The position numbers and the translations under genes are program-made. The notes under the pieces were generated by a model, which had not been told where the DNA came from, searched no databases, and saw only the letters and a list, made by a program, of their open reading frames with translations. From the NCBI GenBank assembly GCA_038087875.1, contig CM075988.1:3348001-3412000 (forward strand): a stretch of DNA of 64,000 bases, given 5' to 3'. This stretch comes from Malacoraja senta (Eukaryota). Positions 1-64,000 of the stretch are shown one piece after another; the stretch's first letter is position 1, and every line of letters starts with the position of its first letter.

Positions 1-3000
1 GGAGGACACCCGGTTCCTGATGTAGTTGGCCATGCCAGGCCAGTAGAACTGTCCTTGGGCATGAGAAACAGTGGCCTCGACTCCAGGATGACCACTGTGG
101 GCTGCGTTATAGTATAGATCGTATAGAGAGGCTGGGACCACAACTTTGTGGCCTTTGACGATAACCCCATCCTGGATCACCAGCTCGTCGCGGACCAGGA
201 AGAAAGGTTGTGCGCCCGATGGCAAATTGGTACGTTTGATGGGCCACCCGCGCTTGATGACGGCAGCCTGCTGCTGCAGTGCGGGGTCCGCGGCGGTGTG
301 CTCGATCAGGCTCTGTAGCTGCTTGGTTGGAACAAAGTTGACATTAAGTACGAGTAGGTTTTCCTGCTCGTAAGGGTGGCGGTCACAAGATGCCCCGTGG
401 GGCGCGAGAAAGTGTGTCAGCAACATGCATCTCCGTTCCCTTCTTGTATGTGATTTCAAAATCAAAACGCTGGAGTTGCAGCATCATACGTTGTAATCTG
501 GCAGGGGCAACATGTATGGGTTTGTTAAGAATGGTTAACAATTTGTTAAGAATCTACAGGCAAAGAGAAAGTCTTTGAATTTGGAACAAGCAAACACCAC
601 AGCCAGGAGCTCCTTCTCGATCTGAGCATATCGTTGCTCCGTGTCGGTCATGGTCCGAGAGGCATACGAGACCGGTAGCAGGAAGCCATCGCTGTAAAGC
701 TGCAGGCAAGCAGCACCCAGTCCAAAACGAGAGGCATCACAGGTGACAACAATGGGACGGCGTAGGTCGAAGAATTTGAGTGTTGGGGTGCTGATCAGCT
801 TAGACTTCAGACATTCGAAAGCCTGCTGATGTTGTGGAAACCAGGACCAGGCGATGCCTTTCTTAGTTAGTTGTCTCAGGGATGAGCTCAGCTCACTGAG
901 ATTCGGTACAAACTTCCCGAGGTAGTTGACCATGCCCAGGAATCGTTGTAGACCAAGCACGTCAGTTGGGGCTGGCATTCGGATATTGCAATAGTCTTTT
1001 GCGGGTCGGGTTTCAGTCCCTTGGAAGTGAAGATGTGCCCGACGTACGGCACCTCTGAGACACGGAACCGGCATTTATTCTTGTTCAGTTTTAAGTTGAT
1101 CTGCCGGGCACGGTCCAGGACTTTGCGGAGGTTCTTATCATGTTCGGTGGCATTCTCCCCATAAACTAGGATGTCGTCAACGATGATGGCGCAAGGCATG
1201 TCAGCGAACCGCTGTTCCATGGATCGCTGAAACACTTCACTGGCAGAGTTAATACCGAATGGCATCCGTAGAAACTTAAATCTGCCATAAGGAGTGGAAA
1301 AATTGTCAGGTTGGAGGAGCGCTTATCGAGTAGTATTTGCCAAAAAGAGCTTTTGCATCAAGGACAGAAAACAACCGTAGCCTGGCCGACCTGAGCTGCG
1401 ACGTCCTCTACGGTTCTCATGGGGTAGTGTGGCCGCCTGATCGCGAGGTTCAGGTCTTTGGGGTTGATACACACCCGTATCTCGTTTTTGTCCTTTTTCA
1501 GGGTAGCAACCATGGTGGAGACCCACTCGGTGGGCTCGCTCACTGCTTCCAGCACCCCCATTGTAACCATGCTCTTCAGCATCGCTTCCACTTTATCCTT
1601 TAAAGCGAGGGATACTCTGTGTGGTGCACGGACCACTGGCACCACTTTGGGGTCGGTGACAATCTTGTAGACAAGGGCAGTTTGCCCAGTTCATTATCAA
1701 ACAGGTCCGGGTACTCGGATAACGGATCCATTGGTAACCGTATTTCGTGGACAGTACGATCGAAGGACACTAGTCCCAGGTCTTGGCACGCCTGGTTGCC
1801 CAACAGAGTCACACAATCAGAATCCAGAACATAAAACATGAGGGGCCGCGATGACTTCTGCAGCACACAATTAAAAGTTGCCTTTCCCACAGGTTTCAGT
1901 ACCTCGCCCCCATAGGCACGTAAGGTTGAACGGTCTGAAGTTAGTGGTTAATTATGTCTAATCTTTCTGAACAGGTTTGTTGACATAACATTGACTTTTG
2001 CCCCCGTGTCGAGTTTGGCTGTGAACGGACAGTTGTTGACGGTAACGAGGACCGATGGATCGGGGAGGCGAGCAGGTGCGTGTAGGAGTGTAAATATACT
2101 AGCATCTCCTTGAGAACTAATTGCCTCAGAGTCGTGGGCAGTGTCGAGAGAAGACTGCGAACCAAAATCGCTATCAACTTGTGCTAGGTTGTTTAATACT
2201 TGTCTAGGAACAGGTGGCAGGTTCCCACGAGAACGGCAAACCGCCGAGAAGTGATTCAATCTCTTGCAGAAATTACATGATTTACCATAAGCCGGACACT
2301 GCGATTGCATTGAATGTACATAGTTACAATTAGGGCACCTTTTAACCACCCGTCCTCCGGGCCATAACCTGCCCGCGGCGCGGGTCTAGCGTTATCTATT
2401 TTGGGACGTGGTCTGTTGAGACCAGTTAAATTGACCGATCGACCATCAGTGCCCCTTTGTCCGAACAACGGGTCAACGACTTCAGCCAACCTGCATGCAT
2501 GCATTGCGTCTGTCAGGGTAAGATCCGGCTCCTTAGTAGCTCGGATCGCAGTTTCTGATCCAGCATACCTGTCACTAAAATGTCCCTGGTTAGCTGGTCA
2601 GTCATGTTTTCAAATCGGCATCGCTGTGCGAGATAACGCAGATCCGCAATAGGGCATTCAACAGGTTCATCGGGCTGTTGCTTTCTCGTGAAAAACTTTG
2701 CTCGCTCTAAATTCGGTTCGAGGGCAAGTCGCAAATTTCGGCAAATTTTCGCAATAGACATACTGGGTCGTTCGCAGACTCCGCAGGTACCTGAATCAGG
2801 TCGTTCGCATCCGGACCTCGGGATCATAGGCAAAGTATCACGCTCTCCTCATGGCATCTGGACCCGCAAGGTTCAGTAGGAGAGAAGCTTTAACAATATC
2901 GGGATCGTTGCGATGCACGATATTGATGTAATGAGTGAAGTCCATTTCAAAAGTCGCCCAGCGTTCAGCTATGTCAGCATCAAAGACCGGGGGCGAGGGT

Positions 3001-3113
3001 TTGCGGCACGAGGATGCCATGGCCAAAAAGTCACAAAACTCCGATAAAGCAACACTTTCAAAGAAAAAAAAACACGATATACAGGAGGCGCGCATTTAAA
3101 CTTGCTAACACCA
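1..3113 (-). mobile_element. Gypsy/Ty3 (Mag-like) LTR retrotransposon internal region, gag-PR-RT-RNaseH-start of integrase, multiply frameshifted, continues past the window start
   Basis: Minus-strand ORF pieces in Gypsy order: gag (3095-2513, ERAKFFTRKQQPDE, LTRDILVTGM), tandem Cys/His knuckles and protease KLDTGAKVN (2349-1948), RT (IRVCINPKDLN, MPFGINSASEVFQ, IVDDILVYG), RNase H (CDASRFGLGA, YAQIEKELLAV), integrase-like FYWPGM near 30-60. Confidence 0.95.
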
Positions 3114-3329
3114 TGTAAAGAAGCTGAGTCTGACTCACTTGTAGCTTTACTTAACGTTTAATAATAAGACAGGTTAAACACTTTCCAGCACTGACTGCAC
3201 CCAGTCTATCATCATGCTGGAACCAAGGGAGGAGCACACGGGAGATAGAGTTCTTATACTTGATAACTAAGGCGTGGTTAATGGTACTGAGGTAGCTATA
3301 TTATTGGTTGCATGCATAAACCATCTACA
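3114..3329 (-). mobile_element. 5' LTR of the Gypsy element (216 bp), PBS immediately internal (TGGTGTTAGCAAG, 3113-3101 on -)
   Basis: Minus strand reads TGTAGATG...CTTTACA followed directly by TGG; the outer edge abuts a CR1 3' UTR remnant (gccatgatcatatt...), which was the insertion target. Confidence 0.85.
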
Positions 3330-3403
3330 GCCATGATCATATTAAATGGCGGTGCTGACTTGAAGGGCCGAATGGCCTACTCCAGCACCTATTGTCTATT
3401 GTC
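3330..3403 (+). mobile_element. CR1 LINE 3' tail remnant
   Basis: gaagggccgaatggcctactccagcacctattgtctattgtc matches the 3' ends of the other CR1 copies in the window. Confidence 0.8.
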
Positions 3404-3439
3404 AAGGTGAATTGGACAGTACTCTAGCTTATGAAATTG

Positions 3440-3765
3440 CCGTTCAAAAGCCTGATAACAAAGGGGAAATAAGCTGTTCCTGCGTCTGGTGGTGCGCGCT
3501 TTCAAGCTTCTGTACCTTCTGCTAGACGGGAGCAGGGAGAAGTACGAATGATCGGGGTGGGACAAGTCTTTGATTATTTTGGCTGCTTTACCCGAGGCAG
3601 GGGGAATGTAGATGGAGTGTGGTCTGTGTGAGGGACTGGGCTACATCCACAACTCTCTGCAATTTCTTGGGGTCTTGGGCAGAGCTGTTCCCAAACTAAG
3701 CTAATGCAACCCACCAGAATGCTTTCTATGAGTATCTGTGGATGCTTGTCAGCGTCATTTGGGGA
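3440..3765 (-). mobile_element. Degenerate Rex/Babar-type LINE 3' fragment
   Basis: Similar to the 3' part of the element at 14389-15334 (ctgttcctg...ctgtaccttct...gatgga). Confidence 0.6.
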
Positions 3766-4119
3766 CAGCCAGAGATTATAGAGTGTAGTTGAGATTGTGT
3801 GGGAAGGAAGTGCAGATGCTGGTTTAAACTGAAGATAGAAACATCACACATTTCTTCTCTGCAGACATGACCCGAAACATCACTCATTCCTCCTCTGCAG
3901 AGATGCTGCCTGTCCCGCTGAGTTACTCCAGCTTTTTGTGTCTATCTTTAGTTGCCCTTGTGTTATGGGAAGGTTGCATACCTAGACAATTGTCCATATC
4001 ATGGCCGTTCGTGATGCAGACTACCCATTCCCATTAAATCCCGTTTTATCGATGGAGGGCATTCCTGTGGAATGTTTTTATCTCAACAACAGCAACTCAT
4101 GGGGATGTGGTCTATCGGC

Positions 4120-4323
4120 ATGGATATAGGGTGGGTCTATGACAAGAATATAGGATAGGTCTATAGGCGAGGATATGGAATAAGAATATAGGGAAGGATG
4201 TAGGATAGGTTTATAGGCAAGGTTATATAGAATTGGTCTATAGGCAAGGATATAGGATATATCTATAGATAAGAATGTACGGTGGGTCTAGAGGCAAGGA
4301 TATAGGGTAGGCCTATAGGCAAG
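4120..4323. repeat. Degenerate ~25-bp tandem repeat (ggatataggataggtctataggcaa)
   Basis: About 8 imperfect units visible. Confidence 0.8.
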
Positions 4324-4368
4324 GGAATTCTAAAACTGGAAATTTCTAGTGATTATTTACTTGCACAG

Positions 4369-4429
4369 AGACAATTGTCATCGGGTGGCGCATCCTTTCA
4401 CCCTTCTTGTTATTTTTAGTCTGTCTAAA
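4369..4429 (+). other. Candidate host-gene exon A (61 nt; xTIVIGWRILSPFLLFLVCL in one frame)
   Basis: Acceptor ttatttacttgcacag, donor AAA/gtaagt, apparently non-repetitive, hydrophobic open frame. Confidence 0.35.
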
Positions 4430-4559
4430 GTAAGTGGAGGTTTCCTAGTCTTTTTTTATGTGGGGAGGCGGAAGGGGAAGAGGGGAAACCGTTTCCCAGT
4501 CACTTCCTGGTTGGAGATGTGTCTTGTCTCCAAGTCACATCTTTGCCCCCTCCTCACGG

Positions 4560-5192
4560 TCTACCATCTGGATTGGCGTGGCCTTTCCTGCCCGAGACCT
4601 GCCAGAGCTTCAGCAGCGGCGCAGCACTGAATTACCATCGTGGAGCGGGCGATGCCTTACTGGGGATTGCCAGTGTTGAAGCTCAGGAGTGTTGGGCCTG
4701 ATGCTTTAACATCGTGAAGCTGTGGCCTGCGGAGCTTCTAACCGCAGGCGGCACTAACTTTAACATCGTGGAATCCTTGGATCCTGTGCCGAGGATCGCC
4801 AGTGTTGAATCTATGCCCAGCTCGGCCTGTGGACTTCGGGAGCCGTGGTCTCCGGTAAAAAGTGGCTGATTCGGAAACACCAAGCCGCTGAGTGTGTTCT
4901 TCCATTCCAACGTCGGAGTTCCGATCATCCCAGCAAGAGGGCCTGAACATCAGGCCACCGTAGCGGCGACTGCGGAGGGTGCAAAGGCCCCGACCACAGG
5001 TGAACAATGAGGAAGATGACTGAACTTTATTGCCTTCCTTCACAGTGGGAAATGTTGATTCTGCTGTGTGGGGATGTTCATGTTAAATTCTATCGTGTAT
5101 TCATTTTTGTTATTCGTACGGCTGTATGATAATTCAAATCTCACTGTACCAATTGGTGCATGTGACTATAAATGTAACTTGAACTTGAATTT
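4560..5192 (+). mobile_element. Non-coding dispersed retroposon (SINE-like) with a cttgaa-type tail; related copies at ~10150-10720 (-) and ~39725-39900 (-)
   Basis: Shared core gccttccatcacagtgaggaatgt...gtggtggatgttcatgttaaa and an aataaa-like 3' end with short-repeat tail. Confidence 0.6.
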
Positions 5193-5469
5193 CAGCTAAG
5201 GAAATGAACGTCCATATTTCAATTAACACTTTGATGTTTCTTGTTACATTTACACAAGCTGTTGCTACCATGGACAAAGACTGCCACATATGGCAGCCCA
5301 CCTGGACAGTAATCTCCAGGCAGGGACCCCAACTGCATTTCAATATATTATACAGTCTGCAAAGACTGGACCCTTCCCCACCCACTCCTCCCCAATCACC
5401 ACCTCACACCTACTTAAAGCCTGACCCCAGTCTGCAAAGACTGGGCACTCACCCACTACCCACCCCCCC

Positions 5470-6577
5470 TTGCTGCCCAACATCAGTCTGGCCACTTCTA
5501 CATCACTAACAATAGCAATTGAGGAGGTGGAAAAAGCTATTCAGGTAACAGAAAAAACGGAAATCTCCAGGACCGGAAATGTTTCCCCCTCTACCCTCAA
5601 GCTCTGTGCCAAACAACTGGCACCGGTCTACACAGACATTTACAATCCGTCCCTGCAAACCTGCACTGTCCCTGCCTGCTTCAAAGTCTCCACTATTGTT
5701 CCCATACCCAAAAAGCAAAGGATTAATGGTCTTAATGACTACAGGCCTGTCGTACTAACCTCTGTAGTCATGAAGACCCTTGAAAGACTTGTGATGGCCC
5801 ACCTGAAAAATATCACAAATCCCCTGCTGGACCCCCTGCAGTTTGCATATCTGGCAAATAGATCTGTGGATGATGCAGTCAACCTAGGCCTGCACTTCAT
5901 CCTCCAGCACCTAGACCACCAGGGGACCTATGCAAGGATTTTGTTTGTTGATTTTAGCTCCACATTCAACACCATTGTGCCAGAGCTACTACACTCCAAA
6001 CTCTCCCAGTTGACTGTGCCTGAACCCCTCTGTCAGTGGATCACCAGCTTCCAGACAGACAGGAAGCAGCATGTGAGGCTGGGAAAGCTCATCTCGGACC
6101 CACAGACCCCCAGCATAGGAGCACCGCAAGGCTGCGTACTCTCTCCTCTCCTCTACTTTCTCTACACCAATGACTGCTCCTCCACTGACTCCTCTGTCAA
6201 GCTTCTCAAATTTGCGGATGACACAACCCTGATTGGACTGATCCAGGATGGGGAGGAATCTGCCTACAGACAGGAAGTGACACAGCTGGCGTCCTGGTGC
6301 CGTTGCAACAACCTGGAGCTCAATGCTCTTAAGAGTGGAATTGATTGTAGACTTTAGGAGAGCTCCCCCTCCCCTCACCCCACTCACCATCAACAACACC
6401 ACAGTCACATCTGCGGAGTCATTTAAGTTCCTTGGCACCATCATCTCCAGGGACCTTAAATGGGGGGCTTCCATCGACTTCACCGTCAAAAAGTTCAAAC
6501 AGAGGATGTACTTCCTGCGGCAGCTGAGAAAACATAATCTGCCACAGGCAATGATGGTCCAGTTTTATACTGCCATC
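5470..6577 (+). mobile_element. Rex1/Babar-clade LINE RT fragment
   Basis: ORF 5470-6357: [57 protein letters not shown]; frameshifted continuation FKFLGTII, QRMYFLRQLRK. Confidence 0.92.
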
Positions 6578-6707
6578 ATTAATATGCGGGGTTCGCTGGT
6601 CAGCGTGGACCCGGTGGGCCGAAGAACCTGTTTCTCTGCTGTATCTCAAAACTAAACTAAACTAAACTAAAGGGTCCCAACTCAAAACATTGCTCATCCA
6701 TTCTTTA

Positions 6708-6982
6708 GGCTTTAGAGATACAGCACGGAAATAGGACCTTTGGCCCATCGAGTCCATGCCGGCCAGCGATCACCCCGTACACTGTCCTACACACTAGTTA
6801 CAATTTACAATTTTACTGAAGCCAAATTAAGCTACAAACATGTACATTTTTGGAGTGTTTGGGTGGAAACCGGAGTACCTGGAGGAAACCCACATGGTCA
6901 CAGGCAGACAGACAGCACCCGTAGTCAGGATCGAACCTGGGTCTCTGGCGCTGTAAGGCAGCAACTCTAGTGCTGCGCCGCC
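6708..6982 (-). mobile_element. tRNA-derived V-SINE/HE1-like SINE (representative copy). Further copies near 9598-9885, 31170-31350, 35135-35420, 40015-40370, 42275-42570, 42625-42925, 45180-45470, 46425-46835, 47050-47350, 47578-47730, 55115-55420, 56795-57100, 58080-58195
   Basis: tRNA-like head (A box ggcgcagc..tagag, B box ggttcgatcc), central gtgggtttcctccgggtgctccggtttcctcccaca, CR1-like tail gggccgaagggcctgtttcc ending in (ctaaa)n. Confidence 0.85.
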
Positions 6983-7079
6983 AGGCCTCAACATTCAAGA
7001 TGTCAAGATTCTAGTATCTGCATTTCTTTGTATCTCTAACGTCCAATCATGATGGAAATGCTTTCAAAGTTGGAGATAT

Positions 7080-7520
7080 ATAGAGTCATCCAGCACGGAC
7101 ATATGCCCTTTGTCCATGCCGATCAAGATGCCCCGTCTACACTTGTCCTACCTACCCACATTTGTCCCATATCCCTCTAAACCTTTCCTATCCATGTATC
7201 TGCCCAAATGTCTTTTAAATGTCATCATAGTTTCTGCCTCAACTTCCACCTGTAACACATTTCATATACTCGCCGCCCTCTGTGTGAAAAAGTTGCCCCT
7301 CGGGTTCCTATTAAATCTTTCCCCTCTCTCAATAAACCTATGTCATCTGGTTATTCATTACCCTACTCTAGGTAAAAGACTAGGGTAGGGTATCTAGTCG
7401 CCTCATGATCTCATACACTGTAAGATCACCTCTCATCCACCTGAATCCCAGTCCTAGCTTGGCAAACCTCTCCCAATAGTTCAGGGCCTCAAGTCCTGCC
7501 AACATCGTTGTAAATCTAGT
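7080..7520 (-). mobile_element. CR1 LINE 3' fragment
   Basis: Antisense to the CR1 ORF2 C-terminus and 3' UTR (compare 23800-24345). Confidence 0.8.
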
Positions 7521-7780
7521 GCGGGGTTGGATACAATTGATGTACATGGATATCAGTGGCAGAGTCCTACTCAACAAGGGGGAAATATAACAGGTGGGTT
7601 TGGGTCAGTAACCTTTTTCAAACTGTACCCAGACTGCAGATGCCTGCGTATATGCACAGATGTGTTGCTGACAACATCCAGTATGGAATATTGTGCAGGG
7701 AGGAACTGCAGATGCTGGTTTAACCCGAAGATAGACACAAAAAACTGGAGTTAGTCAGCAGGATAGACAGCATAGGTCTC

Positions 7781-7985
7781 TGTAGATGACATGTGCATGT
7801 ACCTTTAACATAGTGACCTCACCACTACTAACCACTCCCCACATCACTAGTATAATTACAACCTTCCCACCCAGTGCTCGCTCTCTCTGGTTCCGGTGAC
7901 GGACCACAAACAGCTAGGGCAGTAAAGTATGTGTATCATGAATAAACAGTAGTAAAGACACAGTGTGTTATGATGCCTCTTTACA
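7781..7985 (+). mobile_element. Solo LTR (205 bp) with 5-bp TSD GTCTC
   Basis: TGTAGATG...CTTTACA termini, aataaa at 7941-7946, gtctc at 7776-7780 and 7986-7990. Confidence 0.85.
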
Positions 7986-8094
7986 GTCTCGAAAGAAGAG
8001 TCTTGACCCGAAACGTCACCTATGCCTTTTCTCTGGAGATGCTGCCTGACTCGCTGAGTTATTCCAGTTTTTTGTGTCCATCTTTAGTATGGAA

Positions 8095-9413
8095 CTAGAA
8101 TGTGGGTCCCAGCATCTCACGGGAGGGCTGATCCCCCAAAGCAATATTCCACCTCTCCACCAATTCCAATATTGGTGGCCAGTGGGGTGGGGGGGGGGGC
8201 TTTCTGGAGCGCTAGTATGGGTGTTGTGGGCTGAAGAGACTGGTTTCCAGAGGGCTAGTATGGACAATGTGGGCCAAATGGATTCTTGGGCAGGCGGTTC
8301 AGTCACTCAAGCCTGTTGTGCTGGCAGCTCACTCACTCACGGCTGGTGGGCTGGCAGTTGACTCACAGCTATTCCTTGAAATTCCATTTTAAGCAGGGTA
8401 CAAGGCCACCAAATTCAAGTGCAGTTTCATACCACTTCAAGCAGGGTGCAAGGCCACCAAATTCAAGTGCAGTTTCATACCATTTCAAGCAGGGTGCAAG
8501 GCCACTAAAGACAGCTAGACGTGACCTCTCCATCCTCCATCTTGCTGAGACTGAGCCACGCCCACTCTTCTGGGTTTTATAGTCCCTCCCCCCTCTCACC
8601 AGAAGGGGCGTGGCCTTCATGGCATGATTAACAAGAGAGAGAATCTCAACATTTTTTAAACACTAATAACTCTTTTATTTTTCATCAATGGGATAAATCC
8701 TATTGTCCTGCACAGCGGAGGGGGACTGAGTAGGATGGCCAAAAATCACAGCCATACGTGGTAGCGTTTTTTCTAAAATCAATATAAAGCGCAAACAGGA
8801 AGTGGTCAAGATTAGACTTTTAATGATATAGAAGGCAAGGCAACTTTAATTAGGCAAGGCAACTTTAATTAGGCAAGGCAACTTTAATTAGGCAGGGCAA
8901 CGTTAATTAGGCAACACAGCTTTAGCATTTCCAAACCAAAGGCAACACAGTTTTAGCATTTCAAAACCAAAGGCAACACAGCTTTAGCATTTCCAAACCA
9001 AAGGCAACACAGCTTTAGCATTTCCAAACTATATTTTCAAACCACATTAAGGGCACTGACAGGTCAGTAAAACCACTCACAGTTTAGTAGACATGTGTTC
9101 AGTGTTATTCACAGCTCAGACTGAGAGACGTGACCTTCCCCCATCTTGCAGAGACTGACTGAGGCACTCAACACTTCCGGGTTTTATAGTCCCTCCGGAA
9201 GGGGCGTGGCCTTCAGGAGAGAGAATATGAACATTTATTAAACACTAATAACTCTTTTATTTTTCATCGATGGGAAAAATCCTGGTACTGCACAGCGGAG
9301 GGGGACTCTGAGTAAGATCGCCAAAAATCACAGCCGTAAGTGGCAGCGTTTTTTCTAAAATCAATATACAGAACAACAGGAAGTGGTCAAGATCAGACTT
9401 TTGGTAATATAGA
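8095..9413 (-). mobile_element. Non-autonomous Helitron-like element with internal minisatellites
   Basis: Minus strand A|TCTATATT...CTAG|T (TC start, CTAG end, AT target, no TSD); internal ~48-, 19- and 31-bp tandem arrays; ~300-bp 5' block duplicated. Confidence 0.7.
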
Positions 9414-10801
9414 TATTGCCAGGAGTCAGTCGAGGCTGCCCGTCTTCTCCGCCTTGTTGGTATGTTGTATCCTCTCCTCTGGCCAGTCCATCAGGAAGGC
9501 CGGCGGGATTAAAGGGGCGATGACCCTAGGCAGCCAAGGCATTCGACTCTAAGCTTGCTCGACTGCACATGGGCAACATCAGCACAGCGGAATAGCTGGT
9601 GGAGCCACTGCCTCACATCTCCAGAGACCTGGGTTTCCTCCTGATCTTGGGCGCTGTTTGTGTAGAATTTGCACGTTCTCCCTGCAAAACTGTCACTTTC
9701 CTCAGGTGTTTTGATTTAATCCGACATCCTAAGTACGTGCAGGCTAGTAATGGCCCATAGTGTTTGGGATGAGGAGAGAGTTGATGAAAACATGGCATAA
9801 TATATGTGTGAGCAATGTACTGTTGGATTAGTGTAAGTAGGTGGTCAGCATGGACTCAATGGGCCGAAGGACCTGTTTCCCTGCTGGATCTGGAGACTCT
9901 TCTTCAGACTGAGTCAGGGGAGAGGGAAACTAGAGGTATGAAAAGAACAAACCAAAGCCAGCAACGAAGATCAAGGAAAGATGGAGCCCACAATGGTCCA
10001 TTGTTGATTGTGGAGGAGGTGATAACGAGTAGTGAAGCTTGCAGAATGACTAGGGTGGGGGAGTGACGGAGAGAGAAGGAATGCAAGGGTTACTTGAAGT
10101 GAGAGAAATCAATATTCACACCGTTGGATTGTAAGCTTCCCAAATCATAATCATAATATTAATCATACTTTATTAACCAAGTATGTTTTGCAACATACGA
10201 GGAATTTGATTTGCCTTACAGTCACAGCAATAAAAAGCAACAAGACACACAAAATACATTTTAACATGAACATCCACCACAGTGACTCCTCCACATTCCT
10301 CACTGTGATGGAAGGCGAAAATAAAGTTCAATCTCTTCTCTTCTTTGTTCTCCCGCGGTCGGGATCTCGAGCCTTCCATTGATGGGACGATCTTGGCTCC
10401 CATAGCCAGCGGTCGGGCCCTCCGCATTGGGGCGATCAAGCTCCCAAATCGGGGGGATCTCAGCTCCCCGCGCCGGGCGATCGGACCCCAGGTCGGGGCA
10501 AGTCGAACATCCTGCGACTTTGGAACTTCCCAACATAGGTCTCCACCCAAGACTGCGAGCTCCTCGATGGTGAAATCCGCAGGCCGCGGTTGGAGCATCG
10601 ATCCCACGCAAGGGGTCTCAGACTCTGATAGTAAGTCCATGGCCCCACGGTGGGGCTCAAAATCAGTCTCGAGCAAGGCCGCCAGCTCCATGATGTTAGG
10701 CCACAGAGCAACAGGAGATACAGGTTGCTATTGTTTTTTAGACACAAAGTGCTGGAGTAACTCAGCGGGTCAGGCAGCATCTCTGGAGAAAAAGAATGGG
10801 T

Positions 10802-10829
10802 GACGTTTCGGGTCAGGACCTTTCTTCAG
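10802..10829 (-). ncRNA. Minimal type I hammerhead-like motif in a Penelope-derived repeat (stem II closing pair mutated)
   Basis: Reverse complement ctgaagaaaggtcctgacccgaaacgtc. Confidence 0.55.
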
Positions 10830-12284
10830 ACAGGTCTCTAGACCTTTTATTTAAAAAAATAGTCTGCAGAAGGGTGCCGACCCGAAATGGACCCGTGATC
10901 CCACGGACAATATCTGAGCGAACCCGAGCAGGAACGAGCCTAATATCTCAGCAAGACCTCAATGTGTGTCATTGTCCTTCAGTTTGTGGGAGATTCGATT
11001 GCCCATTTGCTCCCGGGGTGGGATAAACCCTTCCTTTATCACACAATGTGATGGAGAAACTCAGCCGGTCAGGCGGCATCTCTGGAAACATGGATAAGTG
11101 AGGTTTCGGTTGGACACCATTCATTCAGTCTGAAGGAGGGTCCTGACCGAAAATGTCACCTGGTCTTTTCGATGCTGGCTGACCCGCTGAGTTACTCCAG
11201 CACTTTGTGTCTACCTTCGGTATAAACCAGCATCTGCAGTTCCTTTCTACACATTGCTATTGTTATTTGTCTGTGTTCCAATAATGTGATAAGAAACTAA
11301 TTACAGGAGTATTTGTGAAGTTGGGGTTGGGGACACGGTAGAATGACTTTTGGTAACTCCCACTATTCAAATCAGGTTCTGTGAAACAACTTCTTAAGTT
11401 ACAAAAGTAAGTTAGCAACTATGGTCAACAAATAAAGAGAATGGATGGAAATGTCGAAACAATGCTGCAAAAGCTATTTGAACAATATTAATGAGGACAT
11501 AGCAATATACTTAACTATTAAATGCTCTCTGAAAATACATGGGTGGTAATTCATTCTTGAGGTGAATCAAGATGATTGTGATGGAGACTTGCAGACAAAG
11601 AGATAGCTGGCTCAATACAACCGGTCAAAGTCAAGGGGCATGTTGTTTCTTTAAAGGTAGATGCAGTTAATGTCATAATGAACAATAGGGCATCGTTAAA
11701 TGCTACCTTTACAGTCAAGATTGAGAATGAAGTGCCAGCGGTACAATGGAGATGAGACGTAAATCAACTTATTATAACATTTGTTGAATCGCAGTTGTGT
11801 TGTGTTGGAGCAGGGCGATTGTTAAGTATTGTTTCTACAAATTATACTTGCTCTATTGTCTCCAGGGACACGAAAGCCACGCATGAAAATGTAAAAAGGT
11901 TGAACAGAAGCAGAAGAACCAGTTGATAATCTTTTAATGTTGCAAGAACAGTGGGAGCAAACAGTGGAGGTAAGTGACAGCAAGCACCAATACGACTAAA
12001 TGTGAAGTGGGAGAGTGAATTTGCGAAGTGTGAAGTTGCTCTACAACACTCCAGTAGGGCTCTGGGGAGTGTTGTAGAGCAGATCCAGGAGTGCAGGTGC
12101 ATGGATCCTTGAAGGTGGAGTCGCAGGTATATAGGGTGGTCAAAAAGGCATTTGGCACTTTTTTTTTTGGAGATGGGGTTTGTGCCGCAGGAAGCTTGCA
12201 GGACTAGTCGAGATTTCCCAGGAGACACAAAATGCTGGAGCAACCCAGCGGGACAGGCAGCATCCCCGGAGAGAAGGAACGGGT

Positions 12285-12312
12285 GACTTTTCGGATCGAG
12301 ACCCTTCTTCAG
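12285..12312 (-). ncRNA. Minimal hammerhead-like motif in palindromic Penelope-derived element (~12222-12412)
   Basis: Reverse complement CTGAAGA A GGGT CTCG ATCC GAAA AGTC. Confidence 0.6.
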
Positions 12313-13426
12313 ATTTATTTTTCTTCAGAGATGCTGCCTGTCCCGCTGAGCCACTCCAGCACTCCGTGCCTACCTTCGATTTAAACCAGCATCTGCAGTT
12401 CTTTCCTGCACATTTTCCCCAGGAGAAGTAGGTTGAGGAGAGGTTGTGTTAAAAGACTGAAATGCTGCACTAAGAACTGCAATAGGATTATTCTGTCACA
12501 ATAGAATAACAGAGAAAGCCCGACTTACTCAGAGGACATCGGGACAAGTGAACAAGCAAATATTCTGGGTGTCGATCTCTCCATTGACTCTACACAGGCG
12601 GTGCCTCAGTCTAAGTCTAAAGCTAGGAATCAGATTCCCTGTGTGGTACTTCAACGCATTTCATGTTTTCTTTTGAGAGACAAACAAAAACGCAATTAGT
12701 CAAAAGTTGGCGTGACCACTGGTTTGATGGTGCTTTAAGGAAAATGTTACCTCTTCTCTCTTCCTTACAGGTGCTGACAAACCCACGCTGGGTTGGCATT
12801 CGGCACATTGGTCTTCATCAGAGTATTGAGTATAGAAGTTGGGAGGTGACGTTGCAGTTGTAGAAGACATTGGTGAGGCCGCATTTTGAGAATTGTAGAT
12901 AGACATAAAGAGATCTATAGAGGGTAGAAGGCCGTTCTGGGGACCGGTGGAGACAGGGGAAGGGGTCTTCACTGGGTGGCAAAGACTACTTCCCATAGAA
13001 AAAGGCGCGGAGGCAGAGGTGACGGAAGAAGAGGCCGACGTCGTGGCAGACCCAGAACTCGTTGAGGTGGGGACGGAGGGGAACAAAGGTGAGGCCTCTG
13101 TTGAGGACAGACCGTTCCGTATCAGAAAGGGGGAGGTCAGGGGGGGATGGTGAAGGCATGACAAGGGTGGGGGTTGGGGTCAGAGGAGGGCTGGGGAGTG
13201 AACAGAGGCCGAGGTGGGATCTAGTGGGGGGATGGTGGGTGTTCAGAGAGGAGGGGGGCTTGAGGACTATTGTATGGATGGGCTGCGGTTACTCCGAACA
13301 CACACCACCCATACAATAATCTCAGCCTCTGTCCATTCCCCGGCCCCCCTCTGACCCCAACCTCCACCCTTGTTGTGTCTTCACCATCCCCCTGACTATA
13401 TTTCTAACTGCCGATGTGACATAAAC

Positions 13427-14216
13427 CCCACTCTCACTATCGACGGCACCACTGTCTCCCCATCTCCTCAGGCACGCAACCTTGGCGTGATCCTTGACTC
13501 AACCCTCTCCCTTGAGCCTCACATCCGCCATGTTGTCAAAACATCATTTTTTCACCTCCGCAACATTGCAAAAATCAGATCGTCTCTCACACCCCCCGCT
13601 GCTGAAAGACTCATCCATGCCTTCATCTCCTCCCGACTGGACTACTGTAACTCTCTTCTTTTCGGAATCAATTCCAGCAGCATCAAACGACTCCAACTGG
13701 TCCAAAATGCAGCCGCTCGACTCATTACCCACACCAAATCCTGGCACCACATCACCCCAGTTCTCAAAGAACTTCACTGGCTTCCCATTTCCCACCGGAT
13801 CACCTACAAAATCCTGGTCCTCACCTACAAAGCCCTCAACAACCTGGCCCCCCCTTATCTCATTGACCTCCTCTCCCCCTACCAACCCTCATGGTCCCTC
13901 AGATCCACATCAGCTGGTCTCCTCTCCACTCCGAAATCAAACCTCTGCACTTTTGGAGGCAGAGCCTTCTCCAGGGCAGCTCCCAGGCTCTGGAATTCCC
14001 TCCCACAACCGGTCCGAAATTCTGAGTCCCTCACCATCTTCCAGTCCCGCCTCAAGACCCATCTCTTCACCTCTGCATACCCTTAGTCCCATGTTCCCCC
14101 CCCCCCTCTGTCTTACTGCTCTATTTTGTTTTGTTTATTCCTGACTCTCAATTGTAAAGCGACTTTGAGTCCTGAAAAGCGCTATATAAATAAAATCTAT
14201 TATTATTATTATTATT
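13427..14216 (+). mobile_element. L2-clade LINE 3' fragment with (ATT)n tail, TSD ATAAAC
   Basis: ARNLGVILDSTLS, IHAFISSRLDYCNSLL, LQLVQNAAARL, LHWLPI, PRLWNSLP; ataaac at 13421-13426 and 14217-14222. Confidence 0.92.
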
Positions 14217-14388
14217 ATAAACTGTCTCAACTTTTCCACTCCCCTTACCTACTCCCTCACCCCCTCTGAACGTACAGCCCTCTGCTCACGCTGCAGCAAC
14301 CCTGACATTATAATCAAACCCGCCAACAAGGGAGGTGCCGTGGTAGTCTGGCGCGCTGACCTCTACTGGGCCTAGGCCAGGTGACAAC

Positions 14389-15334
14389 GATTCAAGATTC
14401 AAGAGAGTTTATTATCATGTGTCCCTGATAGGACAATGAAATTCTTGCTTTGCTTCAGCACAACAGAACATAGTAGGCATTGACTACAAAACAGATCAGT
14501 GTGTCCATATACCATTATGTATGTATATACACACATGAATAAATAAACTGATGAAGTGCAAATAACAGATAATGGGCTATTAATGTTCAGAGTTTTGTCC
14601 GAGCCAAGTTTAATAGCCTGATGGCTGTGGGGAAGTAGCTATTCCTGAACCTGGTCATTGTAGTCTTAAGGCTCCTGTACCTTCTACCTGAAGGTAGTAG
14701 GGAGATGAGTGTGTGGCCAGGATGGTGTGGGTCCTTGATGATACTGCCAGCCTTTTTGAGGCAGCAACTGCGATAGATCCCCTCGATGGAAGGGAGGTCA
14801 GAGCCGATGATGGACTGGGCAGTGTTTACTACTTTTTGTAGTATTTTCCTTTCCAGGGCGCTCAAGTTGCCGAACCAAGCCATGATGCAACCGGTCAGCA
14901 TGCTTTCTGCTGTGCACCTGTAGAAGTTAGAAAGAGTCCTCCTTGACAAACCGACTCTCCGTAATCTTGTCAGGAAGTAGAGGAGCTGATGTGCTTTCTT
15001 AATAATTGCATCAGTGTTCTCGGACCAGGAGAGATCTTCAGAGATGTGCACGCCCAGGAATTTGAAGCTCTTGACCCTTTCAACCATCGACCCGTTGATA
15101 TAAACGGGACTGTGGGTCCCCATCCTACTCCTTCCAAAGTCCAAAATCAGTTCCTTGGTTTTGCTGGTGTTGAGGGCCAGGTTATTGTGCTGGCACCATA
15201 TGGACAGTTGCTCGATTTCTCTTCTGTACTCTGACTCATCCCCATCAGTGATACGTCCCACAACAGTGGTGTCGTCAGCGAACCTGATGATGGAGTTCGC
15301 TCTATGACCGGCTACGCAGTCATGAGTATAGAGT
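14389..15334 (-). mobile_element. Rex1/Babar-clade LINE 3' portion with (TCTTGAA)n tail, probable TSD ACAAC
   Basis: ORF 14587-15354: LYTHDC, RFADDTTVVG, FKFLGVHIS, LPSGRRYRS; acaac at 14384-14388 and 15335-15339. Confidence 0.92.
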
Positions 15335-16518
15335 ACAACTCTCAGACACCTCATCCTTCTTATCTTTAGACTATGATCCTACAGACGAGCACCAGGCCTT
15401 AATCTTAAACACCACTACTGATTTCATCACTTTTGGCTGTCTGCCTTCCACAGCCTCCAACCTTATCGTTACCCAGCCCCGCACAGCCCGGTTTTACCTT
15501 CTCCCTAAAATCCACAAACACGACTGCCCTGGCAGACCCATTGTTTCTGCCTGCTCCTGTCCCACGGAAATTATTTCCACGTACATCGACTCCATCCTAT
15601 CCCGCCCGGTCCGATCTCTCCCGACCTATACCCAAGATAGCACGGAAATAGCAGGGGACCGGGGGTCAAATGTGATGGAGGAACTGAGTGAAATCCAGGT
15701 TAGTCGGGAAGTGGTGTTAGGAAAATTGAATGGATTGAAGGCCGATAAATCCCCAGGGCCAGATAGGCTGCATCCCAGAGTGCTTAAGGAAGTAGCCCCA
15801 GAAATAGTGGATGCATTAGTGATAATGTTTCAAAACTCTTTAGATTCTGGAGTAGTTCCTGAGGATTGGAGGGTAGCTAATGTAACCCCACTTTTTAAAA
15901 AGGGAGGGAGAGAGAAAATGGGGAATTACAGACCAGTTAGTTGAACATCGGTAGTGGGGAAAATGCTAGAGTCAGTTATTAAAGATGGGATAGCAGCACA
16001 TTTGGAAAGTGGTGAAATCATTGGACAAAGTCAGCATGGATTTATGAAAGACGAATCTTATAGAATTTTTCGTGGATGTAACTAGTAGAGTGGATAAGGG
16101 AGAACCAGTGGATGTGTTATATCTGGACTTTCAGAAGACTTTCGACAAGGTCCCACATAAGAGATTAGTATGCAAACTTAAAGCACACGGTATTGGGGGT
16201 TCAGTATTGATGTGGATAGAGAACTGGCTGGCAGACAGGAAGCAAAGAGTAGGAGTAAACAAGTCCTTTTCAGAATGGCAGGCAGTGACTAGTGGGGTAC
16301 CGCAAGGCTCAGTGCTGGGACCCCAGCTATTTACAATATATATTAATAATAATAATAATAATAATGATTTGGACGAGGGAATTGAATTCAACATCTCCAA
16401 GTTTGCGGATGACACGAAGCTGGGGGGCAGTGTTAGCTGTGAGGAGGATGCTAGGAGGCTGCAAGGTGACTTGGATAGGTTGGGTGAGTGGGCAAATGCA
16501 TGGCAGATGCAGTATAAT

Positions 16519-19500
16519 AGTAAGATTAAACGAGAACTTAACAGTTTGAAGTTTGATCTTTATTTTATGAAGAGTTACGTTGAGGGATTACGTGAAGAAC
16601 CCGCCAGCACGCATGCGCGTCAATCTACAAACCAGCGGTGTGAGATTACAGATAACAGTTGTTGAACTAAACATAGTAAGATTAGAGAAGACTAGAATAC
16701 CAGCTGATCTTTGTGATAGCGAGTTGGGAGCGGAGGGCATGTAATCCCTCAACGTAACTCCTCATAAAATAAAGATCAAACTTCAAACTGGTAAGTTCTC
16801 GTTTAATCTTACTATTTTACTTCGGAGTCACATGAGTGACTACGTGAAGATTTCAAAGCTCTGTGATTTCATGCCGTTGAAACGAGTCCATGCATCACAC
16901 ACTGCATGAATTGACCAATGATGAGTGAACATTAATAATGCAGTCAGACATGACATAGATATAGACATGTTGATGCTTAATGAACAAATAATGATAATAC
17001 TAACCTCCCTTAACCGGGAGGAAACTATAAACAGAACCTAACATAGAGTTGGCAAATACCCCAGGCCTGGCAATGGGTTAGTTCTAAATGTTTGGAAAGA
17101 TCGTTCATTTGACCATCCTGCAGCCGCTAGGATGTAGTCCCACGAAACGTCCATAACTCTGCTGCTGATGTTGTTGCAGCCCTGGTGGAGTGAGACTTGA
17201 AAATGTCCGTGTTCACTCCTGTATAAGCCAGAACCCGTGAACCACCTGGAGATGGTCTGTAGTGATACCTACTTATGAGGCTTTATGTAACTAACAAACA
17301 TTGCTAGTTCAGATTCTTTAAGCTCTAAGTGACCTTAACATACTGGTGTAGATGTGTGACCACAAACAATCGAAGGTCCATGGGATATGCCAACAAGTGT
17401 AGTTAAGACCTGGTGCCCCTGGTCTATTCTGCTTGACTAAGACATAACCATAAAATGTTATTTTGCCTGCAGATATAATCATCCTGTCCAGTCCCTAGCT
17501 TATGCAATGACTGGACCCGTTGCGCTGGACTCAGCGCCATGAGCACAACCACTTTGTAAGTGAGTTTGACCAAGGACAGGGATGTAGCTGGATCCCACCT
17601 GCGAAGCGGCGTAGCACAATGTTAACATCCCATATCTCTGTGTACCTGGGCCTAGGAGGTTTCGAGTTGAAGATACCCTTCATAATCTAGATATCATAGA
17701 GCGAGACCCGACAGAGTGGATTCTGCTCCCCGCAGCCAATATGATGAGAAGGCACGTTCGGCACAGTAAATGGCACTTTAACTTAATATTTGTCAAACCC
17801 ATAGAACTGAACTTCAAGACGTCAGTCATCCGTGCCGAAATATGTGTAATAATAGCAAAAACAATTACTTCCCATCTCCTTATGAGGAAAATACTGCTTA
17901 TTTGGTGCTATCCCTGCAATCTGCAGTGAGCATGTCCATAGATTGGTTTAACAACCCGAGCCACAGGAAAGGTCTTCTCAGAGTCTGCAAGTCAATGAAT
18001 TGATGTTTATCATGCAGAGGATGGTTTACCGAGTCATGGCTTAAACCAGCAAATTTTTGTGTCTAGAAATAACCATATAAGGTTCTATTATCATTCCCCA
18101 CATCAGCGGGAACCATGGCTCTAAATGCCAGTCAGGCACTACGAAAAAGCCTGAAGCGGGAACTTGCTGAATTTTTTGCAAGACCCGTCTGATGAGGCAA
18201 AATGGAGGGAGACATAAAAGAACATTCCTCCCCAGTGTAGCGAGAATGCATCCATCGCCACTGATATGCCACATATTTTTTGCAACTGGTGATTGAGCCT
18301 GGATGCAAATATCTGGATCTTTTAGTGTTCCATCGAGCCACAATGTCATTAAATACTTTGTGATCCAACATCCATTCTGTTTTATCATTGATTTTACATG
18401 ATGATACACCAGTGCCAAATGAGGTTAGGTAAACTATCACTGGATACTTTGACTTGGTTGCACCCATGTGATTAACATACCACCACCAAAGTGCATCAAC
18501 TTGGACTTGAGCATGCAATTAATGCATATCCGCACAAAACCTTTAACACATATAATGTACCTAGTGTCTATAGGTAGTAGATACCTTATAACTGAAGAAT
18601 TGGCAACTCATGCAATCCCATCCGCCTCCGTAACTAGAGATGGCATTGGTAATTTTCCATCTTTGAGCAATAGCATCAGTTTGTAATTCACTGAAGATTT
18701 ACTGATGAAAAGTTAGTGGAGCAATGCTGAATACTGTTTGTCTACCATGGTGACTTTGATAGTTTCAGCTGGAATAGCATAGGTCTGGTAACAATGACCT
18801 ACATGGTACTTGAGAGCTTACTCCTTTGCATGTTGTATAGTTCTGATAAAGCAAAGGCCCAAATAGCACAGCTGAAAGCCAATATATTGCCAATTACAAT
18901 TGATGAACAGAAGGCTGCTTGATAACAAGGTTGTTACAGGCTTCAATTAATTCCAATCTCTTGCCTCAGGACGGAGTCACAGACAAATTAATAGAGTTAA
19001 AGGTAAATCCCAATAATCAATAATTTCAGTTGGTATCAACTTAAATGTAACTGGATGGGTGAGAAACCCAATTACTCAAATATAGTTTGGTGGCTGATAC
19101 AGCTAATTTAGCAAAATACAGCGTTTAGAATGTCATCCCGATATTGTTTTTTAGCTCTGAGCAGTTGAAGCACTGGTTTTAGTAATTTGGTAAATAACCT
19201 GGGAGCTGAAGTTAGCCCATTTTGCAACGCTTTTAACTGTATCATTGCCCCATCCAGCTAAATTTCAAATACCTCCGGTGCCCCGTGAATGGAAACTCAT
19301 CCCATGGAAGTTTAAACAGTCACGAAGTTTCCTATTCAGAAATGTTTATACTGCACATGTGAGTTGAACCTGTTGACAATGAACAGGCCACATCTGCCAT
19401 AATTGCGAGCCTGCCTTGAAAGGCAACTCCAGCCATATTTCCGAGAACTCTGGCCAAATTCTGTGCCTGTCTCCCTTGTATACTGTGCAGTATAAACAAA

Positions 19501-21299
19501 TCTTATGTTATTATTTTAATTATAAACAGATCTGAATCTTATGTTATCATTGTCATCTGTACAAAACAAGTGTAAATATTACCAACTTGTAAATGGTCCA
19601 CATACCCCATGATTCGGAAAGAACCAGGCCCACATACCTTCATGGTTATCGGTGGTTTATGGTAAGTCCAAAGGCCCCTGATGCAGGTTCTATTCCCGTC
19701 CTTGATTTGGAGAGTAGGACTGCTGGGGTACGTGGATCCCATATTCCTCTTGGGGCTGGTTTTGGGCATTGGCCTAAAGACCTGTGCTCAGCTTACAATC
19801 TGCCACCAGCCTCCGTGAACCGCTTCCTGCCAATGAAGGCATAGGGTGTGTGTCGCCGACACAATGAAGCTTTGCTTGTCGCCGATAGTTTTTGTTTCCT
19901 CATCCCGGTCTTACCCGATTTTCCGTGAAGAGAAGATTCGGCGGCTGGACATTTACTGGGTTCATGCCGCCTCCAATATGACCCCAGATAGCGCTGCTCA
20001 CTGCTAGCATTTTCAGGAACCCTTCACATGTTCCTATAATGATGTGACGTGAAGTAGCTGCTGCTCCATGAGGGGAACTCTGGCCGTTCCGGGTTTTCTG
20101 TCAGTATGTTCCCCTAACATACTTCTGTCTGGGGAACCACCCCGGTTACTATCCGTCTTATTCTTGGCTTTACCCCCTTTCAAGGGAACCACTGTGGTTA
20201 CTATCCGTCTTACCCTTGGTTTTACCCCCTTTCTGGGGAACCACTGTGGTTCCTATCCGTCTTACCCTTGGTTTTACCCCCTTTCTGGGGAACCACTGTG
20301 GTTCCTATCCCTTACCCTTGGTTTTACTCCCTTTCTGGGGAACCACTGCGGAGTTTGGAGTCAGTTACCAACTGACCCCTCGCACTTACCTTCACAGATA
20401 CGGAGATTTCCATGGACCATATGAGGATGGAGCATTATCTTAGTGGGATGAATGTCCTGTGGACGCTATCCAAGCTCCATCTGGGTAAAACATCCGAGGA
20501 CGTACCCATGTCGGAGGGGAACCCTCCTGGCCTGACTTCAGTCTAGGCCTCTCAGACTCTGTTTAGGCTCTTACCCTCTGCGGGCTGCCGGAGTCTGAAG
20601 TCGCCGCCGGCTACCCGCACTTCCGCGGTCCGTAGCCGTGCCTTCCCGCGGTCCCCGTCGCCGAGGTGAGCCAGGTTACCCGCGGTCTTCCCACGGTCCC
20701 CGAAGCCGGGTTCCGCGGTCCCCGCAGCCGGGCTTCCGTTGAGCCCGGTATTCACCCGGTTGTTGCAGCCGGCATTCCCCCGCGGTCCCTGTAAAAGGTA
20801 TTCCCCGTGATGTCGGGTTTCCCCCGAGCCGGTTGTCCTTGCTGTTTCTGCAGCCGGGGTTCCCCCGCAGTCCCTGAAGACGGGCTTCCCCGCGATGTCT
20901 GTGGTCGGGCTTCCCTCGAGCCGAATATCCCCGCTGTTTTCGCAGCCGGGATTCCCCCGCGGTCCCTGAAGACGGGCTTCCCCGCGATGTCTGTGGTCGG
21001 GCTTCCCCCCGAGCCAAATGTCTCCGCAGTTTTTGTAGCCGGGATTCCCCCCGCGGTCCCTGTAGAAGGGAGCCGGAGATGGGATTTCGACCCCAGAACG
21101 TCTCCAGCAGGAACTCTGTAAAGAGCTTCCTGCAAGGAGAAAACAGACCTGGAAAAAGTTTAAAAATTTACCTTCAGGTTTGACCGTTGGTGCAGCAGCG
21201 CTCCCCCAGCCCGACGTTGCGCAATGCGTTAGACGATATGACGCGCATGCGTGCTGGCGGGTTCTTCACATAGTCACTCACGTGACTCCAAAGTAAAAT
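16519..21299 (-). mobile_element. DIRS1-like tyrosine-recombinase retrotransposon, structurally complete termini, ORFs decayed
   Basis: 31-bp ITR core at 16592-16622 and 21239-21269; internal complementary region 16738-16850; minus-strand YR motifs FKSHSTRAATTSAA and ILAAAGWSNE (~17100-17200), methyltransferase-like PPFCLIRRVLQKI...VVPDW (18041-18418), RNase H YVNHMG, RT LQNGLTSAPRLFTK (~19190-19230). Confidence 0.92.
20128..21070. repeat. Two GC-rich tandem arrays (~52-bp x~5 at 20128-20350; ~90-bp x~4 at 20765-21070) in the DIRS 5'/gag region
   Basis: Repeated tctggggaaccactgtgg... and gcagccgggattcccccgcggtccctg... units. Confidence 0.8.
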
Positions 21300-23676
21300 G
21301 TGGATAAATGTGAGGTTATCCACTTTGGTGGCAAGAACAGGAAAGTAGACTATTATCTGAATGGTGGCCGATTAGGAAAAGGGGAGATGCAACGAGACCT
21401 GGGTGTCATGGTACACCAGTCATTGAAAGTAGGCATGCAGGTGCAGCAGGCAGTGAAGAAAGCGAATGGTATGTTAGCATTCATAGCAAAAGGATTTGAG
21501 TATAGGAGCAGGGAGGTTCTACTGCAGTTGTACAGGTGAGACCACACCTGGAGCATTGTGTACAGTTTTGATCTCCTAATCTGAGGAAAGATATTCTTGC
21601 AATAGAGTGAGTACAGAGAAGGTTCACCAGACTGATTCCTGGGATGGCAAGACTTTCATATGAAGAAAGACTGGATAGATTCGGCTTGTACTCGCTAGAA
21701 TTTAGAAGATTGAGGGGGGATCTTATAGAAACTTACAAAATTCTTAAGGGGTTGGACAGGCTAGATGCAGGAAGATTGTTCCCGATGTTGGGGAAGTCCA
21801 GAACAAGGGGTCACAATTTAAGGATAAGGGGGAAGTATTTTAGGACCGAGATGAGAAAAAAATAATTTACACAGAGAGTGGTGAATCTGTGGAATTCTCT
21901 GCCACAGAAAGTAGTTGAGGCCAGTTCATTGGCTATATTTAAGAGGGAGTTAGATGTGGCCCTTGTGGCTAAAGGGATCAGGGGGTATGGAGAGAAGGCA
22001 GGTACAGGATACTGAGTTGATCAGCCATGATCATATTGAATGACGGTGCAGGCTCGAAGGGCCGAATGGCCTACTCCTGCACCTATTTTCTATGTTTCTA
22101 TGTAAGATACCTCACATGCTCATTGTCTCTTTGATGACCTGCTATCCGACTTCCCACTCCCTCATCTTTACTATAGACGTTCAGTCACGTTACACCTCAA
22201 TCCCCCACCAGGAGGGCCTTAAAGCCGTCCTTTTCTTCCTTCACCGCAGAACAACCCAATTTCCCTCTACTAAAACTCTACTCCACCTAGCAGAGTAGGT
22301 CCTCACCCTCAACAACTTCTCCTTTGACTCCTCCCACTCCCTCCAAATCCAAGGCGCAGCTATGGGCACCGGCATGGACCCTAGCTACAGTATGTCTGCC
22401 TCTTTGTAGGGTACATTGAACAATCGTCGTTCCAGGCGTACACTGGCCCTATCCCTGAACTCTAACTCCATTACATTGATGACTCATGGACTTCATCAAC
22501 TTCACCACCAATTTTCATCCTGCTCTCAAATTTACTTGGACCATCTCCGCCACCTACCTCCCCATTCTTGATCTCACAGTCTCCATCACAGGAAATAGAT
22601 TATTGACTGACGTGTATTACAAACCCACTGACCCACAACTATCTCAACTACACTTCCCACCCTGCTTCCTGCAAAGACTATCTCCTGCTCCCAATTTCTC
22701 CATCTACGCCGCATCTGCGCCCAAGTTGAGGTCTTCCATACTAGAACATCGAGATGTCCTCATTCTTTAGGAAACGGGGGTTTCCCTCTCCCAACATAGA
22801 TGAGGCCCTCACTCATGTCTCCTTGGTACCCTGCAGCTCCGCCCTTACTCCCCCTCCCCCTAGTCGTAACAGAGACAGAGTCCTCCTAGTCCTTACATTC
22901 CACCCCATCAGCCGTCCCATACAATGCATAATCCTCCAAAATTTCCGCCACCTCCAATGGGATCCTACCACTAGCCACATTTTCCCATCTCCACCTCTTT
23001 CCGCCTTCTGCAGAAACCGTTCCCTCCGCAACTCCCTGGTTAACTCATCCATTCCCACCTAAATCACCCCCTCCCCAGGTACCTTCCTCTGCAACCGCAG
23101 AAGATGCAACACCTGTCGCTATACCTCATCCCTCGACTCTGACCAGAGACCCCGACAGTCCTTTCAGGTTAGGCCAAGGTTCACTTGCACCTCCTCCAAC
23201 CTCATCTTCTGTATCCATTGTTCAAGATGTGGACTCGTACATCAGCGAGACCAAACGCAGACAGGGCGATCGTTTCGCTGAACACCTTCAGCCCACCTGA
23301 ACCAACCTGATCTCCCGGTTGCTGGACACTTTAATTCTCCTTCCCATTCCTACACAGACCTTTCTGTCATCGGTCTCCTCCATTGTCAGAGTGAGGCTAA
23401 ATGCAAATTGTAGGAGCTGCATCTCATATTTTGCTTGGGCAGCTTACAGATCAGTGGTATGAATATTGATTTCTCTCAATTCAGGTAGCCCCGGCATTCC
23501 CTCTCTCTCTATCCCTCCCCATCCAAGTTGCACCAGCTTCTCATTTTCACACAACAAACAGCTAACAATGGCCTGTTTCCTTTATCATCGTTACTTTTTT
23601 GCATATCTTTCATTCATTGTTCTTTATCTCTCCACATCACCGTCTATATCTCTTGTTTCCCTTATCCCAAACTAGT

Positions 23677-23704
23677 CTGGAGAAGGGTCTCAACCCGAAA
23701 CGTC
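23677..23704 (+). ncRNA. Hammerhead-like motif in the 3' pLTR of the Penelope element (core A6 mutated)
   Basis: ctggagaagggtctcaacccgaaacgtc, ~190 nt after the Penelope stop codon. Confidence 0.6.
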
Positions 23705-23796
23705 GCCCATTCCTTCTCTCCAGAGATGCTGCCTGTCCCGCTGAGTTTTGTGTCTGTTTTCGGTTTAAACCAGCGTCTGTAGTTCTTTATTACACA

Positions 23797-24345
23797 TTTA
23801 GAGTATTGTGTTCAGTTCTGGGCACCATGTTATTGGAAAGATGTTGTCAAGCTGGAAAATGTACAGAATAGCTTTACAAGGATGTTGCCAGGGCTAGAGG
23901 GTCTGAGCTATAGGGAAAGGTTGAGTAGGCTGAGACTCTATTCCTTGGAGCACAGGAGGATGAGGGGTGATCTTATTGAGGTATATAAAATCATGAAAGG
24001 AATAGATCGGGTACATGCACAGAGTCTCTTGCCCAGAATAGGTGAATCGAGGACCAGAGGACATAGGTTTAAGGTGAAGGGCAAAAGATTTAATAGGAAT
24101 CTGAGGGGTAACCTTTTCACACAAAGGGTGGTGGGTGTATGGAACAAGCTTCCAGATGAGATAGTTGAGGCTGGGACTATCAAAACATTTAAGAAAAAGT
24201 TATAGACAGGTACATGGATACGACAGGCTTGGAGGGATATGGACCAAACGCGGGCAGGTGGGATTAGTGTAGATGGGACATGTTGGCCGGTGTGGGCAAG
24301 TAGGGCTGAAGGGCCTGTTTCCACACTGTATCACTGTATGACTCT
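23797..24345 (+). mobile_element. CR1 LINE 3' fragment (second subfamily)
   Basis: MLPGLEGLSYRERL...RRMRGDLIEVYKI...RTRGHRFK...FTQRVVGVWNKLP. Confidence 0.9.
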
Positions 24346-24637
24346 TTGTAACTGCTAGAGACTTCATTGATATCAAGTAAATTGTGCATCCTTGAAGTTA
24401 AAACCATGGAGCAAGAGGTGATATGTGGCAATTATTCAGTGGAAAATTTAATTCAGATATCAAGACTGTTGCTCACAATTCTTTGATGATTCAGTAAAGC
24501 ATTGTATTTGTTTTCAATTGCAATTTGAGAGATACAGGAAGGAAACTGGCCCGTCAGCCCATCGAGTCCACACCGACCATCGATTACCCATTCACACATG
24601 TTATTGAGTCATCGTCATATAACTTGGAAACAGGCCC

Positions 24638-25100
24638 TTTTTGAAATATTTACAAAATTATTCAAGATAAAAATGGAACCTAATACTGAAATGATTATAT
24701 TTGGAGTAAAGGAAGATGGGAATAAATTGAACTCATCTCAAAATTTATTTTTTAATTATGGGTTAATAACGGCAAAAAAACTTATACTTAAATTTTGGGA
24801 AAAATACACCCATACCAACGCTTAAAATGTGGATTTCAAATATGTTGTACACCGCACATCTTGAGGAAATGCGATTCCTCCTAACAGATAAATCAGACCA
24901 ATTCATAATGAGTTGGTCTCAATTTGTTGATTTTTTGGAAGCATATGGTGCAACAAAATCGTAGAAGCTAACTGTTTCAGGATTGGGTGAGGGATGGTCA
25001 AGAATATAGATAATGATCTCCTTAATCTCTTACTTTCTACTCTTTCTCTCTCTTCTTTTCTTCATTTTTCTTCTTTCACCCTTTTCTCCTTTTCACACAC
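24638..25100 (+). mobile_element. L1-type LINE ORF2 C-terminal fragment and pyrimidine-rich 3' UTR
   Basis: IIFGV...FNYGLITAKKLILKFW then HLEEMRF...WSQF, resembling fish L1 C-termini. Confidence 0.6.
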
Positions 25101-28100
25101 TATATATAGAAACATAGAAACATAGAAAATAGGTGCAGGAGTAGGCCATTCGGCCCTTCGAGCCCATTCGATATGATCATGGCTGATCATCCAACTCAGT
25201 ATCCCATCCCTGCCTTCTCTCCATACCCCCTGATCCCTTTAGCCACAAGGGCCACATCTAACTCCCTCTTAAATATATCCAATGAACTGGCCTCAACTAC
25301 CTTCAGTGGCAGAGAATTCCACAGATTCACCACTCTGTGTAAAAAATGATTTTCTCATCTCGGTCCTAAAAGACTTCCCTCTTATCCTTAAACTGTGCCC
25401 CCTAGTTCTGGACTTCCCCAACATCGGGAATAATCTTCCTGCATCTAGCCTGTCCAACCCCTTAAGAATTTTGTAAGTTTCTATAAGATCCCCCCTCAAT
25501 CTTCAAAATTTTAGCGTGTACAAGCCGAGTCTATCCAGTCTTTCTTCATATGAAAGTCCTGCCATCCCAGGAATCAGTCTGGTGAACCTTCTCTGTACTC
25601 CCTCTATGGCAAGAATGTCTTTCCTCAGATTAGGAGACCAAAACTGTACGCAATACCCCAGGTGTGGTCTCACCAAGACCCTGTACAACTGCAGTAGAAC
25701 CTCCCTGCTCTTATACTCAAATCCTTTTGCTATGAATGCTAACATACCATTCGCTTTCTTCACTGCCTGCTGCACCTGCATGCCTACTTTCAATGACTGG
25801 TGTACCATGACACCCAGGTCTCGTTGCATCTCCCCTTTTCCTAATCGGCCACCATTCAGATAATAGTCTACTTTCCTGTTTTTGCCACCAAAGTGGATAA
25901 CCTCACATTTATCCACATGATACTGCATCTGCCATGCATTTGCCCACTCACCCAGCCTATCCAAGTCACCTTGCAGCCACCTAGCATCCTCCTGACAGCT
26001 AACACTGCCCCCCAGCTTCGTGTCATCTGCAAACTTGTAGATGTTGCATTCAATTCCCTCATCCAGATCATTAATATATATTGTGAATAGCTGGGGTCCC
26101 AGCACTGAGCCTTGCGGTACCCCACTAGTCACTGCCTGCCATTCTAAAAAGGACCCGTTTACTCCTACTCTTTGCTTCCTGTCTGCCAGCCAGTCCTCTA
26201 TCCACATCAATACTGAACCCCCAATACCATGTGCTTTAAGTTTGCATTCTAATCTCTTATGTGGGACCTTGTCGACAGCCTTCTGAAAGTCCAGATATAA
26301 CACATCCACTGGTTCTCCCTTATCCACTCTACTAGTTACATCCTCGAAAAATTCTATAAGATTCGTCAGACATGATTTACCTTTCATAAATCCATGCTGA
26401 CTTTGTCCAATGAATTCACCACTTTCCAAATGTGCTGCTATCCCATCTTTAATAACTGACTCCAGAATTTTACCCACCACCGATGTTAGACTAACTGGTC
26501 TGTAATTCCCCGTTTTCTCTCTCCCTCCCTTTTTAAAAAGTGGGGTTACATTAGCTACTCTCCAGTCCTCAGGAACTACTCCAGAATCTAAAGAGTTTTG
26601 AAAAATTATCACTAATGAATCCACTATTTCTGCGGCTACTTCCATAAGTACTCTGGGATGCAACTTATCTGGCCCTGGGGATTTATCGGCCTTTAATCCA
26701 TTCAATTTACCTAACACCACTTCCCGGCTAACCTGGATTTCACTCAGTTCCTCCATTTCATTTACCCCCGGTCCCTTGCTATTTCCGGCAGATTATTTAT
26801 GTCTTCCTTAGTAAAGACAGAACCAAAGTAGTTATTCAATTGGTCTGCCATGTCCTTGTTCCCCATGATCAATTTGCCTGTTTCTGACTGCAAGGGACCT
26901 ACATTTGTTTTAACTAATCTTTTCCTCTTCACATATCTATAAAAACTTTTGCAGTCAGTTTTTATGTTCCCTGCCAGTTTTCTTTCATAATCTATTTTCC
27001 CTTTCCTAATTAAGCCTTTTGTCCTCCTCTGCTGGACTCTGAATTTCTCCCATTCCTCTGGTAGGCTGCTTTTTCTGGCTAATTTGTACGCTTCATCTTT
27101 TGTTTTGATACTATCCCTGATTTCCCTTGTTATCCACGGATGCACTACCTTCCCCAATTTATTCTTTTGCCAAACTGGGATGAACCATGCAGTTTTTAAA
27201 TGCCTTCCATTGCATATCCACCGTCAACCCTTTAAGAATCATTTGCCAGTCTATCTTGGCCAATTCACGTCTCATACCCTCAAAGTCACCTTTCTTTAAG
27301 TTCAGGACCCTTGTTTCTGAATTAACAATGTCATTCTCCATCCTAATGAAGAACTCAACCATATTATGGTCACTCTTGCCCAAGGGGCCACGCACAACAA
27401 GACTGCTAACTAACCCTTCCTCATTATGCAATACCCAGTCTAGAATAGCCTGCTCTCTCGTTGGTTCCTCTACATGTTGGTTTAGAAAACTATCCTGCAT
27501 ACATTCCAAGAAATCCTCTTCCTCAGCACCCCTGCCAATTTGATTCACCCAATCTATATGTAGATTGAAGTCACCCATTATAATTGTTTTACCTTTGTTG
27601 CATGCATTTCTAATTTGTTGTTTGATGCCATCCCCAACTCCACTACTATTGTTCGGTTATCCTGTACACAACTCCCACTAGCGTTTTCTGCCCCTTAGTG
27701 TTTCGCAGCTCTACCCATATCGATTCCACGTTAATCCAAGCTAATTGCGCTAATTCCTTCCTTTCTATTGCGTTAATCTCTCTAACCAGCAACACTACCC
27801 CGCCTCCTTTTCCTTTCTGTCTATCCCTCCTGAATATTGAATATCCCTGGATGTTCAGCTCCCAGCCTTGGTCACCCTGGAGCCAAGTCTCCGTGATCCC
27901 AACTGTATCATATTCATTAATAACTATCTGCACATTCAACTCATCCACCTTATTACGAATGCTCCTTGCATTAAGATAGAAAGCCTTCAGGCTTGTTTTT
28001 ACAACACTCTTACCCCTAATACAATTATGTTGAAAAGTGTCCCTTAATGATTTTTGGCCTGGATTTGTCTGCCTGCCACTTTTACTTTTCACCTTGCTAC

Positions 28101-28639
28101 CTATTGCTTCTACCCTCATTTTACACCCCTCTCCCTCTCTGCTCTTGCACCCATCCCCCTGCCACATTAGTTTAAATCCTCCCCAACAGCACTAGCAAAC
28201 ACTCCCCCAAGGACATTGGTTCCATTCCAGCCCAGGTGCAGACCGTCCTGTTTGTACTGGTCCCACCTCCCCCAGAACTGGTTCCAATGCCCTAGAAATT
28301 TGAATCCCTCACCCTTGCACCATTTTTCAAGCCACGTATTCATCAGCAATATCCTCCTATTTCTACTCCGACTAGCCCGTGGCACTGGTAGTAATCCAGA
28401 GATTATTACCTTTGAGGTCCTACTTTTAAGTTTATCTCCCAGCTCCCTAAATTCACCTTGTAGGACCTCATCCCTTTTTTTACCTATATCGTTGGTGCCA
28501 ATGTGCACCACGACAACTGGCTGTTCACCCTCCCCCTCCAGAATGTTCTGCAGCCGTTCAGTGACATCCCTGACCCTTGCACCAGGGAGGCAACATTCCA
28601 TCCTGGAGTCTCGTTTGTGGCTGCAGAAACGCCTATCTA

Positions 28640-29556
28640 CTGAACTGAACTGTATTTATAGAGCACTTTAAAAACAACCACTGTTGCAACAAAGTGCTGT
28701 ACATGACTAATCATAAATATAAAACAAAACAATAAAAACATTAAAAGACAGTAAAACAATAAAAATAAACAGTAGAAACACTAAAACAGGAGCAAAGTCT
28801 CATGCAGGGTCAAAAGCCAAGGAATAGAAAAGGGTTTTAAGACTAGTTTTGAAAATGGACAGTGAAGGGGCCTGTCTAATGTGCAAAGGTAGAGTGTTCC
28901 ATAATGTCGGAGCAGCAACAGAGAAGGCTCTATCCCCTCTGAGCTTCCGCTTAGACCTCGGTACCTCCAGGAGCAGCTGATCAGCTGACCTGAGGCACCG
29001 AGCAGGAGCGTAGGGATGAAGCAGCTCAGAGAGGTAAGGCGGGGCGAGACCATTTAAAGATTTAAAAACAAATAAAAGAATCTTAAAGTGAACTCTAAAG
29101 TACACTTTAGCCAGTGTAGGGAGGCCAGAATAGGCGTTATGTGCTCCCTCTTACGTGTTCCAGTTAAAAGGCGAGCAGCAGCATTCTGAACCAACTGGAG
29201 ACGTGCAAGGGATGATTGGCTAACTCCAAAATAAAGTGCGTTACAGTAACCCAGCCGAGACGTGATGAAGGCATGGATTACTTTCAAAATGCTGTCGTTC
29301 AAGAATGGGCTTCACCTTTGCCGGCTGCCTTAAATGAAAGAAGCTGGACTTAACTACCGCGCCTATTTGACGATCTAATTTAAAATCACTGTCCATCTTA
29401 AAACCCAAGTTTAAAACTGTTGGCTTCACATACAGTGCCAAGGGACCCAAGTCAACAGGGGGAGGTTCACGGGGGCCATTGAGACCAAACACTATCACTT
29501 CTGTTTTCTTTTCATTAAAATTAAAAAAGTTTAGGGCCATCCAGGATTTTAATGTC
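28640..29556 (-). mobile_element. L2 LINE 3' fragment inserted in CR1 ORF1, TSD ATCTA (+)
   Basis: KSWMALNF.NFNEKKTEVI, LQLVQNAAARLL, PTLWNTLP; splits ORF1 at GDSIVRGID|RRFC; atcta at 28635-28639 and 29557-29561. Confidence 0.9.
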
Positions 29557-30119
29557 ATCTATTCCCCTTACAATGGAATCCCCTATTACTATTGCCCTTC
29601 CACTCTTTTTTCTCCCCTCCTGTGCCGCAGAGCCACCCATGGTGCCATGAACTTGGCTGCTGCTGCCTTCCCCTGATGAGCCATCTCCCCCAACAGTATC
29701 CAAAATGGTATATCTGTTTAGGAGGGAGATGACCGCAGGGGACTCCTGCACTACCTGCCTACTGCTATGCTGGCTATTGGCCACCCGTTCCCTTTCTGTC
29801 CTCTTACCTTTTACCTGCAGTGTGACCAACTCACTGTATGTGCTACTCATGACTTTCTCAGCATCGTGGATGCTCCAGTATGAATCCAACCGCAGCTCCA
29901 ATCGTTCAATGCAGTCTGCCAGGAGCTGCAGCTGGACACACTTCCTGCAAACGTAGTCACCAGGGACACCGACCATATCCCTGATCTCCCACATGTTGCA
30001 GGCTGAGCAAACCACGGGGCCAATCTCCACTGACATAGCTTACTCCCAAATTAAATCAACTCCCTCACACTATAAAAATCTTTATCCTTTAAACTGTACC
30101 TTCACTAATAAATACTGTA

Positions 30120-30368
30120 CCCTTAACTCACAGAACCCTCAACTCACCGAACCCTCAACTCACAGAACCCTCAACTCACCGAACCCTTAACTCACAGAAC
30201 CCTCAACTCACAGAACCCTCAACTCACTGAACCCTCAACTCACTGAACCCTCAACTCACTGAACCCTCAACTCACTGAACCCTCAACTCACTGAACTCTC
30301 AACTCACTGAACTCTCAACTCACTGAACCCTCAACTCACTGAACCCTCAACTCACTGAACCCTTAACT
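30120..30368. repeat. 16-bp minisatellite (aaccctcaactcactg) x~15 in the CR1 5' UTR
   Basis: Direct inspection. Confidence 0.9.
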
Positions 30369-30687
30369 TGAAAGCAGAAATGCAAACCTGGGGTTGCACC
30401 CAATCAGCTGCTTCCTCTGGTCCTCTTCCACCAGACCCCTTCTCTGGAAGTGAGATGGAACGCTGCAGATTTGGGTAACTCCTCCTCTCACCAACGGCTC
30501 CCCACGCCTCTGTGAAAGCACGTTTTTCTATCTTTTGTTACCTATTCTCTCTTTTTCTTTTTCATTATTAAAAAACAAGAAGCTGTACATACAATGTAAC
30601 ATGTCAATATATATTAGGCACCTTGGTGCCATATTTCTGTACTTACTTTTAATAACATAAAATAAAAAAAGAATAATAAAAAAACAC

Positions 30688-31020
30688 TTGGAAACAGGCC
30701 CTTCAGCCCACGTCCACACCATCAAACATGTCCCATCTACCCTAGTCCCACCTGCCTGCATTTGGCACAAATCCCTCTAAACCTGTCCTGTCTAATTGTT
30801 TCTTAAATGTTGTGATAGTCCCTGCCTCGACTGCCTCCTCTGGCAGCTCGTTCCCTACATCCACTGCCCTTTGTGGGACAAAGTTATGCCTCAGATTCAT
30901 TTTAAATCTTTCATCCTTCACCTTAAACCCATGTCCTCTGGTTCTGGATTCACCTACACTGGGCAAGATACTCTGTGCATCTACTCGATCTATTCCTCTC
31001 ATGATTTTATGCACCTCTAT
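30688..31020 (-). mobile_element. CR1 3' fragment
   Basis: KIMRGIDRVDAQ...RTRGHGFK plus 3' UTR. Confidence 0.85.
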
Positions 31021-31974
31021 GCAATCTATTATCTTGAAGATAGATACAAAAGGCTAGAGTAACTCAGTGGGACACGCAACATCTCTGGAGAGAAGGGATG
31101 GGTGACGTTTCGGGTCGAGCCCCCCCACCCTCCCCCCCCCCCACCCCCACACTGTTCTAATATCTCGTTTTCTCATCCACACCGGACAATGTTACTGAGG
31201 GCTAATTAACCTACAAACCCGTGCATCTTTAGGATGATGCAGGAAACCGCAGCACCCGAAAGATACTCATAGGATCAGAGGGAGAACGTGCAAACTCCAC
31301 ACAGACAGCACCAGGGGTCATACTTGAATTTGGGTCTCGAGTGCTGGAGGAAATCAGTGCGAAGAAATGTGCTGCATTGTTGGGGGAGCGTTTAACGAGG
31401 AGAGGAGTCGCAGTGGATTGGGAAAAGAAAGGACATGTCCAGAGACACTAATCTACAGAACAGCAGATGGATAAAGCCGGATACAAGGAATTGCAGATAC
31501 TGGTTTCCAAAACAAAAAGCACAGAGTGCTGGAGTGATTCATTGGACATCTCCAGAGGACATGAAGAGGCGTCGTTTTGGCTCGGGGCCCTTCTTATATT
31601 TGGCGTTACAATGTATAAAGCTGATTGAAACGTTATTGAAAGATAGGAAGCAGGTGAAGATAGACACAAAAAGCTGGAGTAACTCAGCGGGACAGGCAGC
31701 GTCCCTGGAGAGAAGGATCTAGGTGGCGTTTCTGGTCAGAGTCTGAAGAAGAGTCTCGACCCCCGAGACGTCACCTATTCCTTCTCTCTGCCTGACCTGC
31801 TGAGTTATTCCAGCATTTTGTGTCAGCGAGGTAAACCAGCATCTGCAGTTCCATCCTACACTAAAGAAGGCAGGTGATTGGGGTAGTGTTTTTCTGTTGA
31901 ACTTACCGACTTCCTTGTGTCTATCCACACTCGGAGTGACCCGGTCTCACGTAACCTTTACCCTTTCCTATTTA

Positions 31975-32135
31975 AGAAGGAACTCCAGATGCTGGAAAAT
32001 CGAAGGTAGACAAAAATGCTGGAGAAACTCAGCGCGTGAGGCAGCATCTATTGAGCGAAGGGAATAGGCCTATTTCCTTCGCTCCATAGATGCTGCCTCA
32101 CCCGCTGAGTTTCTCCAGCATTTTTGTTTACCTTT
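31975..32135. mobile_element. Palindromic Penelope-derived element, subfamily 2, two arms head-to-head, centre 32068/32069
   Basis: aaaaatgctggagaaactcagc...ggaataggcctatttcc...gctgagtttctccagcattttt; sister copy at 58565-58775. Confidence 0.75.
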
Positions 32136-33823
32136 TCCTGTGTCTGCAATTGTTCAGTTGCTCTATATTCCTGAAGGATGTGAAGGCATTCCTGAACTAT
32201 TAAGCTGGACTGTTGCATTGCATCGAGGTGCCTTGCCTGAGCAAATATGTCTGGGGCACGGGGAAAGTGCAGAACCTGTTTAATGGGAGAACACTTGGCC
32301 AGAGCGGAGACCATGTTCTCCAAATTGTTAAAAGGAAGTTTCCAAAGAAATGTAGATAGAAAATCCACTTCCACCCACAACTCCGATTCACACAGTCAAT
32401 AAATCAAATCACAAGTTCCTTAACGGTTTCTTGTTGGAAAACCAGGACAGAAAAAGTGGAGCCCAGTTGGTGTTTTCTTCTAATGGCCCTGTCTCACGGT
32501 GCGAGTCCACCCACGAGTGATCCCGAGTGAAAGAAAAAATCAAACTCATGGTTGTCTACCAGATTCCAAGTTTATGTTCACGAGTTTAAACGAGTTCCCA
32601 CGTGTATGTCTAAGTTTGCCGTTTACGTCTCATTTCTGCGATGTACCAAGTTCCTCTCCCGAATTACCAAGTTCCTCTCCCGAGTTACTCTTGAGCCAAC
32701 AACGACTACCGACGTGTGGAAAAATCATCACATGGTAAAAATGATGTCATGCAGTTTTTTTTACACTATAAAAAGACCCAGCTTGAAGAACGATCTCGAC
32801 AACCTATTTCTTTTCTCCAGAGATGCTGCCTGACCAGCTGAGTTAGTCCATCATTTTGTGTCTATCTTTCGTTTAAACTAGTATCTGCAATTCCTTCCTT
32901 CAAGCTTCTAGAGCAGTTTGTTTCAAGAAACAATCCTTCCAAAATTGCATTCAAAAGTCAATTTGAACTGCATTTGTTCAAGGTCTGGCATCAATCATTG
33001 AAAGGCATAGGCTGTTTTGTGTCGGGAGGAACTGCAGATGCTGGTTTACATCGAAGATAGACACAAAATGCTGGACATGCAGCATTTCTGGAGAGAAGGA
33101 ATGAGTGATGTTTCTGATCGAGTCCTTCTTCAGACTGAAAAAAACGTTTCGACCCTTCTCTCCAGAGATGCTGCCGGCTTGGCTGAGTTACTCCAGCTTT
33201 TTGTGTCTAGTAAGATTGTTTTATTCCCTTAATTTATCTCTCATCAAAACGTTGGTAAACTTCTAACAAAAAGATTAGGTAAATTGAACATTAACGTAAT
33301 TGTTTCCCCCCGACAGCAAGGTCCGTAGACCAGAGGGATAGCAGTGTGTGTCTCTCTACTCACCCAGTATGTCCGTCAGAGCAATGATATAGTGAGTTTG
33401 AGGCAGTGGGCAGAAACTGATTCTACAGCTGATGATGAAGTGGGAGATACACTATATTGACCCTCGAGAGGGAGTGAGCTCTGTGATTATAATTGACGCA
33501 CAGATGGGAGAGATATCCTCTCTCTACAGGGGACCTGAAGGCATTTCACAAACAAACTCCGAAGTTAATGCAGATACAAGGAACTGTTCTATCTTCTACG
33601 TTAACGGTCCCGACCCAAAACGTCATCCGTTTATCTATCATCTCCGGACATGCTGCTGCCTGACCTGCTGTGTTACTCCAGCACTTTGTGTCTTTTTAAG
33701 TAAAGCAGCATCTACAGTTCCTAAGCCACAAGGTGCTGATGAAACTCAGCGGGTCGGGCAGCAGTATCTCTGGAGAACGTGGGAAGGTGACGTTTTGTGT
33801 CAAACAGTCCTGAGTAGGCCTTT

Positions 33824-33851
33824 CTGAAGAAGGGTCTCGACCCGAAAAGTC
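33824..33851 (+). ncRNA. Minimal hammerhead-like motif with intact CUGAAGA/GAAA boxes and stem II
   Basis: CTGAAGA A GGGT CTCG ACCC GAAA AGTC. Confidence 0.62.
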
Positions 33852-34680
33852 ACCTACCCATGCTCTCCAGAGATGCTGCCTGACCCGCTGAGTTACTCCA
33901 GCATTTTGGTGAGTTATGAGCCATGTTATCAGTAAAAGGTTCTTGTCATTCAGGGCTCACCCACTTTGTAATGCAATCTTTGATAGAATATAGAACATAG
34001 TCTATAAATATTATTCATAGAAGCCGTGCAATAGTTCCATGCTGAAATAAAATTGAAAGCCAAGCTCACCAATTCCCTCTCCATAAACGTTATTCCCTTT
34101 ATCCTGTATCCGTACACTCTGGACGGCAAGATTGTAATCATATATAGTATTTCCGTTGACTGGATAGCATGCAACAAAAAGCTTTTCACTGTATACTAAC
34201 TAAACTAAAATAAACAAAAGATAGACTGGAGTGCAAAGTGCTGGAGTAATTCAGCAGGTCAGGCAGCATCTCTGGAGAAAAGCAATAGGTGTTGTTTCGG
34301 GTCGAGACACCTTCATCAGACCCAAAACCATCACCTGTTCCTTTTGCCCAGAGACGCTGCCTGACCTGCTGAGTTACTCCAGCATTTTATGTATATCTTG
34401 TATCTGCAGGTCATTTTGACACTCCTTAAACTAAACATTTCTTTCTTGAAAACCTGAATTTTTGAAACGAGTATCTGAAGCGTTTAGCTCAGGGCAGAAG
34501 GTTGCATCTGCAAAGAAACTTGCCCTCATACATCATAGACTGGTAGCTGAATCCCCCCCCCCCCTCCTTTTTAGTCAGTATTTCCTGACTGCTGACCTTT
34601 TCAAATTCTAGCCAGTTCACATGCAAGGAAACAAAGCAAAACAGAGACACCAGAGAGTGTGAACACTGTCACAGACTCTG

Positions 34681-34880
34681 NNNNNNNNNNNNNNNNNNNN
34701 NNNNNNNNNNNNNNNNNNNNNNNNNNNNNNNNNNNNNNNNNNNNNNNNNNNNNNNNNNNNNNNNNNNNNNNNNNNNNNNNNNNNNNNNNNNNNNNNNNNN
34801 NNNNNNNNNNNNNNNNNNNNNNNNNNNNNNNNNNNNNNNNNNNNNNNNNNNNNNNNNNNNNNNNNNNNNNNNNNNNNNNN
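34681..34880. other. Assembly gap (200 N)
   Basis: N run. Confidence 1.
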
Positions 34881-35489
34881 ATTTCTCCCATGATTTTGTA
34901 CCCAGAGGGTGTAAACTGGAGCAAAATACCAAGTTCTGGAGGAACCCGACGGTTCAGGCAGCATTTCTGGAATAAAAGGGGTTGTCGATGTTTCAGGTCT
35001 AGAGCATCCACCTGAACTCATTAGTTGTTAGTGGATACAGCTCATCTAGAGGCACCAGGAGCACAGAGCAAAGTAATCGGTAGGAACGGTTCCCCAGCAA
35101 ATATGGAGAAGAGGAATATTTACTAAAGAATTTTAGTTTAGTTTAGATTGGAGACACAGCGTGGAAACAGTCCACTGTCTACGCCGACAAGAGATTCCTT
35201 CACACTAACACGATCCTACACACACTAGGGACAATTTTGCATTGAACCTACAAACGCACATGTCTTTGGAGTGTGGCAGGAAACCGAAGATCTTGGAGAA
35301 AACCCATGCAGGTCACGGGGAGAAGGTACAAACTCCATTCAGACAGCACCTGTAGTCAGGATCCAACCAAGGTCTCTGGCGCTGTGAGGCAGCAACTCTA
35401 GCGCTGCATCTCCGTGCGGCCCCGATGGAGACCAAGAGAAACTGAAGAGTCAAGTCAAGAGTGTCATATGTCCCAAAACAGAACAATGA

Positions 35490-37550
35490 AATCCCTGAGA
35501 CATGAAGGTGATGTTGGTGTTGGCTGAGCTAGGCTTGTCAATCTCTTTTGATAGATCTGGTGGGCACTGAGAAAAGATAATGGTGAGAGAAAAGAATATG
35601 GAATCCCCATCTCATGTCAAAGGGCCTGTATCTGTGCTATAAAGCTACTGTGTGGATGAGACCTTCATCCCACCTGTTTGTGGAGTGTACTTCCCTGATA
35701 GGTCCAGGCAGTCTTTGTCAAGGTTCATCCAAAAGAACTATGGAACATAATGTTCATTATTCAATGGGTTATTGACAGGGATAACACCGTTAGAAGATCA
35801 ATAACATGGTGGAAGATACAGCCACAAGAAACTGCAGATGTTGGTTTATACCAAAGACAGACACAAAATGCTGGAGTAACTCAGCGGGTCAGGCAGCATC
35901 TCTGGAGAAAAGGAATGGGCGGTGTTTCGTGTCGAGAGCCTTCTTCAGACTGAGAGTCAGGAGAGAGGGAAACTAGAGATATGAAATCAGAACTGGAACC
36001 GATGATCCAGGAAAGGTGGAGCCCACAATGGAGGATTGTTGGCTGTGGAGAAGGTGATAAGGAAGGGATGCGAACAGTGGAACTGGCAGGACAGCGAGGG
36101 AGGGAGAGGAATGGAGAGAGATGGAATGCAAGGTTTAGCAAGTGTTGGTTTATAAAAATACACAATGTGCTGGAGTAACTCAGCCAGCATCTCTGGAGAA
36201 CATGGATAGGTAACGTGTAGAAAAGAAGTGCAGATACTGGTTTAAACCGAAGATAGACACAAAATGCTGGAGTAACTCAGCAGGACAGGCAACATCCCTG
36301 GAGAGAATGAATGGGCAATGTTTCAGGATGGGACCCTTCTTCAGACTGCTTTATTGTAGTTGACAATCAATTTGAAGAAGGATACCCACTCGAAACATCG
36401 CCTATCCATGTTCTCCAGAGATGCCGCTTGACCTGTTGAGATATTCCAGCACTTTGTGTCTTGTTTTGGTGAAGGGTACACTGGAATCCTGATGGATCGG
36501 CCTATGTACAGCTGAATCATGCTGTCTGGCACATTCTGCCATGCAGGAGCATGCATTGAGGAATGGACTGATGTACAGTGCAGCCACTGCAGAGGCTCTG
36601 TGGGGTATAACTACAGTCCAGGGACCTACAGCTGTGGGCTGTGTCCTGTGTAATAACGTTTCAAACTTACTGTTGGAGGACTAACTAGCACTGACAATTG
36701 ATGCCATGTTGATGTGTGTAGGAAGGAACTGCAGATGCAGGTTTAAACTGAAGATAGACACAAAATGCTGGAGTAACTCAGCGGGACAGGCAGCATCTCT
36801 GGAGAGAAGGAATTGGTGCCATTTCGGCGTTGAGACCCTTCTTCAGTCCAGAGTCAATGGGAAGGGAAACGAGAGAGAGAGAGACGGTGATGTGAGGAGA
36901 TATAGAACAAATGTCCGCCACTGTCGTTGACTTGCTCCACCTACTCTCCAGGTCCCGATCTTTGGGAGAGAGCAGGGGCCGGGCACGGCGGCTTCCCTCT
37001 CCCCGTTCCGCGACGGCCAAGACAGGCCGCGGCTCAGCGGGATGATACCCCACATGAGAAGGTGTCATTCTGGCTGGAGATCCATGACCAGTCGAGTTCC
37101 ACAAGGATCTGAGCATGGCCCCTCTGTTGGCTGTGATATATATTAGTAATGGTGTTAGTTTATTGATGTCATGTATAGCGAGATACAGTGAAAAGCTTGA
37201 GTCTTTACATGCAATCTGATTAGATCAGGCAATACTATCCTTAACTACCATAAAGGCTATAGTAGACAAGCCATCACTTGTCCAGTCAAGCCTGTCCTCG
37301 GGCAGATGATCCACCAGAGTAGACCCCTGCCTTGCCCAGCAGGGGAATGGATCTCTGACCACTTTCTGCTGCTCAGGGAGACAATTGGCTAACATGCAGG
37401 ATTGGGGAGGACACTTGCCTGGTCAGTTTAGGCAAGAAGAAGACCTTTGACAGAAGATCACACAGAAACCTGACAGCTGTGTTATCTGATATGGATTTGG
37501 AGAGTGAATGCATAACAGGCTGCAGCAGATCTACAGACATTTGTAGATGA
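35490..37550 (+). mobile_element. Old L1/Tx1-like LINE remnants (35490-35800, 36470-36650, 37290-37550) interleaved with Penelope-derived repeats
   Basis: Degenerate HLFVEC, ALRNGL...AATAEALWGITTV and ISDHFLLLRETI...KTFDR. Confidence 0.45.
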
Positions 37551-37621
37551 TCTGGATGGGCGGCACAGTGGCACAGCGGTAGAGCTGCTGCCTTACAGCA
37601 CCAGGAACCCGGGTTCCAAAG

Positions 37622-39582
37622 AGGAAGTAAGATTCCAAGGGGAGTAAGGGGTGACCGTGGCTGACCAGGGACGTCAGGGACAGTATAAAAATAAAACATG
37701 GCAACGATGAGCGGGAAGCAAGAGGATTGGGTAATGTTTAAAGAGTAACAGAAGGTAACTAAAAAGGCAATACTGGGAGAAAAAATGAGGTACGAAGGTC
37801 AGCTAGCCAATAATATAAAGGGGGATAGTAAAAGCTTCTTTAGGTATGTGAAGAGGAAAAAATTAGTTAAGACCCAAGTTGGACCCTTGAAGACTGAAAC
37901 AGGTGAATTTATTATGGGGAACAAGGAAATGGCAGATGAGTTGAACTGGTACTTTGGATCCGTCTTCACTAAGGAGGACACAAATAATCTTCCTGATGTA
38001 CTAGTGGTGAGAGGATCTCGGGTGACGGAGGAACTGAAGGAAATCCACAGTAGGCAGGAAATGGTGTTGGGTAGACTGATGGGACTGAAGGCTGATAAAT
38101 CCCCAGGGTACTTAATCTGATGGTCTGCATCCCAGGGTACTTAAGGATGTGGCTCTAGAAATCATGGACGCATTGGTGATCATTTTCCAATGTTCTACAG
38201 ATTCAGGATCAGTTCCTGTGGATTGGAGGGTAGCTGATGTTATCCCACTTTTTAAGGAAGGCGGGAGAGAGAAAACAGGGAATTATAGACAAGTTAGCCT
38301 GACATCGGTGGTAGGGAAGATGTTGGAGTCAGTCATAAAAGATGAAATAGCAGCACATTTGGATAGCAGTAACAGGATTGGTCCAAGTCAGTATGGATTT
38401 ACGAAGGGGAATTCATGCTTGACTAATCTTCTGGAATTTTTTGAGGATGTAACATGGTAAATGGACATGGGAGAGCCAGTGGATGTAGTGTACCTGGACT
38501 TTCAGAAAGCATTTGATAAGGTCCCACATAGGAGATTAGTGGGCAAAATTAGGGCATATGGTATTGGGGGTAGAGTGCTGACGGATAGAAAATTGGTTGG
38601 CAGACAGGAAACAAAGAGGAGGATTTAACGGGTTCCTTTCAGAATGCAGACAGTGACTAGTGGGGTACCGCAAGGCTCGGTGCTGGGACCGCAGCTATTT
38701 ACAATATACATCAATGATTGGATTCAAAGTAACATTAGCAAATTTGCAGATGACACAAAACTGGGTGGCAGTGTGAATTGTGAGGAGGATGCTATGAGAA
38801 TGCAGGGTGACTTGGACAGGTTGGGTGAGTGGGCAGATGCATGGCACATGCAGTTTAATGAGGATAAATGTGAGGTTATCCACTTTGGTAGCAAAAACAG
38901 GAAGGCAGATTATTATCTAAATGGCAGTGAAGAAAGTGAATGGCATGTTGGCCTTCATAACAAAAGGAGTTGAATATAGTAGCAAAGAAGTCCTTCTACA
39001 TTTGTCTAGGGCCATAGTGAGACCACACCTGGAGTATTGTGTGCAGTTTTGGACCCCTAATTTGAGGAAGGACGTTCTTGCTATTGAGGTAGTGCAGCGT
39101 AGGTTCACAATGTTAATTCCCGGGATGGCAGGACTGTCATCTGCTGAGAGAATGGAGCGGCTGGGCTTGTACACTCTGGAGTTTAGGATGAGAGGGGGTC
39201 TTATTGAAACATATAAGCTTATTAAGGGTGTGGACACGGTGGAGGCAGGAAACATGTTCCCGATGTTGGGGGAGTCCAGAACCAGGGCCACAGTTTAAGA
39301 ATAAGGGCAAGCCATTTAGAATGGAGATGAGGAAACACTTTGTCACACAGAGAGTTGTGAGTCTGTGAAATTCTCTGCCTCAGAGGGTGGTGGAGACCGG
39401 TACTCTGGATACTTTCAAGAGAGAGCTTGATAGGGCTGTTAAATATTGTGGAGTCAGGGGATATGGGGAGAAGGCAGGAACGGGGTACTAATAGTGGATG
39501 ATCAGCCATGATCACATTGAATGGCCGTGCTAACTTGAAGGGCCGAATGGCCTCCTCCTGCACCTATTGTCTATTGTCTATT
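37622..39582 (+). mobile_element. 5'-truncated CR1 LINE, degenerate
   Basis: KSFFRYVKRK, NYRQVSLTSVVGK, SGVPQGSVLGP, RPHLEYCVQFW; (attgtct)n tail. Confidence 0.92.
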
Positions 39583-40148
39583 CGATCCTGACAATCTGCC
39601 AGAGCGGATAGTTGAGGCAGGGACTATCGCAACGTTCAAGTAACATTTAGATAGGTACATGGATAAGACAGATTTAGAGGGATATGGGCCAAACGCAGGT
39701 AGGTAGGACTAGTGTAGATGGGACATTAGATTCCTTTATTGTCATTCAGACCTTTCGGTCTGAACGAAATTTCGTTGCCTGCAGTCATACATATAATAAA
39801 TAACAAAACACACAATAAACACAAATTAACATCCACCACAGTGAGTTCACCAGGCACCTCCTCACTGTGATGGAGGCAAAAGTCTTAAAGTCTCTGTCTC
39901 TGTCCGTGGGTGTGGGCAAGTTGGGCTGAAGGACTGGTTTTCACACAGTATGACCATGCCTCTATGATCACCCCCCTGCAAAGTGATTGCCCCTTTTTGT
40001 CTCAAAATGTTGTTTAGTTTAGTTTGTAGATACAGCGTGGAAACAGGCCCTTTGGCCCACCGAGTCCACGACGTCAAGAGATATAGTGGAAACAGGCCCT
40101 TCGGCCCACTTATTCCGCACCGACCAGGTATCCCCATAAACTAACACT

Positions 40149-40749
40149 ACCCTACACACACTAGGGACAATTTTACATTCATACCAAGCCAATTAACCTA
40201 CAAACCTGTAGGTCTTTGGAGTGTGGGAGGAAACCAAAGATGTCGGAGAAAAACCCATGCAGGTCATGGGGAGAAGGTCCAAACTCCGTACAGCCAGCAT
40301 CCGTAGTCAGGATCAAACCCTGTAAGGGCGCTGTGAGGCAGTTGCCCTACCCACTGCATCACCGTGCCTTGTGTGCTCATTTGAAGCACATTATGGCATT
40401 TCTTCCCTCCACACTAGTCATGGACCTCTGGATTAACACTTTTCTGCAGTGTTAATCCAGAGGTCCATGACTAGTGTGGAGGGAAGAAAATGCCATAATG
40501 TGCTTCAAATGAGCCACACAAGGCACGGTGATGCAGTGGGTAGGGCAACTGCCTCACAGCGCCCTTACAGGGTTTGATCCTGACTACGGATGCTGGCTGT
40601 ACGGAGTTTGGACCCTTCTCCCCATGACCTGCATGGGTTTTTCTCCGACATCTTTGGTTTCCTCCCACACTCCAAAGACCTAAATAATGCAGGTTTGTAG
40701 GTTAATTGGCTTGGTATGAATGTAAAATTGTCCCTAGTGTGTGTAGGGT
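40149..40749. repeat. ~290-bp-arm near-perfect inverted duplication with 7-bp spacer
   Basis: Left arm ends ...gattaacact (40440), right arm begins agtgttaatcc... (40448); includes SINE and non-SINE sequence. Confidence 0.9.
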
Positions 40750-40865
40750 GAGCTGAAAAGTGTGGCTCAAGTTTATGGGGATACCTGGTCGGTGGGACAT
40801 GTGGGCCGGTGTGGGCAAGTTGGTCCAAAGGGCCTGTTCCCACACTATGTGAGTCCAAGTCTCTG

Positions 40866-41800
40866 TGTGAGTGGGCAGATGCATGGCAGATTAATTTGGA
40901 TAAATGTGAGGTTTGGTAGCAAAAACAGGAAGCAATTTGGTAGCAAAAACAGGAAGGCAGATTATTATCTAAATGGTGTCAAGTTGAAAAAAGGGGAAGT
41001 ACAACGGGATCTGGGGGTCCTTGTTCATCAGTCAATGAAAGGAAGCATGCAGGTACAGCAGGCAATCTTCTTCATGTGTATGGCATGTACAGCCTAAAGT
41101 TGCAGGTCAACTTGTTCTATTTGATCTTATTTGATTGTGCACGCCCGGTTGATTGCATTTGTTGAAACAGGGCGTCCCTCGTGTTGGCTTTCATAACAAG
41201 AGGAGTTGAGTATAGGAGCGAAGAGGTCCTTCTGCAGTTGCACAGGGCCCTGGTGAGACCACACCTGGAGTATTGTGTGCAGTTTTGGTCCCCTAATTTG
41301 AGGAAGGACATTCTTGCTATTGAGGGAGTGGATCACAAGGTTAATTCCCGGGATGGCGGGACTGTCATATGCTGAGAGAATGGAGCAGCTGGGCTTGTAT
41401 ACTCTGGAGTTTAGAAGGATGAGAGGATATCTTATTGAAACATAAGATTATTAAGGGTTTGGACCCGCTAGAGGCAGGAAACATGTTCCCGATGTTGGGG
41501 GAGTCCAGAACCAGGGGCCACACAGTTTAAGAATAAGGAGTAAACCATTTAGAACAGAGATGAGGAAACACATTTTCACACAGAGAGTTGTGAGTGTGGA
41601 ATTCTCTGCCTCAGAGGGTGGTGGAGGCAGGTTCTCTGGATACTTTCAAGAGAGAGCTAGATAGGGCTCTTAAAGATAGGGTGTATGGGGAGAAGGCAGG
41701 AACGGGGTACTGATTGTGGATGATCAGCCATGATTACATTGAATGGTGGTGCTGGCTCGAAGGGTCGAATTGCCTACTCCTGCACCTATTGTCAATTGTC
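40866..41800 (+). mobile_element. CR1 3' fragment with ~110-bp foreign insert (41065-41175)
   Basis: NRKADYYLNG, RPHLEYCVQFWSPNLRKD, CR1 tail. Confidence 0.88.
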
Positions 41801-42999
41801 TCTGTCTTGATACACCTTGCGTAACAAATTCCAGAAGTTCCAGACTAGGAAGAATAAAGCTTTCTTAAACCCCAGGATTTTCAAAACTAAAGCTCTTTTC
41901 AAGGCAGGGTTTAATTAGCAGGTGGAATTTGTTGATACGCAAATAAAATGTGTAGATCAGTTTATGCTTGACAACCAATCATATATAGGTTAGCATCACT
42001 AACCCCGCCTTACTGTATCATTTATATTAACACCCACTTCCTATGCTATGCAGTTCGGGTAGCATTCAGGATGCAGTGACAACTAACATGCTACTGTACT
42101 GTTAAGTCTGTATGTGGATTAAAGATGATCTTAGATTACATGCCGTGTATATGTCTTATTTACAAAATGTAAAGTGCGGGAGTGACTCACTGGGTCAGGC
42201 TGTCCGCCAGAAGTTCTATCCACAGAAGTTCATAGATGAGGTTAGTGTTGTGTCTTGTTCAATGGCCTGATGGTTTAGTTTAGTTTATTTGTAGATACAG
42301 AACGGAAACAAACCCTTCGGCCCCACCGAGTCCGTGCCGACCAGTCATTCCTGTACACAGGCGCTGTCCTACCCACCACACACTTTTTCACTGTCTTTAC
42401 CAAAGTCAAATTAACCTACACGTCTTTGGAGTATGGGAGGAAACCAGAGCACCAGGGGAAAAACCCATGCCTTCACGGGGAGAATGTACAAACTGCATAC
42501 AGACAGCATCCATAGTCAGGATCGAACCCAGGTCTCTGCCGCTGTAAGGCAGCAACTCTACCGCTGCACCATCAAGACGCCCCTAATTCTTCCCTGTTGT
42601 TGGGAAGCCCTTTATTCCAGAGCAGAGCGGCACTGTCATGCAGCGGTAGAGTTGGTGCCTTACTGTGCCAAGGACCCGGGTTCGTTCCTAGCTACTGGTG
42701 CTGTCTGTACAGAGTTTGTACATTCAACCCATGACCGCGTGGGTTTTCTCCGGGTGCTCTGGTTTCCTCCAACACTCCAAAGACATACAGGTTTGTAGGT
42801 TAATTGACTTGGTAAAATTGTAAATTGTCCCTGTTGTGTGTTAATGTGTGGGGATCGCTGGTCGGTGTGGACTCGGTGGGCCGAATGGCCTGTTACTGCG
42901 CTGTTTCTCTAAACTAAACTAAAAAATGTTTAATGCCAAAGGATTGCTTTAGTTGAATTAATTGCTTGCCTTTAATATCTTTAAAATTCTAGATACATA

Positions 43000-43330
43000 G
43001 ACATAGATACGTAGACAATAGGTGAAGGAGTAGGCCATTCGGCCTTTCGACAATGTGATCATGGTTGATCATCCACAATCAGTACCCCGCTCCTGCCTTC
43101 TCCCCATCCCCCTTGATTCCGCTAGCCGTAGGAGCTCTACCCTACTCTCTTTTAAATGAATCGGCCTCCACTGCCTTCTGAGGCAGAGAATTCCACAAAT
43201 TCACAACTCTCTGTGTGGAAATGTTTTTCCTCGTCTCAGTTCTAAATGGCCTACTCCTTATTCTTAAACTGTGGCCCCTGGTTCTGGACTCCCCCAACAT
43301 TGGGAACATGTTTTCTGCATCTAGCATATC
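43000..43330 (-). mobile_element. CR1 3' end
   Basis: MFPMLGESRTRGHSLRI...WNSLPQK and tail. Confidence 0.85.
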
Positions 43331-43457
43331 AAAGCCAATCTTATTTATTAGTTATAATAATGTATATATTAGCAGTTGAAACTTTAAATTTTAGGCTTGA
43401 TTTCTGGTTCACATAATTGAATGGCATCTGGAAAAAAATGTTCTTCTTCTGTTTAAG

Positions 43458-43532
43458 GATAAATCTACTGGAGGCAATACCTACGAATTCTGACCATGTT
43501 CGTCTGGCCAGCAAAGTTGATGTTCAGAGCAA
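43458..43532 (+). other. Candidate host-gene exon B (75 nt, phase 2-2; INLLEAIPTNSDHVRLASKVDVQS)
   Basis: Acceptor tgttcttcttctgtttaag, donor AA/gtaggt, only one frame open, AT-rich non-repeat flanks. Confidence 0.45.
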
Positions 43533-44821
43533 GTAGGTTTTATTTTTCTGTGATCTGCAAACTCACATTGCTGTTTTTACGTTATAATGTCATACACAGG
43601 GGCAGTAATCTATCAGTCGGCATGGAATCGTTGGTGAATTTTTATGTTGGGTTGGTTTTAGATGAACAATGAGATTAAGCAACGGAAAAATCTACATTCA
43701 ATGTCCTTTTGTGACAATAACAATGAACGAAGAACTTCATTGCCACGCAGTCAACATTATGTAGCAGCTAATATTCTGCAGCTCAGCTGTACAAAGTAAA
43801 TTTGTAGATCGGAACAATGTGAGAGCAGCCTGCCAAAACACAATATTAACAAAACGCCAAGTTACATTTGAATTAAAAAATTACATTCAATGTCCTTTGT
43901 GACCTTGACAAAGAATGAAGAACTTCACTGCCCGGCAGTCAAATAACCCCTGACACCCATACTAATCAAGAATCTATCCACCACTCCCTTTAAAATATCC
44001 ACTGAGTTGGCCTTTTGTGGCAATGAATTGCTCAGATTCACCACCCTCTGACTAAAGAAATTGTTCCCCATCTCCTTCAAGGAGTCTGAATGTCATGTTT
44101 GATTTATGTGTGTACATAATGCTCCATGTACATAAAGAACATTATTGCATGTTCTTCCTCCCCTGATTCACCCTCCCCAGTCATTCCTGCTGTCAGTCCG
44201 GCCCTCAAGCACACATTCTTTTCCCACCCTAAATAGAACGGAAATAGACCTGTTCTTACCAAATAGGATTGCCATCACAAATGGAAACAAAGTGCTGGAG
44301 TAACTCAGCAAGCCAGGCAGCATCGCTGGAGAGTGTAGATTTAGTATAGCTTAAGGGCCTGTCCCACTTGGGCGACATTTGGGCGAATGCGGAGCGTCAG
44401 TGACTGACCCCCGTAAAACCGTCAAGTTGCACGACATACACGCTGACGTATGCTGTCATGCAGGTGATGCCCGGTTAGGGTTGAGGCTGTAAAATATTCT
44501 TACTTCAATGCATGGATTTTAAACATTAATATATTTAAATTAATACAATGAAATCAATTGTGCAAATAAAAAGATGTCTGGCATTCCGTTTTTTTTTAGA
44601 TGTATTGGTCTTCATCCAGATCCAATCACCATACCGCCTCCCCACACATCCCCTTCTCCCCCTCTCCCTCCTTTCTCCCATTCTACACAACCCCCCCCCC
44701 CATTTTCCCCGACGCCCCCCCATTTGTGGACCCTGCCTGCGACCAGCGATCCCCCACACACTATCCCACACACGCTACAGAAAATGTATACAAACCTGTG
44801 CGCCTTTGAAGTGCGGGAGGA

Positions 44822-44893
44822 AACCCTAACCCTAACCGTAACCCTAGCCATAACCCTAGCCCTAACTGTAACCGTGACCCTAACCCTAACTCT
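44822..44893. repeat. Degenerate (CCCTAA)n telomere-like tract between two inverted SINE halves
   Basis: aaccctaaccctaaccgtaaccctagcc...ccctaaccctaact. Confidence 0.75.
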
Positions 44894-47800
44894 AGGTTGA
44901 TAGGCTTGGTATAAGTATAAATTATCCCTAGCGTGTGTGGGATAGTGTGCGGGGGGTCGCTGGTCGGTGCGGACTCGGTGGGCACTGTATTTCTGAACTA
45001 AATGTGACACAGGGGCCCCAGGAATTGGACTCGAACCCCTAATGTTCTGCCTGCTCCTCATGGAAACTAAACTGTTGGCCACGAGTTGCCCCAGAGGCAG
45101 ATCGCTCTTCCAATAGTCTCTCCAAACCCCCAGAGGCAGCGGGCTTTTCAACTGGGTACAGGCAATGTTGTCAATGTACCTAAGAGATACAGCGTGGAAA
45201 CAGGCAGTTTGGCCCACCGAGTCCACGCCAACCAGCGATCTCCATACACTAGTTCTATCCTATGCACTAGGGACAATTTACAGAAGTCAATTAACATGCA
45301 AACCTGCACATGTTTGGTGTGTGGGAGGAAACCAGAGCACCTGGAGAAAACCCATGCGGTCCCAGGGACAAAATACAAACTCTGCACAGTCAGCCCCCAT
45401 GGTCAGGATCGAACCCGGGTACCTTGCGCTGTAAGGCAGCAACTCTACTGGTGTGTCACCGTGCCGCCCCATGGATGGGTAACGTTTCGGTTCGGGATCC
45501 ATCAGACTGCTTCATCACCATGTAGACCCATGTTTTCCCTGCCTCTATGTATTTTCACAGCCCTCCGCAGATGCTGGTTGACCCGCTGAGTTGCTCCAGC
45601 ACTTTATGCTTTGTCCAATATTGGCGAGTGAATACATTCAAGGAAAACAAACAAAAACTTGGTTTAGTTTAACGGCTCCAAGGCAGTCGTGTTCTGGAGA
45701 TTAATCCTGGATGTCTGGATGATTGAGAACAATCCGTCAAACCGACATCCTTACTTAGCTGTGTCAACAAGAGCAGAATGAGCAAATTGAAAGATCTCGA
45801 AACCTATCTTGCATTATGATCAGAGATCCAACAGGAAATAGTATGGTATTTATGAAGGAACAATGAGAAAAACCATAAAAAGTATGCAAATAAAGGTACT
45901 TTCACTAAAGATAACACACAAAGCATTGCTAAATGAACAGAAGAATCATTTATCATCATTTGCATGTAAAGTGATGAAATTTACTTATGGAGCAAACCTG
46001 ACCTATTCAAATCACTAATCTCTCAATAATCTACTTAATCTCTCAGCAAATTACGCAAAACCCTTCAACGTGATTCACCAAGCTGGCAAAGGGTGATTGC
46101 CAAAGTTCGACTTGAAAAATTAATATCAAGTCTAAGCTACGAGCCTTCAGACGATCTTGGTCGATATTAAAGAGCTGGATGTTTTGTATGAAAGGGGACT
46201 GAAAAGTAAAGCTAAAGGAGCATTGAAACGGACTCAGATATCCCAGAATTGGCCTCCAGTTTGTAGTTTACAGCAGAAACTTAGATACATGGACTTGGCC
46301 TTTAAGACCACGTTTGCAAAGAATATTTACAAAATGGGATGTGCAGAAAATGCAGTGGATTGTCTGTATTAGTGATAGAACAAATGTAGATGAACTTTAA
46401 TTGTAGCTAAATCCTGTGGATTCTGGACAGGTGCTGTCTGTACGGGGTTTGTAATTTCTCCTCGTGACCTTGTGGGTTTTCTCCGGGTGCTCCGGTTTCC
46501 TTTGTCCGTAGTGTGTGTGTAGGATAGTGTTAGTGTGCAGGGATCGCTGGTCGGCATGGACTCGGTGGGACGAAGGGCCTGTTTCCGTGCTGTATCTCTA
46601 AATGTAACAAAACTAAACTAATATACAGCGTAGAAACAGGCCCTTCAGCCCACCTAGTCCACACCGGCCAGCGATCACCTGAACGCTGGTTCTATCCTAC
46701 ACACTAGGGACAATTCACTGAAGACAATTAACCTACAAACCTGCATGTCTTTAGAACGTGGCAGAAAATTGGAGCACCCGGAGAAAACCCATGCGGTGGG
46801 CCGAAGGGCCTCTTTTCACGCTGTATCTCCAAAATAATAAACTTACAGCCCTCACCTTAATCCTATGTCTGGTTCTCAATTGCAAAGATCTTTACTGCAT
46901 CCATTTTGATGATGGTTATTAATTTTACTTCCGTTGACACAGTTTAGTAAGAATGTCAGTCTTCCAGGATCGTTGCTAAAGCATCAGACATGTCGGATTA
47001 ATCTTCAGGACACTGCAGCCATTGAAGCAGTAAACAAAACTATCTCTTTAGTTTAGTTCAGGTTAGAGATCCAGCACGGAAACAGGCCCATCAGCCCAAC
47101 GAGTCTGCACTGACCAGCGATCCCAGCACACTATCCTACACACACTACGAACAATTTGACATTTATACCAATTAACATACAAACCAGTACGTCTTTGGAG
47201 CGTGGGAGGAAACCAAAGATCTCGGGGAAAACCCACGCCGGTCACGGGGAGAAATTACAAACTCCATACAGACAGCACCCGTAGTCAGGATCGAACCTGG
47301 GTCTCTGATACTGTAAAGCAGTAGTTCTACCGCTGCGCCACCGTGCCACCCTATATCCAGCATTTTCTTTTTGAAATGTAGATGAAATTTAAATTGAAAA
47401 GCCCACGGTTTCCTTGTTTGGAGTAGGTGAACATTTTACAGATTTTACATATTAAAACACTGCTGGATTATAATGTAGAAAACTGTAGCAGGATTGTAGT
47501 TAATAAGAGGGAACGTGCAGAAAGCTGCGATTATCATTTGAGGGCTGAACAGTGACTCAGCTGGTAGATTTATTTTCGGGTGGCACAGCTGTGCAGCAGT
47601 AGAGTTGCTGCCAGAGTTCCAGGTTTGATCCTGACTTTGGGTGCTATCTGTGTGAAGTTTACATGTTTTCCCTGTGAGCACGTGGGTTTCCTTTGAGTGC
47701 TCTGGTATCCCACAGATGAGTGGATGTGTAGGTCTTCTTCTTTCCTGTCCATCTTCCATGTTTCAAATGTTGACATCGCTGTCATCGTCCGTCCTGAAAA

Positions 47801-48628
47801 GGACGCAAGCTTCCGGCGACAATCAGTGGGAGCCATCACTTATTGCAGTAGATGATGGTGGTAGCAGAATTAGCTCGGGATACTTCCAGTTTCCAGCCCC
47901 GTGACGTGGACGCTTCTGCTATGGGGCCGATGTGTGGGATAATTGGACTATGTTGGCCAATTATCTAAATTGCCCTCCCAGCACAATGAAGTTTTAGACA
48001 AAATTGCCGTTTTCTCAACTCACCAAGAGTAGTTCCCCAACTTGAAACAAAGCTAAAGAGGCCACAATGTGCTGGAGTAATGTAGCAGGTCAGGCAGCAT
48101 CTTTGGAGAACATGGATAGATGATGTTTCGGGTTGAGACCCTTCTTCACATTGAATGGGGGGGGAGGGGGGGGGAGTTGAAGAAATAAACTGGAAAAGGG
48201 GAGTGGGAGGACAAAGCGTGGCAGATGACAGGCCAACACAGGCGTGGGGGCATTTTTGACAGGCAGATTATTGGAACAAAGGCCAGAGATAAGAACAGTT
48301 GGTGAGACAGGTTTGAAGAGTTGCTGATGGTGAAGCCGGGAAGGAAGGTAGCAGGAAGTGGAGGTGGAGGTGGAGGTGGAGGTGGAGGGGAGAAATAGCT
48401 GGGAGTCCGAATGGAGCCCAGGGGAGGGGAGTAGGGGAAAGAAAGGTGTGGGAGAGAAAGGGGAAGGTGTTAGTTAGATGTTACAGGAAATCGGAGAATT
48501 CAACATTCATACCATTGGGTTGTAATATGTAGGAAGGAACTGCAGATGCTGGTTTAAACTGAAGATTGCCACAAAAAGCTGGTGGAACTCATCGGGTCAG
48601 GCAGCATCTCTGGAGAAAAAGAATAGGT

Positions 48629-48655
48629 GACGTTTCGGGTTGAGACCTTCTTCAG
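48629..48655 (-). ncRNA. Minimal hammerhead-like motif (one stem II G missing)
   Basis: Reverse complement ctgaagaaggtctcaacccgaaacgtc. Confidence 0.55.
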
Positions 48656-48691
48656 ACTGAGAGTCAGGGGAAAGAGAAATGGGAGATATAG

Positions 48692-49570
48692 GGTCGTAGA
48701 GTTATACAGTGTGGAAACAGGCCCTTCGGCCCAACTCGCCCACACTGGCCAACAATGTCCCAGCTACCCTTGTCCTACTTGCTTGTGCTTGGTCCATAAC
48801 CCTCCAAACCTGTCCTATCTATGTACCTGTCCAACTGTTTCTTAAACGATGGGATACTCCCAGCCTCAACTACCTCCTCTGGCAGCTTGTTCCATACACC
48901 CACCACCCTCTGTGTAAAAAAGTTACAACTTGATTCCTATTAAATCTTTTCCCCTTCACCTTGAACCTATGTCCTCTGGTCCTCTGGGTAAAAGATTCTG
49001 TGCATCTACCCGATCTATTCCTCTCATGATTTTGTATACATCTATAAGATCTCCCTTCATCGTCCTGCGGTCCATGGAATAGAGACCTAGCCTACTCAAC
49101 CTCTCCATAAAGCTCACACCCTTTAGTCCTGGCAACATCCTCCTAAATCTTTTCTGAACCCTTTCAAGTTTGTCAATATCTTTCCTATAACATGGTGCCC
49201 TGAATGGAACACAAAGAATCAAATACACAGGACAAGATGTTAAGAAGTCCCTTGTGCCAATAGGTGGGGAGCATTTCACAGCACAAGGGACTTCTTAACA
49301 TCTTGTCCTGTGTATCTGCTAAATGCAGTCTCACCAACGTCTTATACAACTGCAACATGACCTATAACTGCAACTTCTATACTCAATACTCTGACTGATG
49401 AAGGCAAAAGTGCTCAAAGCCTTTTTGACGAACTTATCTACCTGCGACTCGACCTTCAAGGAACCCTGCACTTGTACTCCTAGATCCCTCTGCTCTACAA
49501 CACTACCCAGAGGCCTACCATTTACGGTGTAGGTCCTGCCCTTGTTTGACATCCCAAAATGCAACACTTC
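48692..49570 (-). mobile_element. CR1 3' fragment containing a hairpin insertion
   Basis: LHFGMSN, EQRDLGVQV, LERVQKRF, GDLIDVYKI. Confidence 0.88.
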
Positions 49571-49734
49571 ATGAGTTCAGTGGGGCAGGAGCAGGCAGAG
49601 ACTTTCATACGTGATTTCATGTGATAGGAAAAGCATTAGGCGATTCGGCCCATAAAGTCTGCTCCGCCATTCAATCATAGCTGATCTATCTCTGCCTCCT
49701 AACCCCATTCTCCTGCCTTCTCCCCATAACCTGT

Positions 49735-52483
49735 TGGTGAAGAATGAAATTCAGTCCCTTGCGAGTGGTGACATAGAATCAGGAGATGTAGAGTCAGTAT
49801 GGATAGAACTGAGGAATTGTAAGGGTTAAAAGAGAAGTTCCTGGAAGTTATCTACAGGCCCCCGAACAGTAGCCTGGATATAGGGTGCAAGTTGAATCAA
49901 GAGTTAAAATTGGCATGTCGTAAAGATAATGCTACGGTTGTTCTGGGAGATTTCAACATGCAGGTAGACTGGGAAATTCAGGATGGTACTGGACCCCAAG
50001 AAAGGGAGTTTGTGGAGTGCCTCCATGATGGATTCTTAGAGCAGCTTGTACTGGAGCCTACCAGGGAGAAGGCAGTTCTGGATTTAGTGTTGTGTAATGA
50101 AACAGATTTGATAAGGGGTATCAAACTCGAGGTAAAGGAGCCATTAGGAGGTAGTGACCAAAATAAATGATACGTTTTAATCTACAATTTCAGAGGGAGA
50201 TGGGAAAATTGGAAGTATCAGTATTACAGTTGAACAAAGGGGACTATGGAGCCATGAGGGAGGAGCTGGCCAAAGTTGACTGGAAAGATACTCTAGCAGG
50301 GATGACAGTCGAACAAAAATGGCAGGTATTTCTGGGAATAATACAGAAGGTGCAGGATCAGTTCATTCCAAAGAGGAAGAAAGATTCCAAGGGAAGTATG
50401 TGGTGACCATGGCTGTCAAGGGAAGTAAGGGGTGACCATGGCTGTCAAGGGAAGTAAGGGACAGTATAAAAATAGAAGAGAAGAAGTATAACATAGCAAA
50501 GATGAGCAGGAAGCCATAGGATTGGGAAACTTTTAAAGATCAAGAGAAGATAACTAAAAAGGCAATACGGGGAGAAAAGATGAGGTACGAAGGTAAGCTT
50601 GCCAAGAATATAAAGGAGGATAGTAAAAGCTTATTTAGGTAATGTGAAGCGGAAACAATTAGTTAAGACCAAAGTTGGACCCTTGAAAAGTGAAACAGGT
50701 GAATTTATCATGGGGAACAAGGAAATGGCAGACGAATTGAACAGGTATTTTGGATCCGTCTTCACTAAGGAGGACACAAACAATCTCCCTGATGTACTAG
50801 TGGCCAGAGGACCTAGGGTGATGGAGGAACTGAAGGAAATTCACATTCGGCAGGAAATGGTGTTGGGTAGACTGATGGGACTGAAGGCTGATAAATCCCC
50901 AGGGCCTGATGGTCTGCATCCCAGGGTACTTAAGGAAGTGGCTCTAGAAATCGTGGACGCATTGGTGATCATTTTCCAATGTTCTATAGATTCAGGAACA
51001 GTTCCTGTGGATTGGAGGGTAGCTAATGTTATCCTACTTTTTAAGAAAGGCGGGAGGGAGAAAACAGGGAATTATAGCCCAGTTAGCCTGACATCGGTGG
51101 TGGGGAAGATGCCAGTCAAATATAAAAGATGAAATAGCAGCACATTTGGATAGCAGTAGCAGGGTCGGTCAGAGTCAGCAGAAGATTAGTTAAGCATGAT
51201 TTCCCCTTCGTAAATGGATTTACGAAGGGGAAATCATGCTTAACTAATCTTCTCGAATTTTTTGAGGATGTAACTAGGAAAATGGACAAGGGAGAGCCAG
51301 TGGATGTAGTGTACCTGGACTTTCAGAAAGCATTTGATAAGGTCCCACAAAGGAGATTAGTGAGCAAAATTAGAGCACATTGTATTGGGTCTAGGGTACT
51401 GTAATGGATAGAAAATTGGTTGGCATACAGGAAACAAAGAGTAGGGATTAACAGGTCCCTTTCAGAATGGCAGGCAGTGACTAGTGGGGTACCGCAAGGT
51501 TCGGTGCTAGGACCGCAGCTATTTACAATATACATTAATGATTTTGATGAAGGGATTAAAAGTAACATTAGCAAATTTGCAGTTGTCACAAAGCTGGGTG
51601 GCAGTGTGAACTGTGAGGAGGATGCCATGAGGATGCAGGGTGACTTGGACAGGTTGGGTGAGTGGGCAGATGCATGCAGATGCAGTTTAATGTGGATAAA
51701 TGTGACATTATCCACTTTGGTGGCAAAAACAGGGGCCGATTATTATCTGAATGCTTAAATTCAGAAAAGGGGAAGTACAATGAGATCTGGGGGCCCTTAT
51801 TCATCAGTCACTGAAAGTAAACATGCAGGCACAACAGGCAGTGAAAAAAGCGAATGGCATGTTGGCCTTCATAACAAGAGGAGTTGAGTGTAGGAGCAAA
51901 GAGGTCCTTCTGCAGTTGTACAGAGCCATAGTGAGAACACACCTGGAGTATTGTATACAGTTTTGGTCTCCAAATTTGAGGGACATTCTTGCTATTGAGG
52001 GAGTGCAGTGTAGGTTCACAAAGTTAATTCCCGGGAAGGCGGACTGTCATATGTTGAAAGAATGGAGCGACTGAACTGGTATACACTGGAACTTAGGAGG
52101 ATGAGAGGTTATCTTATTGAAACATATATGATTATTAAGGATTTGGACACGCTAGACGCAGGAAACATGTTCCCGATGTTGGGTGAGTCCAGAACCAGGG
52201 GCAACAGTTTAAGAATAAGTGGTAAGCCATTTAGAACGGAGATGAGAAAAAACCTTTTCACACAGAGGGTTGTGAATCTATGGAATTCTCTGCCTCAGAA
52301 GGCAGTGGAGACCAATTCTCTTATGTTTTCGAGGGAGAGTTGGATAGAGCTCTTAAAGATAGCAGAGTCAGGGGATATGTGGATCGGGATCAGTGTGGAT
52401 GATCAGCCATGATCACAGAGAATGGCGGTGCTGGCTTGTAGGACCAAATGGCCTACTCCTGCACCTATTGTCTATTGTCTATA
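49735..52483 (+). mobile_element. CR1 LINE ORF2 (part of APE through RT) and 3' end, degenerate
   Basis: IYRPP, LGDFN, LDLVLCNE, KSPGPDGLHPRVLKE, SGVPQGSVLGP; (attgtct)n tail. Confidence 0.93.
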
Positions 52484-52726
52484 ACCCCTGACACCTGTTC
52501 TAATCAAGAATCTATCTATCTCTGCCTTAGAAATATATCCATTGACTTGGCCTCAACAGCCTTCTGTGGCAATGAATTCCACAGATCCACCACCTTCTGA
52601 CTAAAGAAATTCTTCCTCATCTCCTTCCTAAAAGAACGTCCTTTAATTCTGAGGCTATGACCTCTGGCCCTAAACTCTACCACTGGTGGAAACAATCTCT
52701 CCACATCAACGCTATCCAGGCCTTTC

Positions 52727-52950
52727 GATGGGTCTGCCGGGGCAGTCGTGTTTGTGGAGTTTGGGGAGGAGATAGAAGAGGGCAGTGCGGGGCTGGGGAA
52801 CTATAAGGTTGGCGGCTGTGGTGGGGAGATCGTCAGAGGCGATCAGATTGGAAACATGTTGGGAGATGGAGGGCTGGCGTTGGTCTGTGGGGTCATGGTT
52901 AAGGGGTAAGGTCTGAGAACTGGCGCCTGGCCTCAGCGTGGTTGAGGTCT
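52727..52950 (-). mobile_element. Penelope RT fragment
   Basis: Reverse complement encodes FYLLPKLHKHDCPGRPI, homologous to 15492-15545. Confidence 0.75.
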
Positions 52951-52989
52951 GCCAAATAAAGCAGTTTTATTCCTAGGTTTTGCATCATA

Positions 52990-55900
52990 TGTGCAGTTTT
53001 GGTCCCCTAATTTGAGGAAGGACATTCTTGCTATTGAGGCAGTGCAGCGTAGGTTTACAAGGTTAATTCCCGGGATGGAGGGGCTATCATATGCTGAGAG
53101 AATGGAGCTCTGGAGTTTACAAGGATCAGAGGGGATCTCATTGAAACATATAAGATTGTTAAGGGTTTGGACACGCTAGAGACAGGAAACATGTTCCCGA
53201 TGTTGGGTGAGTCCAGAACTAGGGGGCCACAGTTTAAGAATAAGGAGTAAGCCATTTAGAACAGAGACGAGGAAACACTTTTTCTCGCAGAGAGTGGTGA
53301 GTCTGTGGAATTCTCTGCCTCAGAGGGCGGTGGAGGCGGGTTCTCTGGATGCTTTCAAGAGAGAATTAGATAGGCCTCTTAAAAATAGCGGAGTCAGGGG
53401 ATATGGGGAGAAGGCAGGAATGGGGTACTGATTGGGGATGATCAGCCATGATCATATTGAATGGCAGTGCTGGCTCGAAGGGCCGAATGGCCTACTCCTG
53501 CACCTATTGTCTATTGTCTATCATTAAAGATTACCACTAGTAATTATACCTTTGTTTGCACTTAAGTGCAGTTTTGTGTGTTAGGATGAAATCTGAAATT
53601 CATAAAGGATTTATAAATTCTCCTACTGAGCAGAGTTGAAAGTGGAACAACATGGAACTGGTTTGAACAGGTAGGTGATTGATGGTCAGCGTGGGCTTAG
53701 TTTAGTTTAGTTTAAAGATACAGCGTGGAAACAGGCTTTTCTTTCCCAGAACCCCAAAATGGCCGAGCTCCTCTGTCAAGGAATCCATTACCAATCCTAG
53801 CGCTGAATAGGCCGAGCCCTGAAAAAGACCATGTAGCCTCCCTGGAGGACATACATAGACAACGTTTTGGGTGGAGATCCTTCTTCAGAATGATTGTAGT
53901 GGGGTGGGGGGGGGGGGGGGGGCAGAAGAAATCTGGAAGAGAGGTAGCGGCGGGACAAGTCTGGCAAGTGATAGGTGGACAGATGAGGGTGGGTGGGGGG
54001 GGGGGGGGGGTGTTGGTTGATGGTTGTACAAAGGCCTGAGATGAAAAGTCAAAACGTGTGAGATACGGTAAGGATAGAAGAGGCATGAAATGTGAAGCCA
54101 GAGGAAGGAAACTGCTTTCCACTTACATTCCTTCCTCTAACTTCACATTTTCTCTGGCCATATTTGGAATACTGTGTTCATTTTTGTCACCCTGTTACAG
54201 GAACGGTATCAATAAGTTGGAAAGGGTGCAAAGAAGATTAATGAGGATGTTGTAAGGATTGGCGAGCCTGAACTACGAGGTGGGATTGGACAAGCTAGCA
54301 CTTTATTCCTCGGAGCGCAGGAGGCGAAAGGGTTTTTATATTAGAGGTGGATAACATCATGAGGGGCACTGATAGGGTGAAGGCACAGAGTCTTTTCCCC
54401 ACAGTTAGGGAATCAGTAACCAGGGCACTGATTTAAGGTTTAAGATGAGAAGGGAAAGATTTCATAGGAACCTGAGGAGCAACTTTTTCATTCAAAGGGT
54501 GGTAGGTATATGAAACGCATTTCCAGAGGAGGTAGCTGAGGCAGGTACAATAACAACACTTAGACCGGTACATGGATAGGAAAGGTTTAGAGGGATGTGG
54601 GCCAAATGCGGGCCAATGGGACGAGCTTAGATGGGGAATCTTGGTCGGCATGGGCAAGTTGGGCTGAAGAGCCTGTTTCCATGCTGTGTGACTTTTTGAC
54701 TCTATGACAAAATTAACCTCACTTAATCTCTGCTTTTTTTTTAATGGTTATATTTGTGCTTTTGATGATGTCCTTCATATTGATCACGGCTTCTCGGCAG
54801 TTTCTTGACACTTGAAGAAACAGCAAGCAGCATGCATAGTTTAAATGAGATGCATCGTTTAAAGGAGATGTGTGGAGCAAGTTTTTTACACAGAGCGTTG
54901 TGAGTGCCTGAAACCTGCTGCCGGAGGTGGTAGTGGTGGAGGCAGATATGATAGTGGTGTTTACGAGACCTTTTAGATAGACCCATGGATATGCAAGGAC
55001 TGGAGAGATATGGATCAGGTATAGACAGATGCATTTAATTTCTGCTTTCATTATGTTCAGCACAGGCATTGTGGGCTGAAGGGCCTGTGCTGTACTGTTC
55101 TATGATCAGGGGTTCAGTTTAGTTTAGTTCAGAGATACAGCACGGAATCAGACCCTTCAACCCACCGGGTCCACACCGACCAGTGATCCCTGCACACTAA
55201 CGCTATCCTACACACACCAGGGACAGTTTACAATTATACCAAGCCAATTAACCTACAAACCTGTGCGAAAGTGGGACGAAACTAGAAACCCCGGAGAAAA
55301 CCCACGCACGTCACAGGGAGAACGTGCAAACTCAGTATAGACAGCACCCGTATTCAAGATCGAACCCTGGTTTTTGACGCTGTAAGGCAGCAACTCTACC
55401 GCAGCGCCGCCATGCCGCCCTTCGTTGTATAGATAGACTGTAGAGACTGGGAGTGTTGCTTTCTGGAGATACAGCGTTGAAGCAGACCTATTGTTCTATT
55501 GGGATTGCTCCTGCCCCGACATGATGCACAGGGTCAATGCTTCAAGATCAGTAAATATATCTGCGGTGTTGTGGACAGTTGCAAAGAGGAAATTTCATAT
55601 TAAGGAAGTCAGAGATGCAATGTTGTATTTTCACATTGAAAATTGAACAATGTTTTTATCAGGAGTGGAATAAACAGTAACTGAGTATTTGATGCCTGTT
55701 CTCTGTGTTACTCCTTTTGGACGTGTGTTAAGATAATTAGTCCAAATTGAAGACACCAAGTCTTGTTCTCCTTGTGTTTATTTTGCATAGATTATTTTCT
55801 AAATGGGGAGAGAATTTAGAAATCGGAGGTGCAAAGGGACTTGGGAGTGCTGGTGCAGAATTTCCATAATTTGCAAGTGGAATCGGTAGTAAGGAAGGCA

Positions 55901-56480
55901 AATGCAATGAATCCAAAAAACGGGGGTGTAATGATGAGGTTATATGAGACGCTGATCAGATCACATTTGGAGTATTGTGAGCAGTTTTGGGCCTCATATC
56001 TGTGAGGAAGGATGTGCATTAGGAGAGGGTCCAGAGGAGGTTTATGAGAATGATCCCAGGAAAGATTGGGTTAACATATGATGAGTGTTTGAAGGCACTG
56101 GGCCTGTACTCGCTGGAGTTTAGAAGGATGAGGGGGGACCCTCATTGAAACTTACCAAATATTGAAAGGCCTGGATAGAGTGAATGTGGAGAGAATGTTC
56201 CCACTAGTGGGAGAGTCTAGGACCAGAGGTCATAGCATTAAAATGTCTTTAGTCAGAAGGTGGTGAATCTGTGGAATTCATTGCCACAGACAGCTGTGAA
56301 AGCCAAGTCAATGGATATTTTTAAGGCTGATATTGACATACACTTGATTAGTACGGGTGCCTGGGGTTATGGGGAGAAGGCACGAGAATGAAGTTGAGAA
56401 GGAAAGATAGATCAACCATGATTGAATGGTGGAGTAGACTTGTTGGGCCGAATGGCCTAATGCAACATGAACTTTAGAAC
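52990..56480 (+). mobile_element. Cluster of CR1 3' fragments (52990-53520, 54165-54710, 54840-55105, 55790-56480) mixed with SINE and Penelope-derived pieces
   Basis: Recurring CR1 ORF2 C-terminal and 3' UTR motifs. Confidence 0.8.
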
Positions 56481-57253
56481 TATGCTTCTCTGGGCTCGAA
56501 TCACCCAGTAACTTCAACACTTGCCTCAATTTCTACACCACAACCAAATCATCACTCCTCAGCACAGTGACAACCAACCAATCTACTTCTGCAATCCCCC
56601 CCAAAATGGTTCACCACACTAGCCTTGATTCCTGATGGTCCCAGCTACCCTCATTTGACCAAAGCCCTCACCACTGCCTCTCAGTCCGTCACCCAAACCC
56701 TCTGTAAGACCCCAGCCTCCAGTCAGCCAAATGCCATCTCCTACCCAGGCCTTCAACTGTTCATCTTCTCTGCCTCTCCAACCAAAAGGAATGGCACGGT
56801 GGCACAGAGGTAGAGTTTCTGCCTTACAGTGCCAGAGATCAGGGTTCGAACCTGACTATGGGTGCCGTCTGTGGGGAGTTTGCTTATTCTCCCTGTGACT
56901 GCGTGGGTTTTCTCCAGGTGCTCCGGTTTCCTTCCACATCCCAAAGATGTATAGATTTGTAGGTTAGTTGGCTTTGGTAAATATTGTAAATTGTCCCTAG
57001 TGTGTAGGAGAGCGTTAGTGTGTGAGGATCGCTAATCCCTAGTGCGTAGGATAGTGCGGGATCGCTGGTCTGGGCCTGTTTCCGCGCCGTATCTGTAATA
57101 TATAACCACCAGCGAGCAAGGAGATATATCTCTCCTGCAATGTAAAACAATGGCTGAAGTGTCATGGTTTCTGTTCAAGGCTTGTCTCTGACTGTGTGAG
57201 ATGACAGTGTGTAGCATTGCTGTCTAATGTGTTTCTTTCACTGTTGTTCTCAG

Positions 57254-57338
57254 GTTGGGGGAAGCACAGATGTGCTCACTTCGTCTACGCAGCAATGACC
57301 CTCTCTCTCTTTGCCATCATCTGGAACATGTTCCTTGG
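57254..57338 (+). other. Candidate host-gene exon C (85 nt; two open frames: LGEAQMCSLRLRSNDPLSLCHHLEHVPW or WGKHRCAHFVYAAMTLSLFAIIWNMFL)
   Basis: Strong acceptor gtttctttcactgttgttctcag, consensus donor TGG/gtaagt, apparently unique sequence. Confidence 0.55.
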
Positions 57339-58775
57339 GTAAGTCGCATCTGTTTGGTCTTGTTCCCCAAGCTGGTCCTGCCAGTGTATCTGTGGTAAAC
57401 AGCATTTGGTTTCTGTAAGGCTTTTTACAAATTCAATAGAAAGTTTTGTTCTTTCAGGAATTTGGTTTGCGAATAGGTTTTATAATAGAAAATGATTCTA
57501 ATCTCTTTTTCATTGCCATCTTATTATTTATTTATTTTTTCGTGTTATGAGCAGAATTAGGCCAATTTGGCCCATCAAGTGTACTCTGCCAATCAATCAT
57601 GGCTGATCTATCTCTCCCTCCTAAGCCCATTCTCCTGCCTTCTCCCCTTAACTCCTGACACTCGTACTAATCAAACCTAATAATCAACTCCTAACCCCAT
57701 TTTGCCAGGACTATATATTACACTATATGTGTTTATTTATTGAGTATGTGTACATGTGTATATACACACACTGAACATTTTTTTCCTTTTTTCCCCCTCC
57801 CATTATGTACTATGATTACATATTCTGTTGTGCTGCAGCAAGTAAGAATTTCATTGTCCTATCTGGGACATATGACAATAAAACACTCTTGACTCTTTCA
57901 ATTGTATGAAACCTTTTTTACTGCTGTGCAATTGAGAACCATCATTTGCGCTTTGGCGTTTGACCTGCACCCCGAATCTGGCTTTCATGTGAGGCCCAGA
58001 CCGCCTCTTAATGACGGCTCAGATCAGAACATCACGCAACGAAAATCTCATCCAGCATCTCGGTGAAAACCTAGGCATGGTCACGGGGAGAACGTACAAA
58101 CTCCGTCCAGACAGCACCCATAGTCGGGATCGAACCGGGGTCTCCGGCACTGCAAGCGCTGTAAGGGAGCAACTCTGCCGCTGCGCCACCGTGACCACCA
58201 CTTTCAAACTTGTCCAAATTTGTTACAATTTCTAGAGATTCCTTCTTCAAATGACCCTGTTGTTACTTGGCCATGCCCATATTAATGACGGCATCTGATG
58301 TGCCTGCGCATCTAGCTCACCTCCGACCTGCCGCAAATTCCCATTCCAGCACCTGCACTCCCTTTTATTATCCCTAATTTATCACCTCCTCTCTTTTAGT
58401 ACACTCTTCCATCTCTCCATTCACATCCATTCATTCTTTCTTTCTGTAATTCCTCATTCCTATCCTGAGAACATCACCACTGCACAATATTGTTTACCCT
58501 CTTCTTCTTGTCGTGAGCTTACTGTAAAACGTGTACTGAGGCTCCCACGGGAGGTTACAGTTTAGGGTAGACAAAAAAGCTGTAGAAACTCAGCGGGTGA
58601 GGCAACATCTATGGAGCGAAGGAAATAGGCAACGTTTCGGGCCAAAACCCTTGGGTTTCGGGCCAAAACCCTTGGGTTTCGGCCTGAAACCTTGCCTATT
58701 TCCTTCGCTCCATAGATGCTGCCTCACCCGCTGTGTTTCTCCAGCATTTATGTCTACCTTCGATTTTCCAGCATC

Positions 58776-58778
58776 TCA

Positions 58779-58838
<60 letters not shown>

Positions 58839-59267
58839 CACACACGCACACACACACACACACACACTCACACACGCACGCACACGCACACACACACACT
58901 CACACATGCGCACACACACACGCACACACACACACACTCACACACTCACACACTCATATACACACACACGCACACACACACACAATCACACACACACTCA
59001 CGCACACTCATGCAAAAACACACAAACACACACACAAACACATGCACACCCACACAAGCACAGAAACACACCACACACACGGACCAACGCATACTCACAC
59101 TCACACACACACAAACACACACACACACAAACACACACGCACACTCATAAACACACACACTCACACAAACACACAAACACACACACACACTCACACTCAC
59201 ATACCCCCACACACACACACACACACACACACAAGCTCACACTCACACACACACACACACACACAAG

Positions 59268-59308
<41 letters not shown>

Positions 59309-59315
59309 AAACACA

Positions 59316-59352
<37 letters not shown>

Positions 59353-59401
59353 ATACTCACACACACCCACACACACTCACATACCCACACACACACACAA
59401 G

Positions 59402-59442
<41 letters not shown>

Positions 59443-59458
59443 GCTCACACACACAAGC

Positions 59459-59489
<31 letters not shown>

Positions 59490-59509
59490 TACTCACACTT
59501 ACACACACA
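58776..59509. repeat. Long compound (CA)n microsatellite
   Basis: Direct inspection. Confidence 0.98.
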
Positions 59510-61703
59510 AGGTATTTCATTATCAAGTAAAGGCACTTTTATTCCCATCGATATCCAAGGGGTTAGCTGCACCTGAAGGGAGACACACCTGAGTGCTGGA
59601 GTAACTCAGCGGGTCAGGCAGCATCTCTGGAGGAGAAGGATAGGTGACGTCTCTTGTCGGGACCCGTCTTCAGATTTCCGTATCTGCCTTTCACCCGTCC
59701 TGCAGATATTTGTTTCCACAACTCCACCCAAACCTGTCCCAAGACCTCCAGAGAAACCTGTCCCAACACCTCCAGACAGTCTCCATTAAATTATTCCTAT
59801 CCTTCTTGTCTACTTCTTAAATGGGGCATATTGTCCCTACTTTTGCCGTAGCTGGTGGACAAACAGAGTCTGCCTGAGATGTGAGGAGAATACAAGGAGG
59901 CAGGAGAATGTGAGCAGGCTAAGTGAATGGTAAGAATGTGTCAAATGAGTATTGTGTGGAAATCCACTTTAGTAGCAAAGAATAGTGAGTGGAGCACTTT
60001 TTAAAAAGATTGAAGCCTATTGGTATTTAGAAGGATCTGGATATCCTTTTAAATAAATTGTGAGAAAGTTCACCTGCAGGTACAGTGAGGACATGTCGAC
60101 ACGTGACACCTGTCCTGTCTGGTCGTGAGTAGTCACCCAAAGAGTCATACCTTTTTCTGGTCGCCGCTGGATTTTCAACATTTTGACATTTTTTAGCGAC
60201 CTGCTGCAACTATGATGCGTGCCGGCAAGTCGCCGAATAAATCACGTGTGGGGCAGTAGGCCCTTTACTGAAACTAAGTTGTGTCCTGATGAGATGGTAT
60301 CTAGAATATTATGTACAACACAAAATGCTGGAGTAACTCAGCAGGTCAGGCAGCATCTCGGGAGAACATGAATAGGTGACCTTTCAGCTCAGAACCCTAC
60401 TGCAGAAAGGTTGTAGTAGCAGAGAGAAAGCTGGAAAAGAACCATGTATAAAACCATGAGAGAAATCGAACGGTTAGATACTTAGAGTCTCTTGCCCAGA
60501 GTAGGTGAATCGAGAACCAGAGGACATAGATTTAAGGTGAAGGGGAAAAGATTTAATAGGAATCGGTGGGATATCTATTTCACACAAAGGGTGGTGGGTG
60601 TATGGAACAAGCTGCCAGAGGAGATAGTTGAGGCAGGGTAGACACAAAATGCTGGAGTAACCCAGCGGGACAGGCAGCATCTCTGGAGAGAATGAATGGG
60701 TGATGTTTTTGGGTCAAGAACCTTCTTCAGTTGAGGCAGGGACAATCCCAACATTTAAGAAACAGTTAGACAGGTTTGGAGGGATATGACCCAAACTCGG
60801 GAAGGTGGGACTATAGCTGGGACATGTTGGCCGGTGTGGGCAAATTGGGCCGAAGAGCCTGTTTTCACGCTGTATCACTCTATGACTCTAACTGGAGGCA
60901 GGACAAAGCCTGGCAGGCGATGGGTGATACAGGTGAGGGGGCGTTTTGATGGGTGGATAAAGGCTAGAGATGAAAGGGAGCCAAAAGATTGAGAAGGAGA
61001 CGAAAAGGTGTCAGGTGAGCTGTACAACCAGAGGGAGGCATTACTCCAACACTGGCTACCCGGACGTGGCGCCGACAGACAAGTAGCTGAAGCAAAGAAG
61101 TCGAAGCCAAAGAACCGAATAGAAACGAGGCCGAAACGCCAATGAACCGAAAGAGTCCGAAGACGAAACGCCTACTAACCGAAAGTATGGAACGCCTAAA
61201 TGCAAACTAACCGACAGGGAGGGACGCCTAAAAGCCAATGAACCGAAAGGTTGCGTCGCCTAAAAGCAAACTTACCGAATGGCCGCTCTGTCGAAACGCC
61301 ACCTTCCCGAAAGGCGGCGAAAGAACGATTTATACATGTAATACATGATATACATTTCTACATGGTTAATTAACTGGTGTATATCATGTATTACATGTAT
61401 AAATCGTTCTTACATTCGGGAACATGGTTAATTAACATGGCATTATTTCCCTGTCCTAACGGCCTTTGTTTTAGCCGGTGATTCCATCTATTCCATCCCT
61501 CTCTCACAAAGATGTGGGATTTCAATTTGAGCGCACTTGTTTGAATAGATGCAAGCGGCATGTACAGCCGCAATACACGAAAAGATGAAATGAGACAACT
61601 GTCACACCAAAGATAGACACAAGATGCTGGAGTAACTCAGCTGAAGAGTCAGCGTCTCTGGAGAGAAGGATGGTGTTTCGGGTCGAGACCCTTCAGACGC
61701 ACT

Positions 61704-61731
61704 CTGAAGAATGGTCTCAGCACGAAACGTC
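61704..61731 (+). ncRNA. Degenerate hammerhead-like motif in palindromic Penelope-derived element (~61610-61765)
   Basis: ctgaagaatggtctcagcacgaaacgtc. Confidence 0.45.
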
Positions 61732-61984
61732 ACCCATTCCTTCTCTCCAGGGATGCTGCCTGTTTTGTGCGTGGGAGCTTGGGTGCGTTACGCAAACACC
61801 GAGATGGTAATAAATAAACCGTCTGTCCCCGCGGCCGGGGTGAATCACCCTGGTGTGGGTGTCAAAGCCCGGGGGTCGGGGGGGGGGGGGTCGGGGGAGG
61901 GGAATCACCCTGGTGTGGAGGTTGGGGTCCGATGGCGGTGCATCGCGGTCAGTGACTGTGGGACGCTCCCGCGGGTGGAGACGG

Positions 61985-62278
61985 AGGAGAGAGAGAAGGG
62001 AGAGAGAGCGGCGGGGGGGGGGGGGGGAGAAGGGGGAGAGAGAGAGAGGGGGAGAGAGAGAGGGGGAGAGAGAGGAGGGAGAGAGAAGGGAGAGAGGGGG
62101 GGTAGAGGAGGGGAGGAGAGAGGAGGGGAAGAGAGGATGAGAGGGAGAAGGGGAGAGAGAGGAGGAGAGAGAGAAGAGGGGAGAGAGAGGAAGGGAGAGA
62201 GAGGAGGAGAGAGAAGGGAGAGAGAGAAGGGAGAGAGAGAGGGGGAGAGAGAGAAGAGAGGAGAGAGAAGGGGGAGAC
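61985..62278. repeat. GA-rich polypurine low-complexity tract
   Basis: Direct inspection. Confidence 0.95.
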
Positions 62279-63391
62279 AGAGCGTGGGGTTCATTTTCCC
62301 CACACAAGCCATAGGTGACTGGGCAATCTGAACCCAAGCCCCAAGTTGAAAGCGGCCGAAGGTGTGCATCCCTCGGGACAGCCCCCACTCTCCCACGGCC
62401 ACCCTCTAGGTCGGGTGGAGCGGAGGTTGGGACAATGTTCATGCCTTCACAGTGATGTGATTGACGCGGGGGTCTGGACCAATCGCTGACAAGTCCCGCC
62501 CCCGGCAACGTCATGTCTGTTATTGGACGTTTCTGTTGAGCGGCAGTCGGTCCTTTGGCCTGTAGGCGACGCCGCCTTTCGGGTGGATGGCGTTTCGACA
62601 GAGCGGCCATACGGTAAGTTTGCTTTTAGGCGATGCAGCCTTTCGGTTCGTTGCCGTTTAGGCATCCCGCCCTTTTGGTTAGTTTGCATTTAGGCGTCCC
62701 ATCCTTTCGGTTCATTGGTGTTTCGGCCTCGTTTCTATTTGGTTCTTTGGCTTCGACTTCTTTGCTTCGGCTACTTGTCTGTCGGCGCCGCATCCGCACA
62801 CGCGACACTGTGCGCTCTATGCAAAGTACCAGCATGTGCAGGTCCTTGTTCTCTAGAATATTGTGTTCAGATCTGATCTTCCCATCTGAGGAAGGCTATA
62901 CTTGCCCCAGAGGGAGTGCAGTGTGTATGCACGGGATTTATTCCTGGAAGGAAGACTTATTGTTGGAGACGAGAAAAAATAGGTTGGCTTTCACTCCCTG
63001 GGGTATGGAAGAAAGAGAGATGATCTCATTAAAACAATCAAAATTCTTGATAAAATAGATGTCGGGAGCTGCTCCCTCCAATGGAGCTGTATTGAACCAG
63101 GAATCACAGGCTCCGTGACCATTTAGGACAGAGATGGAAAGACATTTCAAGAAATGAGTTGAATTCATTGCCCAGAGAAGGCTGTGGAGGCCAAGTCATT
63201 GGATATTTTTAAAGTTGAGATTTACAGATTCTTGATTAATACGGGTGTCAAAGGTAATGGGGAGAAGGCAGGAGAATGGGGTTGAGGGGAAAGATAGTTC
63301 AGCCATGATTGAGTGGTGATTAGACTCAATGGGCTGAATGGCCTTATTCTGCTCCTAGACATATGAACTTATGAAATGTGTTCACCTGGTG

Positions 63392-63705
63392 TCACGGTGG
63401 CGTAGCGGTAGAGCTACTGCCTTACAGCGCCAGTGACCCAGGTTCGATCCTGACTAGGGGTGCTTGTCTGTACGGAGTTTGTACGTTCTCCCTGTGACCT
63501 GCGTGGGTTTTCCCTGAGACCTTCGGTTTCCTCCCACATTCCAAAGTCGTAAAGGTTTGTAGGTTAAATGGCTTTGTACAAATGTAAAAATTGTCCCTAG
63601 CGTGTGTGGGGTAGAGTTAGTGTGCAGGGATCGCTGGTCGGTACAAACTCGGTGTGATGAAGGGCTGTTTCTGCACTGTATCTCTAACCTAAACTAAACT
63701 AAACT
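63392..63705 (+). mobile_element. Full-length tRNA-derived V-SINE/HE1-like SINE
   Basis: ggtggcgtagcggtagag (A box), ggttcgatcc (B box), conserved core, (ctaaa)n tail. Confidence 0.88.
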
Positions 63706-64000
63706 ACTTTCCTACAACCGTCAGTTCTTCAAACCAACCGACACAACCCGAATGCAAACTCTGCAACCTACAGTGACACTATGGATTACCTCGTGCACAG
63801 CAAGGAGTTAACTCTGGTTTTCTAATTGTGTTTTGCACTGATGTCTTGTTTTTTGTTGTTGCATCGTTTTCTTTGTTTTAGACATTTTAGACGTGATTTA
63901 TGGATATGATTTATGTTTATGTGCTGCTTGGTCTATGTGTCTATAACGTTGCTGCAAGCAACATCCGCATTGTACCTGCACCTCACTATGCTTGTACACA

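Follow-up and report, generated by a model that had tools for sequence, protein, structure and literature searches.

Short hammerhead-bearing repeats of Malacoraja senta as pseudo-LTR pieces of Penelope-like elements

Hammerhead copies of the window and their parent elements

The window (64,000 nucleotides of contig CM075988.1, assembly GCA_038087875.1, of Malacoraja senta) contains one broken Penelope ORF and many short repeats with a minimal hammerhead motif. A profile search identified 45 motif copies at E<=0.01 and 50 at E<=1; the same search gave 2 matches in 5 shuffled windows. All 17 sites listed in an earlier note on this DNA are motif copies (on the minus strand, its coordinates denote the lower end of the motif) and the motif recurs as described there, but the estimate of about 20 copies, about one per 3 kb, understated the density. 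The earlier note also lacked the head-to-head arrangement: 12 pairs with gaps of <60 nt comprise 24 of the 45 copies. C3 of the hammerhead is reached by 24/45 copies and the other 21 are cut inside or after the hammerhead. The features are listed below, with signed positions (such as +40) relative to C3:

3796..3953, both strands: partial-copy cluster, an inverted fragment, then two tandem 5'-cut plus-strand copies
6670..6723, plus: weak partial copy (E 0.0069)
7713..7787, minus: copy without hammerhead, cut at about +40
7992..8095, plus: solo copy, decayed
9892..10145, minus: long copy with last ORF codons and 3' UTR, ends within stem II
10739..10890: head-to-head pair, C3 at 10829 (minus) and 10864 (plus)
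11041..11232: head-to-head pair, 11128 (minus) and 11130 (plus)
12222..12391: head-to-head pair, 12312 (minus), partner cut at +37
22104..23488, plus: broken 5'-truncated Penelope ORF (RT thumb, CX4CxxC linker, GIY-YIG) with several stops and frameshifts; matches aa 781-1237 of the intact L115 protein at 53-75% identity
23489..23673, plus: pyrimidine-rich 3' UTR, subfamily D
23674..23796, plus: pLTR unit, minimal hammerhead (C3 at 23677, A6 mutated) and downstream part with tail
31028..31123, minus: solo copy, cut at +8
31505..31595, minus: solo copy, decayed
31656..31839: head-to-head pair, 31743 (plus)
31997..32124: head-to-head pair, both members cut past the hammerhead
32781..32883, plus: solo copy, core removed by internal deletion
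33039..33209: head-to-head pair, 33133 (minus)
33603..33705, plus: solo copy, decayed
33723..33909: head-to-head pair, 33824 (plus) with intact core and non-palindromic loop III
34210..34403: head-to-head pair, 34319 (minus)
34910..35010, minus: solo copy, old
35839..35982, minus: copy and 3' UTR piece (35948)
36157..36475: tandem partial copy and head-to-head pair, 36344 (minus) and 36372 (plus)
36736..36910, minus: copy and 3' UTR piece (36846)
44274..44333, minus: copy cut at +39
45471..45608: head-to-head pair, decayed
48053..48530, minus: long copy with last ORF codons, long 3' UTR and hammerhead (48149, C3 mutated)
48524..48691, minus: tailed copy adjoining the long copy, upstream (48655)
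53827..53892, minus: decayed copy (53888)
58566..58766: head-to-head pair, UUCG-loop type, with a 21-bp stem II repeat mid-pair
59571..59676, minus: solo copy (59673)
60318..60407, minus: solo copy (60405)
60637..60731, minus: solo copy (60730)
61602..61804: head-to-head pair, 61704 (plus)

The window repeats are almost certainly 95- or 130-bp pLTR (pseudo-LTR) pieces of Penelope-like elements (PLEs). The motif at 23677 lies 189 nt past the stop of the broken ORF. As the earlier note had recognised, this copy is linked to a Penelope ORF, and the final codons of the ORF are retained at 9890-10145 and 48060-48530; the 3' UTRs of these two copies differ from that of the 23677 element, which places them in other subfamilies. 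Intact elements (L113-L116) have the motif both upstream and downstream of an ORF of >1,200 codons. L115 has direct repeats of 165 bp that are 98.8% identical (partial tandem pLTRs, also present throughout L113-L116) and an ORF of 1,238 aa with the motifs DKG, YIDD, CX4CxxC and a GIY-YIG-like motif; Pfam matches of its protein to RVT_1 (E 6.6e-6) and GIY-YIG (E 0.0015) are both below the curated cut-offs. In 1.2 Mb, the motif follows about 35 ORF 3' ends at a distance of 85-250 nt, as read from the list of matches, and L114, L117 and L126 carry an inverted 5'-truncated copy at the 5' end. The pLTR unit is common to at least four subfamilies, each with long ORF-linked copies; their consensuses are 89-100% identical in the hammerhead and 85-97% downstream, but only 53-72% in the upstream UTR.

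The C-X4-C-X2-C linker is present in L115, L008 and the window remnant, and the parent elements appear to be several Neptune/Nematis-type subfamilies, a type read from this linker motif. They resemble the Neptune/Nematis clades of EN+ PLEs (PMC8557442) in the order of RT and GIY-YIG within one ORF, the CX2-5CxxC linker, partial tandems, the inverted 5'-truncated copy and a tail of 30-40 bp, and differ in the long proline-rich N-terminal region of the 1,238-aa ORF and in the very large excess of 95/130-bp products.

The hammerhead motif and its copy number

The earlier description of the motif (core, extra A, 4-bp stem II, palindromic ACGU and 2-bp helix I) agrees with our analysis, and its reading as a minimal type I hammerhead of Penelope origin is supported by the intact elements, the window remnant and PMC4209133 (Cervera and De la Pena 2014). 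There, the minimal hammerheads of metazoan PLEs have the same core, an extra base between 9 and 10.1, G10.1-C11.1 and palindromic 15.2-16.2, and are likewise located in both pLTRs, mostly as solo copies, with opposite-strand pairs and with several consensus families in each genome. Their location in pLTRs is thus already published, as are the solo copies and the pairs on opposite strands. Helix I has 2 bp in 4/4 subfamily consensuses, in contrast to the 4-5 bp of minimal type I hammerheads; a D. virilis variant described in the same source also has 2 bp, so that a short helix I does not exclude the family. Helix II has 4 bp.

A descriptor was built from these features (CUGANGA, GAAA and UH core, base between 9 and 10.1, G10.1-C11.1, palindromic 15.2-16.2). 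It matches 144 times in 1.2 Mb, 34 times in a 600-kb genome sample, not once in the window and 0-1 times in shuffled sequence. The earlier statement that no copy is perfect therefore holds for the window but not for the genome, where two core variants have 14,022 and 19,101 exact matches (reversed controls 0). The genome has about 0.9 million copies, and extrapolation from the 34 matches in 600 kb gives about 110,000 intact motifs. Coelacanth has about 4,000 and Xenopus about 9,000 (PMC4209133), counted with different descriptors, and axolotl has 126,247 canonical hammerheads in a far larger genome (PMC7229834).

Two checks had been proposed in the earlier note. Rfam hammerhead models have no match in the window (E<=5) or on an intact pLTR (E<=10), and stem II changes across subfamilies are one-sided: the subfamilies, which are too much alike for this to be a powerful test, vary from U-A to U-G in stem II, between CUCG, UUCG and CCCG in the loop and between C and U at H17. 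No double compensatory change in stem II occurs at subfamily level, and one occurs in a single copy of 144; motif differences in contigs of four related organisms are likewise one-sided or CpG changes. After insertion, conservation of the core (0.959) can be compared with that of the downstream part (0.946), both values being biased by alignment. In the context of the leader, stem II has a predicted probability of <=0.03 and competing helices are predicted to bury the core, while by prediction a helix III formed by ACGU between two molecules contributes about -3 kcal/mol. An HDV-type fold for the Penelope leader was rejected by eye, as the P1 partner is absent.

Non-LTR retrozymes (PMC7229834; 10.64898/2026.07.22.740005) are also non-coding, hammerhead-bearing, pLTR-related vertebrate sequences, with one chondrichthyan included. 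These are tandem arrays of 150-450-bp units, with canonical hammerheads in PMC7229834, whereas the copies described here have minimal hammerheads and lie dispersed, singly or as head-to-head pairs. None of the 32 TRF rows of the window is a retrozyme-like tandem array of hammerhead units, and short tandem runs of the motif are occasional in the genome sample, where 54 of 237 neighbour pairs are head-to-head and 19 are tandem within 60 nt. The accessible part of PMC4209133 describes neither cartilaginous fish nor a pile-up of 5' ends; we found no description of this Penelope family in sharks, skates or rays in the literature, and the supplements of PMC4209133 and 10.64898/2026.07.22.740005 could hold chondrichthyan motifs.

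Ends and origin of the short copies

The 3' ends of the short copies lie at two sites about 35 nt apart, +93..96 and +123..132. Short copies have target-site duplications (TSDs) of 10-22 bp, found at these ends for 27 of 162 low-divergence copies (control 0-1). The 5' ends accumulate in the 0-6 nt upstream of C3: of 157 unselected copies, 51 start at -6..+1. Ends at -4..-6 may in part belong to long copies of subfamilies outside the four references used. The per-base stop rate is 0.102 at -6..+1, compared with 0.012 inside (+2..+50) and 0.026 beyond (-20..-7), and 16 of the 18 young copies that pass -7 extend to -35 or further. Exact genome-wide counts for the young subfamily are 24,118 (+6), 19,101 (0), 16,371 (-2) and 9,376 (-6), a loss of 21% over six bases inside and of 51% over six bases upstream. 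Loose ends at matching -6..-2 places are present in contigs of four related organisms, and TCAGT at the boundary is kept across subfamilies whose UTRs are 53-72% alike. There is no peak of 5' ends at the cleavage site (7/157 at +27..+30).

The short copies are likely by-products that arise when the element's protein reverse-transcribes the uncut 5' end of the element's RNA. Transcription would start at the initiator-like TCAGT just before the core and reverse transcription internally at +95 or +130, as it does in vitro for PAc, the Poseidon element of Anolis carolinensis (Frangieh et al. 2024, PMC11167929); with such a start, synthesis primed on the 5' pLTR copy would come to the end of the RNA after 95-130 nt and run off. 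Head-to-head pairs would result when both strands of the cut target serve for priming. The two 3' ends match the optional tail of 30-40 bp (PMC8557442) and the two internal RT start sites that define this tail in PAc (PMC11167929). PAc is also alike in its pLTR hammerhead, in uncut RNA as main template and in that both target strands are cut and extended. It differs from the elements described here, which have a Neptune/Nematis-type linker, and its ORF begins at stem II, while the L115 ORF starts 163 nt past C3, which puts both RT start sites within the 5' UTR. Once inserted, copies would decay, and constraint on the hammerhead is likely limited to master elements. For cleavage, the hammerhead likely depends on a second copy or on the protein of the element.

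A separate non-autonomous family, as proposed in the earlier note, fits less well, since short copies share the haplotypes of long copies (33 of 38 typed short copies, with 52 copies typed in all) and the unit is common to at least four subfamilies with long ORF-linked copies. Several points weigh against copying of the leader or the argument for it. The mode of the pile-up is -2, with a spread over several bases, and not the initiator A at -3, and there is no excess of a cap-derived G before AGT (32 G, 42 A and 26 T in the first 100 of 5,016 matches, by eye). Secondly, 72 of the 157 copies start inside +2..+50, thus ordinary truncation is also common. Thirdly, SINE-like offspring of short copies would share haplotypes too. 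With these points included, we give the leader-copy mechanism slightly better than even chances, and its combination with pLTR pieces of Penelope subfamilies is, on balance, the best overall explanation. A more specific version is tentative and falls somewhat short of even chances: in these fish, Penelope RNA would begin 2-3 bases upstream of the hammerhead core, and priming within the 5' leader would have inserted a 95/130-bp 'strong-stop-like' product about a million times, some copies being able to seed a SINE-like family because promoter and priming sites would lie within the unit.

A less probable, if still serious, alternative does without a transcription start: the short copies would be primed on the 3' pLTR, as ordinary insertions with 5' truncation, and just past the hammerhead the RT would tend to stall or switch to the target, at the pyrimidine tract, a fold or a bound protein. 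PLEs are typically heavily 5'-truncated (PMC8557442), and stalling agrees with the missing cap-G excess, with the spread of 5' ends over -6..+1 (where 1-2 bases are often shared with the TSD as microhomology), with the many copies that stop further inside and with the boundary being passed by about half of the young copies. Yet the stop rate drops again beyond -6 and young copies that pass -7 mostly continue far upstream; moreover, a fold would be expected to stop the RT on its 3' rather than its 5' side, and the boundary coincides with the conserved TCAGT.

We consider it unlikely that short copies beget short copies as a self-sufficient, non-autonomous retroposon unit, whose 130 bp would contain both an internal promoter and the protein-binding site. 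The discrete ends and TSDs would suit such a unit, as would the numbers (about 0.9 million copies, with ORF sequence of about 10.6 kb per 600 kb of the genome sample); D. virilis Penelope has an internal promoter (PMC2377424), in a rotifer pLTRs suffice in cis for mobilisation (PMC3846280) and retrozymes have been proposed as pLTR derivatives (10.64898/2026.07.22.740005). But no short-only lineage was seen among the 52 typed copies: all 7 haplotypes with at least two copies include a long copy and the 5 unmatched short copies are singletons, and identical short products occur in at least four subfamilies. An origin of the short copies from spliced RNA, with a 3' splice site at their 5' boundary, is very improbable: a pyrimidine tract ends in CAG just before -1 in 4/4 subfamilies and in D. 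virilis the 5' end of helix I marks the end of an intron (PMC4209133), but in most anchored copies the TSD directly adjoins the element at -2..0 and leaves no room for an upstream exon.

Host RNA, a second ribozyme retroposon and implications

Cutting of host messages by these copies, the inference of the earlier note, is unsupported and unlikely. In its full form, with intact copies as working ribozymes in host introns or UTRs that cut pre-mRNA alone or as dimers, we regard it as highly improbable. The number of intact motifs, the predicted intermolecular helix III, the tandem neighbours and the fact that every subfamily difference in the motif is compatible with function speak for it. Against it, 0 of 45 window copies are intact and helix I is short, the core is predicted to be buried, head-to-head pairs place one copy per transcript and would form hairpins rather than dimers, and 5' ends lack a cleavage-site peak. 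In addition, published PLE monomers do not cleave (PMC4209133), and PAc needs its own protein and has no RNA-seq ends at the site (PMC11167929).

The window also contains an unrelated 196-bp retroposon (47733-47928) that starts exactly at a CPEB3-like HDV ribozyme. It starts at its own cleavage site, whereas the hammerhead copies show no cleavage-site peak. All 29 variant matches continue as the same short element; an autonomous partner was not found, the sole long copy (L263) being the short element with nested insertions. We found no description of a CPEB3-like retroposon in the literature. This element may matter more than the hammerhead copies, as it may offer a lead to how the mammalian CPEB3 ribozyme originated.

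As the link between hammerheads and Penelope is published, the finding as first written is ordinary. What is added here is the scale of copies and intact motifs, together with sharp ends that are relevant to where the RNA of PLEs begins and to whether the hammerhead cuts during transposition; the young subfamily with intact ORFs makes this question testable in vitro. If the short copies do stem from a transcript that starts at the leader, the genome would preserve the start site of PLE transcription and both RT start sites like a fossil map, and the hammerhead would be shown to be uncut in transposition templates.

Hammerhead copies in the window and intact Penelope elements

The recurrent hammerhead motif is confirmed in the window: a search profile made from 10 of its copies gives 50 matches at E<=1 and 45 at E<=0.01 (two in total in five shuffled windows), and recovers all 17 positions named in an earlier note. 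These copies are pieces of pseudo-LTRs (pLTRs) of Penelope-like elements (PLEs). Of the 45 copies, 24 extend to C3, the first base of the hammerhead core (position 0; upstream is minus), and the remaining 21 are truncated downstream of it; 24 of the 45 form 12 head-to-head pairs separated by less than 60 nt. None of the 45 passes the strict minimal-hammerhead descriptor, and within the window the earlier caveat that no copy is a perfect consensus is thus true. The Rfam hammerhead models, once suggested as a check, match neither in the window nor on the intact pLTR. A 200-base N gap lies at ~34677-34876.

The proposed tie to Penelope stands: a broken ORF (22104-23488) lies upstream of the copy at 23677, and the copies at 9890-10145 and 48060-48530 have kept the final codons of related Penelope ORFs. 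The Penelope remnant of the window aligns to amino acids 781-1237 of the protein of L115, an intact young element of the same genome. The remaining features are listed below; no host exon was recognised among the window ORFs of at least 120 amino acids, and Rfam miRNA matches at the two inverted repeats are spurious, caused by the repeats themselves.

Further features of the window (strand in brackets)
535-2385 (-): broken LTR-retrotransposon pol/gag remnants (RT_RNaseH_2, E 2.4e-29)
5425-6655, 13355-14086, 14587-15378, 16048-16665: LINE fragments with reverse transcriptase (RT) domains
25503-28655, 37749-39298, 50614-52412: LINE fragments with RT domains
12935-13190 (-): internal Penelope ORF fragment without pLTR
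14226-14372 (+): internal Penelope ORF fragment without pLTR
15336-15647 (+): internal Penelope ORF fragment without pLTR
52727-52957 (-): internal Penelope ORF fragment without pLTR
13136-13396, 61323-61409: long near-perfect inverted repeats (seen through Rfam miRNA matches)

A genome search with the ORF of a relative as query recovered a young Penelope subfamily (L113-L116, L111, L112, L117-L126) with many near-identical open frames of more than 1,200 codons, up to 1,250-1,300; they encode a long N-terminal half that is rich in proline and contains variable repeats. The subfamily has probably been active recently. In L113-L116 the hammerhead motif flanks the ORF on both sides, and L114 has an additional, inverted upstream copy. 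The direct repeats of L115 (165 bp) are 98.8% identical and its ORF of 1,238 amino acids starts 163 nt downstream of C3. The protein has an RT match (E 6.6e-6) and a GIY-YIG match (E 0.0015), both below Pfam cut-offs, and a CX4CxxC linker; linkers of this type mark the Neptune and Nematis clades (PMC8557442), and by this signature the element would belong there. Inspection of the L115 leader (2840-3040) by eye shows sites resembling splice acceptors immediately upstream of -1 and upstream of an ATG at about +50; this ATG opens a short, out-of-frame reading frame overlapping the ORF start, and a donor-like site lies at the main ATG.

Abundance, subfamilies and predicted structure

Two variants of the core have 14,022 and 19,101 exact matches in the 1.94 Gb assembly (reversed controls: 0). 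Sixty 10-kb stretches, evenly placed on the 18 largest contigs, contain 291 profile matches; the stretches were spaced by hand rather than randomly and over-represent small contigs, and extrapolation from them gives 0.94 million copies genome-wide (bootstrap 0.75-1.15 million). Descriptor-intact motifs number 34 in these stretches, corresponding to about 110,000 per genome (shuffles: 0-1). The family is also present in contigs of four other organisms. The same motif class, with solo copies and opposite-strand pairs, is described by Cervera and De la Pena (PMC4209133); a search of main texts found no description of this hammerhead-pLTR family in cartilaginous fish.

Four subfamilies, told apart by their 3' UTRs, could be resolved among the 326 cores examined, and further subfamilies exist. 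Consensus identity between them is 89-100% in the hammerhead and 85-97% downstream, higher than the 53-72% upstream, indicating constraint on the pLTR unit in master elements. Within the motif, the subfamilies differ by a U-A pair changed to U-G, in the stem II loop and at H17 (C/U); only 1 of 144 intact motifs carries a double change in stem II. Helix I has 2 bp, a variant that exists among PLE minimal hammerheads, whose monomers do not cleave (PMC4209133); in a retrozyme preprint on tandem elements related to pLTRs, one of nine dimers cleaved (10.64898/2026.07.22.740005). ViennaRNA folds, which leave out tertiary contacts and protein, give stem II a probability of at most 0.03 in all four subfamily leaders, because pyrimidine runs further downstream capture the purine-rich core. 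For L115 (2864-2997) as well as the four consensuses, the predicted partner of the hammerhead core is either the pyrimidine run that follows the cleavage site or the tail end; such pairing could be an off-state.

Ends of the copies and a proposed leader-copy mechanism

The 3' ends of the copies lie at +93..96 and +123..132. Target-site duplications (TSDs) of 10-22 bp were found at these two sites in 27 of 162 low-divergence copies (shuffled pairing: 0-1). This pair of ends reflects the optional PLE tail and corresponds to the two RT start sites demonstrated in vitro for PAc, the Poseidon element of Anolis carolinensis (PMC11167929).

For the 5' ends, 157 copies were anchored on their downstream part in unselected DNA: 51 start at -6..+1, 72 at +2..+50, 10 at -20..-7 and the other 24 still further upstream. 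Per base, the stop rate amounts to 0.102 at -6..+1, 0.012 at +2..+50 and 0.026 at -20..-7, and part of the ends at -4..-6 may stem from long copies of unmodelled subfamilies. Exact genome-wide counts for the young subfamily confirm its 5' step, with 24,118 matches for patterns starting at +6, 19,101 at 0, 16,371 at -2 and 9,376 at -6. Among TSD-anchored copies not selected for AGT (n=21), the commonest match length is 2 (nine copies), followed by 1 (five) and 0 (three); the mode of the 5' ends lies at -2 rather than -3. G is not over-represented in front of AGT (32 G, 42 A and 26 T in the first 100 of 5,016 matches, counted by eye), so that no cap signal is seen, and the 5' ends show no peak at the cleavage site, as +27..+30 accounts for 7 of the 157 copies.

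From these ends we infer a leader-copy mechanism. In the simplest reading, the RNA would start directly upstream of the core at TCAGT, which we take to be initiator-like from the initiator consensus. Penelope of D. virilis has a TATA-less internal promoter (PMC2377424). Internal priming on the 5' pLTR copy would then lead to run-off after 95 or 130 nt. The template would be uncut RNA, as with PAc, which primes internally and whose hammerhead cleavage is protein-assisted and dispensable for insertion (Frangieh et al., PMC11167929); head-to-head pairs would result from extension of both target strands, as demonstrated for PAc (PMC11167929). The main rival explanation is that the short copies are made when copying of the 3' pLTR copy stalls. 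The earlier proposal of a separate non-autonomous family fits less well: short copies share their haplotype with long ones in 33 of 38 cases, the other five being singletons (52 copies typed in all). Cleavage of host RNA, also proposed, is unsupported, with no descriptor-intact copy in the window.

A retroposon headed by an HDV-like ribozyme

The Rfam CPEB3 ribozyme model matches the window at 47863-47940 (minus strand, 29.4 bits). This match is the head of a 196-bp repeat (47733-47928, minus strand) that is unrelated to the Penelope copies; its first base is the initial G of the HDV-like ribozyme and it ends with a GAA-repeat tail; the TSD of the window copy has 10 bp. Relatives were fetched from the same genome (L232-L272, L283-L311), and three of six pass the Rfam gathering score for the CPEB3 ribozyme. 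The retroposon is young. Exact 30-mer matches put the number of near-perfect copies at 255 or more, and a first look gave 1,993 candidates. TSDs flank 27 of 30 copies and in 24 of these border directly on the ribozyme's first G, in a set selected for intact heads that includes two duplicate pairs and has no shuffled control. The 5' end coincides with the ribozyme cleavage site, whereas that of the hammerhead copies does not, and the retroposon is likely processed by its own ribozyme. At L240, it sits mid-way inside a head-to-head Penelope pair.

The retroposon looks like a bipartite non-autonomous LINE, a type for which RTE, Ingi, Vingi and R2 are sources (PMC5786205); no autonomous partner was found among a long copy and 29 variant matches in the genome. 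Leaving P4 aside, the sequence agrees by eye with the Rfam CPEB3 consensus at about 39 of 49 positions: P2 and P3 are identical to the mammalian model, P1 (6 bp) has two compensatory G-C to C-G swaps and P1.1 has 2 bp. It is possible that the retroposon is related to the element behind the origin of the CPEB3 ribozyme.
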